A stretch of DNA of 64,000 nucleotides from Chloroflexota bacterium (GCA_042408445.1 JBHORC010000011.1:58069-122068), one strand, 5' to 3'. Shown: positions 1-64,000, counted from the first letter of the stretch. The notes: generated from the sequence alone by a model not told the origin. Numbers and translations: made by a program.

Positions 1-431
1 GCCTCGTCGACCGCGAGCTGGCGCACCCGCGCGTCACCGAGCTCCGGATCGTCGAGACGCTTCACGAGCGGAAAGCCGAGATGGCCGAGCTGGCGGATGC
101 GTTCATCGCGCTCCCGGGTGGCCTCGGCACGCTCGAGGAACTGACCGAGGTCCTGTCCTGGGCCCAGCTCGACCTCCATGCGAAGCCGATCGGGCTGCTC
201 GATGTCGCCAACTACTACGCGTCCTTCGAGGCGTTCCTCGACCACGCGGTGGGGCAGGGGTTCCTTGCCGAGCGGCACCGGCGCCTGCTGCTGCGCGACG
301 AGGATGTCGACCGGCTGCTCGAGCGGTTCCGGGCGTGGGAGCCGCCGGCCGGTCGCTTCGCGCCTCCGGCGCCGGCGTCCGGCGAGATCAGCGAAGGGGC
401 CGGTCCACCGCCGAACGGCGGGAGGAGTTAG
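1..431 (+). CDS. LOG family nucleotide monophosphate phosphoribohydrolase (TIGR00730-like), 5' truncated by window edge
   Basis: Frame open from base 3; ERKAEMAELADAFIALPGGLGTLEEL signature (PGGxGTxEE). Confidence 0.9.
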   Translation, partial: LVDRELAHPRVTELRIVETLHERKAEMAELADAFIALPGGLGTLEELTEVLSWAQLDLHAKPIGLLDVANYYASFEAFLDHAVGQGFLAERHRRLLLRDEDVDRLLERFRAWEPPAGRFAPPAPASGEISEGAGPPPNGGRS

Positions 432-1906
432 GGCGCCGAGCTCGACGAATCGCCGGAGCCGCCCTCGGGCGAGGCGCCCGCCGCGCCGCCACCCGTGCCG
501 GCACTCCCCGACGGTGCCGGCCGCGACCCGACCGGCCATGTCGGATCGGCGCCGGGTGGCCCGAAGACCACCTTCGTCAGCTGCGCGATCCTCGCCGTCA
601 CGGGCAGGAACGTCGACCCGTACTTCGGCGACGACGCGGCCTTGATCTGGGGCGAGGTGAGCACGACCTTCACCGTCGAGGCGCCGCCGATCTGCTCGGC
701 CAGCGCGGCGAGCTGGGGCAGCCGCTCGGCGGGCAGGTCCGTGTGGACGGTCGTGCCGACGGCCGCGAGCAACGACGGGAGGCGGAACAGGATCCCCGCG
801 TTCGCCACGCCGTTGCGCAGCGCGACGAGCACTTCCTGCTGCCGTGCCGCTCGCGTCAGGTCGCTCTCCCCGACGGCCTTCCGGATCCGGGCGTAGGCGA
901 GGGCGTCGCTGCCGTCGAAGTGGTGCCGTCCCGGCTGGACGGACCAGCCCCGTCGGCCGTCGAGCCGCGGATAGTTCGGGTCCGCGAGCGGCTTCTTCAC
1001 ATCGATGTCCACGCCACCGACCGCGTCGACCATCGTGACGAACCCGGCGAGGTCGACGGTTGCGTAGGCGTGGATCGGGATCCCGAAGAGGGCGCCGACC
1101 GCTCGTTCGAGCGTCGCGATGCCGCCGCCGGGAAAGTCGGCCGGATGGCGGTCGGCGTAGCCCATCAGCGAGTTGATCTTCGGCGCGAACGTGTTGCCGT
1201 TGCCGAGCGGGACGCCAGCGAGGTCCCGCGGGATCGAGACCATCGAGACGGTCCGGCCCACCGGATCGAGCGAGACGACGATCAGCGAATCCGTCAGTGC
1301 CTCGGTCCGTCCCGGTGCGGAGTCGACACCGATCAACAGGACGTTGAGCCGCTCGGTGTCGGAGGGGAGCGGCGCGGCCGAAACCGAACGGACGGACGAT
1401 CCCGAGAAGATCCGGGCGAAGGTCCGCTGCGCCGCGGTGCCCGCGTTCCAGGCGAGGACGTGCGGGACGACGGTGAAGGCGAGCAGCACCGCGAGCCCCA
1501 CCGCGCCGAGCGGACCCGGTCGCCCCGGATAGCGGCGATCGAGGAATGCCTGGAGCAGTGCGAGCAGCCGCCAGACGAGGATCGCGACGTTCAGGACCAG
1601 GAGGAGGCTGAGGATCTGCGGCGAGATCGCCCGGGCGAGGAGCATCGCGGGCGAGTCCGCGTGCGCGATCAGCCACGTGATGAGCAGGACGATCGCGGTC
1701 GGGCCGGCGAAGACGACTGCCGGTCGGACGCGGACGTTGGCGACCTGGCCGAGGCCGGGGAGGATGGACGAGAGGGTCGCAGCGATCAGGCGCCGGAGGT
1801 CGGAGGGGCGGCTGTCCGGTCGAACCTCACGTGCCTGGCTGCGCTCGGCGCGTGGCCGGAATCGCGGTTCGCGGGCGGTCGGCTCCCAGGTCGCGCGGTC
1901 GGACAT
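428..1906 (-). CDS. LCP (LytR-CpsA-Psr) family cell-wall glycopolymer transferase with N-terminal TM segments
   Basis: NVLLIGVD, TDSLIVV, SIPRD, KINS, ALAYARIR and SDLTRAARQQ motifs. Confidence 0.92.
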   Translation of the reverse strand: MSDRATWEPTAREPRFRPRAERSQAREVRPDSRPSDLRRLIAATLSSILPGLGQVANVRVRPAVVFAGPTAIVLLITWLIAHADSPAMLLARAISPQILSLLLVLNVAILVWRLLALLQAFLDRRYPGRPGPLGAVGLAVLLAFTVVPHVLAWNAGTAAQRTFARIFSGSSVRSVSAAPLPSDTERLNVLLIGVDSAPGRTEALTDSLIVVSLDPVGRTVSMVSIPRDLAGVPLGNGNTFAPKINSLMGYADRHPADFPGGGIATLERAVGALFGIPIHAYATVDLAGFVTMVDAVGGVDIDVKKPLADPNYPRLDGRRGWSVQPGRHHFDGSDALAYARIRKAVGESDLTRAARQQEVLVALRNGVANAGILFRLPSLLAAVGTTVHTDLPAERLPQLAALAEQIGGASTVKVVLTSPQIKAASSPKYGSTFLPVTARIAQLTKVVFGPPGADPTWPVGSRPAPSGSAGTGGGAAGASPEGGSGDSSSSAP

Positions 1907-1978
1907 CTGTCACCGAGTGTAGCTGCGACGACGGGGACGTGTGCCGTCGCGGAGCGGGTCGGACGAACTGGACGTGGC

Positions 1979-2021
1979 GACGCCGGGCGATCGATCAGCC
2001 TGCCAGTGATCGCCCGGCGTC
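1979..2021. terminator. 14-bp perfect inverted repeat, probable terminator of the 2106-2381 gene
   Basis: gacgccgggcgatc-N15-gatcgcccggcgtc; no clear U-tract. Confidence 0.4.
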
Positions 2022-2105
2022 AAACCCTGTGACGAGCGGTGCCGGCGCTGTGTTCCGCTGGCGGGCCGTCAGCTTGACCGGAGCCGACTCGGCCAGTCGC
2101 TGGGC

Positions 2106-2381
2106 CTACTTGCTCGCCTCGTACTCGGCGCCCAGGAGCTGCGAGACCGCCCGTGCCTCCGCCCACCCGGCCGAGCCCATCTCCGCCTCGTCCTGGCGGC
2201 GGAGCGCCGCACGCCACGCGATCAGGAGCTCCTCGGGCGTCGCGGTCCGGATCGCGTCGTCGTACCGGGCGCTGGTCGACCGCGCCCGCGCATCCTCGGC
2301 ATCCCCGCGAGCCGATGCCGCGCGCTCGGCATCGAGCCAGTCGCGGGCGAGGTCCTCGATAGCGGGGGAGTCATCAGTCAT
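2106..2381 (-). CDS. Hypothetical small helical protein
   Basis: MTDDSPAIEDLARDWL...; GC3-biased codons; TACCAT -10-like hexamer 7 nt upstream of the ATG. Confidence 0.6.
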   Translation of the reverse strand: MTDDSPAIEDLARDWLDAERAASARGDAEDARARSTSARYDDAIRTATPEELLIAWRAALRRQDEAEMGSAGWAEARAVSQLLGAEYEASK

Positions 2382-2581
2382 CGCTCGCATGGTACGGCTC
2401 GGTGCGTCGTGAGACGGGCGTTCCCCGGCGGGGGACGCGTCGCGGCCTCCGACACTGCCGCCCGCTGCTCGACGTGGGAAGTCCATGCCGGCGATCCGTC
2501 GCGCCGTTGTAGTGTCGCGGGGCGCCGTCCTGGGCGTAGGGTCATGCCGTGGCTGGTCGTGTGTCGGATGCACCGGGGTTC

Positions 2582-2827
2582 ATGTCGGATTCGTCCGGCG
2601 GTTTCGGGCAGCCCCTGCTGGTCCTGAACCCGAGCCATGACCTGGACTTCCGACGCCATGCCCACGACCTGATGGCGCTCGAAGGCTTCAGCTCGCCCGA
2701 ATCCCTGCAACGCGCGCTGCGCGACGCCTATCCCCGCGCGAGCGTCCGGCCTCGCGATCTCTCGAATGAGGCCGTGCGGACCTGGTATGTCTATCGCGAG
2801 GGCCGCTGGGTCAAGGGCCGGGACTGA
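2582..2827 (+). CDS. Hypothetical protein
   Basis: MSDSSGG...LQRALRDAYPRASVRPRDLS...WYVYREGRW; protein-like composition. Confidence 0.65.
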   Translation: MSDSSGGFGQPLLVLNPSHDLDFRRHAHDLMALEGFSSPESLQRALRDAYPRASVRPRDLSNEAVRTWYVYREGRWVKGRD

Positions 2828-2897
2828 CTCGGGCCGGACTTGCGGGCGACGCTCCGGCGGGGCGTGCCCCACCCTTGGCGGGTGTCCGCGGGATCGG

Positions 2898-3389
2898 TCA
2901 GGCCTTGGCTGCTCGGCTGGTCGCCGCGGCGCGCGGCTGGCGGGTCCGCCGCCGCGATCCTCGCGTTTCCGTTGCCTTGCCGCGCTCCGAGCGGGCCATC
3001 TTCAGGAGTTCCTGCTCGCGCTCGACCAGGACGCTCTCGGGCGCCTGATCCAGCGCGATGAACTCGTTCCGCGCGTCCTGAACGGCCCGGATCAGCTCGT
3101 CCAGCTTGAGCTGGGTCGCCTTGGCGGATCGGTTCGCGCTGTTCTGGATGACGAACACCATCCAGAACGTGACGACCGTCGTCGTCGTGTTGATGAACAG
3201 CTGCCACGTGTCCGAGAAGTTGAACAGCGGCCCGGTGATCGCCCAGACGACCACCAGCAGCACGGAGCCGGCAAGCGCCGGCAGCGACCCGAGGGCGACC
3301 GTCAGGGCATCAGCAACTCGATTGAACCGCTCGCCGAACGTCCGATCCGGACGCGTCCCCCGCTGTTTCGCGCTCACCGCTGCAGTCAC
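2898..3389 (-). CDS. Low-affinity iron permease family (Fet4-like) membrane protein
   Basis: FSDTWQLFINTTTTVVTFWMVFVIQNSANR...QLKLDELIRA. Confidence 0.88.
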   Translation of the reverse strand: MTAAVSAKQRGTRPDRTFGERFNRVADALTVALGSLPALAGSVLLVVVWAITGPLFNFSDTWQLFINTTTTVVTFWMVFVIQNSANRSAKATQLKLDELIRAVQDARNEFIALDQAPESVLVEREQELLKMARSERGKATETRGSRRRTRQPRAAATSRAAKA

Positions 3390-3578
3390 GTCGGTCTCCT
3401 CGAGTCAAGCCGCGACACGCACATTTGACGCGACTGCCGCTGTCGCGCCGCACGTCACACAGCGGCGCGATCCCCCGCATCGCATTCCAGACGAACGGGC
3501 GTTGCAGCGCCAGCAGTGGCCTGCCTGCCCGGCGTTGCGGGCAGGCGACAGGCGATGCCGACGAGCGGGGTCCGTGGC

Positions 3579-4043
3579 TCAGCGGCTCGGCGGGATCCCC
3601 AGCTCCTGCTGCGCGGACACGCGTCGCTCGGCCATCCGCTCGCCGAGATCCTCGAGCTCCTGACGGTCGAACACCTGACGAGCCTGCTTGAACATCTCGT
3701 CCTCCTCTTCCTCGATGTGGTGCTCGACGTTCTCCTTCATGACCGTCGCCTTGGCGCCCCACGTCTCGTCGGTGACGTCCAGGCCCTCGAGCTCCGCCAT
3801 GACCGTGTCGACGACGTGGTGCTCCTCGTAGCCCTCGAGGACGATCGCCTTCGCCTTCGGGTGCTCCTTCAGCGCTGGGTAGAAGATCTCCTCCTCGATG
3901 ATCTCGTGGATCGTCAGATCGCCCTTGATCGTGGCGAAGAGCTCCTCGCGGATCTTCACGCCGCGTTCCGTGGTCGAGTCGAGCCGGGCCAGCAGATCCT
4001 TGATCTTGTCGTGGTCGGCCTTGAGCATCGCGATGGCATCCAT
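3579..4043 (-). CDS. Hemerythrin-like (HHE) domain protein
   Basis: LKADH, HEIIEEEIFYP, EEHH and HHIEEEE motifs; GGAGG RBS. Confidence 0.9.
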   Translation of the reverse strand: MDAIAMLKADHDKIKDLLARLDSTTERGVKIREELFATIKGDLTIHEIIEEEIFYPALKEHPKAKAIVLEGYEEHHVVDTVMAELEGLDVTDETWGAKATVMKENVEHHIEEEEDEMFKQARQVFDRQELEDLGERMAERRVSAQQELGIPPSR

Positions 4044-4286
4044 CGGTGGCCTCCTGAGTGGGCAGGGACGACGGCGCGGGGATGCGGCCGTCGTCGGTCG
4101 CCTGACCCTACCGAGCGGTGCCGCCGACGTCAGGACCGGATTTTCGTAACAGGCCTCCCCGATTCATGTCGTCTGGCTCGCGGCCGTTCGGCGCGCAGGG
4201 GCCAGGGCGCTCGGCGCCGCTGGCGCCGCACCGGCCGTGACCCGCGCAGCGCCCGCCGGTGCCCTCGTCAGCGGTCGCCGCCCGCG

Positions 4287-4667
4287 CTAGGACGCGTCGT
4301 GGAGGACCGCCAGGATGTTGCCCGCCGGATCCTTGAACCAGGCGATGTCCGGGCCGTACCCATCGCCCCGGGCGATGCCCTTCTCGTCCTGGGTCATCCC
4401 CGGATACCGCTCGAACTCGACGCCGGCCGCCGTGAGGTCATCGACCGCGGCGTCGAGATCGTCGACCGGGAAGTTCAGCACCGTGAACGTGGCCGGCTCG
4501 TGGGCTTCCTTCGGGTAGATGAAGACGCTGTGGCCGTTCGAGAACTGGATGCCCAGACCGCCCATCCGGTCGGTCGTCTCGAGGCCGAGGACATCGCGGT
4601 AGAACGTTCGGGCGGCGTCGACATCATTCGTCGAGTAGCCCGAGAACGCGGTCGCGTTGGTCAACAT
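4287..4667 (-). CDS. VOC/glyoxalase family protein
   Basis: [35 protein letters not shown]; GGAGG RBS. Confidence 0.9.
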
Positions 4668-4805
4668 GAACCTGCCTCCTGGCTGGGGTGGATCGTCGCC
4701 GTGGGGTCGTCATCGTGTAGACGACGGCCGGGCGCCCGACTCATCGCCGGGGACCGCGGGACCGAGGCGAACGATCGCCCAGCCGCTGCGTCGAACCAGC
4801 CTGGT

Positions 4806-4988
4806 TCAGAACTCGCGGATGGGCCCGAACACGATCAGGGCGACGGCGACGATGAGGATCACGATCGCCACGATCCGGCCGATCATCTCGGCGCGTTCGG
4901 CGTCCAGCCGCCGCTCGCCGACGATCAACGGCGTCGCGCTCCGCACCGCCCGGGACGGTTCGTGCTCGTCGCCCACGACCTCCTCCAT
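4806..4988 (-). CDS. Small single-TM hypothetical protein (start uncertain)
   Basis: C-terminal hydrophobic helix IVAIVILIVAVALIVFG. Confidence 0.45.
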   Translation of the reverse strand: MEEVVGDEHEPSRAVRSATPLIVGERRLDAERAEMIGRIVAIVILIVAVALIVFGPIREF

Positions 4989-5220
4989 CCTGAGCCGCCG
5001 GCATCGCCCCGCACCGGCCGCGGCCGAGCGGAGCACCTCCGGTCCGGGGACGTCGACTCGGTGGGGGTCGGACGAGCGCCGTCCCGCCGCGGACCGGAGG
5101 TCGCGCTAGGGTCGGGGCGCCGGAGCGATCGGGCAACTCGGACAACCTACCTATCCGTCGGTCGACGATCCGGCGGCGCGGTTGGCCCGAGGCGCGCCGC
5201 GGCTCGATGCCGGGCACAAA

Positions 5221-5252
5221 CGAACGACCCGGCCACCGGGCCGGGTCGTTCG
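5221..5252 (-). terminator. Intrinsic terminator after the DoxX gene
   Basis: cgaacgacccggcc-accg-ggccgggtcgttcg 14-bp stem, followed by TTTGTG on the minus strand. Confidence 0.75.
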
Positions 5253-5267
5253 GGGAAGCGGACGAGG

Positions 5268-6032
5268 TCAGCTGACGCCGGCCGCCTGGTAGGCGGGTCG
5301 ATCCGTCCGGACCGTTGCTCGCCAGGGCGTTCCGAGCATCGGGAGCAGGTAGCGGTCGAGCCCGTAGTAGCCCGCGACCTTCCACGCGAGCATCAGCCCG
5401 ATGGCCATCGCGAACAGGATCGGGTTGGTGGATGCGGAGCCGGCGAGGAGGAACGACATGTTCATCATCGCCCCGAAGAAGGCGGCAACTCCGACCAGGG
5501 CGCCGAGGAGGAGGCCGATCCCGACGGCGAGCTCACCGAACGAGATCACCCAGGCGAACCACGTCTGATGGTGTCCGTTCAGGAGGAAGGTCAGGAAGTC
5601 GCGATACCAGTCGAACGCGATCGGGCCCTTGCCCGTCTCGGGCGCCACTGCGACGGCGTTCTTCCAGTAGCCGGCAAGGGCGTTGCCGCCGTCGAGCCAG
5701 CCACCACCGGTGATCTTGTGCCAGCTCGCCTCGACCCAGCTGAAGCCGAGGAACAGGCGGATCGGAAGCCAGAACAGGCCCGCCTGCGTGTTCGAGAACA
5801 GGTACCGCGTGAACGCGGGCCCCTCGATCTGGACCTCGCTCGCGCCGGTGTCCTTGCGGCCCTGGAACATCAACACCACGACGGCGATGAACAGGACCCA
5901 GAAGCCAACGGTGGCCGCCTGGCGGAGGGTCTGGCTGACCATCTCCGGGGTGAACCACGGGTTCTCCATCCAGAACAGGATGACGGCGGCCAGGATCCCC
6001 AGGCCCGTCACGAGTCGTCGATTGCCGGACAT
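5268..6032 (-). CDS. DoxX/DoxD-family membrane protein (thiosulfate:quinone oxidoreductase subunit-like)
   Basis: RLFLGFSWVEASWHKI, FGELAVGIGLLLG, MNMSFLLAGSASTNP, AGYYGLD; RBS GGAG before MSGNRR. Confidence 0.85.
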   Translation of the reverse strand: MSGNRRLVTGLGILAAVILFWMENPWFTPEMVSQTLRQAATVGFWVLFIAVVVLMFQGRKDTGASEVQIEGPAFTRYLFSNTQAGLFWLPIRLFLGFSWVEASWHKITGGGWLDGGNALAGYWKNAVAVAPETGKGPIAFDWYRDFLTFLLNGHHQTWFAWVISFGELAVGIGLLLGALVGVAAFFGAMMNMSFLLAGSASTNPILFAMAIGLMLAWKVAGYYGLDRYLLPMLGTPWRATVRTDRPAYQAAGVS

Positions 6033-6115
6033 CTTGTCTCTCCACTTCCTCTGTTGATCGGCCCGCAGGGCCGTTCTCGATGCACATCCTCTGGGCCGGG
6101 GCTGCGGCCCGGCAG

Positions 6116-6152
6116 GGGCCCAACGGCCTGTTCCGCCCGGGCTGTCCGGCCC
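6116..6152. promoter_or_regulatory. Tandem DosR-like boxes upstream of DoxX
   Basis: GGGCC-CAAC-GGCCT (6116-6129) and GGGCT-GTCC-GGCCC (6139-6152); minus-strand -10-like GAGGAT at 6086-6091. Confidence 0.6.
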
Positions 6153-6171
6153 TCCGCGCCGGGACCCGGGA

Positions 6172-6636
6172 TCAGCTGCCGTCGACCGTGACGATGTCGA
6201 CCGGGCAGTCGGCCTGCGCCGCGACGTCGCGGGAGACGCTCCCGGCGATCGCGAGGCCGATGCCATGCCGGCCGTGACTGCCGACGACGATTCGTGAAGC
6301 GCCCTCACCACGGGCCGCCTCCAGCAGGCACGTGGTGGGGTCGCCGTTCCAGATGAGGACGCGAGCGGCAACGCCGGCGGCCCGCGCCGTCGCGACGAGC
6401 TCCGCGCCGTCGCGCTCCCGCTGGCTGCGGGCCTGGTCGACCCGCGTCAGCCACCGCCCGCCGGGCAGCCGAAGTCGCCGGGCGTCGATCGCATGGACCA
6501 CGACGAGGTCGACGCCGAGCCGTGCCGCGGTGCCGATCGCCGCCCGCTCCGCGGCAGCGCTCACGGGGCCGAAGTCCGTCCCGACGACGATCGGGCCGGC
6601 CGCGACGTCCGGGAGCGCACCGGCGGTCACGTTCAC
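6172..6636 (-). CDS. Universal stress protein (USP)
   Basis: IVVGTDF, VVVHAID, IVVGSHGRHG...GSVS...ADCPV; GTGA overlap with the upstream stop. Confidence 0.9.
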   Translation of the reverse strand: MNVTAGALPDVAAGPIVVGTDFGPVSAAAERAAIGTAARLGVDLVVVHAIDARRLRLPGGRWLTRVDQARSQRERDGAELVATARAAGVAARVLIWNGDPTTCLLEAARGEGASRIVVGSHGRHGIGLAIAGSVSRDVAAQADCPVDIVTVDGS

Positions 6637-7922
6637 CCCACTGATGTCGGGATCCGACACAGGAAGGAGGTCGAGCCGCCGGCGAGGGCCGCCTTGCGGA
6701 CCTCGTCGGATCCGCCGGTTGCGCTAGCAAGCGTCGCGGCGGCGGTTCCGGGCGGCTGGATGACGAGCGCGGTCACCATGCCGAACATCCCGTTCTGGCC
6801 TTCGGCATGGGGAAGGATGTGGCAGTGGAACGCCCACGCCCCCGGGTCCTCGCACTTGATGATCACGTCCCAGCGCTCGCCGGGGTTGACGCCCAGCGTG
6901 TCGCAGTCGAACGGGGCGGGGAGGGGGTACCCGTCCCGGGCGACGACGTGCATCGGCATCCCGTGGAGATGCCAGGGGTGCATCATCGACCCCTCGTTCA
7001 TGAACCGGACGGCGATCGTGTCGCCGACGTTCGCGACGATCGGTGACGTCGCCGGAAAGCCGCGGCCGTTGATCGTGAAGCCGCCGAGCGAGTCGTTGCT
7101 GATCCAGACGATGTCCTGGCTCACGCCGTACTTCTTGTCGTAGCGGTCCGCCGGGTCCTTCGGCTGGACGATGAACGCGCCGAGCAGCCCGCGACCGACC
7201 TGGTCGGTCGCGTTGTGGTGCGAGTGGTACATGTGCGAGCCGGGCGTTCGAGCCTCGAACTCGTACGTGAACGAGTCGCCGGGCTTGATCGGGTCCTGGG
7301 TGACGAGGGGGACGCCGTCCATGCCGTTCGGCAGGCGCTGGCCGTGGAAGTGGACGCCGGTCGACTCGCTCAGGTTGTTCCTGAACGTCGCCCGAATTCG
7401 ATCGCCCTCGACGACTTCGATCCGTGGTGCCGGCCAGGTGCCGTTGTAGCCGAGTGCCGCGATCGGGTCCTTGAGCGCATCGATCCGATGCTGGATCTCG
7501 TCGATCGTCATCTCGAAGACCTTCACGCCGCTCTCGATCCGGGTCGGGGCGAGGGGCTGGTTGCCGGCTCCGTCGAGCTTGCTGCCCTCGCCGTCGAGGA
7601 AGCGCTTCACGACGGCGAGCGCCGTCGCGTCGTGGTCTGTCGGCGCGCCGGACGATGACGGCTCGTGGCTGGCGTGGGCGCCGGAGGCGGCCGGCGTCGC
7701 GGCTGCCGACGGGGCAGCGGACGGGGCGCCGGCACCGCCTCCCGGCGCGGCCGGCGGATAGGTCCAGGTCGGAGCGGCGGCCGCCGGTGCACACGCGGCG
7801 ACCGCCGCAGCGACCAGCCCGCCACCGGTGAGGGCGCCCGCCCGGAGGAGGGCCCGGCGGCTGAGGGTGGTCGACGGGATGGGGAGGCTTGTTGTGGCCG
7901 CCTCAGGCCGCAGCTCGGTCAT
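6633..7922 (-). CDS. Tat-exported two-domain multicopper oxidase (type B, small-laccase-like)
   Basis: SRRALL Tat motif and lipobox-like VAAC; HFHG, MYHSH, HPWHLHG, FHCHILPH...M copper motifs. Confidence 0.88.
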   Translation of the reverse strand: MTELRPEAATTSLPIPSTTLSRRALLRAGALTGGGLVAAAVAACAPAAAAPTWTYPPAAPGGGAGAPSAAPSAAATPAASGAHASHEPSSSGAPTDHDATALAVVKRFLDGEGSKLDGAGNQPLAPTRIESGVKVFEMTIDEIQHRIDALKDPIAALGYNGTWPAPRIEVVEGDRIRATFRNNLSESTGVHFHGQRLPNGMDGVPLVTQDPIKPGDSFTYEFEARTPGSHMYHSHHNATDQVGRGLLGAFIVQPKDPADRYDKKYGVSQDIVWISNDSLGGFTINGRGFPATSPIVANVGDTIAVRFMNEGSMMHPWHLHGMPMHVVARDGYPLPAPFDCDTLGVNPGERWDVIIKCEDPGAWAFHCHILPHAEGQNGMFGMVTALVIQPPGTAAATLASATGGSDEVRKAALAGGSTSFLCRIPTSVG

Positions 7923-7979
7923 GGCGGGACTCTTGCGTGAGGCGCGCTCGCGAACCTGTGCCAGAACGCCCAAGAAACT

Positions 7980-8021
7980 GGGCCACAGGTCACGTGCCAT
8001 CCAGGCCCGAACCGGTAGGCT
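7980..8021. promoter_or_regulatory. DosR-like box and -10 element between the divergent MCO and sensor kinase genes
   Basis: GGGCC-ACAG-GTCAC 7980-7993; TAGGCT 8016-8021, 6 nt before GTG 8028. Confidence 0.6.
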
Positions 8022-8027
8022 CCGCAG

Positions 8028-9188
8028 GTGCCAACCTCCGACCCGTCGGTCGAGACACCCGATGCACCGGCGCTCGCCGCCCTCGACGACGCGGCCCGGG
8101 CCATTGCCGAGCTCCGGCCGATCGACGACGTCCTGCAGCTGATCGTCGATCGCGTCCGCGTCCTCGTCGATGCGAGCTACGCGGCGCTCGGCATCGTGGG
8201 CGCCGGCGGGAAGATCGAACGCTTCATCACGGCCGGGATGGACCCGCAGACGCGGGCTGCCATCGGCGACCTGCCCGCCGGCCGCGGGCTCCTCGGACTG
8301 ATCATCCGCGAGGGGCGGTCATTCCGGATCGCCTCGATCGCCGGCCACGCCGATTCGTCTGGCTTTCCGCCGAACCACCCGCCGATGACCTCGTTTCTCG
8401 GCGTGCCGGTGGTCGCGCACGGCCTGTCCGTCGGGAACCTCTACCTGACCGACAAGCGAGGGGCGACCGAGTTCTCCGGGATGGACCAGCGGATCGTGGA
8501 GACGTTCGCCATCCACGCCGGGATCGCGATCGACAACGCCCGGCTCCACGCCCAGGCGGGGCGGCTCGCGGTCGCCGACGAGCGCGACCGGATCGGCCGC
8601 GACCTCCACGACGGGATCATCCAGTCGCTCTACGCCGTTTCGCTGTCCCTCGAGGACGTCCCCGAGCTGATGGCGGAGTCGTCTCCCGACGCCGAGCGGC
8701 GGGTCGACCAGGCGATCGATTCGCTCCATCTCGCAATCCGCGACATCCGGAACTTCATCTTCGGGCTGCGACCCGAGGCGGTCGACGGCAGCGAAGTCGT
8801 GGCGGGCATCGCCGCGCTCGCCCAGGATTTCCGTGACGGCGGACTGGTCGACGTCGTCGTCACCCTCGACCCGGCCGCGGACCCGACGCTCTCGCCGGAG
8901 CACGGCGTGGAGCTCCTCACGGTCGTTCGCGAGGTCCTGAGCAACGCGGCGCGCCATTCGCGAGCGCACCGCGTGGACGTCCTGCTCGGCAACGGACCGA
9001 CCGGGCCGTATCTGGAGATCGCGGACGACGGGGTGGGATTCGATCCTGCGCGGCCGCTCTCGGAGGACCATCATGGGCTGGCCAACATCCGGGTGCGGTC
9101 CGAGGCCATCGGCGCGCGCCTCGACGTCGACAGCGCGATCGGCCTTGGAACGCGCATCCGCCTGACGTTCTCACGGGACCAGCAATGA
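8028..9188 (+). CDS. DosS/DevS-like GAF sensor histidine kinase (single GAF + HisKA_3 + HATPase)
   Basis: GFPPNHPPMTSFLGVP heme-GAF motif, GNLYLTDK, ERDRIGRDLHDGIIQ, DDGVGF. Confidence 0.92.
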   Translation: MPTSDPSVETPDAPALAALDDAARAIAELRPIDDVLQLIVDRVRVLVDASYAALGIVGAGGKIERFITAGMDPQTRAAIGDLPAGRGLLGLIIREGRSFRIASIAGHADSSGFPPNHPPMTSFLGVPVVAHGLSVGNLYLTDKRGATEFSGMDQRIVETFAIHAGIAIDNARLHAQAGRLAVADERDRIGRDLHDGIIQSLYAVSLSLEDVPELMAESSPDAERRVDQAIDSLHLAIRDIRNFIFGLRPEAVDGSEVVAGIAALAQDFRDGGLVDVVVTLDPAADPTLSPEHGVELLTVVREVLSNAARHSRAHRVDVLLGNGPTGPYLEIADDGVGFDPARPLSEDHHGLANIRVRSEAIGARLDVDSAIGLGTRIRLTFSRDQQ

Positions 9189-9880
9189 CCGACACGACCC
9201 CAGGGACACCGGGCACGCCGAGCGCCGCGAAGCCGCTCCGGTTGCTCGTCGTCGACGACCACGAGGTCGTTCGGCAGGGCCTCGTCGCCCTGCTCGAGCG
9301 CCGACCGACGTTCCAGGTCGTTGCCGAGGCGGGCAGCGTCGAGGAGGCGATGGCCCAGGCGCGCCGGCACGAGCCGGACGTGGTGATCATGGACGTGCGT
9401 CTCCCCGACGGCTCCGGGATCGAGGCGTGCCGTGACATCCGGGCGGAGCTGCCCGGCACCCGCGTCGTCATCCTCACCTCGTTCCCGGACGACGAGGCGG
9501 TCTTCTCCGCGATCGTCGCGGGAGCCTCGGGGTACCTGTTGAAGCAGATCCGGGCGCGGGATCTCGTCGCCGCGCTGGAGGCCGTCGGCCGTGGCGAGTC
9601 CCTGCTGGATCCTGCCGTCACGGAGAAGGTCCTGATCCGGGTCCGCCAGATCGCCGCCGGCGAGACGAACGACGAGCTGGGCGGGCTCACGCCGCAGGAG
9701 CGGAAGATCCTGATGCTCGTCGCCGAGGGCAAGACCAACAAGGAGATCGCCGCGGAGATCTTCCTGTCCGACAAGACGGTGAAGAACTACGTCAGCTCGA
9801 TCCTCGCCAAGCTCAACCTCGAGCGCCGCGCGCAGGCCGCGGCCTTCGTCGCCCAGCACCGGCTCGATCGCGGGCGGTAG
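9185..9880 (+). CDS. DosR/DevR-like NarL-family response regulator
   Basis: VDDHEVVR, DVRLPDGSG, LTPQE...EGKTNKEIA..FLSDKTVKNYVSSILAKL. Confidence 0.93.
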   Translation: MTDTTPGTPGTPSAAKPLRLLVVDDHEVVRQGLVALLERRPTFQVVAEAGSVEEAMAQARRHEPDVVIMDVRLPDGSGIEACRDIRAELPGTRVVILTSFPDDEAVFSAIVAGASGYLLKQIRARDLVAALEAVGRGESLLDPAVTEKVLIRVRQIAAGETNDELGGLTPQERKILMLVAEGKTNKEIAAEIFLSDKTVKNYVSSILAKLNLERRAQAAAFVAQHRLDRGR

Positions 9881-9935
9881 GCCGGCGGCATGATGACGCC
9901 GCCCGAGCCAACCCTGCGCAATGGCCCGTCCTTCC

Positions 9936-9978
9936 GGGCCAAAGGTCCCTGCTCCAGCCGGCGCGCGGCGTCTACGGT
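9936..9978 (+). promoter_or_regulatory. DosR-like box and -10 element of the GNAT/CoA-transferase operon
   Basis: GGGCC-AAAG-GTCCC 9936-9949 (half-site GGCCC at 9923-9927); TACGGT 9973-9978, 6 nt before ATG 9985. Confidence 0.7.
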
Positions 9979-9984
9979 CGCTCC

Positions 9985-10506
9985 ATGGACCCCTGCACCC
10001 CGGCACCGGACGTCACGATCCGGCCGATCGTCGCCGCGGACGCTCCCGCGCTCGAGGACTTCTACCGACGGCTCGGTGACGACAGCCGACGGCTGCGCTT
10101 CTTCGCGGTGACGAGCGGCCTGACACACGCCCAGTCGGCCGCCTTCTGCTCTCCCGACCATTGCCACGAGGAGGGCTTCGTCGCGACGATCACCGGCGGC
10201 GCGGGAGGCGGGTCGGCGCGGGTCGTCGGTCATGTCTGTCTCGAGCCCGCCGGCGACGGCCGGGCGGAGGTCGCGATCGCCGTCGCGGACGACCTGCAGC
10301 GCCGCGGGATCGGCCAGCAGCTCATGGAGGCCGCGCTCGAGTGGGCGCGCGAGGCCGGGGTCGGGACGCTGATCGCGACGACCCTCGCCTCGAACGCGGG
10401 GATCCACCGCCTGATCGCATCGCTCGGGATCCCCGCCACGGTTCGTGGCGGCGGTGACACCTCGACCGTCGAGCTGGCCGTCCCGTCCCCCGCGATCGCG
10501 GCCTGA
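9985..10506 (+). CDS. GNAT acetyltransferase (resembles the GNAT domain of Pat/YfiQ)
   Basis: IRPI...SRRLRFF, AEVAIAVADDLQRRGIG acetyl-CoA loop. Confidence 0.88.
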   Translation: MDPCTPAPDVTIRPIVAADAPALEDFYRRLGDDSRRLRFFAVTSGLTHAQSAAFCSPDHCHEEGFVATITGGAGGGSARVVGHVCLEPAGDGRAEVAIAVADDLQRRGIGQQLMEAALEWAREAGVGTLIATTLASNAGIHRLIASLGIPATVRGGGDTSTVELAVPSPAIAA

Positions 10507-10517
10507 CCGCGACCAGG

Positions 10518-11789
10518 ATGCGGATCGTCGAAGCGGCAGAGGCCGTCGCGGGCATCGTCTCGGGCCAGCGGGTCTACCTGCAGTGCGCGGGGGCCACGCC
10601 GAGCGTGCTCCTCCAGGCGCTCGTCGATCGGTCCGCGGAGCTCCACGACGTCGAGGTCGTCCATCTCCACATCGAGGGTCCGGCACCGCACCTCGCGCCG
10701 GAGATGGCCGGTCACTTCCGCCATCGCGCGCTCTTCATCGGGCCGAACGCCCGGGCGGCCGTGAACGAGGGACGCGCCGACTACGTGCCGGTCTTCCTCT
10801 CCGACGTGCCCCGCCTGTTCACGTCCGGCGTGCTGCCGCTCGACGCGGTCTTCGTGAACGCGACCCCGCCCGACGCGTTCGGCTTCTGCTCGCTGGGGAC
10901 CTCCGTCGAGGCGATGCACGCGGCGATCCTCGCCGCGACGACGGTGATCGTCCAGTTCAACCGGTCCATGCCGCGGACGCTCGGCGACAGCTTCATCCAC
11001 GTCGACCAGATCGACCTCGCGGTGGAGGTCGACCAGCCGCCCTTCGAGCACGCGGTCGGGGCGATCGGCGAGACGGAGCGTCGGATCGGCGAGCACGTGG
11101 CCGACCTCGTCGTGGACGGGGCCACGATCCAGCTGGGGATCGGCGCGATCCCGGCTGCGACCGCGCTCTTCCTCCGGGACAAGCGCGACCTCGGCGTCCA
11201 CACGGAGATGTTCACCGACAGCGTCGTCGACCTCGTCGAGGCGGGGGTCATCACCGGCGCCCGCAAGGAGCGGAACCGCGGCAAGATCGTCACCGCCTTC
11301 GTCCTCGGCAGCCGGCGCCTGTACCGCTTCATCGACGACAACCCGATGATCGAGATGCGGCCGGTCGACTTCACGAACGACACCCACGTCATCCGCTCGT
11401 TCGCCCGGATGACCGCGATCAACTCGGCGATCGAGGTCGACGTGACCGGCCAGGTCGTGGCGGACTCGATCGGCAGCCACGTCTACAGCGGCGTGGGCGG
11501 TCAGATGGACTTCATCCGCGGCGCGGCGCTGGCGGCGGAGGGCCGGGCGATCATCGCGCTCCCCTCAACGGCCCGCGCGGGGGCGACGAGCCGGATCGTG
11601 CCGACCCTCCACGAGGGCGCCGGCGTGGTGACGACCCGGGCCCACGTCCGGACCGTCGTCACCGAATGGGGCGTCGCCGAGCTGTTCGGCCGGAGCGTCC
11701 GGGAGCGGGCCAGGGCGCTCATCGCGATCGCCCATCCCGATCATCGGGACCAGCTGGAACACGCCGCGCGGGCGCTGCTCGAGCTCTGA
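10518..11789 (+). CDS. Acetyl-CoA hydrolase/transferase (4-hydroxybutyrate CoA-transferase-like, family I)
   Basis: TIQLGIGAIP, LGVHTEM (catalytic Glu), SGVGGQMDFIRGA, VVTEWG. Confidence 0.93.
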   Translation: MRIVEAAEAVAGIVSGQRVYLQCAGATPSVLLQALVDRSAELHDVEVVHLHIEGPAPHLAPEMAGHFRHRALFIGPNARAAVNEGRADYVPVFLSDVPRLFTSGVLPLDAVFVNATPPDAFGFCSLGTSVEAMHAAILAATTVIVQFNRSMPRTLGDSFIHVDQIDLAVEVDQPPFEHAVGAIGETERRIGEHVADLVVDGATIQLGIGAIPAATALFLRDKRDLGVHTEMFTDSVVDLVEAGVITGARKERNRGKIVTAFVLGSRRLYRFIDDNPMIEMRPVDFTNDTHVIRSFARMTAINSAIEVDVTGQVVADSIGSHVYSGVGGQMDFIRGAALAAEGRAIIALPSTARAGATSRIVPTLHEGAGVVTTRAHVRTVVTEWGVAELFGRSVRERARALIAIAHPDHRDQLEHAARALLEL

Positions 11790-11818
11790 CGCGCGCGCCC
11801 GGTCTGCGGCGCGACCCT

Positions 11819-12064
11819 TCAGGACGACGCGCGGGCCGCGACCCTCGCGAGTGGGTCCGTCGCCGGGGCGAGGAGCGCGGCGATCTCCGCCGCCTCGGCT
11901 GGTGTCAGTTGCTCGATGATCGTGCCGGCCAGGACCGTGACGAAGTCACCGATCCGCACATCGGGGCAGAGCAGCGTCGAGGCCACCCGCCGGCGGCCTC
12001 GTGCCTCCACGACCGCACCGGCCGGCTCCATGGCGACGACGCGCCCGGGGAGCTCGATGCACAT
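11819..12064 (-). CDS. hypC: HypC/HupF hydrogenase maturation chaperone (atypical)
   Basis: MCIELPGRVV N-terminus and GDFV; position in the hydrogenase operon. Confidence 0.8.
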   Translation of the reverse strand: MCIELPGRVVAMEPAGAVVEARGRRRVASTLLCPDVRIGDFVTVLAGTIIEQLTPAEAAEIAALLAPATDPLARVAARASS

Positions 12065-12067
12065 CGG

Positions 12068-12598
12068 TCAGCTCCGGACCCGGTCGATCGCCGCGAGGAT
12101 CGCGTCCACGAACGCCGGGATCGCGTGGGCGACCCGCGGGCTCAGTGGCGCTCCCAGCCCGAACGCCCCCGCGCCGACGGCGACGATGCGGCCCCGGAGC
12201 GGGCGCCCGCGGATCATGTCGGCGAGGCCGATGACCTCGCGGAACTCGAGGGCGTGCGACGAACGCGGGCGGACGTTGTCCGGCCGGGCGATCAGGCCGC
12301 CGAGCGGGAGCTCCACGACCTCACCCCGCCGCAGCCCGGTCGCCGCGTCGACGACCACGACGCCCGCGCCGCGGCCCACCGCGAGCAGGTCGTCGATGTC
12401 GAGCTGGCCGACGATCCGGACGCGGACGTCCGGTTCGACCCGGTCGCGGAGCTGCCCCGCCGCGACGATCGGTGCGCCGTCGTCGCCGCGGTCGATCGAG
12501 CCGCAGACCAGCACCTCGACGGCGACGCCCAGGGGCGAGTGTCGCGCGGAAGACGGTCGGGACGGCGCGGTGGGGCGCAGGGTGGGCGGGATCGTCAT
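12068..12598 (-). CDS. Hydrogenase maturation protease
   Basis: RGDDGA, VVVVDAA and SSH motifs; ATGA overlap with the large-subunit stop. Confidence 0.85.
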   Translation of the reverse strand: MTIPPTLRPTAPSRPSSARHSPLGVAVEVLVCGSIDRGDDGAPIVAAGQLRDRVEPDVRVRIVGQLDIDDLLAVGRGAGVVVVDAATGLRRGEVVELPLGGLIARPDNVRPRSSHALEFREVIGLADMIRGRPLRGRIVAVGAGAFGLGAPLSPRVAHAIPAFVDAILAAIDRVRS

Positions 12599-13920
12599 GA
12601 TGCGTCCTCCACGCGCAGGTCGAGGAAGTGGGTGGCACAGCTGATGCACGGGTCATAGCTCCGGATCAGCTGCTCGATCCGGTGCGTGGCCTCGTGACGG
12701 GGCAGGTGGAGGACCGTCGGCGCGAAGGCCGCCAGGTCGGACTCGATCGCGGCCTGGTTCTGGCTGGTCGGCGGCACGATCTGGGCGTGGGCGATGCGGC
12801 CCCGCTCATCCAGCTCATAGGCGTGGAAGATCAGGCCGCGCGGCGCCTCCGTTGCCCAGGCGGCTTCCCCGCCGTGCCGCTCCCAGGCCACAGCGGCGTC
12901 GCCGGCCGGCTCGTATGCGTCGACGATCGCAAGCGCTTCGGCCGTGGCGTCAACCGTTTCGACGGCCCGGGCGACGATGCTCCGATAGGGGTTCACGGCG
13001 ATCTCGGCGGCGAGCCCCGTGCGGTCGAGGGCCGCGGCCGCGATCGGATGGAGCTGGTCCCGGGCGAGCGTGATCCGCGACATCGGCCCCAGCAGGTAGG
13101 CGCGACCCGCGGCGTCGCGGGCCTGGAGCGCGTGCGACCACGGCACCTGCTCCTCGTGGAACGCCGATCGCCAGGCGGTCGACGGCAGGTCCAGTCCGTC
13201 GGTCGAGACGATCCGGCCCTCGTTCATCGGGTACTCGAGCGGGTGGCGGAGGGCGACGAGCGGGCCCTCCCGGACGAACGCCGGCGTGTCGAGCGCGGCG
13301 ACGAGCTCCACGGTCTGGATCGCGACCTCGAGGGCGCGTTCCAGCGAGCCCCGGAGGGCGCGGACCTCCTCCCGCCGGAACGAGCGGGAGAACCCGCCGA
13401 CCCGCACGGAGACGGGATGGATGGCCCGACCGCCGACCATCGCCACGATCTCGTTGCCGGCCTTCTTCAGCGCGAGTCCGGCTTCGACCGCCGCCCGGTG
13501 GTCGTGCGCCATCTCGAGCGCGCTCGCGTAGCCCAGGAAGTCGGGAAGGTGCAGGAGGTAGATGTGGAGGGCGTGGCTCTCGATCCACTCGCCGCAGTAC
13601 AGCAGCCGCCGCAGGGCGCGGACCGACGGGTCGATCTCGACGGCGAGGGCGTGCTCGAAGGCGTGGACCGCCGTCATCTGGTACGCGACCGGGCAGATGC
13701 CACAGATGCGGGCGACGATGTCGATGACCTCGTCCGGCGTCCGCCCCAGGACGAGCCGCTCGAAGTAGCGCGGCGCCTCGAAGATCGCGAGGTGTGCCTC
13801 CTCCACGCGACCGTTCTTCACCCGGACCTTCAGGGAGCCCTCGCCCTCGACCCGCGTCAGGCCGGCGATGTCGACCTCGAGGTCGCCGCTCGACTCGGTG
13901 ATCGTGTCGGTGTCATGCAT
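12595..13920 (-). CDS. hyhL: Group 3b [NiFe]-hydrogenase large (alpha) subunit
   Basis: TRVEGEG, L1 RICGICP, EAPRG, L2 YDPCISCATH plus a cleavable tail. Confidence 0.95.
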   Translation of the reverse strand: MHDTDTITESSGDLEVDIAGLTRVEGEGSLKVRVKNGRVEEAHLAIFEAPRYFERLVLGRTPDEVIDIVARICGICPVAYQMTAVHAFEHALAVEIDPSVRALRRLLYCGEWIESHALHIYLLHLPDFLGYASALEMAHDHRAAVEAGLALKKAGNEIVAMVGGRAIHPVSVRVGGFSRSFRREEVRALRGSLERALEVAIQTVELVAALDTPAFVREGPLVALRHPLEYPMNEGRIVSTDGLDLPSTAWRSAFHEEQVPWSHALQARDAAGRAYLLGPMSRITLARDQLHPIAAAALDRTGLAAEIAVNPYRSIVARAVETVDATAEALAIVDAYEPAGDAAVAWERHGGEAAWATEAPRGLIFHAYELDERGRIAHAQIVPPTSQNQAAIESDLAAFAPTVLHLPRHEATHRIEQLIRSYDPCISCATHFLDLRVEDAS

Positions 13921-14809
13921 CGGGGCCTCCCGGCGGCGTGCCCGCGGGCTGAGCGTCTGCAGGCTGGTTTGCGGTGACGGGTGGGCCGCCGCGAGCGTCG
14001 ATCACGGCCCGGAACGGCGTCGACCAGGCGGTGAAGCCGGCGAACAGGCTCGCGACCTCCGGGTCCGTCCGGCCGTCCGAGAGCCACTCCGCGAGCGACT
14101 CCGCATTCGCTCCTTCGCGCGGCCCGAAGCAGCCGTAGCAGCCGCGGCCGTAGGCGGGGCAGATCGCCCCGCAGCCCGTCCTCGTCACCGGGCCGAGGCA
14201 GGCGACGCCGCGGCTGACGGCGACGCACACGACGCCGCGGCGCTTGCACTCGATGCACACCGCCTCGTCGGGGAGCTGCGGGCGGCGGCCGGTGACGAGC
14301 GCGACGAGAAACTCGCGAAGCTGGGCAGGCGAGATCGGGCAGCCCCGCAGCTCGCCGTCAACCGCCACGTAGTCGGACACCGGCCGCGCCTCGGCGAGCG
14401 ACTCGACGAACGCGGGCTCGGGATAGACCGCCGCCCGGGTCTCGTCGTGATCGAACCAGTTCCGGATCGCCTGGATGCCGCCGGCCGTCGCGCACGCCCC
14501 GATCGTCACGAGGCGATGCGAGACGGCCCGCAGTCGGGCGATCTCCTCGACCTGCTCGGGGGTGCTGATCGAGCCCTCCACGAACAGGACGTCGAAGGGG
14601 CCGGCCGATCGCCGCGACGTCGCCTCGGCGAACTCCACGAGATCGACGCGGTCGGCGATCGTCAGGAGCTCGTCCTCGAGATCGAGCAGCGTCAGCTGAC
14701 AGCCGTCACAGGACGCGAGCTTCACCACACCGATCCGTGGACGGCGGGCGATGCCGTCGCGCGGACGGCCGGGTGCAGCCGATACGGGCAGCGGCGTTCC
14801 GGTCGTCAC
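13913..14809 (-). CDS. hyhS: Group 3b [NiFe]-hydrogenase small (delta) subunit
   Basis: ASCDGCQ, VEGS, GACATAGG, RGCPI, VCIECK, CLGPVT..GCGAICP, CYGCFG; GTG at 14809 overlaps the upstream TGA. Confidence 0.92.
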   Translation of the reverse strand: MTTGTPLPVSAAPGRPRDGIARRPRIGVVKLASCDGCQLTLLDLEDELLTIADRVDLVEFAEATSRRSAGPFDVLFVEGSISTPEQVEEIARLRAVSHRLVTIGACATAGGIQAIRNWFDHDETRAAVYPEPAFVESLAEARPVSDYVAVDGELRGCPISPAQLREFLVALVTGRRPQLPDEAVCIECKRRGVVCVAVSRGVACLGPVTRTGCGAICPAYGRGCYGCFGPREGANAESLAEWLSDGRTDPEVASLFAGFTAWSTPFRAVIDARGGPPVTANQPADAQPAGTPPGGPDA

Positions 14810-16827
14810 AACCCCTCCCGGACGAGCGCCGTCCCGAGCTCGGCGACCGAGAAGACCGGGCCGTCGCGGCAGACGAAGAACGGACCGAGCTGGCAATGTC
14901 CGCACGTCCCGACGCCGCAGGCCATGTTCCGCTCGAGCGTCAGCCAGGTCGAAGCTGGGGCAACGCCGCGGCGCTCGAGGGCGGCCGCGGTCGCCTGCAT
15001 CATCCGGTCCGGTCCGCAGACGAACGCCGTCGTCCTCGAGCCGTCCCACGTCGCCTGGTCGAACAGCTGCGTCACGATCCCCACCCGGCCGAGCCAATCG
15101 GGCCCGGCGCGATCGACGATCTCGGCAACCTCGAGGTCCACACGACCGGCGAGCGCGGCCATCTCGGCAACAAAGAGTCGGTCGCGTGGCGTCCGCGCGC
15201 CGAGGTACAGCCGGACCGCGCCGTACATCGGCCGCGCGGCGAGGATCGCGTCGATCACGGGTCGCAGCGGCGCAAGCCCGATCCCGCCCGCGACGATCAC
15301 GACATCGCGGCCGAACGCCGACGCGACCGGCCATGGCCGCCCGAACGGGCCGCGCAGCGCGACCTGGCTGCCTCGATCCAGCTCGGTCAGCACCTGCGTC
15401 GCGGGGCCGGCGGCGCGGATCGTCAGCTCCAGGCCCGTCGGCAGGACGCGCGAGATCGAGATCGGTGGGACGGCGAAGCCGGTCCGCTCGACCATCACGA
15501 ACTGGCCCGGCCAGGCCGTCCGGACCGTCGCGTCCGCAACGTCGAGGCGCAACGTGACCGTGTCGGCCGTTTCGCGGGTGACCGCCTCGACGGTCGCGAG
15601 CGCGTGGTGAGCCGGCTCGACCGTCGTGAGCGCGGCCGGAGCCCGGCCCGCGGGCGGTGACGGCGGCCAGGGAATGGGGCCGGTCGGTGCGCCGACCGGC
15701 GCGATCGCCGCCAGCTCCTCGCGGACGTCGATCCCGACCGGACACCACGCGACGCACCGGCCACAGCCGACGCAGCCGCTCGTCCCGAACTGGTCCTCCC
15801 ACGTCGAGAACTTGTGGGTGAGCCACTGGCGGTAGCGGTCCTGGACCTTCGGCCGGAAGTTGGCGTCGCCCGCGACGCGTCCGAAGCCGAGGCTGAAGCA
15901 GCTGTCCCAGCGTCGCTCGGTCGTCGCGTCGAGACCATCGAGATCGGAGGTCGTGCCGACGCTCGTGCAGAAGCAGGTCGGGCAGACGAGCGTGCAGTTC
16001 GCGCACGCGAGGCACCGTTCCGCGATCTCCGCCCAGCGGGGATGGTCCAGTGCGGCGCGGAGGCGGGCGGGGAGCCCGTCGACCGCTACCGGATCCCCGA
16101 TCGCGGCCCGGACCGCGGCGACCTGCCGCTCCGCGGCCTGGACCTGCTCCGCGGCTGCGTCGGCCAGCTCGAGCCGCTCGATGATGGCCGCGCCCGCCGG
16201 CGAGCCGGCCCGCAACGTGAACCCGTCGTCGAGCTCGGACAGCACGATGTCGGCCCCGGCCTGGACCTCCGGTCCGGTGCCCATCGAGGTGCAGAAGCAG
16301 GTGCTCGTCGCGGTCGCGCACTCGACGGCGACGATCAGCGCGGCGTCGGCCCGTGCCGCGTGGTCCGCGTCGCCGACCGGTCCCGCCCGCATGGCCCGCT
16401 GCTGGATCCGGAGGGCCGCGAGCTCGCAGGCGCGGACGCCAAGGAAGGCGAGCTTCGGCGGCGACTCGTTGGCCGGCACGATCGTCATCACCCGCCCGTC
16501 CCGCATCGATCGGGTCAGCGGGATCACCGCCGGATGGGTGTAGCGCTTCCAGGCGGACAGGGCCACCCCGTAGTCGAAGGTCCGCTCGCCATGGCCGGGC
16601 TCGATCCGGTATCGCCCCGGCGCCGCCTCGCTCGTCCAGCCGACGGGCAGCTCCTCGGGTCCGTCGAGCTCCTCGTAGACGATGGCCTCGTCGACGACGG
16701 TCGGACCGATCACCCGGCGCCCGTCGGCAGAGAGGGCGGTCAGGAGCCGCTGGAGCTCGGGTCGTGGCAGGAACCGGGTGGTCACCGAGGCGCCGACATC
16801 GTCGACGACATTCGTGTCGGCGATCAC
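14806..16827 (-). CDS. Fused sulfhydrogenase beta (4Fe-4S) and gamma (FAD/NAD(P), 2Fe-2S) subunits
   Basis: CLACANCTLVCPTCFC and CVGCGRCVAWCP, then a Pro-rich linker, RGPFG, AGGIGLAPLR, CGP, MACGVGTCGHC..VCRDGPVF in one frame. Confidence 0.9.
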   Translation of the reverse strand: MIADTNVVDDVGASVTTRFLPRPELQRLLTALSADGRRVIGPTVVDEAIVYEELDGPEELPVGWTSEAAPGRYRIEPGHGERTFDYGVALSAWKRYTHPAVIPLTRSMRDGRVMTIVPANESPPKLAFLGVRACELAALRIQQRAMRAGPVGDADHAARADAALIVAVECATATSTCFCTSMGTGPEVQAGADIVLSELDDGFTLRAGSPAGAAIIERLELADAAAEQVQAAERQVAAVRAAIGDPVAVDGLPARLRAALDHPRWAEIAERCLACANCTLVCPTCFCTSVGTTSDLDGLDATTERRWDSCFSLGFGRVAGDANFRPKVQDRYRQWLTHKFSTWEDQFGTSGCVGCGRCVAWCPVGIDVREELAAIAPVGAPTGPIPWPPSPPAGRAPAALTTVEPAHHALATVEAVTRETADTVTLRLDVADATVRTAWPGQFVMVERTGFAVPPISISRVLPTGLELTIRAAGPATQVLTELDRGSQVALRGPFGRPWPVASAFGRDVVIVAGGIGLAPLRPVIDAILAARPMYGAVRLYLGARTPRDRLFVAEMAALAGRVDLEVAEIVDRAGPDWLGRVGIVTQLFDQATWDGSRTTAFVCGPDRMMQATAAALERRGVAPASTWLTLERNMACGVGTCGHCQLGPFFVCRDGPVFSVAELGTALVREGL

Positions 16828-17300
16828 CACGGCTCCACCGCCGCCCGGTACACGTCGAGCAGCTGCATCCTCGTCGCCGACAGGCGGCGCGCGACGACGG
16901 CCAGGAGGCGCCGGTACACGACGGCAGCGAGCTCGTCGTCGATCTCGAGGGCGGCCAGCAGGCCGAACGATTCGAACTGCACCGCCACGGATGGGGCCAC
17001 GGCCATGCACGTCGAGGTCGACACCGAGCCGGGGAGCACGGCGGACCATCCGAACACCTCGCCGGGCTCGAGCGTCATGAGCGTCCGCTCACCGACGCCG
17101 CCGACCGCGAGGCGGAGGGCCAGCCGGCCCGCGACGAGGATGCCCATGGCCGGGCACGGTCGTCCCTCCTCCAGGACGACCGTTCCGGCGGGAATGTCAA
17201 CCAGCCTGCCGATGACCGCGAGCCGGGCACGGGCCGTCACCGGAAGGGTGGCGCCGAACCAGGTGTCGCCGAGCACCGTCGACAGGGTCGAGGTCTGCAT
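16824..17300 (-). CDS. Stand-alone cyclic-nucleotide-binding (Crp-type effector domain) protein
   Basis: GTVVLEEG, LEPGEVFGWSAV, RLSATRMQLLDVY; no HTH. Confidence 0.85.
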   Translation of the reverse strand: MQTSTLSTVLGDTWFGATLPVTARARLAVIGRLVDIPAGTVVLEEGRPCPAMGILVAGRLALRLAVGGVGERTLMTLEPGEVFGWSAVLPGSVSTSTCMAVAPSVAVQFESFGLLAALEIDDELAAVVYRRLLAVVARRLSATRMQLLDVYRAAVEPW

Positions 17301-17406
17301 GCGGCCATCCTGTGACCGGGTGATCCGGCTCACGAGGGTCCACCGGCCCGCGACGACGGGCCATTCAGCCCATCCGCCGGCGACGCTTTGAACCGACGAT
17401 CGGTCC
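17301..17406. promoter_or_regulatory. Back-to-back leaderless promoters sharing two DosR-like boxes
   Basis: GGGTC-CACC-GGCCC 17336-17349 and GGGCC-ATTC-AGCCC 17358-17371; -10-like CAGGAT (minus, 17307-17312) and GACGAT (plus, 17395-17400), each 6 nt from an ATG. Confidence 0.7.
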
Positions 17407-19365
17407 ATGAAGACGACTGTTCGGTACCCGGGGACGGCTGCGATCCTCGACGGCTCGGAGGCGATCGCGTCGGTCGAGACCCGGATCAGCGAGATCGCCT
17501 GCGCCTACCCGATCACGCCCTCGACGACGATGGCAGCGATCTTCCAGGCTGCGGTCGCAGACGGCCGGCCGAACCTCTGGGGAACGCCGCTCCGCTTCGT
17601 CGAGCTCGAGTCGGAGCACTCCTCCGCGTCGTCCGCCGAGGGCGCCGCGCTCGCGGGCGCGCGCGTCACCAACTTCACCGCGGGCCAGGGCCTCGTCCTG
17701 ATGAAGGAGGTCCTGTTCGTCATCTCCGGCAAGCGACTCCCGGTCGTGTTCCACGTCGGCGCGCGCGCGCTGACGAGCCAGGCGCTGAACATCCACGCCG
17801 GGCACGACGACGTGATGGCCGTCGCCGACGCGGGCTGGGGGATCCTGTTCGCCCGGAACGCCCAGGAGGCCGCCGATCTCACCGCGATCGCGCGACGGGT
17901 CGCCGAGGTCTCGGAGGTCCCGTTCTTCGTCGTGCAGGACGGCTTCCTGACGACCCACACGATGGAGTCGATGCGCCTCCCCGAGGACGAGCTGCTCCAC
18001 GAGTTCGTCGGGGATCCCCGCCAGCGGATCCGGGCCTGGTTCGACCCGGCCACGCCGCTGATGACGGGCGTCGTCCAGAACCAGGACAGCTACATGAAGG
18101 GCCGGATCGGCCAGCGCACGTTCTACGAGCGGCTGCCCGGAGCGCTCGCGAGCGCGTTCGCGGATTGGGAAACGCTGACCGGCCGTCACTACGCGCCGAT
18201 CGAGACCTACCGGACCGAGGACGCGTGCGAGGTGATCGTCGCGATGGGCACGATCGCCGACACCGCCACCGCCGTCGTCGATCATCTCCGCGGCCTTGGG
18301 CGAGCCGTCGGTTCCGTCGCGGTCACGAGCTACCGACCGTTCCCGGCCGAGGAGCTCTGGGCAGCGCTCCGCGGCGCGCGCTCCGTCGCGGTCATCGAGC
18401 GGACCGACGAGCCGGCAGCGGCCGACAACCCGTTGACCCGTGAGGTCAAGGCCGCGCTCTTCGACCACGCCGCAGACGGTGCCATGATCCCGCGCGTCCG
18501 GTCCGTCTCGGCCGGACTGGGCTCGCGTGACGTGACGCCCGGTGATCTCCTCGCCGTGTTCGACTGGCTCGCCGATCCAGCAACCCCCGCCGCCGCCCGC
18601 TATGCGACGCTCGGCGTCCGGCACCCGACGGCGCTCGCGGCGAAGCCTTTGGACCTTCGGCCGGCCGGCGCCTACAGCGTCCGTGGCCACTCGATCGGTG
18701 GCTTCGGCTCCGTCACCACGAACAAGCTCGTCGCCGCGGTCGTCGGCGGCCTGTTCGGGCTGCAGGTCCAGGCGTACCCCCGCTACGGCTCCGAGAAGAA
18801 GGGCCTGCCGACCTCCTACTACCTGACCGTCGCCACGGAGCGGGTCCGGCTCCACGGTGAGATCGAGACCGTGGACTTCGTCTCGCTCCACGACGTCGCG
18901 GCCTTCCGCCAGGGCGATCCGCTCCACGGCCTCGTCGACGGCGGGATCGTCTTCGTCTCGTCGCCGGAGCGGGACGCCGATGCGATCTGGCGGTCGATCC
19001 CGCCCGACGCCCGGAAGGAGATGCTCCGTCGCCGAATCCGCCTGATCGCCCTGGACACCGCGGGTCTCGCCCGCGACCGCGCACCACGGCCGGAGCTCGT
19101 CCTGCGGATGCAGGGGGTCGCGCTCGTTGGCGCGTTCCTCCGTGCGACGCCCTTCGCCGAGCAGGCGGGCTACGGCCGGGACGATCTGCTCCAGGCGCTC
19201 CGGCCCCACCTCGAGCGCTTCTTCGGGAAGCGCGGCGGGCGCGTCGTCGACGCCAATCTCGACCTGGTCGCGGCCGCGTACGACGCCGTCGTCGACGTGA
19301 CCGCCGGCCTCCACTCGCCGAACCCTGCAGCCGTGACTCCGGCTGCGCTCCCGGAGGTGTCGTGA
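17407..19365 (+). CDS. Pyruvate/2-oxoacid:ferredoxin(flavodoxin) oxidoreductase, N-terminal half (alpha + gamma domains)
   Basis: YPITPS, ESEHSSAS, TAGQGL, VQDGFLTTH, SIGGFGSVT, YGSEKKG. Confidence 0.92.
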   Translation: MKTTVRYPGTAAILDGSEAIASVETRISEIACAYPITPSTTMAAIFQAAVADGRPNLWGTPLRFVELESEHSSASSAEGAALAGARVTNFTAGQGLVLMKEVLFVISGKRLPVVFHVGARALTSQALNIHAGHDDVMAVADAGWGILFARNAQEAADLTAIARRVAEVSEVPFFVVQDGFLTTHTMESMRLPEDELLHEFVGDPRQRIRAWFDPATPLMTGVVQNQDSYMKGRIGQRTFYERLPGALASAFADWETLTGRHYAPIETYRTEDACEVIVAMGTIADTATAVVDHLRGLGRAVGSVAVTSYRPFPAEELWAALRGARSVAVIERTDEPAAADNPLTREVKAALFDHAADGAMIPRVRSVSAGLGSRDVTPGDLLAVFDWLADPATPAAARYATLGVRHPTALAAKPLDLRPAGAYSVRGHSIGGFGSVTTNKLVAAVVGGLFGLQVQAYPRYGSEKKGLPTSYYLTVATERVRLHGEIETVDFVSLHDVAAFRQGDPLHGLVDGGIVFVSSPERDADAIWRSIPPDARKEMLRRRIRLIALDTAGLARDRAPRPELVLRMQGVALVGAFLRATPFAEQAGYGRDDLLQALRPHLERFFGKRGGRVVDANLDLVAAAYDAVVDVTAGLHSPNPAAVTPAALPEVS

Positions 19366-19784
19366 TGGCTGACGTCGTGCCGGCGCGGGTGGTCGGGACG
19401 CTGATGACGCGAGAGCCGATCGTCGCGAACGTGGACATGCCGCTGATCGATGCGGTCGAGCTCATGGACTTCTACCGGGTGAGCGGCCTCCCCGTCATCG
19501 ACTGGGACGGGCGGCTCGTCGGCGTGATCAGCCAGACGGATCTGCTGCACGCACGGGGGGTGGAGCGGCTGTGGGGCAGCTGGCCGGGCCTGACCGTCCG
19601 ACACCTGATGACCGAGCCGGCTGTATCCGTACGGGCGGACACGACCCTGAACGACGCCGCGCAGCTGATGGAGGACCTCCGGATCCACCGCCTGGTCGTC
19701 GTGGCGTCCGATGACGAGACGCCGGTCGGCGTCCTGTCCGTGAGCGACCTCGTGCACGACATGGCGACCGGAGACCCGCTGTGA
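19362..19784 (+). CDS. Tandem CBS-domain protein
   Basis: LMTREPI, SGLPVID..GRLVGVISQTDL, IHRLVVV..VGVLSVSDL. Confidence 0.9.
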   Translation: MMADVVPARVVGTLMTREPIVANVDMPLIDAVELMDFYRVSGLPVIDWDGRLVGVISQTDLLHARGVERLWGSWPGLTVRHLMTEPAVSVRADTTLNDAAQLMEDLRIHRLVVVASDDETPVGVLSVSDLVHDMATGDPL

Positions 19785-21466
19785 GCGAGCTCGCGACCTT
19801 CGATCTTGCCGCCCCGCCGCTCAAGACGGCCGGTGAGCCGATGGAGGCCCAGACCGGGCGCCTCGGCCCGGCGACCGGCGTCCTCGACATGCACGGCTAC
19901 GTGGATGAGTTCAACGGAACGATCGTCGACGCCTATCGCCGCGGAGTTGCGGACCAGGAGCTTCCGAGCGAGATCGGCGTCGCCCGGAGCGTCATCCCGC
20001 CGGGAACCGCGGCCGCTCGCGACTTCAGCGGCCTCGCTCCGACGATCCCCGAGTTCGTCCTGGACGCCTGCGTCGGCTGCATGACCTGCGTCAGCGCGTG
20101 TCCCGATTCGGCGATCCTCGGCATCGCCCAGCCGGAGCGCGTCGTCGACGCGGCGATCGAGACCTTCGCGGCGGGGGAGCGGCGGCCCGAGGAGGCCGCG
20201 CGGACCGCGCGCGCCCACTTCGCCAGGACGACGAAGTACGCCGACGTCCCTGCCAGGCGCGGCCTCGAGCCGGCGGCTTTCGGGATCTTCGTGGACCCGG
20301 TCCATTGCAAGGGCTGCGCCGAATGCGTGGAGGTCTGCCACGCCCTCGGCTACGACGCGCTCCGGATGATTCCGAAGGAGCCGGGGAGCTCGAAGGCGGA
20401 CGGGACGGTCGAGCAGTACCGGCGCGACATGCGGTTCTTCCGGAGCCTGCCACCGACCCCGCCGGAGTACCGCAACGAGCGGGCGCTTGCCGACCTCATG
20501 CTCGGCGAGCACGCGTTCGGCTACGTCGGCGGCGCCGGGTCGTGCTCCGGCTGCGGCGAGGGGACGGCGATCCGGATGATGGTCGCCGCGACGCGCCAGG
20601 TTCACGGCCCGGATTCGCTCGGCGTGGTCGCGGCGACGGGTTGCAACACCGTCTTCGGCAGCACGTACCCTTGGAACCCCTATCTCGTGCCCTGGACGAA
20701 CTCGCTGTTCGAGAACGCGGCCGCCGTCGCGCTCGGGATCCGGACCCGCTGGGAGCAGGAGGGCAACGCCGACTGGCGGCTGTGGGTCATCGGCGGCGAC
20801 GGGGCGATGTACGACATCGGCTTCCAGGCGCTGTCGCGGTTCGTCGCGTCCGGCACGGACGCCAAGGTCCTCGTGCTCGACACGCAGGTCTACTCCAACA
20901 CCGGCGGTCAGGCATCGACGGCGTCGTTCGGCGGGCAGGTGACGAAGCTCTCCGCCTTCGGCCACGACCTCCACGGCCGGCCCGAGCCGCGGAAGGAGCT
21001 GGGACGGATCCTCGTCGCCCACGGCAACGCCTACGTTGCCCAGACCACGCCGGCCCACATCAACCACTTCTACCGCTCGATCATGGAGGCGAACGCCTTC
21101 CCCGGGCCGGCGGTCGTCATCGTCTACTCGGCGTGCATGCCGGAGCACGGGATCGCGGATGACGCCGCGACGCGGCAGGCAAAGCTCGCCGTGGACTCCC
21201 GCGCCTTCCCGCTCTTCACCTACGACCCGCGGCGCGGAGAGACGATCGCGGAGCGGCTGTCGCTCCAGGGGAACCCCGCGATCAAGGGCGACTGGTCCGC
21301 GTTGCCGGACGGCACGCCGGTCGACTTCCTGACCTTCGCCCGATCCGAGGGCCGGTTCGCTCCCCATTTCGGGGCGGATGACTCGCCGAGCCCGGAGATC
21401 CTCGCGACGAACGACGACCGGCTCGCGAACTGGCGGACGCTGCAGGAGCTCGCCGGCGTCCGCTGA
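19781..21466 (+). CDS. PFOR C-terminal half (2x4Fe-4S delta + TPP-binding beta domains)
   Basis: CVGCMTCVSACP, CKGCAECVEVC, GSCSGCGE, ATGC, GGDGAMYDIG, YSNTGGQ. Confidence 0.92.
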   Translation: MSELATFDLAAPPLKTAGEPMEAQTGRLGPATGVLDMHGYVDEFNGTIVDAYRRGVADQELPSEIGVARSVIPPGTAAARDFSGLAPTIPEFVLDACVGCMTCVSACPDSAILGIAQPERVVDAAIETFAAGERRPEEAARTARAHFARTTKYADVPARRGLEPAAFGIFVDPVHCKGCAECVEVCHALGYDALRMIPKEPGSSKADGTVEQYRRDMRFFRSLPPTPPEYRNERALADLMLGEHAFGYVGGAGSCSGCGEGTAIRMMVAATRQVHGPDSLGVVAATGCNTVFGSTYPWNPYLVPWTNSLFENAAAVALGIRTRWEQEGNADWRLWVIGGDGAMYDIGFQALSRFVASGTDAKVLVLDTQVYSNTGGQASTASFGGQVTKLSAFGHDLHGRPEPRKELGRILVAHGNAYVAQTTPAHINHFYRSIMEANAFPGPAVVIVYSACMPEHGIADDAATRQAKLAVDSRAFPLFTYDPRRGETIAERLSLQGNPAIKGDWSALPDGTPVDFLTFARSEGRFAPHFGADDSPSPEILATNDDRLANWRTLQELAGVR

Positions 21467-21533
21467 CGACCAACGCCCGTCCGAGGACGGCGGTTCGGCC
21501 CGCTCGGGGCCGAACCGGCTTGCGTCGACGATC

Positions 21534-21599
21534 AGGCCGTCCGTCCCCCCGCGATCGGTCGGCTCGGCCCTGCCCGGATCGAGGGTGGAACTCCACCAT
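21534..21599 (+). promoter_or_regulatory. Tandem DosR-like boxes and -10 element
   Basis: AGGCC-GTCC-GTCCC 21534-21547; GGTCG-GCTC-GGCCC 21557-21570; CACCAT 21594-21599. Confidence 0.5.
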
Positions 21600-21642
21600 C
21601 TGAATCGACGACGCGCGGAGCGTCGATGAAAGGAGGCAGACG

Positions 21643-21957
21643 ATGGAGTTTGCCATCAGTCTCGGGTTCGGTGGATGGGTGCTCCTGATCCTGGGGGCCG
21701 CCCTCATCGGCGGCGTCGCCCAGCTCATCGGCCAGCCACACACCGGCTTCGAATGGATCGCCCCGGCGATCGCGGCCGCGATCGGCGCGCTCGTCGCGAG
21801 CGAGTTCATCGTCGGCTGGCAGGCGTTCGAGCCGGTCTGGGACGGCCTTGCCCTGGTCCCGGCGATCGTCGGTGGCGTCGTGTTCGGCGCCGCGGCCGAC
21901 ATCGCGACGAGGTACCTCACGGGCGGGACGTATTCGGGCCGACCGATGTCCGCCTGA
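21643..21957 (+). CDS. Small 3-TM membrane protein (GlsB/YeaQ/YmgE-like)
   Basis: Three Gly/Ala-rich hydrophobic helices; AAAGGAGG RBS. Confidence 0.75.
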   Translation: MEFAISLGFGGWVLLILGAALIGGVAQLIGQPHTGFEWIAPAIAAAIGALVASEFIVGWQAFEPVWDGLALVPAIVGGVVFGAAADIATRYLTGGTYSGRPMSA

Positions 21958-21979
21958 CCACGTCAGCCCATGTCACCAG

Positions 21980-22012
21980 CCGGCCCGCCAGCACCCTGGC
22001 GGGCCGGTTGTT
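21980..22012 (+). terminator. Stem-loop (terminator or mRNA-stabilising hairpin)
   Basis: ccggcccgccag-cacc-ctggcgggccgg followed by ttgtt. Confidence 0.6.
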
Positions 22013-22037
22013 CCCGGCCCGCTCGAAAGGAGCTTCC

Positions 22038-22565
22038 ATGAAGGCCGTCGTCGTCTACGAATCCCACTGGGGCAACACGGAGGCCGTGGCCCGCGCCATC
22101 GCCGAGGGCATCGGCCCCGACGCTCAGGCGCTTCCCACGGACGAGGCGACCGCCGAGGTCGTGGGCCCCGCGGACCTCATCGTCGCGGGAGCGCCGGTGA
22201 TGGCGTTCGGGCTCCCGGGCGAGCGCGCCCTGACCGGCCTTGAGCGATCTGCGCATACCGCGGAGACGCCCCCGGACCTTTCGCGCATCTCCCTGCGAAC
22301 GTGGCTCAACGCCCTCCCGCAGGGACATGCCGTTGCAGCGGCCTTCGAAACGAGGATGCGCTGGTCGCCGGGCGGTGCCACGGGCACGATCGAGCGGTCA
22401 CTCACGGGCCATGGCCACCGGATCGTCTCCCAGGGCCACAAGTTCGTGGTCACCGGGCAGTCCGGACCGCTTCGCGATGGCGAGCTGGACCGGGCACGCC
22501 AGTGGGGCGCCGAGCTCGGCCTGGCGGCACGGACGGCTGCCTCTGCCGCGGCCGCCCGACAATGA
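22038..22565 (+). CDS. Flavodoxin-like protein
   Basis: VVYESHWGNTEAVARAIA FMN-phosphate loop, AAAFETR, GPLRDGELDRA; AAAGGAG RBS. Confidence 0.88.
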   Translation: MKAVVVYESHWGNTEAVARAIAEGIGPDAQALPTDEATAEVVGPADLIVAGAPVMAFGLPGERALTGLERSAHTAETPPDLSRISLRTWLNALPQGHAVAAAFETRMRWSPGGATGTIERSLTGHGHRIVSQGHKFVVTGQSGPLRDGELDRARQWGAELGLAARTAASAAAARQ

Positions 22566-22580
22566 CGGGAGGAATGTTCG

Positions 22581-22973
22581 ATGTCGAAGGCAACCATCAC
22601 CCGCGTCTTCGTCGGTAGCATCGTCGCGTTCGTCGGTGCGATCGTCCTGCTCGTCGTCGCGATCCTCGCGGCGTTCGCAAGTGGCGCCGTCGTGACAACG
22701 GGGCCCGACGTCACCGGCTTCGAGCCGTCGGCTCTCGCCTGGACGACCGTCGGCTTCATGGCCGTCGGGGTCCTCGTCGCGATCGGCGCAGCGATCGCGC
22801 AGTTCGTCGCCTGGATCGGGGCCGTCATCAACACGTCCCGGCTCGAGGACAAGACGTGGTTCATCCTGCTGCTCGTCCTCGGACTGCTGAGCTTCGGCTT
22901 CATCGCCATGCTCGTGTACGTGCTCGCTGGACCCGACGGGCTGGAGGAGAACCGCCGGCTGCAGCCAGCCTGA
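22581..22973 (+). CDS. Hypothetical membrane protein
   Basis: Three TM segments, DKTWF..YVLAGPDG; GGGAGGA RBS. Confidence 0.75.
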   Translation: MSKATITRVFVGSIVAFVGAIVLLVVAILAAFASGAVVTTGPDVTGFEPSALAWTTVGFMAVGVLVAIGAAIAQFVAWIGAVINTSRLEDKTWFILLLVLGLLSFGFIAMLVYVLAGPDGLEENRRLQPA

Positions 22974-23098
22974 CGACGATTGTGGCCGTGCCTGACGCGG
23001 CCGCCAGACCAGCGGATCCGAACAGGGTCCGCTGGTTCGTCATCGCCCAGCTGGCTGAACCCGCGGCCCCCGGGCCTTGGTTCCGCGCCGTCGTGGGA

Positions 23099-23869
23099 TC
23101 AGACGGTCTCGTTCGCGATCCGCAGCTGGCGCTCCGTCCAGTGGATGAGCCCGCCCAGCTGATCGCCGGACAGCCGATCGCAGGCGAACGACCAGTGGAC
23201 CGAGACAACGTCGCCGAGTTCGACACCGGCCACGAACGTCGCTCCATCGCGCCATGCCTGGATCCGCTCGGGCCGGGGCGACCCGAGGACGAGCCGGCCG
23301 TCCGTCATCCCGAGCGGGACCACGTTCACGACGAGGAACTCGGCGTCCCGTTCGAGAACCCGACCCCATCGGATCCGGCAGGAGTCGATGACGTCCAGCA
23401 CGTGGTCAACCGAGCCGGACCGCATCAGGCCGACCCGCGGGAAGACGTCCAGGACGTGGAACGCGTGGACGGGAACGGCGCCACGATCCGGCTTGCCGGC
23501 AAGCCACCGCCAGCCGTCCGGGCGGAGACGCGGCCGGAACCGCGTCGCCAGCGAGTCGGCGAGCGTGTCCGGTCGGACCCCGTCGAGCAGCGAATTGCCG
23601 AGCCAGTACGCCTCGACGACCCGCCGATCGAGTGGATCGGCAAGGCCGTTCGACCGGGCGATCAGCTCGAGGTACGGCCATGCACCCTCGAATCCCCGGG
23701 CGAGCTCGCCGAGCGCGCGGTCGTCGCCGCCCCCGGCGCCTTCCCCGAACAGCTCCTCGACCGCGTCCGGGCCGCAGTAGCCGAGGCGGTTCGGGCCGTA
23801 GGCGTACCGGGCGAAGAGCGCCGGCCCGGAGCAGGGGAGGCGCCCCGACGACTCAGTCGAGGCGGGCAT
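23099..23869 (-). CDS. DUF6390-like protein with HypC-like C-terminal motif
   Basis: FARYAYGPNRLGYCGP, VVEAYWLGN, HAFHV, DSCRIRWG, GDVVSVHWSFAC. Confidence 0.78.
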   Translation of the reverse strand: MPASTESSGRLPCSGPALFARYAYGPNRLGYCGPDAVEELFGEGAGGGDDRALGELARGFEGAWPYLELIARSNGLADPLDRRVVEAYWLGNSLLDGVRPDTLADSLATRFRPRLRPDGWRWLAGKPDRGAVPVHAFHVLDVFPRVGLMRSGSVDHVLDVIDSCRIRWGRVLERDAEFLVVNVVPLGMTDGRLVLGSPRPERIQAWRDGATFVAGVELGDVVSVHWSFACDRLSGDQLGGLIHWTERQLRIANETV

Positions 23870-24830
23870 CGCCCGTCACGCGGCTGTGGCTCGCGTCCGC
23901 CACGTGGCGCGCGGCGATCCGGGTCCAGGCGATCAGGAGCGCCGACGCCGCGACGATCAGCGCGTAGCCGACGACGACCTGGCTGCTGGGCACGGATCCC
24001 TTCGAGACGGCCGTCAGCGCGCCGGTGACCACCACGCCCAGCGCGAGCACGCTCGTCACGACCGATGCCGGAGCCCGCTGGAGCGCCGCGAACCACGTCG
24101 CGACATAGGCGGCGAGAATGGTGCCGGTGACGAGCACCCAGCTCCACTGGGCCAGTGAGAGCTGACCGAGCACGGCGAGCTTGCCGGCGAGGACGAGATA
24201 GCCGACGAGGATCACGACGCCGAGGCCCATCCGCAGCGTCGCGATCGCGTGGCTGCGGACGGACGCCAGGAGCCGGCGGACGACGATCGTCTCGATGGCC
24301 CAGAGCAGCGTCGCAACGAGGATGAGCGTCTCCCCACTGCCCCAGACGATCCCGTCCGGCGGCAGGACCAGCGCCTGGCCGACGAGCAGCAGCCCGAGCC
24401 CCGCGATCGTCGCGATGCCAAGCGTCTCACCGAGGAAGGGAACCGCCAGGAAGGCGACCCAGACGAAGAGCGTCTTCTGGATGAACGCGGCGCTCGGCGC
24501 GCTGGCCGCCGCGAGGCCGGTGAAGAAGAGGACGAACGGGACGCTCCCTCCGACGACCGCGACCGCCGCGACGGCCGGCCAATGGCGTCGCTCGATCGCC
24601 CGGATGTCGCGTCCCGCGCCGACCGCCAGCGCAAGCGTGACCAGGACGATCGCGGCAACGCCGTTCTTGAGCGTGGTGAACACGGCCGCGTCGGGCAGCT
24701 GCCGGACCGCGAAGGCGTTCAGGTAGATGGCGAGCCCACTGATGAGCGCGGCACCGACGGCGAGGGCGATGCCCCACTCGGCCCCGCGGGGGATCGCCGA
24801 AACCCACCGGCGGCGAACAGGCAACGACAT
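23853..24830 (-). CDS. DMT/EamA family transporter
   Basis: About 10 TMs in two EamA repeats; AAGGAG RBS. Confidence 0.88.
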   Translation of the reverse strand: MSLPVRRRWVSAIPRGAEWGIALAVGAALISGLAIYLNAFAVRQLPDAAVFTTLKNGVAAIVLVTLALAVGAGRDIRAIERRHWPAVAAVAVVGGSVPFVLFFTGLAAASAPSAAFIQKTLFVWVAFLAVPFLGETLGIATIAGLGLLLVGQALVLPPDGIVWGSGETLILVATLLWAIETIVVRRLLASVRSHAIATLRMGLGVVILVGYLVLAGKLAVLGQLSLAQWSWVLVTGTILAAYVATWFAALQRAPASVVTSVLALGVVVTGALTAVSKGSVPSSQVVVGYALIVAASALLIAWTRIAARHVADASHSRVTGDARLD

Positions 24831-24974
24831 CAGCGGCTCCTTCCCGCGCTCGGCGCGGCAGCGTGCGACCTCGAATCGGAACGCGAACCCGGTGCCTTCG
24901 CAGGGTCCTCACCCCTCGAAGCCATGGTCCGGTCCGAGCCGCGGCCGCCGACCGTGCTGGCCGTCATGAACCCC

Positions 24975-25011
24975 GGGCCAAGCGGCCCGTCACGGCAAGG
25001 CCGGTCGGCAC
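24975..25011. promoter_or_regulatory. Tandem DosR-like boxes upstream of EamA-DUF6390
   Basis: Perfect GGGCC-AAGC-GGCCC 24975-24988; AGGCC-GGTC-GGCAC 24998-25011. Confidence 0.55.
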
Positions 25012-25069
25012 CGTCGCTCGGCCCGTCCGAAGTCGGAGGTCAGCGCCTGGGCCGGGCGCACCGAATGTC

Positions 25070-25120
25070 CGCGGCGACTCTCTGCACGGCTGCCGCGGCA
25101 GCGGCTGCCTCGGTCTCGCC
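25070..25120 (-). repeat. 51-bp diverged direct repeat, remnant of the 3' end of the ABC substrate-binding gene
   Basis: 46/51 identical to 27073-27123; minus strand reads GETEAAAAAAAVQRVAA versus GETGAAAAAGAVQRVAA. Confidence 0.85.
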
Positions 25121-25143
25121 GAGAGAGCCCTGTCATTCGCCCG

Positions 25144-25926
25144 TCACCCGATCGGCTGCTGCAGCTCGGTGACGAAGTCCTCGTCCGAGTCGACGGTCCA
25201 CCCGCGCGGCAGTCGCAGGTCGACCTCGGCGCCGAACTGCAGGTAGAGGACGCGCAGCAGACCGGTCCGCTCGACGCCGGCCGCCGCGAGCCAGGCGCCG
25301 AGCTTCGCCATCGCGGCGGGGAGCGACGCATACGGTCCGCGGTGGAGCAGTGTCGTGGCGCGCGTCGGAGGCAGTTCCCGGATGCCGATCCGTCCGGCCG
25401 CGCCGTCGCGGCGGCGGATCGGGACGTAGATCAGGTGCTCGGCTGGGATCGCGCCGGGCGGGCTGGATGCTCGATTCGATCGGTCGCGAACGTGCGTCTC
25501 GAGCTCGCGGAACGCCTCGCCGATGTCGTCGCTCTGGACGTCGGCGAGGTCAAGCGTCGCGACGAGCTCGCGACCGAGCCGGCGGACAACGATGTCGCCG
25601 GCGACCGGCGCCGCGAGCTCGATCTCGAGCGCCGCGAGTCGCCGCTCCACCTCGCGCCGTTCCTCGTCGAGCTCGCGGCGACGGCGGTGGAGCGCCTCGG
25701 ACAGGTCGGTGTTCCCGCGAACCAGGTCGCGCATCTCGACGCGGGACAGACCGAGGTCGCGCAGGGCCAGGACCCGGCGCAGCTCGGGAAGCTGCGCGGC
25801 CGAGTAGTGGCGATAGCCAGTGATCGGGTCGACCCACGCCGGACGGAACACGCCGATTGCGTCGTAGGCACGGAGCGCCTTCGCCGAGACGCCGGCCAGC
25901 CGGGCGAAGGTGCCGACGGGGAACAC
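25144..25926 (-). CDS. MerR-family regulator with C-terminal GyrI-like effector domain (BmrR-type)
   Basis: FARLAGVSAKALRAYD, DPITGYRHY, LHRGPY, ELQQPI. Confidence 0.9.
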   Translation of the reverse strand: MFPVGTFARLAGVSAKALRAYDAIGVFRPAWVDPITGYRHYSAAQLPELRRVLALRDLGLSRVEMRDLVRGNTDLSEALHRRRRELDEERREVERRLAALEIELAAPVAGDIVVRRLGRELVATLDLADVQSDDIGEAFRELETHVRDRSNRASSPPGAIPAEHLIYVPIRRRDGAAGRIGIRELPPTRATTLLHRGPYASLPAAMAKLGAWLAAAGVERTGLLRVLYLQFGAEVDLRLPRGWTVDSDEDFVTELQQPIG

Positions 25927-25942
25927 CGGCCGAGGATAGCCC

Positions 25943-25973
25943 TTGACCTTGCCCCAGAGGGAAGGTTGACGAT
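25943..25973 (+). promoter_or_regulatory. MerR-type promoter with a 19-bp spacer containing the operator dyad
   Basis: TTGACC-N19-GACGAT; dyad ACCTT.CCC...GGGAAGGT. Confidence 0.75.
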
Positions 25974-26027
25974 CCGCGCCGAGGCTCCGGCCGCACGGTC
26001 CGCGGAGACCAGATGAGGAGGAATCGA

Positions 26028-26849
26028 TTGCGCCCGATCCGGATTGCCGCCCAGCTCCACCCGCAGCACGGCGCGTGGCGCGATCTTCGTGCCGCCGCGC
26101 TTCGCGCCGAGGAGCTCGGCTTCGACATCGTCTACACGTGGGACCACTTCTTCCCGCTCTACGGGGCGGCCGACGGGCAGCACTTCGAGTGCTGGTCGAT
26201 GCTGGCGGCGGTGGCGGAGGCGACCGCTCGGGTCGAGATCGGGCCGCTCGTGACGTGCAACTCCTACCGCAACCCCGATCTCTACGCCGACATCGTCCGG
26301 ACCGTCGACCACATCAGCGACGGCCGCGTGATCAACGGCGTCGGCGCCGGGTGGTTCGCCCGCGACTATCGCGAGTACCGGTTCGAGTACGGCACGGTCG
26401 GCGAGCGGCTCGGCCGTCTGGAGGCGGCCCTGCCGCGGATCCTCGACCGGCTGGACCGCCTGAACCCGCCACCGGTTCGCCGCGTCCCGCTCCTCATCGC
26501 GGGGACCGGCGTTCGCCGCACGTTGCGGCTCGTCGCCCAGTACGCCGACGCCTGGCATGCGGCGTTTCCGGGATCACCTGCCGACCTCGAGGGGCCCGTC
26601 GCGGCGCTTCGTCGTCACTGTGAGGACGCCGGGCGGGCGCCCGACGGGATCGAATGGGCGCTCGGAATCGAGCCAGATCACCTCGGCGGCGACCTGGCCC
26701 GGCATGCGGCCGCGTATCTCGACATGGGGTTCACGCAGTTCACGCTCGGCTTCAACGGCCCGGACTGGTCGGTGGATGCGGGACGGCCATGGCTGGAGTG
26801 GCGCGACCGTCTGAATGCGGATCGCCTCGGCGCTCGAGCGGCTTCCTGA
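26028..26849 (+). CDS. LLM-class (probably F420-dependent) oxidoreductase
   Basis: WDHFFPL, GPLVTCNSYRNP, GVGAGW, LVAQYADAWH; GAGGAG RBS before TTG (ATG 26013 is an alternative start). Confidence 0.9.
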   Translation: MRPIRIAAQLHPQHGAWRDLRAAALRAEELGFDIVYTWDHFFPLYGAADGQHFECWSMLAAVAEATARVEIGPLVTCNSYRNPDLYADIVRTVDHISDGRVINGVGAGWFARDYREYRFEYGTVGERLGRLEAALPRILDRLDRLNPPPVRRVPLLIAGTGVRRTLRLVAQYADAWHAAFPGSPADLEGPVAALRRHCEDAGRAPDGIEWALGIEPDHLGGDLARHAAAYLDMGFTQFTLGFNGPDWSVDAGRPWLEWRDRLNADRLGARAAS

Positions 26850-27036
26850 CGGCCGCGCCACCTCCGGTCGCGACGGTGCGAAGCAACTCCGAAGGGTTCG
26901 CCTACTTCTGGCTCGGACGCGGGACGGTCGTTCCCTGGGCGAGTTCGAGGAGACTCTCAAGGTGCCAGAGCTGACGGTCGCGACTCTTCCAGGTATGGAG
27001 CGAGCACGCCGCAGCGGATCGTCCGGCGTTCGACAG

Positions 27037-28497
27037 TCAGCGGTAGTAGCTGTGCCCAGACGATCGAAGGTTCGCGGCGACTCTCTGCACGGCGCCTGCG
27101 GCAGCGGCTGCCCCCGTCTCGCCCTTCACGATCGACTGCACCTGGCTGTCGATCTCGGCGGTGATCTCGGGCTCCCACAGCCAGTCGAGGGACTGGATGG
27201 CATCGTCGAAGAACGGCAGGAACTCGCGCGCGACGGGATCCACGATGCCCGCGTTCGATGCCGCGATCGGCGAGTAGCGTTGCGACGCTGCAGTCACGGC
27301 GGCGTCGATGTCCGGGCGGCTCGCGTACTCGAGGAAGGCATACACGGCCTCGCGACTTCGAGTGACCGTGGTCGGAAGCGCGAACCCGCCCCAGGCCAGG
27401 ATCGGCCGCGGCCGAGCAGCCCCCTCGATCAGGGGAGGCGGCGCGACGTGGAGGTCCCACGGCCCCGAAGGCGTGCCCGCCTGGATCTGGGCAAGCATCC
27501 ACGTCCCCTGGAACGTGGTCGCGGCCTTGCCTCGGAGCAGGAGCTGCTGCATCCCGGCGTAGTCGGTTGCCCCGGACCCATCGAGCAGCACCCCCGACGT
27601 TCGCAGGTTCCCGATCGTCTCGAACGCCTTCACCCATTCCGGACCGTCATACGGGAGCTCGCCCTTGACCGTTCGGATCACGAAGCTCGTCGGATCCGAG
27701 CCGGTCCGCTCGACAACCTGGGGGAGGATCCATGTCATCAGGATCTGGTTGAAGAACACGTCGCCCGAGCAATGGACGAGCGGAGCGGCGCCAAGCCGCG
27801 CCAGCGGTGCCACCATCGCTTCGAGATCCGCGATGGTCCTCGGGGCCCTCAACCCCGCCGCATCAAGCAGTGCCTGGTTCACGTACAGCCCGGTCGTATG
27901 CACCCCTCGCGTCGTCGCCAGTGGGAACGCGTGCGTCCCGCCATCCCCCGGGCCCGCGAAGCGGAACTTCTCCGGCACCCGAGCCAGGACGGCCGACAGG
28001 TTCGGATCCGCATCGAGGTCGGCGAGCAGGCCGTCGCGGACCCAGCCACCAACCTGCTGACCGTCGATCATCGTGAGGTCGACCGGCTCCCCCGAGGCGA
28101 GCAGGCCGCGCGCAAGTCGGTCCCACTCCGGACCGCCGCCGGAGAGCGGCCGGATGTCCCATGTGATACCGGGGTGCACGTTCCGAAAGCCGTCGTAGAC
28201 GGCCTTCAGCGGTGGCTCGCCCAACGGGTCGCCCTCGCCGATCATCGTGATCGGCCCGCCGACGGCTTGGCTCGCGCTCGCGGCTCCGGCCGGTGGGCTT
28301 CCGGCGGGCGGGACGCTCGCTGCGATCCCGGCGCTCGCGGGTGAGCCGGAACCGACCTCCTCCTGCCGCGGCGCGCAGGCGGCGAGCACGGATCCCGCCG
28401 CGGTGGATCCCGCGAGCAGGCCGACCAGCTTGATGAAGCGCCGCCGATCGAGCGGTTGCGCCCAGTCGACGGCGCCCACGGGCTGGCGGCGGTCCAT
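27037..28497 (-). CDS. Tat-exported carbohydrate ABC transporter substrate-binding lipoprotein
   Basis: DRRRFIK Tat motif, LAAC lipobox, LYVNQALLDAAG, GKAATTFQGTW. Confidence 0.88.
   Translation of the reverse strand: MDRRQPVGAVDWAQPLDRRRFIKLVGLLAGSTAAGSVLAACAPRQEEVGSGSPASAGIAASVPPAGSPPAGAASASQAVGGPITMIGEGDPLGEPPLKAVYDGFRNVHPGITWDIRPLSGGGPEWDRLARGLLASGEPVDLTMIDGQQVGGWVRDGLLADLDADPNLSAVLARVPEKFRFAGPGDGGTHAFPLATTRGVHTTGLYVNQALLDAAGLRAPRTIADLEAMVAPLARLGAAPLVHCSGDVFFNQILMTWILPQVVERTGSDPTSFVIRTVKGELPYDGPEWVKAFETIGNLRTSGVLLDGSGATDYAGMQQLLLRGKAATTFQGTWMLAQIQAGTPSGPWDLHVAPPPLIEGAARPRPILAWGGFALPTTVTRSREAVYAFLEYASRPDIDAAVTAASQRYSPIAASNAGIVDPVAREFLPFFDDAIQSLDWLWEPEITAEIDSQVQSIVKGETGAAAAAGAVQRVAANLRSSGHSYYR
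27073..27123 (-). repeat. Second copy of the 51-bp direct repeat (within the SBP 3' end)
   Basis: Partner of 25070-25120. Confidence 0.85.
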
Positions 28498-28628
28498 GGG
28501 CGGTCCTCTCAACGTCGATCCGCTGCGCAAGCCCTCGCTCTGGGATGCGAATCCGGCGCTCTGCCGGAGGGTATCGTCCCGAGGCATGGAGTGCGCTCAG
28601 CGCTCGTGATCCACGGACCCGACCCGCG

Positions 28629-29531
28629 ATGAGCCGTCTCGGGGCGCGCTCGGCCGGGTCACGTCGCTCGGACATCCTCTTCGTCCTGCCGGTTCTCGCG
28701 GTCCTTGCGCTCTTCCTTGGCTACCCGCTGCTGTACGGGCTCGACCTCAGCCTCCATCGGACCATCGGGTTTGCGGTGACCGGCCCGCCAGGCCTCGACA
28801 ACTACGTTCGCGCGATCGCCGGTGATGGCGTCTTCCGGCGCGGGCTTGCCAACACGCTCGTCTTCACGGCCGCAGCCGTGGTCCTGCAGATCGGCCTGGG
28901 ACTGCTGCTGGCCCACCTCATCGTCGGCGTACGCCGGGGCCGGACGATCCTCCAGGTCGCGTTCGTGGCGCCGTTCGTCCTCGCCACCGTGGCGGCCGGC
29001 GCGGTGTGGAAGTTCGTCGATGCGCCGTTCTTCGGGGTGATCCCCGCTCTGGGATCGATCGTCGGGTTCGACACCACGACCGTCGCCCCGCTCGCCGATC
29101 CTCGGACCGCGCTTTGGGCGATCCTGATCGCATTCCTCTGGCGGTTCGCGGGCTTCGCGATGGTCGTCTACGCCGCGGCGATCGATGACATCCCGCGCGA
29201 GCTCTACGAGTACGCCGCGCTCGAAGGCGCGGGAGCCCGGGCGCGCCTGCGACGGATCACCTGGCCGCTCCTGTGGCCCCAGACGTTCGCGCTCGTCCTC
29301 CTGACGACGATTGCGACCCTCCGGATCTTCGACATGGTCTGGATCATGACCGAGGGCGGGCCGTCCCACGCGACCGAGACCGTCGCGACCCTCGTCTTCA
29401 CGACGGCGTTTCGATCACTCGATGTCGGCGAAGCCCAGGCGATGGCCATGACGCTGATGGCGATCATCCTCGCCGTCACAGTGATCGAGTACCGGATCCT
29501 CAACCCGCGGAGCGAGGCCGCAGGCGGGTGA
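28629..29531 (+). CDS. Carbohydrate ABC transporter permease (MalF-like)
   Basis: GLDNY, EAA-type loop ELYEYAALEGA, TEGGP. Confidence 0.9.
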   Translation: MSRLGARSAGSRRSDILFVLPVLAVLALFLGYPLLYGLDLSLHRTIGFAVTGPPGLDNYVRAIAGDGVFRRGLANTLVFTAAAVVLQIGLGLLLAHLIVGVRRGRTILQVAFVAPFVLATVAAGAVWKFVDAPFFGVIPALGSIVGFDTTTVAPLADPRTALWAILIAFLWRFAGFAMVVYAAAIDDIPRELYEYAALEGAGARARLRRITWPLLWPQTFALVLLTTIATLRIFDMVWIMTEGGPSHATETVATLVFTTAFRSLDVGEAQAMAMTLMAIILAVTVIEYRILNPRSEAAGG

Positions 29532-30349
29532 CGTCGCTCCGATCCGTCCGCGGCGGGACCCTCGTCCTGGCCGGACTCGCCGTCCTCTGGGCGTACCCGG
29601 TCCTCTGGACCCTGTCGAACGCCCTGAAGACGACCGCCGATCTGTACCGTGGCCCGCTCGACCTGCCATGGCCGCCGGCCATCGGCAACCTTGCCGCTGC
29701 ATGGGAGCGGGCGAACCTCGGGAACGCCCTCCTCAACTCGGGCTACGTCGTGACGATGACCGTCGCGGGCGTCCTCCTCCTCGCAGTGCCGGCGGCCTAT
29801 TCGCTCACGAGGCTTCGGCCGCCGGGACGCGCGATCCTGACGCTGCTCGTCCTCGCTCCCCTCATCATCCCGACCGAGGTGCTCATCGTCCCGCTCTTCT
29901 CGATCTATCGGACGCTCGGCCTGATCAACAGCCTGCCCGGACTCGCCCTCGTGAACATCGTCGGGACGGTGTCGTTCGCCACGGTGATCCTCGGCGCGTT
30001 CATCCGGCGAATCCCGCAGGAGGTCATCGACGCTGCCCGTGTCGATGGCGCGAGCCAGCTCGACGTCCTGCTCCGGATCGTCGTCCCGCTGACACGACCT
30101 GCGCTTCAGACCGTGGCGGTCCTGGTCGCCGTCTTCGCCTGGAACGACTTCTCGGGCGCTCTCGTTCTGCTCCAGAAGCCGAGCGTGTTCACGGCGCCGC
30201 TGGCGCTGACCACGTTCTCGACGTTCTATGCGACCGATCAGGGCCTGACGTTCGCGGGCCTCGCGATCGTGTTCCTGCCGCCACTCCTGCTGTTCCTGGT
30301 CGTCCAGCGGCGCTTCGTTCAGGGGCTCGCGGCCTCGGTCCGCGGCTGA
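29528..30349 (+). CDS. Carbohydrate ABC transporter permease (MalG-like)
   Basis: IPQEVIDAARVDGA EAA loop, WNDF, VQRRFVQGL. Confidence 0.9.
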   Translation: MTSLRSVRGGTLVLAGLAVLWAYPVLWTLSNALKTTADLYRGPLDLPWPPAIGNLAAAWERANLGNALLNSGYVVTMTVAGVLLLAVPAAYSLTRLRPPGRAILTLLVLAPLIIPTEVLIVPLFSIYRTLGLINSLPGLALVNIVGTVSFATVILGAFIRRIPQEVIDAARVDGASQLDVLLRIVVPLTRPALQTVAVLVAVFAWNDFSGALVLLQKPSVFTAPLALTTFSTFYATDQGLTFAGLAIVFLPPLLLFLVVQRRFVQGLAASVRG

Positions 30350-33054
30350 TGGCGCCGCCGCTCATCGAGACCAAGCTCCGGCCCCCGCGAGCCGGCGGGC
30401 GTCTGGTCGCGCGCCAGCGGCTGATCGAGCAGATGCGCGGGAGCTCCGGCGCCGCGCTGACGCTCGTGTCCGCTCCGGTGGGCTTCGGCAAGTCGACGTT
30501 GATTGCGGGGGCCTTCGACGACGCGGTGGCCCGTGGAGCCGCGGGTGCCTGGCTGTCGCTGGACCCGACGGACGACGATTCGCTGACGTTCTGGACGTAC
30601 GTCGTCGCGGCCCTCGATCGGGCATCGCCCGGCCTGGGGAAGCGTGTTGCGGCTCGGCTGGAGGCCGCTGAGGCGACTCAGGAGGCCGCCGGGTCGTCGA
30701 TCGGCGCGGCACTCACGGTCCTTCTGAACGACCTCGCCGAGCTCCAGCACGACGTCGTTCTCGTCCTGGACGACCTCCACGTCCTGGAGGACCGGACGAT
30801 CTACGAGCAGCTCGGCTTCGTCCTCGATCACCTGCCGCCTCACGCGCACGTCATCGTCGGGACCCGCTCGGACCCGCCGATCCCCGTCGCGCGCCTGCGG
30901 GCGAAGGGCGGGCTTGTCGAGATCCGCGCCGCGGACCTGCGGTTCACGGAGGTCGAGGCAGCGACGTACCTGACCGAAGCGATGGGCCTGTCCCTCGGCG
31001 AGGCGAGCGTCACGGCGCTGGAGGCGCGCACGGAGGGCTGGATCGCGGCCCTCCAGCTGGCCGCGCTCTCGTTGCGAGGCAGGGATGATGCCGTCGGCTT
31101 CATCGATCGGTTCGCGGGCGACGATCGGTACATCGTCGACTACCTCGTCGAGGAGGTGCTCGCCGTCCAATCGGACGAGGTCCGGGGATTCCTCCTCAGC
31201 ACGTCCATCCTCGCGCGGATGACCGCGCCGCTCGTGGAGGCCGTGACGGGCCGGCCCGGCGGGCAGGCGGCGCTGGAAGCGCTCGACCGGGCCAACCTCT
31301 TCGTCGTCGCCCTGGACGACCAGCGACGCTGGTACCGCTACCACCAGCTCTTCGCGGAGGTGCTCCGGGCCCACCTCGTCGCGGAGCGCCCGGAGCAGGT
31401 CGCTTCGCTCCACCGGTTGGCGTCCGACTGGTTCGAGGCACACGACGATCGAGCCGAGGCGATCCATCACGCCCTCGCCGGGAAGAACCCGGAACGGGCC
31501 GCCGAGCTGATCGAGCGGTCGATCCCGGAGCTGCGCCGGATGCGGCGCGAGCCGACGTTCGTGCGATTCGCCGACGCGCTCCCCGACGACATCTTCGCGA
31601 CACGGCCGGTCCTCGCCGTCGGCTACGCAGGGGCGCTCCTCTCGACCGGCCGTCCGGACCGAGTCGCCGAGCTTCTTGCCGCAGCTGAGCCCTGGCTCAC
31701 GGTGGGCACCGGGCAGGGCACGCGGCCGGACGGGATGATCGTCGTCGACGAGGCGGAGCTCCGTCAGGCGCCGGCAATGCTCGAGCTGTACCGGGCAGCG
31801 CTGGCGAAGGTGGGCGGCGATCTCGCCGGCAACATGGCCCACGCTCGCCGCGTGCTCGATCTCGTCGACGCCAGTGATCACCTCGCCCGCGGCGGTGCGG
31901 AGGCCTTCCTTGGCCTCGCTCATTGGGAGCTCGGCGAGCTCGATCCTGCCGTTCGCTGGTACACGGAGGCGATGGCGAGCCTCGAACGGGCGGGTCACGT
32001 CACCGATGTGGTGGGTGGCGCCATCACCACGGCGGATCTGCTGCTGGCACAGGGCCGCCTGCGTGACGCCGAGTCCGTGTACCGGGACGGGCTCGAGCGA
32101 GGGACGCGGGCCGGGACCATCCTCCGAGGCGTGGCGGACATGCACGTTGGGCTGGCGACCACGGCCTACGAGCGGGGCGACCTGCACGCTGCGGAGGCGC
32201 AGTTGGACGCCGCCGAGCGGCTCGGCGCGGAGAACGGGTTTCCGCGCTACCCGTACCGATCGCGTCTGGCTCGCGCTCGGCTCGTCCAGGCGCAGGGGGA
32301 CCTGGACCGCGCGCTCGACCTGATGAGCGAGGCGGAGCGACGGTTCGACGCCGACTTCTCGCCGGATCTCCGCCCGATCGCCGCTCAGCGCGCCCGACTC
32401 CTGATCGCGCACGGGCGGATCGCGGAGGCACGGGCATGGGCACGGACGCGCGGCCTCGTCGCGAGCGAGGAGCCGACCTACCCCCGCGAGTACGAGCTCC
32501 TGACGCTGGCACGACTCCTGACGGCCGAGGGCATGGGCTCGGAGGCGGTGGGGCTGACGCGGCGCCTCCTCGCCGTCGCCGAGGAAGCGGGACGGGGCGG
32601 CGGTGTCCTCGAGGCGCTGATCGTCGATGCGCTCGCTCGCCACGCGACGGACGACATCGATGGTGCGCTGGCGACGCTCAACCGCGCTGTCGCCTTTGCC
32701 GAGCCGGAGGGGTTCGCCCGAACGTTCCTCGACGAGGGACCGGCGATGACCTCCCTCCTCAGGGTCGCCGCAAGGCGACGAGACGCGCCGGCATTCATCC
32801 AGACGCTCCTTGCCGTCGGTGCCCAGCCAGACCGGCCTGCGCCCGCGCAGCATGGCCTGGTCGAGCCCCTGAGCCAGCGCGAGATCGAGGTCCTGCGCCT
32901 CCTTCGCAGCGACCTCGACGGCCCCGACGTCGCACGCGAGCTCGTCGTCTCGGTGAACACCCTCCGGACGCACACGAAGAACATCTACGCGAAGCTCGGC
33001 GTCACGAGCCGCCGCGCCGCCGTTCGCCGCGCCGAGGAGCTCGGCCTCCTCTAG
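30349..33054 (+). CDS. MalT-like STAND-family LuxR transcriptional regulator
   Basis: ETKLRPP, Walker A APVGFGKST, Walker B LVLDDLH, TEGW, WYRYHQLF, TPR region, C-terminal LuxR HTH. Confidence 0.93.
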   Translation: MAPPLIETKLRPPRAGGRLVARQRLIEQMRGSSGAALTLVSAPVGFGKSTLIAGAFDDAVARGAAGAWLSLDPTDDDSLTFWTYVVAALDRASPGLGKRVAARLEAAEATQEAAGSSIGAALTVLLNDLAELQHDVVLVLDDLHVLEDRTIYEQLGFVLDHLPPHAHVIVGTRSDPPIPVARLRAKGGLVEIRAADLRFTEVEAATYLTEAMGLSLGEASVTALEARTEGWIAALQLAALSLRGRDDAVGFIDRFAGDDRYIVDYLVEEVLAVQSDEVRGFLLSTSILARMTAPLVEAVTGRPGGQAALEALDRANLFVVALDDQRRWYRYHQLFAEVLRAHLVAERPEQVASLHRLASDWFEAHDDRAEAIHHALAGKNPERAAELIERSIPELRRMRREPTFVRFADALPDDIFATRPVLAVGYAGALLSTGRPDRVAELLAAAEPWLTVGTGQGTRPDGMIVVDEAELRQAPAMLELYRAALAKVGGDLAGNMAHARRVLDLVDASDHLARGGAEAFLGLAHWELGELDPAVRWYTEAMASLERAGHVTDVVGGAITTADLLLAQGRLRDAESVYRDGLERGTRAGTILRGVADMHVGLATTAYERGDLHAAEAQLDAAERLGAENGFPRYPYRSRLARARLVQAQGDLDRALDLMSEAERRFDADFSPDLRPIAAQRARLLIAHGRIAEARAWARTRGLVASEEPTYPREYELLTLARLLTAEGMGSEAVGLTRRLLAVAEEAGRGGGVLEALIVDALARHATDDIDGALATLNRAVAFAEPEGFARTFLDEGPAMTSLLRVAARRRDAPAFIQTLLAVGAQPDRPAPAQHGLVEPLSQREIEVLRLLRSDLDGPDVARELVVSVNTLRTHTKNIYAKLGVTSRRAAVRRAEELGLL

Positions 33055-33107
33055 TTGCCCGCCAGTTGCCTTGCCGGGCGTCGGCGACCGCCATGGCCCG
33101 GACGAGA

Positions 33108-33160
33108 AATCACCACGAAGAATCACCACACGTGGTGATGCCCGCTCACCATGCCCGCTC
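33108..33160. promoter_or_regulatory. Candidate operator of the MalT-like regulator
   Basis: AATCACCAC twice (13-bp period), palindrome ATCACCAC-AC-GTGGTGAT 33122-33139, ATGCCCGCTC twice (13-bp period). Confidence 0.6.
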
Positions 33161-33219
33161 CGAGCCTCATCCCATCGACCCGCGTCCGCCGGCCGTGCGG
33201 ACACAGCGAAAGGAGTGGG

Positions 33220-33495
33220 ATGAGCCGAACGTCTTCCGGCCTCGGTGACACGAGCGGATACGAGATCCGCACCAAGGGGCGCCTCGACGACCGCTGGGCG
33301 GACCGGTTCGAGGCGATGGACCTCCTCGTCCAGCCCGACGGGACGACCGTCATCCGGTGCCCCGCCCTGGACCAGGCCGGCTTGCACGGCCTGCTCCGGA
33401 ACCTTCGCGACCTGGGCCTCCCGTTGCTCTCGGTCAGCCCGATCGAGCCTGGCGACCCAACCAACCACGACATCCACTCAAGGAGACCACGATGA
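33220..33495 (+). CDS. Small conserved hypothetical protein (possible ACT-like fold)
   Basis: YEIRTKGRLDDRWADRF...DQAGLHGLLRNLRDLGLPLLSV; AAAGGAG RBS. Confidence 0.8.
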   Translation: MSRTSSGLGDTSGYEIRTKGRLDDRWADRFEAMDLLVQPDGTTVIRCPALDQAGLHGLLRNLRDLGLPLLSVSPIEPGDPTNHDIHSRRPR

Positions 33496-34247
33496 CCTCG
33501 TTTCGAAAGACCGCCCTCGTCGGCGGCCTGCTCTACCTCATCACGTTTCTCGGGTCGATCGCGTCGGCGCTGCTCGTCGGACCGGCCCTCAACGACCCCA
33601 ACTACATCCTTGGCGCGGGCGCCGATCGGCAGATCGGACTTGCGGGCATCTTCGAGCTCGTCAACGTCTTCGCGCTCGTTGGCTGCGGGATTGCGTTCTT
33701 CTCCGTTGTGCGGAAGGTCCATGAAGGCCTGGCCATCGGCTATCTCGCGACCCGGCTGTTCGAGGGCGCGATCATCACCATGAGCGTTGTCGGCCTCCTC
33801 TCGATCATCACGCTCCATCAGCAGGTCGTCGCGGGCGCGGACGGCAAGACGCTCGTCCCGGTTGCCGCGGCACTCGTCGCGGTCCGCAACTGGGCGATCG
33901 TCATCGGCAGCAACATGGCCCCATTCAACGCCCTGATGCTTGGCACCGCGCTCTATCGGGCACGTCTGGTTCCACGAGCGCTCCCGGCCCTGGGGCTGGT
34001 CGGCGCCCCGATCCTCATCACCTGGGTCGCAGCGAACATCCTGGGCCTGAGCGAGCCCGGCACCCCCTTCCACGTCGTCGCCGTGATGCCGTTCTTCTTC
34101 TGGGAGCTCATCCTGGGCCTCTGGCTGACGTTCAAGGGCTTCAACGAGAGCTCGCCGCTCGCGATCGCCGAGCGGGCGGCCCGGGTCGATGCCCGGACGT
34201 CGGGTTCCGCCGGCGCGGCTCTCGCGGCAAAGGCAGGTGCGGCGTGA
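33492..34247 (+). CDS. DUF4386 family membrane protein
   Basis: RKTALVGGLLYLIT, RLFEG, LYRARLVPR, WELILGLWLTFKGF; AAGGAG RBS. Confidence 0.85.
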   Translation: MTSFRKTALVGGLLYLITFLGSIASALLVGPALNDPNYILGAGADRQIGLAGIFELVNVFALVGCGIAFFSVVRKVHEGLAIGYLATRLFEGAIITMSVVGLLSIITLHQQVVAGADGKTLVPVAAALVAVRNWAIVIGSNMAPFNALMLGTALYRARLVPRALPALGLVGAPILITWVAANILGLSEPGTPFHVVAVMPFFFWELILGLWLTFKGFNESSPLAIAERAARVDARTSGSAGAALAAKAGAA

Positions 34248-34738
34248 CCGCGCAGGGGACCCAGGTGCGGGCGGAGCGACCGCTGCCGCGACCCCTGATC
34301 AAGACCTTCTGGTTCGTCCACCGGGCCATCGTCCGGGTCAGCGGAGGCCAGGTCGGCTTCCGCCGACCCGAGGCAGGCAAGACGTTCGGGATGGCCCGGC
34401 TCACCACGATCGGTCGGCGCTCCGGCAAGGTCCGGGTCGCGATGATCGGCTACTACGAGGACGGCCCGAACCTCGTGACCCTCGCGATGAACGGCTGGGG
34501 CAGGACGGATCCGGCCTGGTGGCTGAACCTCCAGGCCGTCCCCGAGGCACGCATGGAGCTCGCCGACGGCGTTCGGCTGGTCGTCGCTAGAGCCGCGACC
34601 GGAGCCGAGCGGGATCGCCTCTGGGCGACGTTCGCGGACTACCCCGGCTGGGGCAGCGATCTCGACGGACTGTCAAGGCGAGTGGACCGAGAGGCGGCCG
34701 TCGTGGTCCTCGAGCCGCGAGAGGGGGCGCGGTCGTGA
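34244..34738 (+). CDS. Deazaflavin (F420)-dependent nitroreductase family (Ddn-like)
   Basis: LTTIGRRSGKVR, PAWWLNLQAVP, VVVLEPR. Confidence 0.88.
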   Translation: MTAQGTQVRAERPLPRPLIKTFWFVHRAIVRVSGGQVGFRRPEAGKTFGMARLTTIGRRSGKVRVAMIGYYEDGPNLVTLAMNGWGRTDPAWWLNLQAVPEARMELADGVRLVVARAATGAERDRLWATFADYPGWGSDLDGLSRRVDREAAVVVLEPREGARS

Positions 34739-35157
34739 GCGGACAGACGTCGCTCGTGGCGGCCTCGGCCGTCCGAGTCGAGCCGGCCGCTTCCTCGCTC
34801 GGGGGTCGGCGGCTCCGGCCCCGTCACCTGTGGCTCATCCCCGGGCTCGCGATCGCCCTCATCGGGAGCCGAACGGACTCGAGCCTCGTCGCGATCGGCG
34901 CGATGGTCGTGGGTGGGATCGCTCCCCACCTCCTCGCCGTCATCGCCGGGATCGGCCAGTCGCGACCGGACCGCGGGATGCCTCCCCGAAGCCTGGCGAT
35001 CTTCAACTCGATGCACGAGCCGATCCTCCCGGCGGCGGTCGTCGTGGCCCAGCTGACTGGCCTGGTCCCGACCCTCGTCTTCGTCGCGGCGACGGCGTGG
35101 TTGAGCCACATCGTCATCGGCTGGGGGATCGGAGACCGGAAACGATCCGATGGCTGA
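34735..35157 (+). CDS. Hypothetical membrane protein
   Basis: Hydrophobic; FNSMH and WLSHIV His motifs; GTGA coupling. Confidence 0.6.
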   Translation: MSGQTSLVAASAVRVEPAASSLGGRRLRPRHLWLIPGLAIALIGSRTDSSLVAIGAMVVGGIAPHLLAVIAGIGQSRPDRGMPPRSLAIFNSMHEPILPAAVVVAQLTGLVPTLVFVAATAWLSHIVIGWGIGDRKRSDG

Positions 35158-35650
35158 GCTGTCGGATCTCGTGGCCCGCGGCGTCCTGATGGGCGTCGCG
35201 GGTTCCGCGTGCATGGACCTCTGGAGCTTCGTCCTCCGCCGCCGCTTCGGAATCCCGACGCTCGACTACGCGCTGCTCGGCCGGTGGATCGGACACATGC
35301 CGAGCGGCGCCTTGAGGCACGACCGAATCGCCGCCGCGCCGCAGGTTCGCGGCGAGGCGCTCCTGGGTTGGACCGCCCACTACGCGATCGGCGCGACGTT
35401 CGCCGTCGTCCTCCTCGCGATCGTCGGACCAGACTGGGCCCGGCACCCAACGATCTGGCCGCCGGTCGCAATGGGCCTCGCGACGATCGTTGCGCCGTGG
35501 TTCGTCATGCAACCGGCGATGGGCGCCGGGATTGCTGGATCGCGAACGCCGAGCCCGAGCGCGACGCGACTGCGGAACCTGGGCACGCACGTCGTCTATG
35601 GCCTCGGGCTGTTCGTCGCGGCGGCCGCGCTCTCGGTCGTCCGAGGCTAG
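35150..35650 (+). CDS. DUF2938-like membrane protein
   Basis: MDLW, YALLGRWIGH, GWTAHYAIG, MQPAMGAG, HVVYGLGL. Confidence 0.85.
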   Translation: MAELSDLVARGVLMGVAGSACMDLWSFVLRRRFGIPTLDYALLGRWIGHMPSGALRHDRIAAAPQVRGEALLGWTAHYAIGATFAVVLLAIVGPDWARHPTIWPPVAMGLATIVAPWFVMQPAMGAGIAGSRTPSPSATRLRNLGTHVVYGLGLFVAAAALSVVRG

Positions 35651-35709
35651 GTGGCACGGCATTGGCGCCCTGCCCGCCACCTCCGGGCGGCGTTGTAGGC
35701 TGATCCGAG

Positions 35710-35785
35710 CGGGGTGTGGCGTAGTTGGCAACGCACGTGCTTTGGGAGCACGAGATCGTCGGTTCGAGTCCGACCACCCCGACCA
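35710..35785 (+). tRNA. tRNA-Pro (TGG)
   Basis: CGGGGTG acceptor stem, anticodon arm cgtgc-tttggga-gcacg, GGTTCGAGTCC T-arm, encoded CCA; TAGGCT -10 upstream. Confidence 0.97.
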
Positions 35786-35833
35786 ACTCCCCAAGTCATC
35801 GACAGGCTGGCTGTCCCGGGCCGGTGAATTGGA

Positions 35834-36673
35834 TCATCGTTCGGCTCGAATCGCGGTCTCGACAATTGCAGCGGTGGCGGAGACGAGCGTGAACACCGTC
35901 ACGACGCCGAAACCCTTCAAGTCCAGGTCGCGGCCCTCATCGAAGGCGAACCCCGCCTCGGCACCCATCTGCTGGACGAGATCCGACGTCAGGATCGCGC
36001 CGGGGTCCGCGGCGTCGCAGATCCGGCTCGCCAGGTTGACGGTCGAACCGAACAGGTCGTCGTTGTGGTCGACCGGTCGACCCGCCGCGATCCCGATCCG
36101 CACGCGAAGCTCGCGCGTCCCTCCGCCGGCCGTCCGGGCCTCGAAGTCGTCCTGGATGGCGAGCGAGCATCGCAGGGCATTCGCGAGCTCCTCGAACGAG
36201 GCCATGATCCCGTCGCCCGTGTGCTTGACCTCGCGGCCGTTCCATCTGAGCAGGGATCGCCGGATGATCAGGTCGTGTTCGGCGAGGAGCGTCATGTAGG
36301 TCTTCTCGCCAACCTCCTGCAGCAGCGCAGTCGATCCGGCGAGGTCTGTGAAGAGAATCGTTCGGAAGGCTCCCTGGACCTGCGTCTGGTCGACCGGATC
36401 GCTGACCCTCCCGAGGAACCGGATGACGTCGGCCTCGGACACGGCGATGATCTCGTTGGGGACCAGGCCATGGCCCTCCCGATGGACTGCCTGCACGTCC
36501 TCGGCCCGTGCGGCCCTGGCGAGACAGAACACCGCACCATGGGCGGCATCGAACCAGTAGGCCAGGAACTTCACGCGGTGCTTCGATTGGAGCGAGATGT
36601 CCGTCAGGTGCGCCTGTGCGACCTCCTCTGCCGTGATGCCGGGCAGGTCGTGACGGTCCATGTAGAGCGGCAT
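35834..36673 (-). CDS. DUF4242 (SCO4226-like nickel-binding) domain fused to a class III adenylate cyclase
   Basis: MPLYMDRH..AHLTD..VFCL..VHREGHG; FTDLAGST, KHTGDG, DLFGSTVNLASR. Confidence 0.88.
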   Translation of the reverse strand: MPLYMDRHDLPGITAEEVAQAHLTDISLQSKHRVKFLAYWFDAAHGAVFCLARAARAEDVQAVHREGHGLVPNEIIAVSEADVIRFLGRVSDPVDQTQVQGAFRTILFTDLAGSTALLQEVGEKTYMTLLAEHDLIIRRSLLRWNGREVKHTGDGIMASFEELANALRCSLAIQDDFEARTAGGGTRELRVRIGIAAGRPVDHNDDLFGSTVNLASRICDAADPGAILTSDLVQQMGAEAGFAFDEGRDLDLKGFGVVTVFTLVSATAAIVETAIRAER

Positions 36674-36798
36674 CAGGTCGCCCCTTTCGTCATCCTCGCG
36701 GCGATTCGGCCGTCGCCGCGTCGCAGCGCGACCTCGGCGGCCCGCGATGGTATAGGCTCCAGAAGGCCGGTTCCCAGCGTCCCCGTACTTCAGGTTTC

Positions 36799-39207
36799 GT
36801 GGCAATCGACGACCAGCGACCCGCCGCCGTGCCCGAGGTCGATTCGTTCGACAGTGGGCCGAGCCTCCGCCTCCTCATCGAGCGTAGCCCGGACGTCTTC
36901 TATCGGGTCCGGCTGACCCCAGAGCCCGTCCTCGAGTATGTGAGCCCGGCCGCCGAGATCGTCGCGGGGTACAGCCCTGCCGAGCTCCTCGACGAGCCGA
37001 TGCTGTGGCAGGAGCTCGTCCATCCCGACGATCGCGGCCTGATCCCCGATGGCGCGTCGTTCGCCGCCGCGACGGCGTCCGAGCTCGAGGCCCCCGTCGT
37101 CCTGAGGTGGCGTCACCGCGATGGATCCGTCCGCTGGACCGAGCATCGCAGCGCCCCGATCTTTGCGGAGGACGGGAAGCTGGTCGCGCTCGAGGGTGTC
37201 GCCCGGGATGTGACAGCACGGGTCACCGGCGAGGAGCGCGTCCGCGCTGCCGATGCGCGCCTGCGGGACCTCCTTTCCGGCATCGACCTGGGCGCCCTCG
37301 TCCTCGACGCATCCGGTCGGGTCGAATTCATCAATGACTTCCTCCTCGGCTTCCTGGGCCGGAGCCGCGAAGAGCTCGTGGGAGAGGACTGGATCGAGGT
37401 TGCGGTCCCCGAGGACGAGCGGTCTCCGCTTCGCGAGGTCTTTGTGGCGGCGCTCGCGTCCGGCGCGGGCGCCGGTCAGCGCGAGGACGGCATCGTCACC
37501 CGTTCAGGAGAAGAACGGCGGCTCCTCTGGACAAGCGTGATCCAGCGCGACGACGACAACCGGCCGATCGGCCTGGCCGCCATCGCCCACGACGTCACCG
37601 ACGCTCGCCGGATCGCTGTCGAGCACGCCCGACTCGCAGCCGCGATCGAGCAATCCGCCGAATCCGTGATCATCACGGACCGTGCAACGCGAATCCTGTA
37701 CGTCAACGGGGCCTTCGAGCGCTTGTCCCGGTATTCGAGTGCAGAGGTCCTCGGCAAGACACCCCGATTTCTCGCGAGCGGCCTCCAATCGACGTCGTAC
37801 TACGAGGCGATGGGCGCTGCGTTGGCCCGGGGCATCCCGTGGACGGGCGACGTCGCCTATCGGCGCAAGGACGGCTCGAACTTCAGCGTGAGCTCGATCA
37901 CGTCGCCGATCTGGGGGTCCGACGGCTCGATCACCGGGTATGTCGACGTCGCCCGCGACGTCAGCCGCGAGCGGGAGCTCGAGTCGCAGACCGAGCAGCT
38001 CGTGCGCGAGCGCGCCCTCATCACCGAGACGCTGCGCAGCCTGCCGGCGGGCGGCGCGCCCGAGCCGACGGCGGAGCTGTTCTGTCGCCAGGTCGCCAGC
38101 CTGTCCGAGATCGTCCTCGCATCAGTCCTGGGGTTCGAGTCGGACAGCGCGCTTGCGCCTCTCGCGCTCGTCGTGCCGGGTTCGCCTGACCCTGGCCTGC
38201 GGCGATTCACCCCTGAGCGAAGCCGATATCTGCAGCGGCGCGCCACGGCCGGCCCGTGGGTCTCCGAGTGGATCGACGATCCGACGCACCCGTACCGGGA
38301 GCTCCTCCGGAGCCTCGGCGTCCGCGCCTTCGCGTACGCACCTATCGAGAGCCAGGGCGCCCCGATCGGCCTCCTCGTGATCGCCTCGTCAAGTCCCGAC
38401 GGCGTCGCCCGGCTGTCGGAGCAGCTCGGCGCGCTGGTCGACTTCGCCGATCTCGCCGGCGCGCTGCTCGGCCCGCAGCTCGCGGATCGGAGCGTCGCCC
38501 GACGGACGCACGCCGAGATCGAGGGCGTCATCGAAGAGCGGGCCTTCGCCCCGGTATTCCAGCCGATCATCGACCTTCGAAACGGCAAGACGATCGGATA
38601 CGAGGCACTGACGAGGTTTGCCGACGGAACTCCGCCGGACCGCCGGTTCGCGGACGCAGCCATCGTCGGGCTGGAGACGAAGCTCGAGCTCGCCACCCTC
38701 GACGCCGCGATTGAGGTGGCGCGGACCGGCGTCTCCCGGAGCAGGTACCTTCACCTCAACGTCTCGGCGCAGCTCGTCCTCGGGGGGAGCCAACTCCGGA
38801 CGCTTCTTCGCGACGTCCCGCACCGACTGGTCCTCGAGGTCACGGAGCATGCCGTGATCACCGACTACGCCGCATTTCGAAGTGGCATTCGCAGCCTTGG
38901 CCGTCCTGTCTGCCTCGCCGTGGACGATGCCGGCGCCGGCTTCGCGAGCCTGAGGCACATCCTCGAGCTCGACCCGGCGTTCGTGAAGCTCGACATCTCG
39001 CTGATCCAGGGCATCGATCGCGATCCAGCGAAGCGGGCGCTCGTGGCCGGGATGCGGTACTTCGCCCGGGCGACGAAGCGCCGGCTGATTGCCGAAGGCG
39101 TCGAGGCCGAGGCCGAGGCGCGCACGCTCGCCGAGCTCGATGTCCGCCTCGCCCAGGGCTACCGATTCGGCCGACCGTCCCCGATCCCCCCGCCGTCGAT
39201 GAGCTAG
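36799..39207 (+). CDS. PAS x3-GAF-like-EAL c-di-GMP phosphodiesterase
   Basis: Three PAS/PAC repeats; YEAL, LNVS, LEVTE, VDDAGAG, KLD, AEGVE, QGY. Confidence 0.9.
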   Translation: MAIDDQRPAAVPEVDSFDSGPSLRLLIERSPDVFYRVRLTPEPVLEYVSPAAEIVAGYSPAELLDEPMLWQELVHPDDRGLIPDGASFAAATASELEAPVVLRWRHRDGSVRWTEHRSAPIFAEDGKLVALEGVARDVTARVTGEERVRAADARLRDLLSGIDLGALVLDASGRVEFINDFLLGFLGRSREELVGEDWIEVAVPEDERSPLREVFVAALASGAGAGQREDGIVTRSGEERRLLWTSVIQRDDDNRPIGLAAIAHDVTDARRIAVEHARLAAAIEQSAESVIITDRATRILYVNGAFERLSRYSSAEVLGKTPRFLASGLQSTSYYEAMGAALARGIPWTGDVAYRRKDGSNFSVSSITSPIWGSDGSITGYVDVARDVSRERELESQTEQLVRERALITETLRSLPAGGAPEPTAELFCRQVASLSEIVLASVLGFESDSALAPLALVVPGSPDPGLRRFTPERSRYLQRRATAGPWVSEWIDDPTHPYRELLRSLGVRAFAYAPIESQGAPIGLLVIASSSPDGVARLSEQLGALVDFADLAGALLGPQLADRSVARRTHAEIEGVIEERAFAPVFQPIIDLRNGKTIGYEALTRFADGTPPDRRFADAAIVGLETKLELATLDAAIEVARTGVSRSRYLHLNVSAQLVLGGSQLRTLLRDVPHRLVLEVTEHAVITDYAAFRSGIRSLGRPVCLAVDDAGAGFASLRHILELDPAFVKLDISLIQGIDRDPAKRALVAGMRYFARATKRRLIAEGVEAEAEARTLAELDVRLAQGYRFGRPSPIPPPSMS

Positions 39208-39325
39208 TCCTCGACCCCGTGCCGTCAGCGGGGCGCGACATCGTGGAGCTCCGGGGCGAGTGCCCTCTCACCACCCGTCGCGTGCGAAGCCGTGAAGACG
39301 CAGGTCTCGAACCGGCCTCGATCGG

Positions 39326-40483
39326 TCAGATCCGTCCCTTCGGAACGGTGTGCCAGTACGTCTTGTTGAAGACGAGCTTGCCCAGGTGCCACAGCTGGTT
39401 CGGCTTCGGCGGCCGGGGTGGATGCTCGTAGTCGAACCGGAGGAGCGTCCCCTTGCCGTCGCCGATCTCGAAGAAGCAGATCACCTTCCCGAGGTAGTCG
39501 CCCCGCTTCGCGTCGATAGGCCGCCCTTCGATCGCAGCGACGATCCGCTCCGTCACGACCGGTGCCTCGAAGTGCGCCGTCGAGCCCGCCTTCGACAGCG
39601 GCAGGTCCGTCGCGTCGCCGAGGGCAAACACGTTTGATCGGCCGCCGACCTGGAGGGTCGCGCGGTCCGTCGGGAGCCAGCCGCCGGGCGCCGGTGCGAG
39701 CCCCGAGTCGATCAGAAATTGCTGGCCCTTGTGCGGCGGCACGAGGACGAGCAGGTCGTAGGGGAGCTCCTCGCCTTCGAGGCTCTGGACGACCTTCCGC
39801 TCCGCGTCGATCGTCTCGACGTTGAAGAAGGTGTGGAGCTCGATGCCCTTCTCCTCGAGGATCGGCGTCGCCATGTCCGACACGCTCTCGATCGTGAACG
39901 CACGGCCGATCGGCGAGCAGAAGTGGATCTCCGTCCGGTCCCGCAGGCCGCGAGCCCGGAGCTCGCTCTCGATGAGGAAGGACACCTCGAGCGGCGCCGG
40001 CGGGCACTTGTAGGGCAGGCCGGCGATCGCCACGACGATCCGGCCACCGGTGAACGCACCGAGCGACGCCCGCAGCTCGAGCGCGGCCTCGGCTGTGTAG
40101 AAATGCCGAGCGTCCCTGTCGAAATGCTCGATCGCCTCGGGTGCAATGCGCGATCCGGTCGCGAGGACGAGGTCGTCGTAGCGGAGTCGCTGGCCGTCGG
40201 CCAGCTGGACGGTGTGGCCCGCCTCGTCGACCCGGACGACCTCGCCGACGACGAGCGCGACGCGCGCATCGAGCAGGCCGCGCTCCGGGCGGCGGAGTCG
40301 CTCCGCGCGCTCGCCGCCCATGGCGATGTACATGAACCCCGGCTGATATTCGTGCTGGCCCGTCTGATCGACGACCGTGATCGAGACGTCGCCGGCCTTG
40401 ACCTGCCGGCGCAGCTTCCTGGCGAGCAGATTGGCGGTCAGCGTCCCGCCGACGCCGCCGCCGAGGATCAGGATTCGTCGCAT
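39326..40483 (-). CDS. Sulfide:quinone oxidoreductase-like FAD-dependent oxidoreductase
   Basis: GGGVGG, YQPG, LVLATG, YKCPPAPLE, ALGDA, SKAG, ICFFE. Confidence 0.85.
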   Translation of the reverse strand: MRRILILGGGVGGTLTANLLARKLRRQVKAGDVSITVVDQTGQHEYQPGFMYIAMGGERAERLRRPERGLLDARVALVVGEVVRVDEAGHTVQLADGQRLRYDDLVLATGSRIAPEAIEHFDRDARHFYTAEAALELRASLGAFTGGRIVVAIAGLPYKCPPAPLEVSFLIESELRARGLRDRTEIHFCSPIGRAFTIESVSDMATPILEEKGIELHTFFNVETIDAERKVVQSLEGEELPYDLLVLVPPHKGQQFLIDSGLAPAPGGWLPTDRATLQVGGRSNVFALGDATDLPLSKAGSTAHFEAPVVTERIVAAIEGRPIDAKRGDYLGKVICFFEIGDGKGTLLRFDYEHPPRPPKPNQLWHLGKLVFNKTYWHTVPKGRI

Positions 40484-40487
40484 GGCG

Positions 40488-40730
40488 TCACCGGACCTTC
40501 TGGACGACGATCTCGTCGTAGCCGTCGCGGGCCTCCAGGGAGACGAGGCGGTGGCCGGCCTTCTCGATCCACTTCGGGATGTCGGTCCGCGAGCCCTTGT
40601 CCGAGGAGTAGACGGCAATCACGTCGCCCGTCGAGCCCTCCCGGATCGCCCGGATGAGCTCCATCAACGGTCCCGGGCAGTAGCTGCCGCGGGCGTCGAC
40701 GGTGCGGGTGGTCTCGGTTGCGGTGGTCAT
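40488..40730 (-). CDS. tusA: TusA-family sulfurtransferase
   Basis: DARGSYCPGP motif. Confidence 0.92.
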   Translation of the reverse strand: MTTATETTRTVDARGSYCPGPLMELIRAIREGSTGDVIAVYSSDKGSRTDIPKWIEKAGHRLVSLEARDGYDEIVVQKVR

Positions 40731-40746
40731 GGCGAATCGCCCCTTC

Positions 40747-41355
40747 CTAGATGAACAGCGGGGTGGAGTTCTCGGTCAGCAGGCCGATCACGGTGGCAGC
40801 GCCCGCCGGCTCGCCCATGCCCTCGATCATGTCGTCCTTCTTCAGGCCGAACATGTCCATCGTCATCTGGCACGGGATGAACTCGACCCCCATCGCCTGG
40901 GCCGCCTCGAGGAGCTCCTTCGGGCTCGCCACGCCGTACTGGCGCGCCAGCCGCCCCATCATCCAGGGACCCATGCCCAGGAAGTTCATCTTCGAGAGCT
41001 TGCGGTGGCTGATGCCTGGCCGCTGCATGGCGGCGAGCATCCGCTGCATCCAGTTCTCGCCCGTGATCCGCCGCGAATCCTTGACGAAGACCTGGAGGCC
41101 CCAGAACGTCACGAACACGCGGGTGCGAACGCCCATCGCCGCGCTCGTCGAGGCGAGGATCATCGTTGCCCAGACCTTCTCGAGGTCGCCGCTGTAGTCG
41201 ATGATCAGCAGATCTTTCGTGGCGACCGAGTCCGGGCCTGCCGGAGCCGGGTTGGTCGCCGGCGCGACGCTCGGGGTCTCCACCTCGGGCCACCCGTCGA
41301 TGGCGGCGATCGCCGCGGCGAACGGGTCCGATCCGGGGCGTGTTTCGGTGGTCAT
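40747..41355 (-). CDS. DsrE/DsrF/DrsH-like (DsrE2-type) sulfur carrier
   Basis: SGDLEK, FVTFWGL, LSKMNFLGMG, PCQMTMDMFG. Confidence 0.9.
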   Translation of the reverse strand: MTTETRPGSDPFAAAIAAIDGWPEVETPSVAPATNPAPAGPDSVATKDLLIIDYSGDLEKVWATMILASTSAAMGVRTRVFVTFWGLQVFVKDSRRITGENWMQRMLAAMQRPGISHRKLSKMNFLGMGPWMMGRLARQYGVASPKELLEAAQAMGVEFIPCQMTMDMFGLKKDDMIEGMGEPAGAATVIGLLTENSTPLFI

Positions 41356-41363
41356 GGCTGGCC

Positions 41364-41600
41364 TCACTTCCGACGGATGACGAATCGGTAGACCGGGCCG
41401 TCGGCGGTCTGGTCGACGAGCTCGTTGCCGGTGGCCCGACACCACGCCGTCACGTCCTTGACCGATCCCGCGTCCGTCGCGAGAAGCTCGACGATCGCGC
41501 CCGACGGCAGTGGCTTGATGGCCTGCGCGACCTTCACGATCGGCATCGGGCAGGACAGCCCTCGGGCGTCGACCGTCTGGGTGGTCTCGATGACTGGCAT
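41364..41600 (-). CDS. tusA: TusA-family sulfurtransferase
   Basis: DARGLSCPMP, ATDAGS..D..AWC. Confidence 0.92.
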   Translation of the reverse strand: MPVIETTQTVDARGLSCPMPIVKVAQAIKPLPSGAIVELLATDAGSVKDVTAWCRATGNELVDQTADGPVYRFVIRRK

Positions 41601-41625
41601 GGATGTGCTCCTTTCGGCGGGTGGA

Positions 41626-42039
41626 TCAGATGAAGACGACGTGACCCTCGCCGGCGTTCAGGTAGAAGGCGGTCACGCCTTCGACCCCATCGACGAGCGG
41701 GTCCAGGTCGGCGGAGTCGAGGTGAAGCAGATCCATCGACAGGCTGCACGCCTGGATGTCCACCGAGCCGAGGCCCTTCGCCTGGCGAAGCGTCTCGGCC
41801 CACGGTGCCTGGCCGGCCGCGGCCAGGGCATCGACCGCTGCTCGACCGGCGGCTCCCGCCTCTGGGGCGAGGCCGTGATCGCGATCGATCTTCGAGGAGC
41901 GGAACGCGTCGAGCGCCCAGTACTGCAGGAAGATGTTGACGGGCTTGCCGAGCGCCGCCGCTCCGGCCGTCAGGACCGCCGCGGCCTGGAGCTTGTCATC
42001 GGTGCCGGAGAAGAGCACCAGATTCAGGGGCTCGTCCAT
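41626..42039 (-). CDS. DsrE-family protein
   Basis: FSGTDDKL, FLQYWAL, ACSLSMDL. Confidence 0.88.
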   Translation of the reverse strand: MDEPLNLVLFSGTDDKLQAAAVLTAGAAALGKPVNIFLQYWALDAFRSSKIDRDHGLAPEAGAAGRAAVDALAAAGQAPWAETLRQAKGLGSVDIQACSLSMDLLHLDSADLDPLVDGVEGVTAFYLNAGEGHVVFI

Positions 42040-42099
42040 TGATGGTCACCTCGAGCATGTCCGGACTCGGCGCCGTGCGCTCGTCCGGCCCATGAACGG

Positions 42100-42206
42100 A
42101 GCATCGACGCATCCCGCGGCGGCGGTCAGTGCCGAGCGGCTCGCCGGCAGGGGCCAGACGGCAGGCATCGCCTCGGTGACCCGCTGGACGAGGGGTCCCC
42201 GGTCCC
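42100..42206 (-). promoter_or_regulatory. DosR-like boxes upstream of the sulfur-relay operon
   Basis: GTGCC-GAGC-GGCTC 42129-42142, GGGCC-AGAC-GGCAG 42151-42164, GGGTC-CCCG-GTCCC 42193-42206; minus-strand GATGCT 42100-42105. Confidence 0.5.
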
Positions 42207-42272
42207 TCCTCTCGCTGACGGCCCGAGGTTCCGGCGACCGCGCACGCCGACTTCGGCGCCGGCGCGGATGCG

Positions 42273-44840
42273 TCAGGCAACCCAGGCGATCCGCCCGGGC
42301 CGCGCCGCGCGAATCACCTGCGCCAGGAGCGCCGGGAGGAACGCGACGATGGCGACAGTCACCCAGTCCGACCAGTCCAGCGGCGTGGCGCGAAACGCGT
42401 CGACCAGCCCGGGAACGTACGGGATGACCGCCTGCACGACGACCCCAAGCACGCACGCTGCGAGCAGGAAACCGTTCCCGCTGAGGCGATGGATCGGCTG
42501 GCGAAGGCTGCGGTTCGAATAGGCCCTGACGCACTGGCTCACGACGAGGATCGTGTAGGCGAGCCAAGCGGCGTGATCAAAGCCGCCGCCGTGGGTGAGC
42601 ATCACGACGAGGCTGGCGATCGCAGTGAAGGCGCCTGCGCCTGTGAGTCGAGCCAGGATCGCGTTCGTGAGGAGGGGTTCCCCGGCGTGTCGCGGGCGAC
42701 GTGTCATGAGCTCGGGCTCCGGCGGCTCTCGCTCGAAGGCGATCGAAGTCACCAGGTCGATGAAGAACTCCATCCACAGGATCTGGAGGGGTATCAGGAC
42801 CTGCCGCTCTGACACGAATGCCGTCGAGATCAGGATGAAGCCGAGAAACGCAACGTGCGTCGAAAGCAGGAACGTGAGTCCCTTCTGGACGTTGTCAACG
42901 ATCTCGCGACCTTCGCGAAGGGCGTACATGAGCGTCGCGAACGAGTCGTCGCCAAGCGTCAAGTCGGATGCTTCGCGAGCGACCGCGGTCCCGCTTCCCA
43001 TGGCCACGCCGACATCGGCGATGTGGAGGGCCGGCGCATCGTTCACGCCGTCACCGGTGACAGCGACGATTCGGCCGACCGACCGGGCGGCAGCCACGAT
43101 CCGGCGCTTCTGATCAGGGGTCGAGCGGGCCACGATGCGCAAGGCCGGGAGCTCGCGGGCGAGGCGGGCCTCGTCCCAGGTCGCGACCTCGTCGCCCGTC
43201 ACGACCCGGTCCACCTCGAGCCCGGCTTCCTGCGCGATGGCCGCGGCCGTCAGCGGATGGTCGCCGGTCACGACGACGACCTGGATCCCCGCCGCGCGCG
43301 CCGTCGCCATCGCGTCGGCGATCCCCGGTCGGATCGGGTCGGCGAAGCCGACCAGGGCCCGCATCTCCCATGACGCATCGTCCAGGCGACGAGCCGCGGC
43401 GAGAACCCGCTCGCCGGCTCCGGCGGAGTGCTCGATCAGGTCGGCCCAGCGCCCTCGGTCTGCGACATCGCCGCCGCATTGAAGATCGACGTACTCGAGG
43501 ACGACCTCCGGCGCGCCGAGAACGAATTCCTCGCGGTGGCCGTCGCGCCGCGCGACCGTGCGAGAGAGCGGCACGAGGTCGGACGGTCCGGCCGCCTCGA
43601 CCAGCGCCCGTTCATCGAGCGTCGTGGCTCCGCCAAGCTCGGCGATCGCCGATCGAATGGCGCGCGTGAAGGAACCGTGACTGATCTCCTCGCCCCGCCA
43701 GGCGTCCTCCTCGGCCCGGAGTGCTTCTCCCAGCAGGGTCAGCACCTCCTCGTCGTTCTCGATGAGCCCGCCGACTCCCCGCACCGAGGTCACGACGAGA
43801 GCGTTTCGGGTGATCGTGCCCGTCTTGTCGGTGACGATCAGGTCCACCGCGCCCAGCGTCTCCTCGGCGTTCAGCCGGCGGACGAGGACTCCCCGCTTCA
43901 GGAGCCGGTACGCGCCGAGTCCGAGGATGACCGCGAGCAGGACGGGTGGTTCCTCGGGAATTGCGGCGATGGCCGAGGAGATCCCCGCGAGGACGTTCTC
44001 GCCCAATGGATGACCACGGATGACACCGATGCTGCTGGTGAAGGCGATCAGCCCCAACGCGACCACCAGCAGGATCCGGACCAGTCGGTCCAGCTCGCGT
44101 TGCAGAGGGCTACGGCGAGGCGCCGCCGATGTGAGGCCGGCAGCGATCCGGCCGAATTCGGTGCCGGCGCCGATGGCGACCACGATGCCTTCGCCGCGCC
44201 CGCCGACCGCGCTCGTGCCCGAGAAGGCCATCGAGTGTCGGTCGATCAGCGCCGCTCCCACGGCGTCGGCATTCATCCGCGCCTCCTCCGGAACGGACTC
44301 GCCGGTCAGGACGCTCCGGTCGATCAGGAGCGCGTCGGACCGGATGATGCGAAGGTCGGCCGGAATCACGTCGCCTGCCTGGACGAGCACGACATCGCCC
44401 GGGACGAGGCCGTCGGCCGTCACGATCGCCGCTCGGCCGTCGCGCCGGACTCGTGCCGTCGGCGCCGACGCCTCGCGGAGCGCCTCGAGTGCGCGTTCAC
44501 TGCGGTATTCGGTGACCACGTCGGCACCAACGATCGGCAGGAGCCCGATCAGGACCAGAAGGCCGTCGCGGACCTCGCCGACGACGATCGCGAGCAGCCC
44601 GGCTGCTGCGAGCATCAGCACGAACGGCTCCAGGAACGCCTCGGCGACCATTCGCCACAAGGGAGCAGGTTCCGCATGTTCGAGGAGATTCGGCCCGGCG
44701 GCGGCCGAACGCTTCGGGACCTCCGCCGAACGCAGGCCGGTCGCAGGGTCGACGCCAAAGCCGGCCGCGACCGCCTCGACCCCGATCGTATGGAAGACGG
44801 GGCTCAGAGGTCGATGCCCCGATGCGTCGCGATCCGCCAT
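42273..44840 (-). CDS. P-type (P2-like) cation-transporting ATPase
   Basis: TGES, IPEE, DKTGT, TGDH, TGDGVNDAPAL. Confidence 0.93.
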   Translation of the reverse strand: MADRDASGHRPLSPVFHTIGVEAVAAGFGVDPATGLRSAEVPKRSAAAGPNLLEHAEPAPLWRMVAEAFLEPFVLMLAAAGLLAIVVGEVRDGLLVLIGLLPIVGADVVTEYRSERALEALREASAPTARVRRDGRAAIVTADGLVPGDVVLVQAGDVIPADLRIIRSDALLIDRSVLTGESVPEEARMNADAVGAALIDRHSMAFSGTSAVGGRGEGIVVAIGAGTEFGRIAAGLTSAAPRRSPLQRELDRLVRILLVVALGLIAFTSSIGVIRGHPLGENVLAGISSAIAAIPEEPPVLLAVILGLGAYRLLKRGVLVRRLNAEETLGAVDLIVTDKTGTITRNALVVTSVRGVGGLIENDEEVLTLLGEALRAEEDAWRGEEISHGSFTRAIRSAIAELGGATTLDERALVEAAGPSDLVPLSRTVARRDGHREEFVLGAPEVVLEYVDLQCGGDVADRGRWADLIEHSAGAGERVLAAARRLDDASWEMRALVGFADPIRPGIADAMATARAAGIQVVVVTGDHPLTAAAIAQEAGLEVDRVVTGDEVATWDEARLARELPALRIVARSTPDQKRRIVAAARSVGRIVAVTGDGVNDAPALHIADVGVAMGSGTAVAREASDLTLGDDSFATLMYALREGREIVDNVQKGLTFLLSTHVAFLGFILISTAFVSERQVLIPLQILWMEFFIDLVTSIAFEREPPEPELMTRRPRHAGEPLLTNAILARLTGAGAFTAIASLVVMLTHGGGFDHAAWLAYTILVVSQCVRAYSNRSLRQPIHRLSGNGFLLAACVLGVVVQAVIPYVPGLVDAFRATPLDWSDWVTVAIVAFLPALLAQVIRAARPGRIAWVA

Positions 44841-44847
44841 CCGTTCG

Positions 44848-46449
44848 CTACTCGGTCACGAAGGCGGGGGTGGGCACTCCGGTCGCGGGCTTGCATGACG
44901 ACGACGCGACGCCGGACGCATCGCCCGCGGCGACGAAGTCCGCAACGAGCGTCGGCACGCAGCCGAGGTGGCCGACGGTGTGGCCCTGATCCGGCACGAC
45001 GACCACGAGACTGTTCGGCAGATCGCGCGAGACGTCGGCCAGGTTCTCCGGCGGATCCTGCGGATCCGCACCGCCCACGATCCAGAGCACCGGCACGGTC
45101 GAGCGGACGGCGGTGGCGTCGTCGGCAGGGAGAGGGGCGTGAGGGACGTGCCGGCAGATCTCCTGCCAAGTCTCCGCACCCGAGATCTCGACGGACGCGA
45201 GGTAGCTTCCGGCGCTCGTCTCTGCGATGACCTTCGGATCGAAGCGCGCCCAGCCTTCGGAGCATCGGATCTCGGCGGACATCAAGAGGTTCTTCGACTC
45301 GCCCGCTCCCCCTGACGATGACGTCCTCGCCGCGACGCCGTCCCAGTCCCCGTTCGCAGCGAGGTGGACGCCGAGCGGCAGGCGGGCCGACGAGAAGCTG
45401 TCCAGCAGCGAGGTATGGATCGCGAGCCGGACGACCTCGTCCGTAACGTCGATCCTCGTTCCCGTTGCCGGGTCGGTCAGGATCGGGAACGGTGGCGTCG
45501 AGACGCGCTCCAGGACCGCGCGCAGTTCGGTTGCGACATCGGGGAACGCGGCACGACATGCACGATCAGCAGCGCAGCGGGCCAACAGGCGATCGAGCGC
45601 GCGTTGACTGTTCGCCGCGATCCGCTCGAGCAGGGGAACGTCCAGTGGCGTGCCACCGTCGAAGACGGCGACGCGGACGCGATCGCCGTGCTGGCGCAGG
45701 TAGTACTGGCCGAGCGTCGCCCCGTACGACGGCCCGTACAGGTCGATCCGCTCGTAGCCCAGGGCGGATCGAACGGCGTCGAGATCGTCCGCCGCGGCGA
45801 AGCTGGTGTACTGGCGCGGGTTGGCCTCGATCCTCAGGTTCGTCTTCGCCCATGTCGTCCAGGCCGTCTCGGCCGCCGCCGGGGAGAGCCTCGTGGTGTC
45901 GGGAAACTCGTCGAGCACGAGCTCGTTCGAACCACCCGTGCCCCGCTGGTCGACGAACACGATGTCGCGGGTGGCGTGCACGGCCTGGAACGTATCGGGC
46001 AGCCAGGCGAGGTCGGAGGTCGCCGCCCCACCTGGGCCGCCCGCGATCGCGAACAGGGCATCCGGCTCCGGAACGGGGGCGACCGCCGGGACGACGGCGA
46101 CGCGGAGGCTGATCGTCCGGCCACCCGCGGAGTGCGGATCCTCGGGAACGGACAGCGTCCCGCAGACCGCCGGAGTCGAGGTCCCGATGACACAGCTCTC
46201 CATCCGGACGCCGCCGAGGAATCGTGACGAGAGCGGGAGCGAGGACACCGGGCCTGGCGCCTGGGACGGTGTCGACCGGCCGGCGTCCGACGGCAACGTT
46301 CCGAGGCTGCAGCCACTGAGCGCCACGACACAGGCCAGGATCGTCAGGATGACCCCGAGGGACCGGTGGCGATCGCGTCGATCGGCTCGCCGATGGCTCT
46401 CCCGACCCGACGCCAAGAGACCGTTCCCACCAACGATTCGAGCAAGCAT
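44848..46449 (-). CDS. Secreted/lipoprotein alpha/beta hydrolase (TAP-like tripeptidyl peptidase); start uncertain
   Basis: LSGC lipobox, CGTLSVPED, AGGPG, DQRGTG, GPSYG nucleophile, DP..P, GH. Confidence 0.85.
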   Translation of the reverse strand: MLARIVGGNGLLASGRESHRRADRRDRHRSLGVILTILACVVALSGCSLGTLPSDAGRSTPSQAPGPVSSLPLSSRFLGGVRMESCVIGTSTPAVCGTLSVPEDPHSAGGRTISLRVAVVPAVAPVPEPDALFAIAGGPGGAATSDLAWLPDTFQAVHATRDIVFVDQRGTGGSNELVLDEFPDTTRLSPAAAETAWTTWAKTNLRIEANPRQYTSFAAADDLDAVRSALGYERIDLYGPSYGATLGQYYLRQHGDRVRVAVFDGGTPLDVPLLERIAANSQRALDRLLARCAADRACRAAFPDVATELRAVLERVSTPPFPILTDPATGTRIDVTDEVVRLAIHTSLLDSFSSARLPLGVHLAANGDWDGVAARTSSSGGAGESKNLLMSAEIRCSEGWARFDPKVIAETSAGSYLASVEISGAETWQEICRHVPHAPLPADDATAVRSTVPVLWIVGGADPQDPPENLADVSRDLPNSLVVVVPDQGHTVGHLGCVPTLVADFVAAGDASGVASSSCKPATGVPTPAFVTE

Positions 46450-46512
46450 GTCCAGGCGAGCATCCTCGCCGAGCGCGGCTCGCGTACAGAGCCGACCGGC
46501 CCGAAACGAGGG

Positions 46513-46956
46513 TCAGGCGTGGATCGCGTCGAGCGTGATCCGCGTCGCGTGGATCCGGACGATCACGCGATGCTCCAGCGCCCGCTGCGTCTCTGGATAG
46601 ACGAACCCGTAGTAGGCCGGATGGTCCGTGTATCGGCGGGTCAGCTCGTCCAGGTGAGCGATCGCGCCCTCGGCCGCGAGCTCGGCGATGCCACGGATCT
46701 GGACGAAGCGGCTCGTGTCGTCAGGGTCGACGACGAGCAGGCTCACCCTCGGATTCCGCCGGAGATTGCGGCCCTTCTGCCTCTCGAGGGTCGTGTTGAC
46801 GCGGGCAGAGTCCCCGTCGTGGTCGACCCAGACGAGGCTCGATTGCGGCTGGCCATCCGGACCGATCGTCGTCAGAACCCCGCAGATCGGGCGCTCGAGC
46901 AGGTCGAGGTGCGAAGCGGGCAGGTCGACGCGAGTGGGCACCAGCTGAGCGATCAT
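46513..46956 (-). CDS. PPOX-class F420-dependent oxidoreductase
   Basis: TTIGPDGQPQSSLVW, QKGRNLRRNPRVSL. Confidence 0.88.
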   Translation of the reverse strand: MIAQLVPTRVDLPASHLDLLERPICGVLTTIGPDGQPQSSLVWVDHDGDSARVNTTLERQKGRNLRRNPRVSLLVVDPDDTSRFVQIRGIAELAAEGAIAHLDELTRRYTDHPAYYGFVYPETQRALEHRVIVRIHATRITLDAIHA

Positions 46957-47423
46957 CGCGACGTCCGATCGCTTGCGTCGACGGCGACGACATGGGTCGG
47001 CTCGATCCGACAGAGCACCGGCACCTCGGCCTCGGCGAACCGCGCCGGGACGCAGTCGCCGAAATAGCGAATCGGCCGGCGGGCGTACTTCGAGGCCAGC
47101 GCATCGAGGTGGGCTCGCGCTCCCTCCTCGGTCATCTCGATGACGCGGCCGCGAATCTCGAGGAAGCGGAGCGGCCGCCGCGGGTCGAAGCACAGAAGTG
47201 TGACCCGCGGGTCACGGGCCATATTCCGCTCCTTTGCGAACCCGCGCATCGTGTTCACCCGGACGCAGTCGCCATCGAAGTCGCACCACACGACGGATGT
47301 CTGGGGATCACCGTGGCGGCCGAGCGTCGTCAGTGCGGCGACCGGCGGACACTCCGCGAGGTCGAGGTGCGAGGCCGGCACGATTCGGCATCCCGGATCC
47401 GTCAGCAGACCGATCGTCGCCAT
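46953..47423 (-). CDS. PPOX-class F420-dependent oxidoreductase (paralog)
   Basis: TTLGRHGDPQTSVVW, KERNMARDPRVTL. Confidence 0.86.
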   Translation of the reverse strand: MATIGLLTDPGCRIVPASHLDLAECPPVAALTTLGRHGDPQTSVVWCDFDGDCVRVNTMRGFAKERNMARDPRVTLLCFDPRRPLRFLEIRGRVIEMTEEGARAHLDALASKYARRPIRYFGDCVPARFAEAEVPVLCRIEPTHVVAVDASDRTSR

Positions 47424-47427
47424 CACG

Positions 47428-48327
47428 TCAGGTGGCGCTCGCCGCCAGGACGCGCAGCGACCCCGACCGGAATTCGGTCGCCTCGGGCGCGTCGGTGGCC
47501 AGGAACGCTCGGATTGCGGCGAGCGTTTCGACAGGCCGCTCGATCTGCGGGTTGTGTCCCGCTCGCTCGATGATCCGGAGGCGGGCGTCCGGGATCCCGG
47601 CCGCGAGCACCGCCTGGCTTTCGGGCGGGAAGAGGAAGTCGTCGCGCCCGGCGAGGACGAGTGTCGGCGCGTGGATCTCCACGAGCCGATCGATGACCGA
47701 CCAGCCGGCGGCGGTGTGCCGGCCGCCGAAGATGAGGGCATCCGGGTTCATCCTGAGGTGCCGTCCGCCGGCCAGGAACCCGCGGGCCAGGCGGACCAGG
47801 CTGAAGTGGTGGTCGTATGCCGGCAGGAGCCGCAATGCGGTCCGGGTGAACCGGTCGGCGCTGATCCGCCCGCTGTAGAACCGTCGAGCGAGGGCTGCCG
47901 TGGCGGCGGAGGCGCCGCGCCCGCGGAGGACGCTCGCCGCATGCTCCTGCGACCAGCGTGCGTCCGCCGCGGTGTCCAGGAGCACGAGGCGCGACACCCG
48001 CTCGGGAAATGCGAGGACATATTCGAGGGCGACGTGGCCCCCGAACGAGTGCCCGAGGACGGACCACCGGTCGAATCCCAGCCGATCCCGGAGCGCATCG
48101 GCGTCCGCGGTCAGGTTCGAGAACGTCATCGACTCCACCGGCGGCCCGATCGACCGGCCGTTGCAGCGGTGGTCGTAGAACACGAGCGTGTGCTCGTCGG
48201 CAAGGGGACGGAGCGACGCGAGCGTCGTGTGGTCGAGCCCCGGGCCGCCGTGCATGAGGACGAGCGGCGGGCCGTGGCCGACGACGTCGACGAACAGGTC
48301 GACACCGCGGACGTTCACCGTCGTCAT
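47428..48327 (-). CDS. Alpha/beta hydrolase (proline iminopeptidase-like)
   Basis: HGGPG, YDHRCNG, GHSFGG, GRDD, AGHNP. Confidence 0.9.
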   Translation of the reverse strand: MTTVNVRGVDLFVDVVGHGPPLVLMHGGPGLDHTTLASLRPLADEHTLVFYDHRCNGRSIGPPVESMTFSNLTADADALRDRLGFDRWSVLGHSFGGHVALEYVLAFPERVSRLVLLDTAADARWSQEHAASVLRGRGASAATAALARRFYSGRISADRFTRTALRLLPAYDHHFSLVRLARGFLAGGRHLRMNPDALIFGGRHTAAGWSVIDRLVEIHAPTLVLAGRDDFLFPPESQAVLAAGIPDARLRIIERAGHNPQIERPVETLAAIRAFLATDAPEATEFRSGSLRVLAASAT

Positions 48328-48355
48328 CGGGCTGCCACCGGTGGCATTCGAAGCG

Positions 48356-48916
48356 TCAGATTGGGGTGGCGGCCGATTGCGGCGCGAGCTCGTGCGCGAT
48401 CTCGCAGGCCCATGCCTCGATCGCGGGCCAGTCGCGGAAGTCGCCGCTCGGCATCGCCTCGCGGACGCTCTTCATCCGCAGGAACGGCGCGCCTAGTCGC
48501 TCCCACACGCCGATCGGTTCGGCCTCCGCGTCGAACGCGCCGAAGAAGACCCGCTGGTCGCGAGGTCGAATGGACGCTGCGAGCTCACCGAATTCGACAG
48601 GTCGGCTCGCGTCGAGGACATCTCGTCCGTGCTTGTCGACCGTTTCCTCACCGATCGGCCCACTGCTGAACAGCCAGACGGGGTGCTGCTCGAGGGCCGG
48701 CCGATGGCGCTCGACGAACTGGCGCGCCTCCTTCAGCCAGTGACCCATGTACGCGGCGCTTCCGACGACGAAGGCGTCGTAGCCGGCGACGGTTTCGACC
48801 TCGCCGATCGGCATGACGTCGACGGCCGATCCGGCCGACCCGAGCACCTTCGCCAGGTGCTTCGCGATGCCGGCCGTCGCTCCGTGGCGAGTCGCGTACG
48901 CGACGAGCACCTTCAT
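48356..48916 (-). CDS. Flavodoxin-domain protein (HemG/Flavodoxin_5-like)
   Basis: VAYATRHGAT, GSAAY, WLFSSGP, DFRDW; GGAGGAGG RBS. Confidence 0.88.
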   Translation of the reverse strand: MKVLVAYATRHGATAGIAKHLAKVLGSAGSAVDVMPIGEVETVAGYDAFVVGSAAYMGHWLKEARQFVERHRPALEQHPVWLFSSGPIGEETVDKHGRDVLDASRPVEFGELAASIRPRDQRVFFGAFDAEAEPIGVWERLGAPFLRMKSVREAMPSGDFRDWPAIEAWACEIAHELAPQSAATPI

Positions 48917-49060
48917 GACTGCCTCCTCCGATGCCGCCGGGCGGTCCGGCTGCTCCACGCAGGTATCCCGCAACGCGGCCGGCGACGCGAGTGCCGAAGC
49001 GCCCGTTTCCGAAGATCGTTCCGACGTGTGGCGACGCCGGCGATCCTGGTGGTCGGCTGC

Positions 49061-49125
49061 GGTTCGGACGGCCCGAGGGTTTGGTCGGTTCGGCACGGGC
49101 GCAGCGCGACGTTCCTCGCGACGAT
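49061..49125 (+). promoter_or_regulatory. Tandem DosR-like boxes and -10 element upstream of the Ddn-like gene
   Basis: GGTTC-GGAC-GGCCC 49061-49074, GGTCG-GTTC-GGCAC 49083-49096, GACGAT 49120-49125. Confidence 0.5.
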
Positions 49126-49149
49126 GGAGGTGGTTTGGAGGAAACGTTG

Positions 49150-49632
49150 ATGTCAGTTCCTGCTCGGCTGTTCGCGATCGTCCTGGCCGTCGGAGCGGCG
49201 TTGGCCGGCGGCGTCACGTTCTGGCGACGCAACCCGAGGACCGGCACGCACTTCGTGAATGCGGTCGTGAACCCGTTCATCCTCCGGGAGGGCCTGGCCG
49301 GCGGGAGCGCGTCCGAGCTTGGGATGCTCGAGCATGTCGGCCGGCGCTCCGGCCTGCTTCGGCGGACTCCGGTGCACCCCGAGCCGACGCCGAACGGCTT
49401 TCGCATCCTCGTGCCCCTGGGTGGGCAATCGGAATGGGCCAGGAACGTCCTCGCGGCTGGTCGCTGTCGCCTGGTGATTCACGAGCACGCGTACGAGCTC
49501 GACGCGCCGGCGATGGTCGAGCCCCGGGAGGTTGCGGGTCTACCGACCATCGCCCGGCGCGTGATGGCGGCGCTGGGGTTCCAGTACCTCGAGCTCCGGC
49601 TGGTCGGTCCTGCGGCCTCGCCCGGAGCCTGA
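49150..49632 (+). CDS. Deazaflavin-dependent nitroreductase family protein with N-terminal TM anchor
   Basis: LEHVGRRSG..RRTPV, SEWARNVLAAG; GGAGG RBS. Confidence 0.82.
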   Translation: MSVPARLFAIVLAVGAALAGGVTFWRRNPRTGTHFVNAVVNPFILREGLAGGSASELGMLEHVGRRSGLLRRTPVHPEPTPNGFRILVPLGGQSEWARNVLAAGRCRLVIHEHAYELDAPAMVEPREVAGLPTIARRVMAALGFQYLELRLVGPAASPGA

Positions 49633-49838
49633 TGGACGATCGGATGGGCAACAGGCAGCAGGCCAGGGACCGCGGCTTCGGAATCGCAATCGGACCGGGC
49701 ATCGGAGGCGGCCTCGGCCTCGTCGCCGCGCTGCTGCTCGGGCTGGAGGTGCCGCTCGGGCTCGTCGCGGGCGCCGCGATCGGTGTCCTCGTCGGCGTTC
49801 TCGTCGACGGGACGACCTCCAGCCGACGCCGCCGATGA
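49632..49838 (+). CDS. Small Gly-rich two-TM protein
   Basis: GIAIGPGIGGGLG..GLVAGAAIGVLVG; TGATG coupling. Confidence 0.6.
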   Translation: MDDRMGNRQQARDRGFGIAIGPGIGGGLGLVAALLLGLEVPLGLVAGAAIGVLVGVLVDGTTSSRRRR

Positions 49839-49881
49839 GGACGTTGGGGCCGGCGTCGCCGGCCGAGAGTGAACGCGCGAC

Positions 49882-50358
49882 CTAGCCGAGCAGCTCCGCC
49901 ACCCAGTCGCGGAGCCGCGGCAGGTGCTCGTCGAGGTGGTCCGCGCCCGATTTCCGGACCCAGCGGTCCGCAGCCTCGGTCTGCACGGCGAGGCGCGACC
50001 AGACAGACAGCATCTGCGCCCGGGCCGCGAGGCACTGGTTCCAGCACGTGAACCAGGACTGCTCGCGGAGCGCGGCGAGGAACTCGGCGTTCATCGCATC
50101 GATGTCGAGCGGTTCCTCGACATAGGTCCCGGCTTCGATCCGGAGGAGCTGGATCTCCGCCTCGGCCATCCACGACCCGAGATGCGAGACGAGGTCCTTC
50201 ACGCTCCACTGGTCGTCCCGGAAGTAGCCGGGCCGCTCTCGCTGCTCCGCTGACAGCCGATCGATCAGCTCGTGGAGCTCGTCGAATCGCTTGTGCTCCT
50301 CGTCGATCGCGGCCTCGTACGGATGGTCGGTCGCGGCCGGGGAGGAGGCGTCCTGCAT
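49882..50358 (-). CDS. DinB/ClbS-DfsB-like four-helix bundle protein
   Basis: WSVKDLVSHLGSW, DHLDEH metal motif. Confidence 0.85.
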   Translation of the reverse strand: MQDASSPAATDHPYEAAIDEEHKRFDELHELIDRLSAEQRERPGYFRDDQWSVKDLVSHLGSWMAEAEIQLLRIEAGTYVEEPLDIDAMNAEFLAALREQSWFTCWNQCLAARAQMLSVWSRLAVQTEAADRWVRKSGADHLDEHLPRLRDWVAELLG

Positions 50359-50488
50359 CCGATCATGGTGGCGCCTCCCACGGTTTCGTGCCGGGCGACC
50401 CCGTCGATTCCTTCGCCGATCCGTGACGTGGGCACACCGGCGGGACGTAGGCTGGCGCGATGAACCAGACGAACGTCGAGACGCCGCG

Positions 50489-51406
50489 ATGACCCGACCG
50501 ATCCGCGTCGGGGTCCAGCTGCCCGAGGTCGAACGCGAGGTCCGCTGGCGGGAGCTCCTCGACATGGCGCGCGCGGTCGACGACCTCGGCTTCGACGGCC
50601 TGTGGGTCGGCGAGCACCTGCTCTACCGCTGGGAGGACCGACCCGCCCGCGGGCCGTGGGAGGCCTGGACGCTGATGGCCGCACTCGCATCCGTGACGAG
50701 CCGCGTCACGATCGGGCCGCTCGTCGCGTGCACCGGCTTCCACAATCCGGCGCTGCTCGCCAAGCAGGCCGCGACCGTCGACGAGATCGCCGGCGGCCGC
50801 TTCATCCTCGGACTGGGAGCGGGCTGGAACGACACGGAGTTCCGGGCGTTCGGCTTCCCGTTCGACCAGCGCGTCGCGCGGTTCGAGGAGGCGTTCACGA
50901 TCATCCGGACGCTCCTGCAGGACGGCCAGGTCGACTTCGAGGGGCGCTTCTACCAGGCGCGCGACTGCGAGCTCCTGCCTCGGCCAAGGCCCGGCGGACC
51001 GCCGCTCCTGATCGGGTCGAACGGGCCGCGGATGCTCCGCATCACGCTGCCCCACGTGGACGCGTGGAACGCGTGGTTCGCGGACACCGAGAATCGACCG
51101 GACGGCGTCGCGCCACTCGCGACGATCGTCGATGACGCAGCCGAAGCGGTCGGTCGCGACCCGGGCGAGATCCGCCGGACGGTCGCGGTCCTCGTCCAGC
51201 TGCCGGGCGGTCGCGGCCGGACGATGGGCGACACCTCGGTCGCGAGCCGGATCCAACCGCTCCAGGGTTCGCCGGAGCACATGGCGGACGAGCTCCGGGC
51301 CTACGCCGCAGCCGGCATCGACGAGATCCAGGCCGTCCTCGACCCGATCGACCGCGCGTCCATCGAGCGGTTCGCCGCGGTGCTGCCGATCCTCGACCAG
51401 GGCTGA
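50489..51406 (+). CDS. LLM-class flavin/F420-dependent oxidoreductase
   Basis: WVGEH, GPLVAC..FHNP.LLAKQAATVD, GLGAGW, GPRML. Confidence 0.9.
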   Translation: MTRPIRVGVQLPEVEREVRWRELLDMARAVDDLGFDGLWVGEHLLYRWEDRPARGPWEAWTLMAALASVTSRVTIGPLVACTGFHNPALLAKQAATVDEIAGGRFILGLGAGWNDTEFRAFGFPFDQRVARFEEAFTIIRTLLQDGQVDFEGRFYQARDCELLPRPRPGGPPLLIGSNGPRMLRITLPHVDAWNAWFADTENRPDGVAPLATIVDDAAEAVGRDPGEIRRTVAVLVQLPGGRGRTMGDTSVASRIQPLQGSPEHMADELRAYAAAGIDEIQAVLDPIDRASIERFAAVLPILDQG

Positions 51407-51487
51407 TCGTCAACCCGCCGACATCCGGCCCCCCGAGCCTTGCCGCGGGTTCGCCCGACGCCTAGGCTCTGCGGCGGAGGAAGCAGG

Positions 51488-54436
51488 GTGCGCGTGCCTG
51501 GGTCCCGGTCGCTCGTTCACCGCAGCCTCATCGCGGCGGTTGTCGTGTGCCTTGCGCTCGGTGCCGCTCCCGGTCCCGTTCGCGCCGCCGCCAGTCTGCC
51601 GACGCTCCTCCCGACGGCGGACGGCAGCCGTGACGCGGCGGTCCAGGTCCGCGGAACGACTCTCGCATTCGACGCGATCGACGAGGGATTGGCCGCGCCG
51701 GACACGACCACCTACCTCCAGAACCAGACGGCCGTCTCCGGCCGAGCCTTCTTCCTGCTGACCGACATGCCGGCCGACTTCACGTCGATGGCCTCGGTCG
51801 CGGTCTCGATCCGGGCGCGGACGGTCGGCGTGAGCGATGACCAGACGTCGCTGTTCGCCCAGCTGGTCGGCGCGGACGAGACGACACCGCTCTCGGGCGA
51901 GGTGCTCGTGGCCACGAACCCCGGCACCGGCGGCTGGGTGACGGTCGCCGGCGTCGCGTTCCCGAGCGTCACCGCCGGGACGAAGGCGACCTGGGATGGA
52001 GCTCGGCTTCGGCTCCGCTGGGCGTACGCGCAGGTCGGGTCGGCGGATTCGACCCAGCTGCGGCTCACCGTTGCCGAGCTGCACGGGACATTCGACACGG
52101 GCGGCGGGCCGCCGCCCGACCTGACGCCGCCGCTGCTCACGAGCGCCGCGGTCAACGGGGCGAGCCTGACCCTCGGCTATGACGAGCCCCTCGACACGGG
52201 CTCCGTGCCCGCCGTGACTGCGTACGGCGTCCTCGTCGATTCGACCCCTCGCGCGGTGAGTGCTGTCGCGATCAGCGGCTCGACGGTGACCCTGTCGCTC
52301 GCCTCGGCGATCGTCGCCGGGCAGACCGTCACCGCGTCCTACGCCGTCCCCGGGACGAACCCCGTCCAGGACGCTGCCGGCAATGACGCCGCCGCGTTCA
52401 GCGCCCGGGCGGTGACCAACGCGACATCCGGCGGCGGTGGCGGCGGGGGCGGCGGTGGGACCGCAACCCTCCCCACGCTGCTCCCGAACGGGGACGGCAC
52501 GCGGACGACGACGATCCAGGTTCGCGGCGCGACGCTCGCATTCGATGCCATCAACGAGGGCCTCGCCGCGGCCGACACGTCGACCTACCTCCAGAACGCC
52601 CAGCGGACGAACGGCAGCGTCTTCGTCCAGCTCGGCGACACGCCGCCGGACTTCACGTCGATGAGCACGCTGGCGATCTCGGTCCGGGCGCGGACGACCG
52701 GCTCCGTGAACGACCAGACGCGACTGTTCGCCCAGCTGTTCGACGCCAACGAGACGACCCCGATGTCGGCCGAGCTGCTCGTCGCAACGAACCCCGGGAC
52801 GTCGAGCTGGTCGACCGTCTTGAACGTCGCGTTCTCCGGACTTGCACCGGGCTCGAAGGCGGCGTGGGATGGTGCCCGACTGCGACTGCGCTGGGCGTAT
52901 ACGCAGGTGGGAACCGCCGATTCGACCCAGCTGCGCGTCTCGGTCGCCGAGCTCCATGGCACCTATGCCACGACACCACCACCGCCCGATCTGCAGGCAC
53001 CGCTCCTCGCGAGCGCCTCGATCAACGGCGCGACGTTGACTCTCGGCTACAACGAGCCGCTCGATCCGGCGTCGACGCCGGCGCCGGGCGACTACGCGAT
53101 CGCCGTCGGCGCGGATCCGCGATCCGTCACCTCCGTCTCGATCGCCGGTTCCCACGTCTCGCTCACGCTCGTGTCGCCGGTCGTGGCCGGCGACTCCGTC
53201 ACGGCCTCGTACGTCGTCCCCTCCACGAGTCCCGTCCAGGACGTGGCCGGAAACGATGCGGCTGCCTTCAGCGGCCAGTCCGTGTCCAACGTCACGCCCC
53301 CGCCGGGCGGCGCCGTGAACGCATCCGGCAACGAGATCACGGACGCGGTCCGCGCCGGAGGCGTCCAGGGCGACGGCCGCCCGCCCGACTCGAGCTACGG
53401 CATCTGGGAGGCGGCGACGAATCTCGATCCGAACGGCGGATTCGAGAACGGCAGCGCCGCCGGCTGGACGGCGACCGGCGGCTCCGTCGCCGGATCGAAC
53501 GAGCAGGCGCGGTTCGGAGCATTCAGCGCCAAGTCGGTCGCGTCGTCCGCCGGAGCGGCGATCGCGAAGACCGTGTCCGGACTCGCCGGGGCGACGACCT
53601 ATAGCCGATCGCTCTGGATCTACCGAACCGAAACCGCATCGACGGTCACCGTCAGCGCCCTGAACAACGCCGGCACCGGGACCCTCGCGAGCACGACGGT
53701 GCCCGCCGTCCTCGGCTGGAGCCGGGCGGCGATCCGGGCGAAGACGGAAACCGGCCAGACGAGCCTGACGACGCGCGTCTCGACGAGCCTCGGCGGCGTG
53801 ACGTGGTACCTCGACGGCGCGCAGCTCGAGCGGAATGTCATCGCGACGCCCTATGTCGAGACGAGCGGCGCGGCGGCGACCCGCGGCCCGTCGAAGGTCA
53901 GCATCGCGGGCACGCCCGTCGGGCCGACCCAGGGCTGGGTCGCGGTGCGGATCCGCTTCGGCTGGGATTCGACGGCGCCGTTCTCGCCGGATCCCGGGAT
54001 CGTCGACATGAGCGTCTCGAACGACGACGCGCTGTTCTGCTACTGGGACGTCGCAACCCACACGTTCCACCTGGAGCGGCACCTCGGCGGCGCGGGGACG
54101 ACCGCGGCCTCCGCGGCGCAGACGTTCTCCGCTGGCACGGTCCGGACCGTGATCTACGCCTGGACCGCGACGGAGCTCCGGATCAGCGTGGACGGCGGAG
54201 CGTTCGTCTCGACCGCGAACACGACGATCCCCGGACAGGCGACGCTGTACATCGGCTCCGATCAGGTCCAGGGCACGGGCACGAACCGGCAGGGCGACTC
54301 GGACTACCTGTGGGTCGCGGGCGGCAGCGGCACGCTCTCCGACGCGGACGCGGCGACGATGCACGGGTTCGGCAACACCGACCACCCACAGGTGGACTTC
54401 CCGGGCGCTGCCACCTTCGTCTGGGCGGCGAACTAG
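51488..54436 (+). CDS. Large secreted repeat protein: 2x (unknown beta-rich domain + SwmB-like domain), then CBM-like/LamG-like C-terminus
   Basis: Signal peptide ending PVRA; 291-aa duplicated unit; SAAVNGASLTLGYDEPLD SwmB-like; NGGFE and ATPYVET motifs. Confidence 0.85.
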   Translation: MRVPGSRSLVHRSLIAAVVVCLALGAAPGPVRAAASLPTLLPTADGSRDAAVQVRGTTLAFDAIDEGLAAPDTTTYLQNQTAVSGRAFFLLTDMPADFTSMASVAVSIRARTVGVSDDQTSLFAQLVGADETTPLSGEVLVATNPGTGGWVTVAGVAFPSVTAGTKATWDGARLRLRWAYAQVGSADSTQLRLTVAELHGTFDTGGGPPPDLTPPLLTSAAVNGASLTLGYDEPLDTGSVPAVTAYGVLVDSTPRAVSAVAISGSTVTLSLASAIVAGQTVTASYAVPGTNPVQDAAGNDAAAFSARAVTNATSGGGGGGGGGGTATLPTLLPNGDGTRTTTIQVRGATLAFDAINEGLAAADTSTYLQNAQRTNGSVFVQLGDTPPDFTSMSTLAISVRARTTGSVNDQTRLFAQLFDANETTPMSAELLVATNPGTSSWSTVLNVAFSGLAPGSKAAWDGARLRLRWAYTQVGTADSTQLRVSVAELHGTYATTPPPPDLQAPLLASASINGATLTLGYNEPLDPASTPAPGDYAIAVGADPRSVTSVSIAGSHVSLTLVSPVVAGDSVTASYVVPSTSPVQDVAGNDAAAFSGQSVSNVTPPPGGAVNASGNEITDAVRAGGVQGDGRPPDSSYGIWEAATNLDPNGGFENGSAAGWTATGGSVAGSNEQARFGAFSAKSVASSAGAAIAKTVSGLAGATTYSRSLWIYRTETASTVTVSALNNAGTGTLASTTVPAVLGWSRAAIRAKTETGQTSLTTRVSTSLGGVTWYLDGAQLERNVIATPYVETSGAAATRGPSKVSIAGTPVGPTQGWVAVRIRFGWDSTAPFSPDPGIVDMSVSNDDALFCYWDVATHTFHLERHLGGAGTTAASAAQTFSAGTVRTVIYAWTATELRISVDGGAFVSTANTTIPGQATLYIGSDQVQGTGTNRQGDSDYLWVAGGSGTLSDADAATMHGFGNTDHPQVDFPGAATFVWAAN
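51596..53295 (+). repeat. Internal tandem duplication, about 873-bp period
   Basis: LPTLLP starts at 51596 and 52469; the units align throughout and are joined by a poly-Gly linker. Confidence 0.9.
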
Positions 54437-54579
54437 CGCTCTCGGACCGCGACCGCGCGACGTCCGGACGAACCCGCGGCCGCCGGACGAGGCGGTGATC
54501 CGCCGGCGCGAGGCGCCGCGCCCGTACTTCCGTCCGGCTTCTTGGTGTCACCCGGCGGTGTTAGTCTCCGCCCGGTTCG

Positions 54580-55245
54580 ATGCGCCACGCCACACGTCCG
54601 GTGAGGGGGCCCGGGTCGCCGTCCGCGGCGGCCGGCTTCGGCGCGCGCCTCATGGCCGCCTCGATCGTCATCGTCCTTGTCACCGCCTGTGGCAGCTCGA
54701 CCGCTCCCGCATCGCCGACACCCGCCTCGACGCCGCTGCCGCAGCCAAGTGCGGATCCGCACCTCCACGCGCCCGCCTCGGCCGACCAGGTGTTCCTCGC
54801 CCTCGGCGGTGCGAACCTCGGCCTGGTCGCGACGAGCGCGAACGCCGGCCGCGGCCTGCCGGGCGTCGTGAAGGAGATCTATGCCGACGTCGGCAGCTGG
54901 CCGCTCCGGATCACCCAATACACGGATGCGACGGCGCTGCGCAACGTGGTCCACTGGAAGGCCGGCACCGCACCGGGTCGGAACGAAGCGCCGTACACGT
55001 TCGTCGGCCTGAACGTGCTGATCCAGTACGGGCCGCTCAGCGCGACGAAGGCACCTGCGCCACCGGACAGCAGCCGCCAGGCGCTGGCTGCCAAAATCGT
55101 GGCCGTGCTCGATCCGCTGCTCTCCCCGCTCGCCCAGCATTCGGTGATCGCCATCCCGACGCAGAGTGCTGCGCCCTCGGCCGCCCCGACGAAGGCGCCG
55201 AGCAAGGCTCCCGCGAAGACGCCGAAGCCGAGCAAGCAGCCGTGA
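54580..55245 (+). CDS. Hypothetical lipoprotein (start uncertain)
   Basis: IVIVLVTAC lipobox, Pro/Ser/Thr linker, Lys/Pro-rich tail. Confidence 0.7.
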   Translation: MRHATRPVRGPGSPSAAAGFGARLMAASIVIVLVTACGSSTAPASPTPASTPLPQPSADPHLHAPASADQVFLALGGANLGLVATSANAGRGLPGVVKEIYADVGSWPLRITQYTDATALRNVVHWKAGTAPGRNEAPYTFVGLNVLIQYGPLSATKAPAPPDSSRQALAAKIVAVLDPLLSPLAQHSVIAIPTQSAAPSAAPTKAPSKAPAKTPKPSKQP

Positions 55246-55724
55246 CCTCCGCGCGCCGGCCCGGTCGGGCCGGCGAGGACGTGTCCGAGCTGGACAAGCG
55301 GATCATCGAGCACCTCCAGCAGGACGGTCGCCGGCCGTTCACCCAGATCGCCGCCGATCTCGGCGTGTCCGAGGCCGCGGTCCGTGCCCGGACGAACCGC
55401 CTGGTCGACCGCGGGATCCTGCAGGTTGTCGGCGTCACGGATCCGCTGAAGCTCGGCTTCCAGCAGATGGCGATGATCGGGATCCGGTGCGAGGCGGACA
55501 AGCTGATGGACGTTGCGGCGCGCTGCGCCGAGATGTCCGAGGTCGACTACGTCGTGATCACCGCGGGGACGTACGACATCCTCGTCGAGACCGTGTGCGA
55601 GGACAACGAGGGATTGCTGCGCTTCCTCGCCGACCGGCTCCGGACGATCGACGGGGTCCGCGAGACCGAAACCTTCGTCTATCTCCGGATGGTCAAGCAG
55701 TCGTACCAGTGGGGGACGCGCTAG
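55242..55724 (+). CDS. Lrp/AsnC-family regulator
   Basis: ELDKRIIEHLQQDGRRPFTQIA..LGVSEAAVRAR, AGTYDI. Confidence 0.93.
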   Translation: MTSARRPGRAGEDVSELDKRIIEHLQQDGRRPFTQIAADLGVSEAAVRARTNRLVDRGILQVVGVTDPLKLGFQQMAMIGIRCEADKLMDVAARCAEMSEVDYVVITAGTYDILVETVCEDNEGLLRFLADRLRTIDGVRETETFVYLRMVKQSYQWGTR

Positions 55725-55901
55725 GCCCTCGTCCGGCCGCGGGCGCGACGGTCCGGGACGCGCCGCCGCGGTGCGCACCCGCCACGGAATCCCGCTCCCG
55801 GTGGCGCCGGCGAGGCCCTCCCCGGATCGACTCGCGAAGGTCAGCGGCTACGATGCGCATCCGGGACGGCTGTCCCGCTGTGCTCGAGGTCGAATCGCCC
55901 G

Positions 55902-57401
55902 GTGGAGCCGGTCCAGAGCCTGATCCTGCTCGCGATCATCGCCAACCTGGCGGTGATGGCCACGATCGTCGTGCCGATGCTGCTCGGCCGGCGCGGACCG
56001 CTGCCGTCCACCACCACCCCGTTCGATGTTGGCGAGCGACGTCGCCCGACCGCAGGCCACACAGCCGATTCGGCGATCGATCTGGGCGAGTTCGACGGCG
56101 TCTCGACGGGCGCCTACGACCGGGTCGTCCGGATCGTCTCGTGGATCTTCATCCTCGCCACGTCGACAATCGTCGCCCTGACGGGGCTCTGGCGCGATAC
56201 CCAGCCGGCGATCTTCGCCCTGCTCGGCGCGGCCGGCCTGTTCGTCGTCATCGTCCATGACCTGCTGCCGGCCGGCGCACTCGGCGCCGCCCGCTTCGTC
56301 CTCGAGGGGAGCGTCGCCCTCACGTTCGCGACGCTGCTCGTCGTCCTGACCGGTCGCGACGCGAGCCCGTTCTTCTTCACGTTCCCCCTGATCGTCGGCG
56401 GCGCCGCGCTCGTCGTGTCGCCGCGGATCACGTTCGCCCTGGCGGCCGCGGCGTGTCTCGCGTATCTCGTCGCGATCGCGCCACCGGGCACGGCCGGGAT
56501 CGCGCCGCAGACGATCGCCGTTGTCGGGATCAACATCACGGCGCTCGTCCTGCTGGCCTACGTGGCGACCGTCATCGCCCGCGAGCAGCGCCGCGGCCGG
56601 GACGCCGCGATCCGCCTCTCGACGATCGATCCGCTGACCGCGCTCTACAACCGGACGTACTTCTTCGCGGCGGTCGATCGCGAGATCGCCCGCAGCGCCC
56701 GCTCCGGACGCGGCTTCTGCCTCCTGATGATGGATCTCGACGAGCTCAAGCAGATCAACGACCGGCACGGCCACTTCTTCGGCGACCGCGTCCTGCGCGG
56801 CGTCGGCGAGGTGATCCAGTCCGGCAGCCGCCGGATCGACACGGCCGCCCGGTACGGCGGCGACGAGTTCGTCGTCCTTCTGCCGGAGACGGACCCGAGC
56901 GGCGCCTTCGTCCTCGCCGAGAAGATCCGCCAGGAGGTCGCGGACCTGCGGGTGATCCTCGCCGGCAGCGAGATCCGGCCGTCGGTCTCCATCGGTGTCG
57001 TGAGCTTCCCCGAGGACGGCCGAACGAGCGACGAGCTGATGATCACCGCGGACCGGTCGATGTACCGCTCGAAGCGGGCCGGCAAGAACCGGGTCACGGG
57101 TGTCTCGATGCCCGGACCCGAGGACGAGGCCGGCGACGGCTCGATGGACGACGACGCCGCGGGCGAGTCCGATGAGGGGGACGGCGACGTGGGCGAGCCG
57201 GTGTTCCTCGGCAGCTCGGGGTCCACGCCGGCCGCCGCTCGAACGCATTCGAACCCGTCGGTCGTGGACGCCCAGGCCGACGCGCGGGAGGGGCAAGGTT
57301 CCGCCGGTGACGGCCGTCGCGGCCGCCCGGCGGACGGCGTCGCCCCGGGTCCGGGATCGCGAGGGAACCGCTCGCGCAAGCGTCCGGACGACTCGGTGTA
57401 G
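55902..57401 (+). CDS. Membrane-bound diguanylate cyclase
   Basis: TM region, DPLT.LYNR, DLD.LK.IND..GH..GD, RxxD I-site plus GGDEF; acidic disordered tail. Confidence 0.92.
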   Translation: MEPVQSLILLAIIANLAVMATIVVPMLLGRRGPLPSTTTPFDVGERRRPTAGHTADSAIDLGEFDGVSTGAYDRVVRIVSWIFILATSTIVALTGLWRDTQPAIFALLGAAGLFVVIVHDLLPAGALGAARFVLEGSVALTFATLLVVLTGRDASPFFFTFPLIVGGAALVVSPRITFALAAAACLAYLVAIAPPGTAGIAPQTIAVVGINITALVLLAYVATVIAREQRRGRDAAIRLSTIDPLTALYNRTYFFAAVDREIARSARSGRGFCLLMMDLDELKQINDRHGHFFGDRVLRGVGEVIQSGSRRIDTAARYGGDEFVVLLPETDPSGAFVLAEKIRQEVADLRVILAGSEIRPSVSIGVVSFPEDGRTSDELMITADRSMYRSKRAGKNRVTGVSMPGPEDEAGDGSMDDDAAGESDEGDGDVGEPVFLGSSGSTPAAARTHSNPSVVDAQADAREGQGSAGDGRRGRPADGVAPGPGSRGNRSRKRPDDSV

Positions 57402-57411
57402 GATCGGCCGG

Positions 57412-58710
57412 ATGGCCGATCACTCCCCGGATCCCGACGCCGCGGACCCGCGCGCCCGCCGCGCCAGCGGCCCGCGGGGCTTCGCGACCCGGGCGATCCG
57501 CGCGGCCCACCGGCTACCCGTCGTCGACCAGCGGCCCACGTCCGTCCCGATCTACCAGACGGTGACGTTCAGCGCCGCGGACGCCGAGGAGCTCGGCGCG
57601 GTGGCGAATCGCGAGGTTCCGGGCTACGCCTACGGCCGCCTCGACAACCCGACCGTCGTGGCCTTCGCGGCCGCGGTCGCCGAGCTCGAGGGCGCCGAAG
57701 CCGGCTTCGCGTTCGCGTCGGGGATGGCCGGCATCCACGCCGCACTCGGGACGCTGCTCCGGGCCGGCGACCGCGTCGTCGCGACCCAGGCCTCGTACGG
57801 CACGACGCGGGCCCAGCTCCTGAATGTGTTCGGCCGGCTGGGCGTGACCGCGGTCTTCGTCGACGTCACGGATCTCGCGGCGGTCGAGGCCGCGCTCGCC
57901 GCGGCGCCGACCCGCGTCCTCTACGCGGAGTCGATCGCGAACCCGACGATCGTGGTCGCCGACCACGTCGCCCTCGCCGACCTCGCCCATCGGTACGGCG
58001 CCTCGTACATCGTCGACAACACGTTCGCGTCGCCGTATCTCTGCCGGCCCATCGAGCTGGGCGCGGACCTCGTCTGCGAGTCGGCCACGAAGTACCTGTC
58101 CGGGCACTCGGACGTCATGGCCGGCGTGGTCGTCGGCTCCGCAGCGCTCGTCGACCGGGTGCGGGACTTCCAGGTCGACACGGGGGCGAGCCTCGATCCC
58201 CACGCCGCGTTCCTTGCGATGCGCGGCCTTTCCACGCTCGCCTTGCGGATGGAGCGCCATTCGGCGACCGCGACGACGCTGGCCGCCTGGCTGCAGGCCC
58301 AGGACGGCGTGACGCGGGTCTGGCATCCGTCGCTGCCGTCGCATCCGCAGTCCGAGGTCGCCTCGCGGCAGCTCAGCCGTGGCGGCGGCATGCTCGCGTT
58401 CGAGGTCGCCGGCGGGCGACGGGCCGGCGAGGCCGTCATCGATGCCCTCACGATCCCGGAGCGCACGGCGTCCCTGGGCAGCGTGTTCACGATCGTCGCC
58501 CATCCGCCGTCGACGACGCATCGCCAGCTCGACGATGCGGCGCTCGCGGCCGCCGGCATCACCGCGGGTCTCCTGCGCTGCTCGGTGGGGCTCGAGGATG
58601 TCGACGACCTGATCGCCGATTTCGAGCAGGCGCTCGAGGCCGCGCGAGCGGCGGCGGGACGCCCCGGCGCCGCGGCGCCGCTCGGCCTCGGCGAGCCGGC
58701 CGGCGTCTGA
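57412..58710 (+). CDS. PLP-dependent trans-sulfuration enzyme (cystathionine/methionine gamma-lyase family)
   Basis: PIYQT, YGRLDNPT, ASGMA, VDNTF, SATKYLSGHSD, SVGLED. Confidence 0.93.
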   Translation: MADHSPDPDAADPRARRASGPRGFATRAIRAAHRLPVVDQRPTSVPIYQTVTFSAADAEELGAVANREVPGYAYGRLDNPTVVAFAAAVAELEGAEAGFAFASGMAGIHAALGTLLRAGDRVVATQASYGTTRAQLLNVFGRLGVTAVFVDVTDLAAVEAALAAAPTRVLYAESIANPTIVVADHVALADLAHRYGASYIVDNTFASPYLCRPIELGADLVCESATKYLSGHSDVMAGVVVGSAALVDRVRDFQVDTGASLDPHAAFLAMRGLSTLALRMERHSATATTLAAWLQAQDGVTRVWHPSLPSHPQSEVASRQLSRGGGMLAFEVAGGRRAGEAVIDALTIPERTASLGSVFTIVAHPPSTTHRQLDDAALAAAGITAGLLRCSVGLEDVDDLIADFEQALEAARAAAGRPGAAAPLGLGEPAGV

Positions 58711-58741
58711 TCGGACCGGAGGTCGCGTCATCGCCAGTCCC

Positions 58742-60196
58742 GTGACGACCTGGGCCGATTCGGCTCGGCCGCCGCGCCCCGACGTGTTCGAGCGGCTCGG
58801 CCGCGTCGTCCTTCGCCTGTTCACGTCGGTCGACTTCGCCGTCGTCCAGATCATCGTCCTGTCGCTGCTCGCGGTCGTCGGGATGACGATCCGGCAGCTG
58901 CCCGGGTTCGCGTTCCGGTCGGCCGGCGACTACCAGACGGCGATGGCCGACATCCACGCCCGCTACGACGGCGTGTTCGGTCGTGGCCTCGTCGACGCGA
59001 TGGAGCGCCTCCAGGTCTTCCACATCTTCTCGTCGACCTGGTTCACCCTCGGGCTCGTCGTCCTCGTCGTGTCGATCATCGTCTGCACCCTGGAGCGGAC
59101 GCCGAAGCTCTACCGCCAGGCGGCGGAGATCCGGGTCGTCCAGCCCGACGCGTTCTACGACCCGGCGCTGCCCGACCGCGCGGCGATGACCGGCGTCACG
59201 GCGGACGACGTCCGCGCCGCGCTGCGCCGGCAGCGGTTCCACGTCCGCGAGGCGGAGGCCGACGGGACCAGCTACCTGTACGGCGACCGGCATCGCTGGA
59301 CGAAGCTGGCGACGCTGTTCACCCACCTCGGGCTGATCCTGTTCCTCGTCGCGGCGGTCGTGACGTGGCGGCTCGGCGACGAGCAGGGCCTCGTGATCGC
59401 CGAGGGTGATTCGCTGACCGTCCAGCCGGTCGGGACGCCGGACCTCCTGCTCGTCAAGAACTACGACTTCGAGGCGCCCGGCTTCCTTCAGACGGGCCAG
59501 GCGACGGACTTCACGACCGATCTGGGCGTGTTCCAGAACGGCCGCGAGATCGCCCGGAAGACGATCCGCGTGAACGACCCGCTGACGGTCGATGGCTACT
59601 CGTTCCATCAGAACGCGTTCGGCCCCGCGCCGGACCTCGTGATCACCGGCTCGGACGGCAAGCCGCTGTGGGACGGTCCGGTGCCCCTCACGGACCAGGC
59701 GTCCGGCTTCCCGTACGGCTCGATGACCGTGCCGGGCCGCGATGTCGGGCTCCAGCTCCTCCTGCAGCGGAACAGCGACGGGACGGGCGAGGTCCTCGTC
59801 GTCCCGTACGCGGTCAACGGCACGGAGGCGGACGGCTCGCCGCACTACGACAACTTCGAGCCGGTGGTCGTCTCGGCCGGCGAGGCGCGTGTGCCGCCCG
59901 GCCAGGACTTCTCCGTGGGCGTTCGGCGGTTCACGGACTACGCCCTGATCATCGCCAAGAAGGACCCGGGGCAGGGGATCGTCTGGGCGGCGTTCGGGTT
60001 CCTGATCGCCGGGATCGGGATCACGTTCTACCTGCCGCGGCGACGGATCTGGGCGAAGCTCACGCCGGCCGGTGCGCTCTCGATCGTCGCCCGGTCGGAC
60101 CGCTACGTGGACGTGGAGCGCGAGTTCGGCCGGCTGCTCGACGACCTCGTCGCCCGCCGCCGAGCTGCTACTACTCCGGGCCCGGCGACCGGCTGA
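58742..60196 (+). CDS. resB: Cytochrome c biogenesis protein ResB/CcsB
   Basis: FSSTWF, THLGLILFL, IRVNDPL, KKDPG..IVW, FYLPRRRIW. Confidence 0.85.
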   Translation: MTTWADSARPPRPDVFERLGRVVLRLFTSVDFAVVQIIVLSLLAVVGMTIRQLPGFAFRSAGDYQTAMADIHARYDGVFGRGLVDAMERLQVFHIFSSTWFTLGLVVLVVSIIVCTLERTPKLYRQAAEIRVVQPDAFYDPALPDRAAMTGVTADDVRAALRRQRFHVREAEADGTSYLYGDRHRWTKLATLFTHLGLILFLVAAVVTWRLGDEQGLVIAEGDSLTVQPVGTPDLLLVKNYDFEAPGFLQTGQATDFTTDLGVFQNGREIARKTIRVNDPLTVDGYSFHQNAFGPAPDLVITGSDGKPLWDGPVPLTDQASGFPYGSMTVPGRDVGLQLLLQRNSDGTGEVLVVPYAVNGTEADGSPHYDNFEPVVVSAGEARVPPGQDFSVGVRRFTDYALIIAKKDPGQGIVWAAFGFLIAGIGITFYLPRRRIWAKLTPAGALSIVARSDRYVDVEREFGRLLDDLVARRRAATTPGPATG

Positions 60197-60250
60197 CGTC
60201 GCCGCGCGGACGCGGTCGCATCCGCGCCCGCCGGACCTGCCACTCTGCGG

Positions 60251-61807
60251 GTGATGGCGACGATCGAGGCGCTCCGCGCGGCCGTGGCTCCCGAGGCGCG
60301 CTGGATCGTGCCACCCAACGGCGACGCGGGCGACGTCGCCTGGGTGCGGCTCATGCGGGCCCGCGTCCCGGCGTTCGACGCGCTCGAGGCCGGCGACCTC
60401 GCGATCGTCCCGGTGGCCGCGCTCGCGGTCGTCGCCCCGGACGACGACGCCGTGGCGGCGCTCGTCCGCTCGGCGGCCGAGACGGAGCTCGCCGGCGTGG
60501 TTCTCGTGCGGGACGCGTCGGACGCCCGGCCATCCACCGTGGACGCGTTCATTGCCGCAGCCCGGACGGCCGGATTGCCGGTCCTGGACGCCGCGGCCGG
60601 CGACGCCGTCGCCATCGAGCGGGCGGCGATCGACTTCCTCGTCCGGCACCGCGCCGAGCTCGATCGCGAGGCGACGGCGCTCGAGACGCGTCTTGCCCAG
60701 GTGGCGCTCGCCGATGGCGGTGCGCAGGAGTTCGCCGCGGCGATCGCCGGATTCCTGACGCGCGCCATCGCCATCGAGGGCGCGGACGGTGCGCCGCTCG
60801 CTGTCCATGCCCCACCCGATGCGCCAGGCGCTCCTGCCGCCGCGGCGGCCTACGCGCGGCGACCGCGCCACGCCGCCGTCCGCGTCCCGCTCGCGTTCGA
60901 GGGCGGACCGCCTGCCGTCGGGAGCCTGGCCCTGCTCGGTGACGCTCCGGCGACGGAGCTGGAGCGGGCGACGCTCGGGCGGATCGTTCGCTTCCTCGCC
61001 CTCGAGATGGCCCGGCAGGGTCGGGGCGTGGGTGGCACCGCCGGACGCCAGGAGGCGTTGCCCGGCGACGGGCCGCCGTGGGTCGTGATCGTGGCGCGCC
61101 AGGTCGAGCTGGATGGCGGCGCTGGCGACCACGCCGGCGATGGCCGGGCGGTGGCCGTCCGGCCGGAGAGAGGCGCTCCGCCGGCCGGCGATCCCGCGGT
61201 CAGGGCCCGCGAGGCGGTCCGACGCGGGATTCGGGCGATCGCCCCCGGCCGTCGGATGGCGCTCCGCGGCGACGCGCTCAGCGTCGAGCTCCGGGTCGTC
61301 GCCGCCGCGCCGGAGCGGGACGATCCGGCCGGGCTGCTCCTCGCCGAGCGCGTGGCGACGTTCCTCGGACGATCCGTGGCGGTGTCGCGGCCCTTCACGG
61401 ACCCGGCAGGCCGCCCCACCGCCGAAGCGGATGCGCGGGTGACGCTTGAGGCGATCGAGACGCTCCTGACCCCGCCGCGCGTCGCCCGGGCGGATCGGCT
61501 GCCCGCATACCGGCTCCTGGGCAGCCTTCGCCACCTCCCGGACGGCGAGCGCCAGGCGCGGTTGCTCCTTGCGCCGCTGCTCGGCGGCCGGGCCGACGTC
61601 CGCCGCGAGCGGCTGGACACGCTTCGCGCCGTCCTCGATCACCCCGATGCCGCCGAGGCCGCAGCCGCCCTCGGCGTCCACCGGAACACGATCGCCTACC
61701 GCGTTCGCCGGATCGAGGAAGCGACCGGCTGGCGGCTCAACGATCCCGAGCTTCGCCTCCCACTCGCGCTCGCGCTACGACTTGTGCACGAAGAACAAGT
61801 TCGCTGA
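60251..61807 (+). CDS. PucR/CdaR-family transcriptional regulator
   Basis: N-terminal PucR-like region; C-terminal AAAALGVHRNTIAYRVRRIEE HTH. Confidence 0.88.
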   Translation: MMATIEALRAAVAPEARWIVPPNGDAGDVAWVRLMRARVPAFDALEAGDLAIVPVAALAVVAPDDDAVAALVRSAAETELAGVVLVRDASDARPSTVDAFIAAARTAGLPVLDAAAGDAVAIERAAIDFLVRHRAELDREATALETRLAQVALADGGAQEFAAAIAGFLTRAIAIEGADGAPLAVHAPPDAPGAPAAAAAYARRPRHAAVRVPLAFEGGPPAVGSLALLGDAPATELERATLGRIVRFLALEMARQGRGVGGTAGRQEALPGDGPPWVVIVARQVELDGGAGDHAGDGRAVAVRPERGAPPAGDPAVRAREAVRRGIRAIAPGRRMALRGDALSVELRVVAAAPERDDPAGLLLAERVATFLGRSVAVSRPFTDPAGRPTAEADARVTLEAIETLLTPPRVARADRLPAYRLLGSLRHLPDGERQARLLLAPLLGGRADVRRERLDTLRAVLDHPDAAEAAAALGVHRNTIAYRVRRIEEATGWRLNDPELRLPLALALRLVHEEQVR

Positions 61808-61846
61808 ACCACAAGGCCCGATCGCGGCGACGACCGGCGCTATGCT
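61782..61846 (+). promoter_or_regulatory. Candidate PucR operator and -10 element of glnA
   Basis: TTGTGC-N5-GAACAA 61782-61798, second CCACAA half-site 61809-61814, TATGCT 61841-61846. Confidence 0.5.
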
Positions 61847-61860
61847 GACGGGCAAGCGGC

Positions 61861-63279
<1,419 letters not shown>

Positions 63280-63334
63280 CGGCCGTGATCCAGCAACGAC
63301 GAATGGGATCCACAGCGAGGAAGCGAGGAGGGAC

Positions 63335-64000
63335 ATGACCGCACGGGACACCGCGATCGCCGCGATCGCCAGCCAGCGGGTCGGGGCGACCCAGGACTAC
63401 ATGGAGCACGCCGGGGAGGAGATCTTCGGCCAGTACGTCTTCCACGAGGTCGCCCAGCGGCAGTACCTCCCCAAGCCGATCTTCGAGGGCCTCCGCCGGA
63501 CGATCGCCGGCCTCCAGCCGTTCGATGCCGTCATCGCCGACGCGGTCGCCCACGGCGTGAAGGAATGGGCGATGTCGCACGGCGCGACGCACTTCACCCA
63601 CTGGTTCGTGCCGATGACCGGCTCGACCGCCGAGAAGCACGACTCGTTCCTGAACCCGACCGGCGACGGCCGGACGATCGCCGAGTTCTCCGGCAAGAAC
63701 CTGATCCAGGGCGAGCCAGACGCGTCGTCGTTCCCGTCCGGCGGCATCCGCGCCACCTTCGAGGCCCGCGGCTACACCGCCTGGGACGTCACCTCGCCGA
63801 TCTTCCTCCAGGTCGAGCCGAACGGCGTCACGATGACGATCCCGACGGCCTACGTCTCGTTCACCGGCGAGGCGCTGGACCACAAGATCCCGCTCCTCCG
63901 CTCGCAGGAGGCGCTCGGCAAGCAGGCGCTTCGCGTCCTCCGCTGGTTCGGCAACTCGGCCGCGTCACGCGTGTTCACGACGATCGGGCCGGAGCAGGAG
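63335..64000 (+). CDS. Type III glutamine synthetase, 3' truncated by window edge (absent from the ORF track)
   Basis: GAGGAGG RBS, ATG 63335; [60 protein letters not shown]. Confidence 0.95.

What the first reader, a model, noticed from the sequence alone, without database searches (positions are those of the whole stretch)
5268..49632. DosR-type hypoxia regulon readable from the sequence: recurring 14-bp box at a fixed ~-42 position
Seen: GGGCC-N4-G(G/T)CCC-like palindromes at 6116/6139, 7980, 9936 (half-site 9923), 17336/17358, 21534/21557, 24975/24998, 42129/42151(/42193) and 49061/49083. Pairs are 22-23 bp apart. The proximal box centre lies 41.5-42.5 bp from start codons with a NANNNT hexamer 6 nt upstream (8028, 9985, 17300, 17407, 42093), and at nearly the same distance from -10-like hexamers at 6086, 21594 and 49120. 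The 24975 pair lacks a hexamer at that spacing. Known: mycobacterial DosR binds GGGAC-N4-GTCCC in tandem next to the -35 region. Inference: the local DosS/DosR-like pair controls hydrogenase, PFOR, CoA-transferase, MCO/USP, DoxX, EamA-DUF6390, the sulfur relay and an F420 enzyme over 44 kb, in what looks like a non-mycobacterial lineage.
Basis: partly seen in the sequence, partly recalled or inferred. Interest (0 to 1): 0.88.

Follow-up and report, generated by a model that had tools for sequence, protein, structure and literature searches.

The report
DosR-type low-oxygen regulon in Chloroflexota
An uncultured soil bacterium of the phylum Chloroflexota carries a close relative of the tuberculosis DosS/DosR low-oxygen switch, and the switch's DNA box sits at a fixed activator position in front of about ten operons for hydrogen production, pyruvate fermentation, sulfur handling and stress proteins: a known circuit in a new phylum.

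Summary
A scoring matrix built only from boxes in related genomes finds 18 boxes in the window's 6.3 kb of intergenic DNA, against 2.2 in shuffles. It finds 7 box pairs 22-23 bp apart, against 0.004 in shuffles. Seven of the genome's eight such pairs lie in this window.

In 10 promoters a NANNNT -10 hexamer follows the proximal box by 22-24 nt. This puts the box centre near -42. Five of these promoters start translation 6 nt after the hexamer, so they are leaderless.

The same spacing and the same box-to-hexamer offset recur in 80 loci from other genomes.

The adjacent regulator's closest solved relative is M. tuberculosis DevR, and it keeps DevR's DNA-contact residues. The kinase carries a DosS/DosT-type haem GAF-A domain but lacks GAF-B.

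The closest relatives are all Limnocylindria (Chloroflexota) genome bins, not Actinobacteria.

The box equals the Streptomyces OsdR consensus. The layout equals the -42.5/-63.5 tandem Dev boxes of M. tuberculosis.

- 9923 and 42193 are not boxes.
- 42093 starts only a 15-codon frame.
- 7980 and 24975 each have an extra partner box.
- EamA and the F420 enzyme are weakly supported targets.

Verdict: a new member of a known kind. This scan has noted the same circuit before on other Chloroflexota DNA.

The parts
8028..9188 (+). Sensor histidine kinase: one DosS/DosT-type haem GAF-A domain, HisKA_3 (H-box RDLHD) and HATPase; 386 aa, no GAF-B
   Evidence: Pfam; PDB 2vzw E 2.4e-34 and 2w3d E 2.2e-31; translation
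9185..9880 (+). DevR/DosR/OsdR-type NarL-family response regulator. It is the only one in the genome matching at E<=1e-55
   Evidence: Pfam; PDB 3c3w E 2.6e-63 with contact residues kept; next paralogue 43% identical
6116..6152 (.). Box pair 6116-6129 (proximal, 10.2 bits) and 6139-6152 (13.0 bits), 23 bp apart. It serves the minus-strand DoxD-like gene
   Evidence: pair plus hexamer conserved in 10 of 19 relatives
6086..6091 (-). -10 hexamer GAGGAT, 24 nt after box 6116
5268..6032 (-). Target: membrane protein with a weak DoxD-like match; has a Shine-Dalgarno leader; ATG at 6032
7958..7993 (.). Box pair 7958-7971 (7.1 bits) and 7980-7993 (9.7 bits), 22 bp apart. It is shared by two divergent leaderless promoters
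7929..7934 (-). -10 hexamer AAGAGT, 6 nt before ATG 7922 of the MCO gene
6172..7922 (-). Target operon: Tat-signal multicopper oxidase (6633-7922) and universal stress protein (6172-6636)
   Evidence: Pfam; N-terminus
8016..8021 (+). -10 hexamer TAGGCT, 6 nt before GTG 8028 of the kinase (autoregulation)
9936..9949 (.). Single strong box GGGCCAAAGGTCCC (12.2 bits), centre 42.5 nt before ATG 9985
9973..9978 (+). -10 hexamer TACGGT, 6 nt before ATG 9985
9985..11789 (+). Target operon: GNAT acetyltransferase and acetyl-CoA hydrolase/transferase-family CoA-transferase
   Evidence: Pfam, NCBIfam. In other genomes a 418-425 aa gene in the same place after the regulator gene (not annotated there) carries a pair 43.5 nt before its start (L069, L144, L145)
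17336..17371 (.). Box pair 17336-17349 (8.9 bits) and 17358-17371 (13.5 bits), 22 bp apart. It is shared by two divergent leaderless promoters
   Evidence: conserved in aligned relatives
17307..17312 (-). -10 hexamer CAGGAT, 6 nt before ATG 17300
11819..17300 (-). Target operon: cNMP-binding protein; fused beta/gamma, delta and alpha subunits of a group-3b-like NAD(P)-linked [NiFe] hydrogenase; maturation protease; HypC
   Evidence: Pfam, NCBIfam. The best hits are sulfhydrogenase subunits, all below the curated cut-offs
17395..17400 (+). -10 hexamer GACGAT, 6 nt before ATG 17407
17407..21466 (+). Target operon: pyruvate/2-oxoacid:ferredoxin oxidoreductase alpha-gamma, CBS-pair protein, delta-beta
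   Evidence: Pfam, NCBIfam
21534..21570 (.). Box pair 21534-21547 (10.1 bits) and 21557-21570 (6.3 bits), 23 bp apart
   Evidence: a box of at least 8 bits in 12 of 18 relatives
21594..21599 (+). -10 hexamer CACCAT; a Shine-Dalgarno leader runs to ATG 21643
21643..22973 (+). Target operon: 104-aa unknown protein, flavodoxin-like protein, 130-aa unknown protein
24954..25011 (.). Three boxes: 24954 (5.5 bits), 24975 (13.2 bits) and 24998 (10.3 bits), 21 and 23 bp apart
24924..24929 (-). -10 hexamer GACCAT, 24 nt after box 24954. The predicted leader to ATG 24830 is about 87 nt
23099..24830 (-). Candidate target: EamA transporter and DUF6390. Not conserved as a target in relatives
   Evidence: Pfam; 0 of 9 relatives have a pair upstream
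42129..42164 (.). Box pair 42129-42142 (7.7 bits) and 42151-42164 (9.0 bits), 22 bp apart
42100..42105 (-). -10 hexamer GATGCT, 6 nt before ATG 42093. That ATG opens a 15-codon frame ending at 42046
39326..42039 (-). Target operon: DsrE-like, TusA, DsrE, TusA, type III sulfide:quinone reductase-like
   Evidence: Pfam, NCBIfam. Boxes of at least 10 bits lie upstream of the operon, or of an extra first gene, in 11 of 16 relatives
49061..49096 (.). Weak box pair 49061-49074 (8.4 bits) and 49083-49096 (8.1 bits), 22 bp apart
49120..49125 (+). -10 hexamer GACGAT; a Shine-Dalgarno leader runs to ATG 49150
49150..49632 (+). Candidate target: deazaflavin (F420)-dependent nitroreductase-family protein
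   Evidence: NCBIfam TIGR00026, 47.3 bits against a cut-off of 46.35; only 1 of 6 relatives has a box plus hexamer

Best explanation
The window holds the core of a DosR (DevR/OsdR)-type regulon in a Limnocylindria (Chloroflexota) bacterium.

Proposed mechanism, all of it inferred:
1. A haem-GAF histidine kinase (8028-9188) senses O2, NO or CO and phosphorylates the DevR-like regulator (9185-9880).
2. Regulator dimers bind 14-bp palindromes with consensus GGGCC-N4-GGCCC.
3. They activate transcription as class-II-type activators.

What the sequence shows:
- The boxes stand mostly in tandem, 22-23 bp centre to centre (about two helical turns).
- The promoter-proximal box covers the -35 region. 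It is centred 41.5 to 43.5 nt before the predicted transcription start and lies 22-24 nt before a NANNNT -10 hexamer.
- Ten promoters in the window have this layout.
- Two box pairs each serve two divergent leaderless genes, whose start codons are 106 and 107 nt apart.

Predicted targets: the regulator's own operon; a multicopper oxidase with USP; GNAT with a CoA-transferase; a group-3b-like hydrogenase; pyruvate:ferredoxin oxidoreductase with a CBS protein; a DoxD-like membrane protein; a small-protein/flavodoxin operon; and a DsrE/TusA/SQR sulfur operon. EamA-DUF6390 and an F420-family reductase are less certain.

Taken together, the targets suggest a switch to fermentative, hydrogen-evolving maintenance metabolism when oxygen runs out.
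For: Cis-elements:
- Window intergenic DNA holds 18 boxes against 2.2 and 7 pairs against 0.004 in 500 shuffles.
- The genome-wide spacing peak is at 21-23 bp, in intergenic DNA only. Seven of 8 pairs at 22-23 bp are in the window.
- The intergenic-to-coding density ratio rises from 1.4 at 8 bits to 10.9 at 15 bits.
- A hexamer at offset 22-24 is present in 10 of 10 promoters.

Independent genomes:
- In 80 loci of other Limnocylindria genome bins, only 1 of which is the same DNA as one of the first set of genus loci, L001-L012, intergenic pairs number 46 at 22 bp and 25 at 23 bp. Every other spacing from 14 to 45 has at most 5.
- In 93 promoters from those loci, NANNNT starts at offset 23 in 24 and at offset 24 in 12, against about 2.3 per other offset. 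The hexamer-N5-7-RTG pattern peaks at the same offsets.
- PFOR upstream regions of 9 relatives keep the boxes and the -10 hexamer while the flanks diverge; 8 of 9 have a box plus hexamer.
- DoxD-like gene: the pair plus hexamer is present in 10 of 19 relatives.

Regulator:
- DevR (3c3w) E 2.6e-63; recognition helix and phospho-Asp motif kept.
- GAF-A of DosT/DevS with the HPPM histidine and the LYLT tyrosine kept.
- Box pairs lie upstream of its own operon.
- It is the single DosR-type paralogue in the genome.

Published parallels:
- OsdR consensus AGGGCCGATCGGCCCT (PMC5069765, passages).
- Tandem Dev boxes at -42.5 and -63.5, with helical phasing essential (PMC3177182, passages).
- DosS/T-DosR activates the group 3b hydrogenase Hyh in M. 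smegmatis (bioRxiv 10.1101/2023.09.11.557286 and 10.64898/2026.10.24.761498, passages).
Against: - There are no binding, transcription-start or expression data.
- The genome has 30 NarL-family matches, so assigning the box to this regulator rests on autoregulation, motif likeness and conserved contact residues.
- The kinase lacks the GAF-B domain of DevS/DosT.
- EamA orthologues show no pair upstream in 0 of 9 relatives, although operon structure differs there. The F420 gene shows a box plus hexamer in only 1 of 6.
- The boxes at 42129/42151 and 49061/49083 are weak (7.7-9.0 bits).
- The bare consensus is not enriched over the whole window.
- Gene calls and start codons come from my own simple codon-bias caller.
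- The matrix was trained on kinase and PFOR promoters of relatives, so its scores on those same loci are circular.
- A site overlapping -35 could in principle repress rather than activate.
- Near regulators about 55% identical from other Chloroflexota classes, 5 of 20 loci had any exact core box and none had a 22-23 bp pair. The layout is therefore not shown for the whole phylum.
Confidence: 0.8

Rival explanations
1. The boxes are real promoter elements, but another regulator binds them: one of the other NarL-family regulators of this genome, or a CRP/FNR-type protein. That family also uses 5-N4-5 palindromes centred near -41.5.
For: There are 30 NarL-family matches in the genome. Many outer half-sites read GTGAC/GTCAC, which resembles a CRP-type core (recalled). 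A cNMP-binding protein is encoded at 16824-17300.
Against: The cNMP protein is 158 aa with no DNA-binding domain found. The dominant half-site is GGGCC, equal to the OsdR consensus. Tandem boxes in helical phase are the DevR hallmark. The pair sits before the DevR-like gene's own operon in many genomes, and the DevR DNA-contact residues are kept. The next paralogue is only 43% identical.
Confidence: 0.1
2. The DevR-like regulator binds the boxes but acts mainly as a repressor. It would occlude the -35 region until a signal releases it.
For: The proximal box covers positions -49 to -36, where a bound protein could block RNA polymerase. Position alone does not tell activation from repression.
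Against: The box occupies the place where a -35 hexamer would lie, and I made no search for -35 hexamers, so the sequence alone does not tell activation from repression. Identical geometry (-42.5/-63.5) activates in M. tuberculosis. The fixed 22-24 nt offset to the -10 hexamer is what an RNA-polymerase-contacting activator needs. A repressor would tolerate variable positions.
Confidence: 0.07
3. The boxes are chance GC-rich palindromes, terminator-like hairpins or a dispersed repeat in a 71% G+C genome, with no regulatory meaning.
For: The consensus with one mismatch is no more frequent in the window than in shuffles. GGGCC-N4-GGCCC can form a 5-bp hairpin.
Against: See the shuffle controls, the sharp spacing peak restricted to intergenic DNA, the fixed offset to -10 hexamers and start codons, and conservation upstream of orthologous genes while flanks diverge.
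Confidence: 0.02

Closest known systems
DevR(DosR)-DevS/DosT dormancy regulon of Mycobacterium tuberculosis and its Dev boxes (Chauhan et al. 2011, PMC3177182)
   Same: - NarL-family regulator; best solved relative 3c3w, with contact residues kept.
- Haem GAF-A sensor kinase.
- Palindromic box with GGG/CCC triplets.
- At least two tandem boxes in helical phase, with the proximal box at about -42.5.
- Divergent promoters sharing one pair.
- Autoregulation.
- Target families include USP, a CBS-pair protein and ferredoxin-type redox enzymes. The composition of the M. tuberculosis regulon is recalled, apart from Table 1 seen.
   Different: - The phylum is Chloroflexota, not Actinomycetota.
- Position 4 of the box is mostly C (GGGCC) rather than A (GGGAC).
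- Box spacing is 22-23 bp rather than 21.
- The kinase has one GAF domain (386 aa) rather than GAF-A plus GAF-B.
- Targets include PFOR, a CoA-transferase, a multicopper oxidase and a DsrE/TusA/SQR operon.
- Half of the promoters are leaderless.
OsdR-OsdK of Streptomyces coelicolor (Urem et al. 2016, PMC5069765)
   Same: The predicted and gel-shift-tested consensus AGGGCCGATCGGCCCT is the same core as here: GGGCC, then G/A, A/T, T/A, C, then GGCCC. In both cases the regulon was read by comparing regions upstream of the regulator's orthologues, and USP genes lie nearby.
   Different: OsdR links to development and stress in a filamentous actinomycete. No fixed -42 tandem layout was described in the passages I read. 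The flanking bases here lean to C/G rather than A/T.
DosR control of the group 3b [NiFe] hydrogenase Hyh in Mycobacterium smegmatis (as cited in bioRxiv 10.1101/2023.09.11.557286)
   Same: A DosR-type switch sits in front of an NAD(P)-linked group-3b-type hydrogenase that disposes of reductant as H2 in hypoxia. Here the hydrogenase operon has a box at -42.5.
   Different: Here the hydrogenase promoter is back to back with a PFOR promoter on one shared box pair. The beta and gamma subunits are fused, and a cNMP-binding protein heads the operon.

Membership tests
DevR/DosR/OsdR-type two-component regulon | Response regulator of the NarL/LuxR family that is closer to DevR than to other solved NarL-family regulators | tested here: met
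   3c3w E 2.6e-63 (216 bits) against VraR 6.8e-46 and NarL 6.5e-36. NCBIfam has no matching equivalog above its cut-off.
DevR/DosR/OsdR-type two-component regulon | DNA-contacting Lys-x-x-Lys-Asn of the recognition helix (DevR K179, K182, N183; numbering recalled) and the phospho-acceptor Asp | tested here: met
   The alignment shows DKTVKNYV against EKTVKNYV, and MDVRLPDG against LDVRLPDG.
DevR/DosR/OsdR-type two-component regulon | Cognate HisKA_3 kinase with a haem-binding GAF-A domain | tested here: met
   2vzw (DosT GAF-A) E 2.4e-34 and DevS GAF-A about 1e-31. The histidine in NHPPM, the tyrosine in NLYLT and the H-box RDLHD are kept. The roles of these residues are recalled; haem binding itself cannot be tested here.
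DevR/DosR/OsdR-type two-component regulon | Kinase architecture GAF-A plus GAF-B, as in DevS/DosT | tested here: not met
   One GAF domain (residues 31-169) is directly followed by HisKA_3 at residue 185; 386 aa in total. Other Limnocylindria loci have kinases of about 356-431 aa or about 490-590 aa.
DevR/DosR/OsdR-type two-component regulon | Palindromic 5-N4-5 box with outer GGG/CCC triplets | tested here: met
   Logo from 93 promoters. The core equals the OsdR consensus.
DevR/DosR/OsdR-type two-component regulon | Tandem boxes in helical phase, with the proximal box overlapping -35 at about -42.5 | tested here: met
   Spacing peak at 22-23 bp. Fixed offset of 22-24 nt to the -10 hexamer. 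Published values are -42.5 and -63.5. Transcription starts are predicted, not mapped.
DevR/DosR/OsdR-type two-component regulon | Boxes upstream of the regulator's own operon (autoregulation) | tested here: met
   Window pair 7958/7980. Same-genus loci L002-L006, L008 and L012. A pair in 33 of 70 evaluable other loci, or 53 of 70 counting a single box of at least 10 bits.
DevR/DosR/OsdR-type two-component regulon | The regulator binds the boxes, and the genes are induced by hypoxia, NO or CO | not testable with these tools
   No tool here tests DNA binding. No RNA run was listed for this DNA.

The most novel reading that the evidence does not exclude
In Limnocylindria, an abundant uncultured class of soil Chloroflexota, a single-GAF haem kinase and a DosR-type activator drive one compact hypoxia island. 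On oxygen loss the island would switch on a full fermentative route together with sulfide handling.

The route would run through a box-bearing GAPDH gene elsewhere in the genome, PFOR, a CoA-transferase and an H2-evolving group-3b hydrogenase.

The promoter layout (tandem boxes with the proximal one at -42, -10-only and often leaderless promoters) is shared with Actinomycetota. The switch and its layout therefore either predate the split of the two phyla or moved between them as a unit. If so, the hypoxia response of these bacteria could be predicted from sequence alone.
Probability: 0.45. Interest if true: 0.55.

Novelty: new member of a known kind. Interest (0 to 1): 0.45.

Why it matters
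DosR is the textbook hypoxia and dormancy switch of mycobacteria, with a described counterpart in Streptomyces. Here the same regulator type, box and promoter geometry are read from raw sequence in another phylum.

I found no paper on a DosR or DevR regulon in Chloroflexota. 'DosR' with 'Chloroflexi' gave 3 papers, none on this by title or abstract. 'DevR' with 'Chloroflexota' gave 13 papers, of which 8 were listed, none on this.

Limnocylindria are common in soils and have no cultured model. A sequence-readable regulon gives a concrete, testable prediction of what they do when soil turns anoxic: evolve H2, ferment pyruvate to acetate, and handle sulfide.

It also shows that -10-only, leaderless promoters served by a -42 activator occur in Chloroflexota.

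The mechanism itself is not new.

Tried and rejected
- Bare consensus count over the whole window: not enriched. I replaced it with intergenic, pair and offset tests.
- Unbiased count of exact 5-N(0-8)-5 palindromes enriched in intergenic DNA: GGGCC-N4-GGCCC was not among the top 40. The top hit was a different motif, GGTGC-N6-GCACC. Exact-palindrome counting is too strict for this degenerate box.
- Pair counting with at most 2 mismatches to the consensus: too loose (13,826 hits), giving only a slight bump at 22 bp.
- Expression evidence: no RNA holder was listed for window:12000-21500.
- Phylum-wide reach: regulators matching at E<=1e-55 occur in 102 of 301 Chloroflexota genomes sampled. In 20 loci taken from other classes, only 5 had any exact GGGNC-N4-GNCCC box and none had a 22-23 bp pair. 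I therefore do not claim the regulon outside Limnocylindria, and that E-value does not define orthology.
- NCBIfam gave no DevR-specific model for the regulator or kinase; the best hits were MadR and MctS, below cut-off.
- Considered and rejected: 9923 and 42193 as boxes, ATG 42093 as the DsrE start, and a promoter for the minus-strand flavodoxin gene from box 49061, which has no hexamer at the right offset.
- Supplementary figures and tables of PMC3177182 (positions of all Dev boxes) were not seen. They may bear on how 22-23 bp compares with the full M. tuberculosis spacing distribution.

Full report
**What the window is.** The window is G000:C15:58069-122068 of a 2.87-Mb, 40-contig genome with about 71% G+C. 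I called genes with my own codon-bias caller, trained on long open frames of the genome, and named them with Pfam and NCBIfam. The 80 closest relatives of the regulator gene (74-86% identity) nearly all lie in metagenome bins titled Candidatus Limnocylindrales or Limnocylindria, Chloroflexota/Chloroflexi, or another Chloroflexota group (Chloroflexia, Anaerolineaceae, Anaerolinea, Thermomicrobiales); the exceptions are one titled Steroidobacteraceae and one 'uncultured bacterium'. The lineage is therefore Chloroflexota, class Limnocylindria. It is not an actinobacterium, as the G+C content and the leaderless genes might suggest.

**Observation.** The bare consensus GGGCC-N4-GKCCC with one mismatch is not enriched over the whole window: 53 matches against 45.9 +/- 7.7, with 17 of 100 shuffles reaching 53. 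Genome-wide, exact GGGMC-N4-GKCCC occurs 44 times, 12 of them intergenic against 4.8 expected. This is only a modest excess.

To avoid circularity I built a symmetrised scoring matrix from 23 boxes taken only from related genomes. These boxes lie upstream of the orthologous kinase-regulator operon and of the orthologous PFOR gene. Three results followed.
- In this genome the intergenic-to-coding density ratio of hits rises from 1.4 at 8 bits to 5.6 at 13 bits and 10.9 at 15 bits.
- I counted pairs in which each box scores at least 5 bits and the sum is at least 16. Intergenic pairs number 2, 4 and 4 at spacings 21, 22 and 23 bp. All other spacings from 14 to 45 bp together give 3. Coding DNA is flat at 0-3 per spacing.
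- Seven of the eight pairs at 22-23 bp are in this window: 6116, 7958, 17336, 21534, 24975, 42129 and 49061. The eighth is C39:124924.

Within the window's 37 intergenic segments (6,322 bp) there are 18 boxes of at least 8 bits against 2.2 +/- 1.5 in 500 dinucleotide-preserving shuffles (maximum 9). There are 8 boxes of at least 10 bits against 0.65, and 7 pairs against 0.004.

**Promoter anatomy.** I oriented each promoter towards its gene. A NANNNT hexamer then starts 22-24 nt after the proximal box in all nine promoters checked:

| Box | Strand | Hexamer |
|---|---|---|
| 6116 | - | GAGGAT |
| 7980 | + | TAGGCT |
| 9936 | + | TACGGT |
| 17336 | - | CAGGAT |
| 17358 | + | GACGAT |
| 21557 | + | CACCAT |
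| 24954 | - | GACCAT |
| 42129 | - | GATGCT |
| 49083 | + | GACGAT |

A tenth promoter was found. Box 7958 is followed by AAGAGT and, 6 nt later, by ATG 7922 of the Tat-signal multicopper oxidase.

The start codon lies exactly 6 nt after the hexamer at 7922, 8028, 9985, 17300 and 17407, so these genes are read as leaderless. At 42093 the ATG in that position opens only a 15-codon frame. The promoters at 6116, 21557 and 49083 have Shine-Dalgarno leaders, and 24954 has a leader of about 87 nt. The proximal box centre is thus 41.5 to 43.5 nt before the predicted transcription start and covers the -35 region.

Two pairs, 7958/7980 and 17336/17358, each serve two divergent leaderless genes. Their start codons are 106 and 107 nt apart.

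**Independent genomes.** The 80 Limnocylindria loci total 481 kb. Only one (L071 = L007) is the same DNA as one of the first set of genus loci, L001-L012; L013-L066 were not compared.
- Intergenic pairs number 46 at 22 bp and 25 at 23 bp. Every other spacing from 14 to 45 has at most 5, and the counts of 5 at 44 and 45 bp are triple boxes. Coding DNA has at most 3 per spacing.
- In 93 oriented promoters from these loci, NANNNT starts at offset 23 in 24 and at offset 24 in 12, against about 2.3 per other offset. Hexamer-N5-7-ATG/GTG peaks at 23 (17) and 24 (6), with a side peak at 20.
- Upstream of the kinase-regulator operon, 33 of 70 evaluable loci have a pair. Counting a single box of at least 10 bits as well gives 53 of 70. 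Ten loci were not evaluable.

**Conservation of each target in the genus.**
- PFOR: in the alignment of 9 relatives, the two boxes and the -10 hexamer stay while the flanks diverge. Eight of 9 have a strong box plus hexamer. The matrix scores here are partly circular; the alignment is not.
- DoxD-like gene: the pair plus hexamer is present in 10 of 19 relatives, and 2 more have a single box plus hexamer.
- 21643 gene: a box of at least 8 bits is present in 12 of 18 relatives, 4 of them with a hexamer.
- DsrE/TusA/SQR operon: a pair is present in only 2 of 16. Boxes of at least 10 bits lie in front of the operon, or of an extra 130-aa first gene, in 11 of 16.
- EamA-DUF6390: 0 of 9 relatives have a pair. 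There the gene follows other small genes.
- F420-family gene: 1 of 6 has a box plus hexamer.

**Who binds.**
- The protein at 9185-9880 has M. tuberculosis DevR as its best solved relative (3c3w, E 2.6e-63; the next hit, VraR, is 6.8e-46). It keeps the helix K-T-V-K-N and the receiver Asp motif. The residue numbers K179, K182, N183 and D54 are recalled.
- It is the only match in the genome at E<=1e-55. The next paralogue is 43% identical.
- The kinase GAF domain matches DosT and DevS GAF-A (E 2.4e-34 and about 1e-31), with the HPPM histidine and the LYLT tyrosine kept, and has the H-box RDLHD.
- The kinase has only one GAF domain, where DevS and DosT have two.
- Binding and signal remain inferred.

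**Comparison with what is known.** Passages of Chauhan et al. 2011 (PMC3177182) state three things. At least two Dev boxes in tandem are the hallmark of the regulon. In tgs1-Rv3131 the two boxes sit at -42.5 and -63.5 and drive divergent genes. Helical phasing is essential.

Passages of Urem et al. 2016 (PMC5069765) give the OsdR consensus AGGGCCGATCGGCCCT. This is the same core as the logo here.

Two preprints (passages) state that DosS/T-DosR activates the group 3b hydrogenase Hyh in M. smegmatis. The hydrogenase here has sulfhydrogenase (group 3b) subunits as its best matches, all below the curated cut-offs.

The circuit is thus a member of a known kind. It differs in phylum, in box spacing (22-23 bp against 21), in having a single-GAF kinase, and in part of its target set.

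I found no paper on a DosR or DevR regulon in Chloroflexota (listings, titles and abstract starts only). This scan has already noted the same circuit on other Chloroflexota DNA (e1-758392 and e1-5243688).

**Outside the window and outside the class.** Strong single boxes with a hexamer at offset 23-24 lie before these genes:
- a GAPDH gene (C21);
- a DsbA-like gene (C39);
- a second cupredoxin/multicopper oxidase (C24);
- a leaderless 69-aa PLDc_N protein (C12);
- a GAF-GAF-GGDEF gene (C32);
- an EAL gene (C28).

These are candidates only. Regulators matching at E<=1e-55 occur in 102 of 301 sampled Chloroflexota genomes (one of these, G090, is flagged unpublished). In 20 loci from other classes I saw exact core boxes in only 5 and no 22-23 bp pair. 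The layout is shown for Limnocylindria only.

Locus L002 comes from the unpublished genome G010.

**Verdict.** I put the boxes being functional promoter elements at about 0.95, their being bound by the adjacent DevR-like regulator at about 0.8, and activation on oxygen loss, NO or CO at about 0.65.

Noticed in passing
Genome G000 outside the window, e.g. C33:67952, C33:73982, C40:161977 (15 sites): A different palindrome, GGTGC-N6-GCACC, occurs 15 times in the genome. Fourteen of the sites are intergenic, mostly before gene starts, and none is in the window. It looks like the operator of another regulator. Some of these sites also score 10-12 bits with my DosR matrix, so single GTGCC...GGCAC hits should not be counted as DosR boxes.
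   Followed up: partly
window 8028-9188; loci L067-L146: The DosS-like kinase here has a single haem-type GAF domain (386 aa). Across 70 Limnocylindria loci the kinases next to the regulator fall into two size classes, about 356-431 aa and about 490-590 aa. The longer class may be the two-GAF form.
   Followed up: partly
window 7922, 8028, 9985, 17300, 17407; C12:55393: Leaderless genes with a NANNNT -10 hexamer exactly 6 nt before the start codon are common in this Chloroflexota genome island. The same pattern peaks in 93 promoters of other Limnocylindria genomes.
   Followed up: partly
window 14796-14809: A 9.5-bit box (GTTCCGGTCGTCAC) lies in the 77-nt gap inside the hydrogenase operon, between the fused beta/gamma subunit gene and the small subunit gene. 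It may mark an internal promoter or be chance.
   Followed up: no
window 42046-42093 (minus strand): A 15-codon open frame starts exactly at the predicted transcription start of the DsrE/TusA/SQR operon and ends 7 nt before the DsrE start codon. It may be a leader peptide or an accident of a leaderless-type promoter.
   Followed up: no
loci L048-L060 (relatives of the DsrE operon): In most relatives the DsrE/TusA operon is headed by an extra gene of about 130 aa that this genome lacks. The DosR-type boxes sit in front of that gene, in several cases 42.5-43.5 nt before its called start.
   Followed up: partly
window 42273-44651 (minus strand): A P-type cation ATPase of the Ca/PMR1-like class lies directly upstream of the sulfur operon on the same strand. 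The M. tuberculosis regulon has the P-type ATPase CtpF (Table 1 seen). I found no box of at least 7 bits before this gene.
   Followed up: partly
G017:C7:638772-656510 and G040:C35:22196-33281: The hypoxia island is syntenic in other genomes of the genus. In G017 the DoxD-like gene, DsrE, the regulator and the 104-aa gene lie within 18 kb. In G040 EamA, PFOR and the 104-aa gene lie within 11 kb.
   Followed up: no
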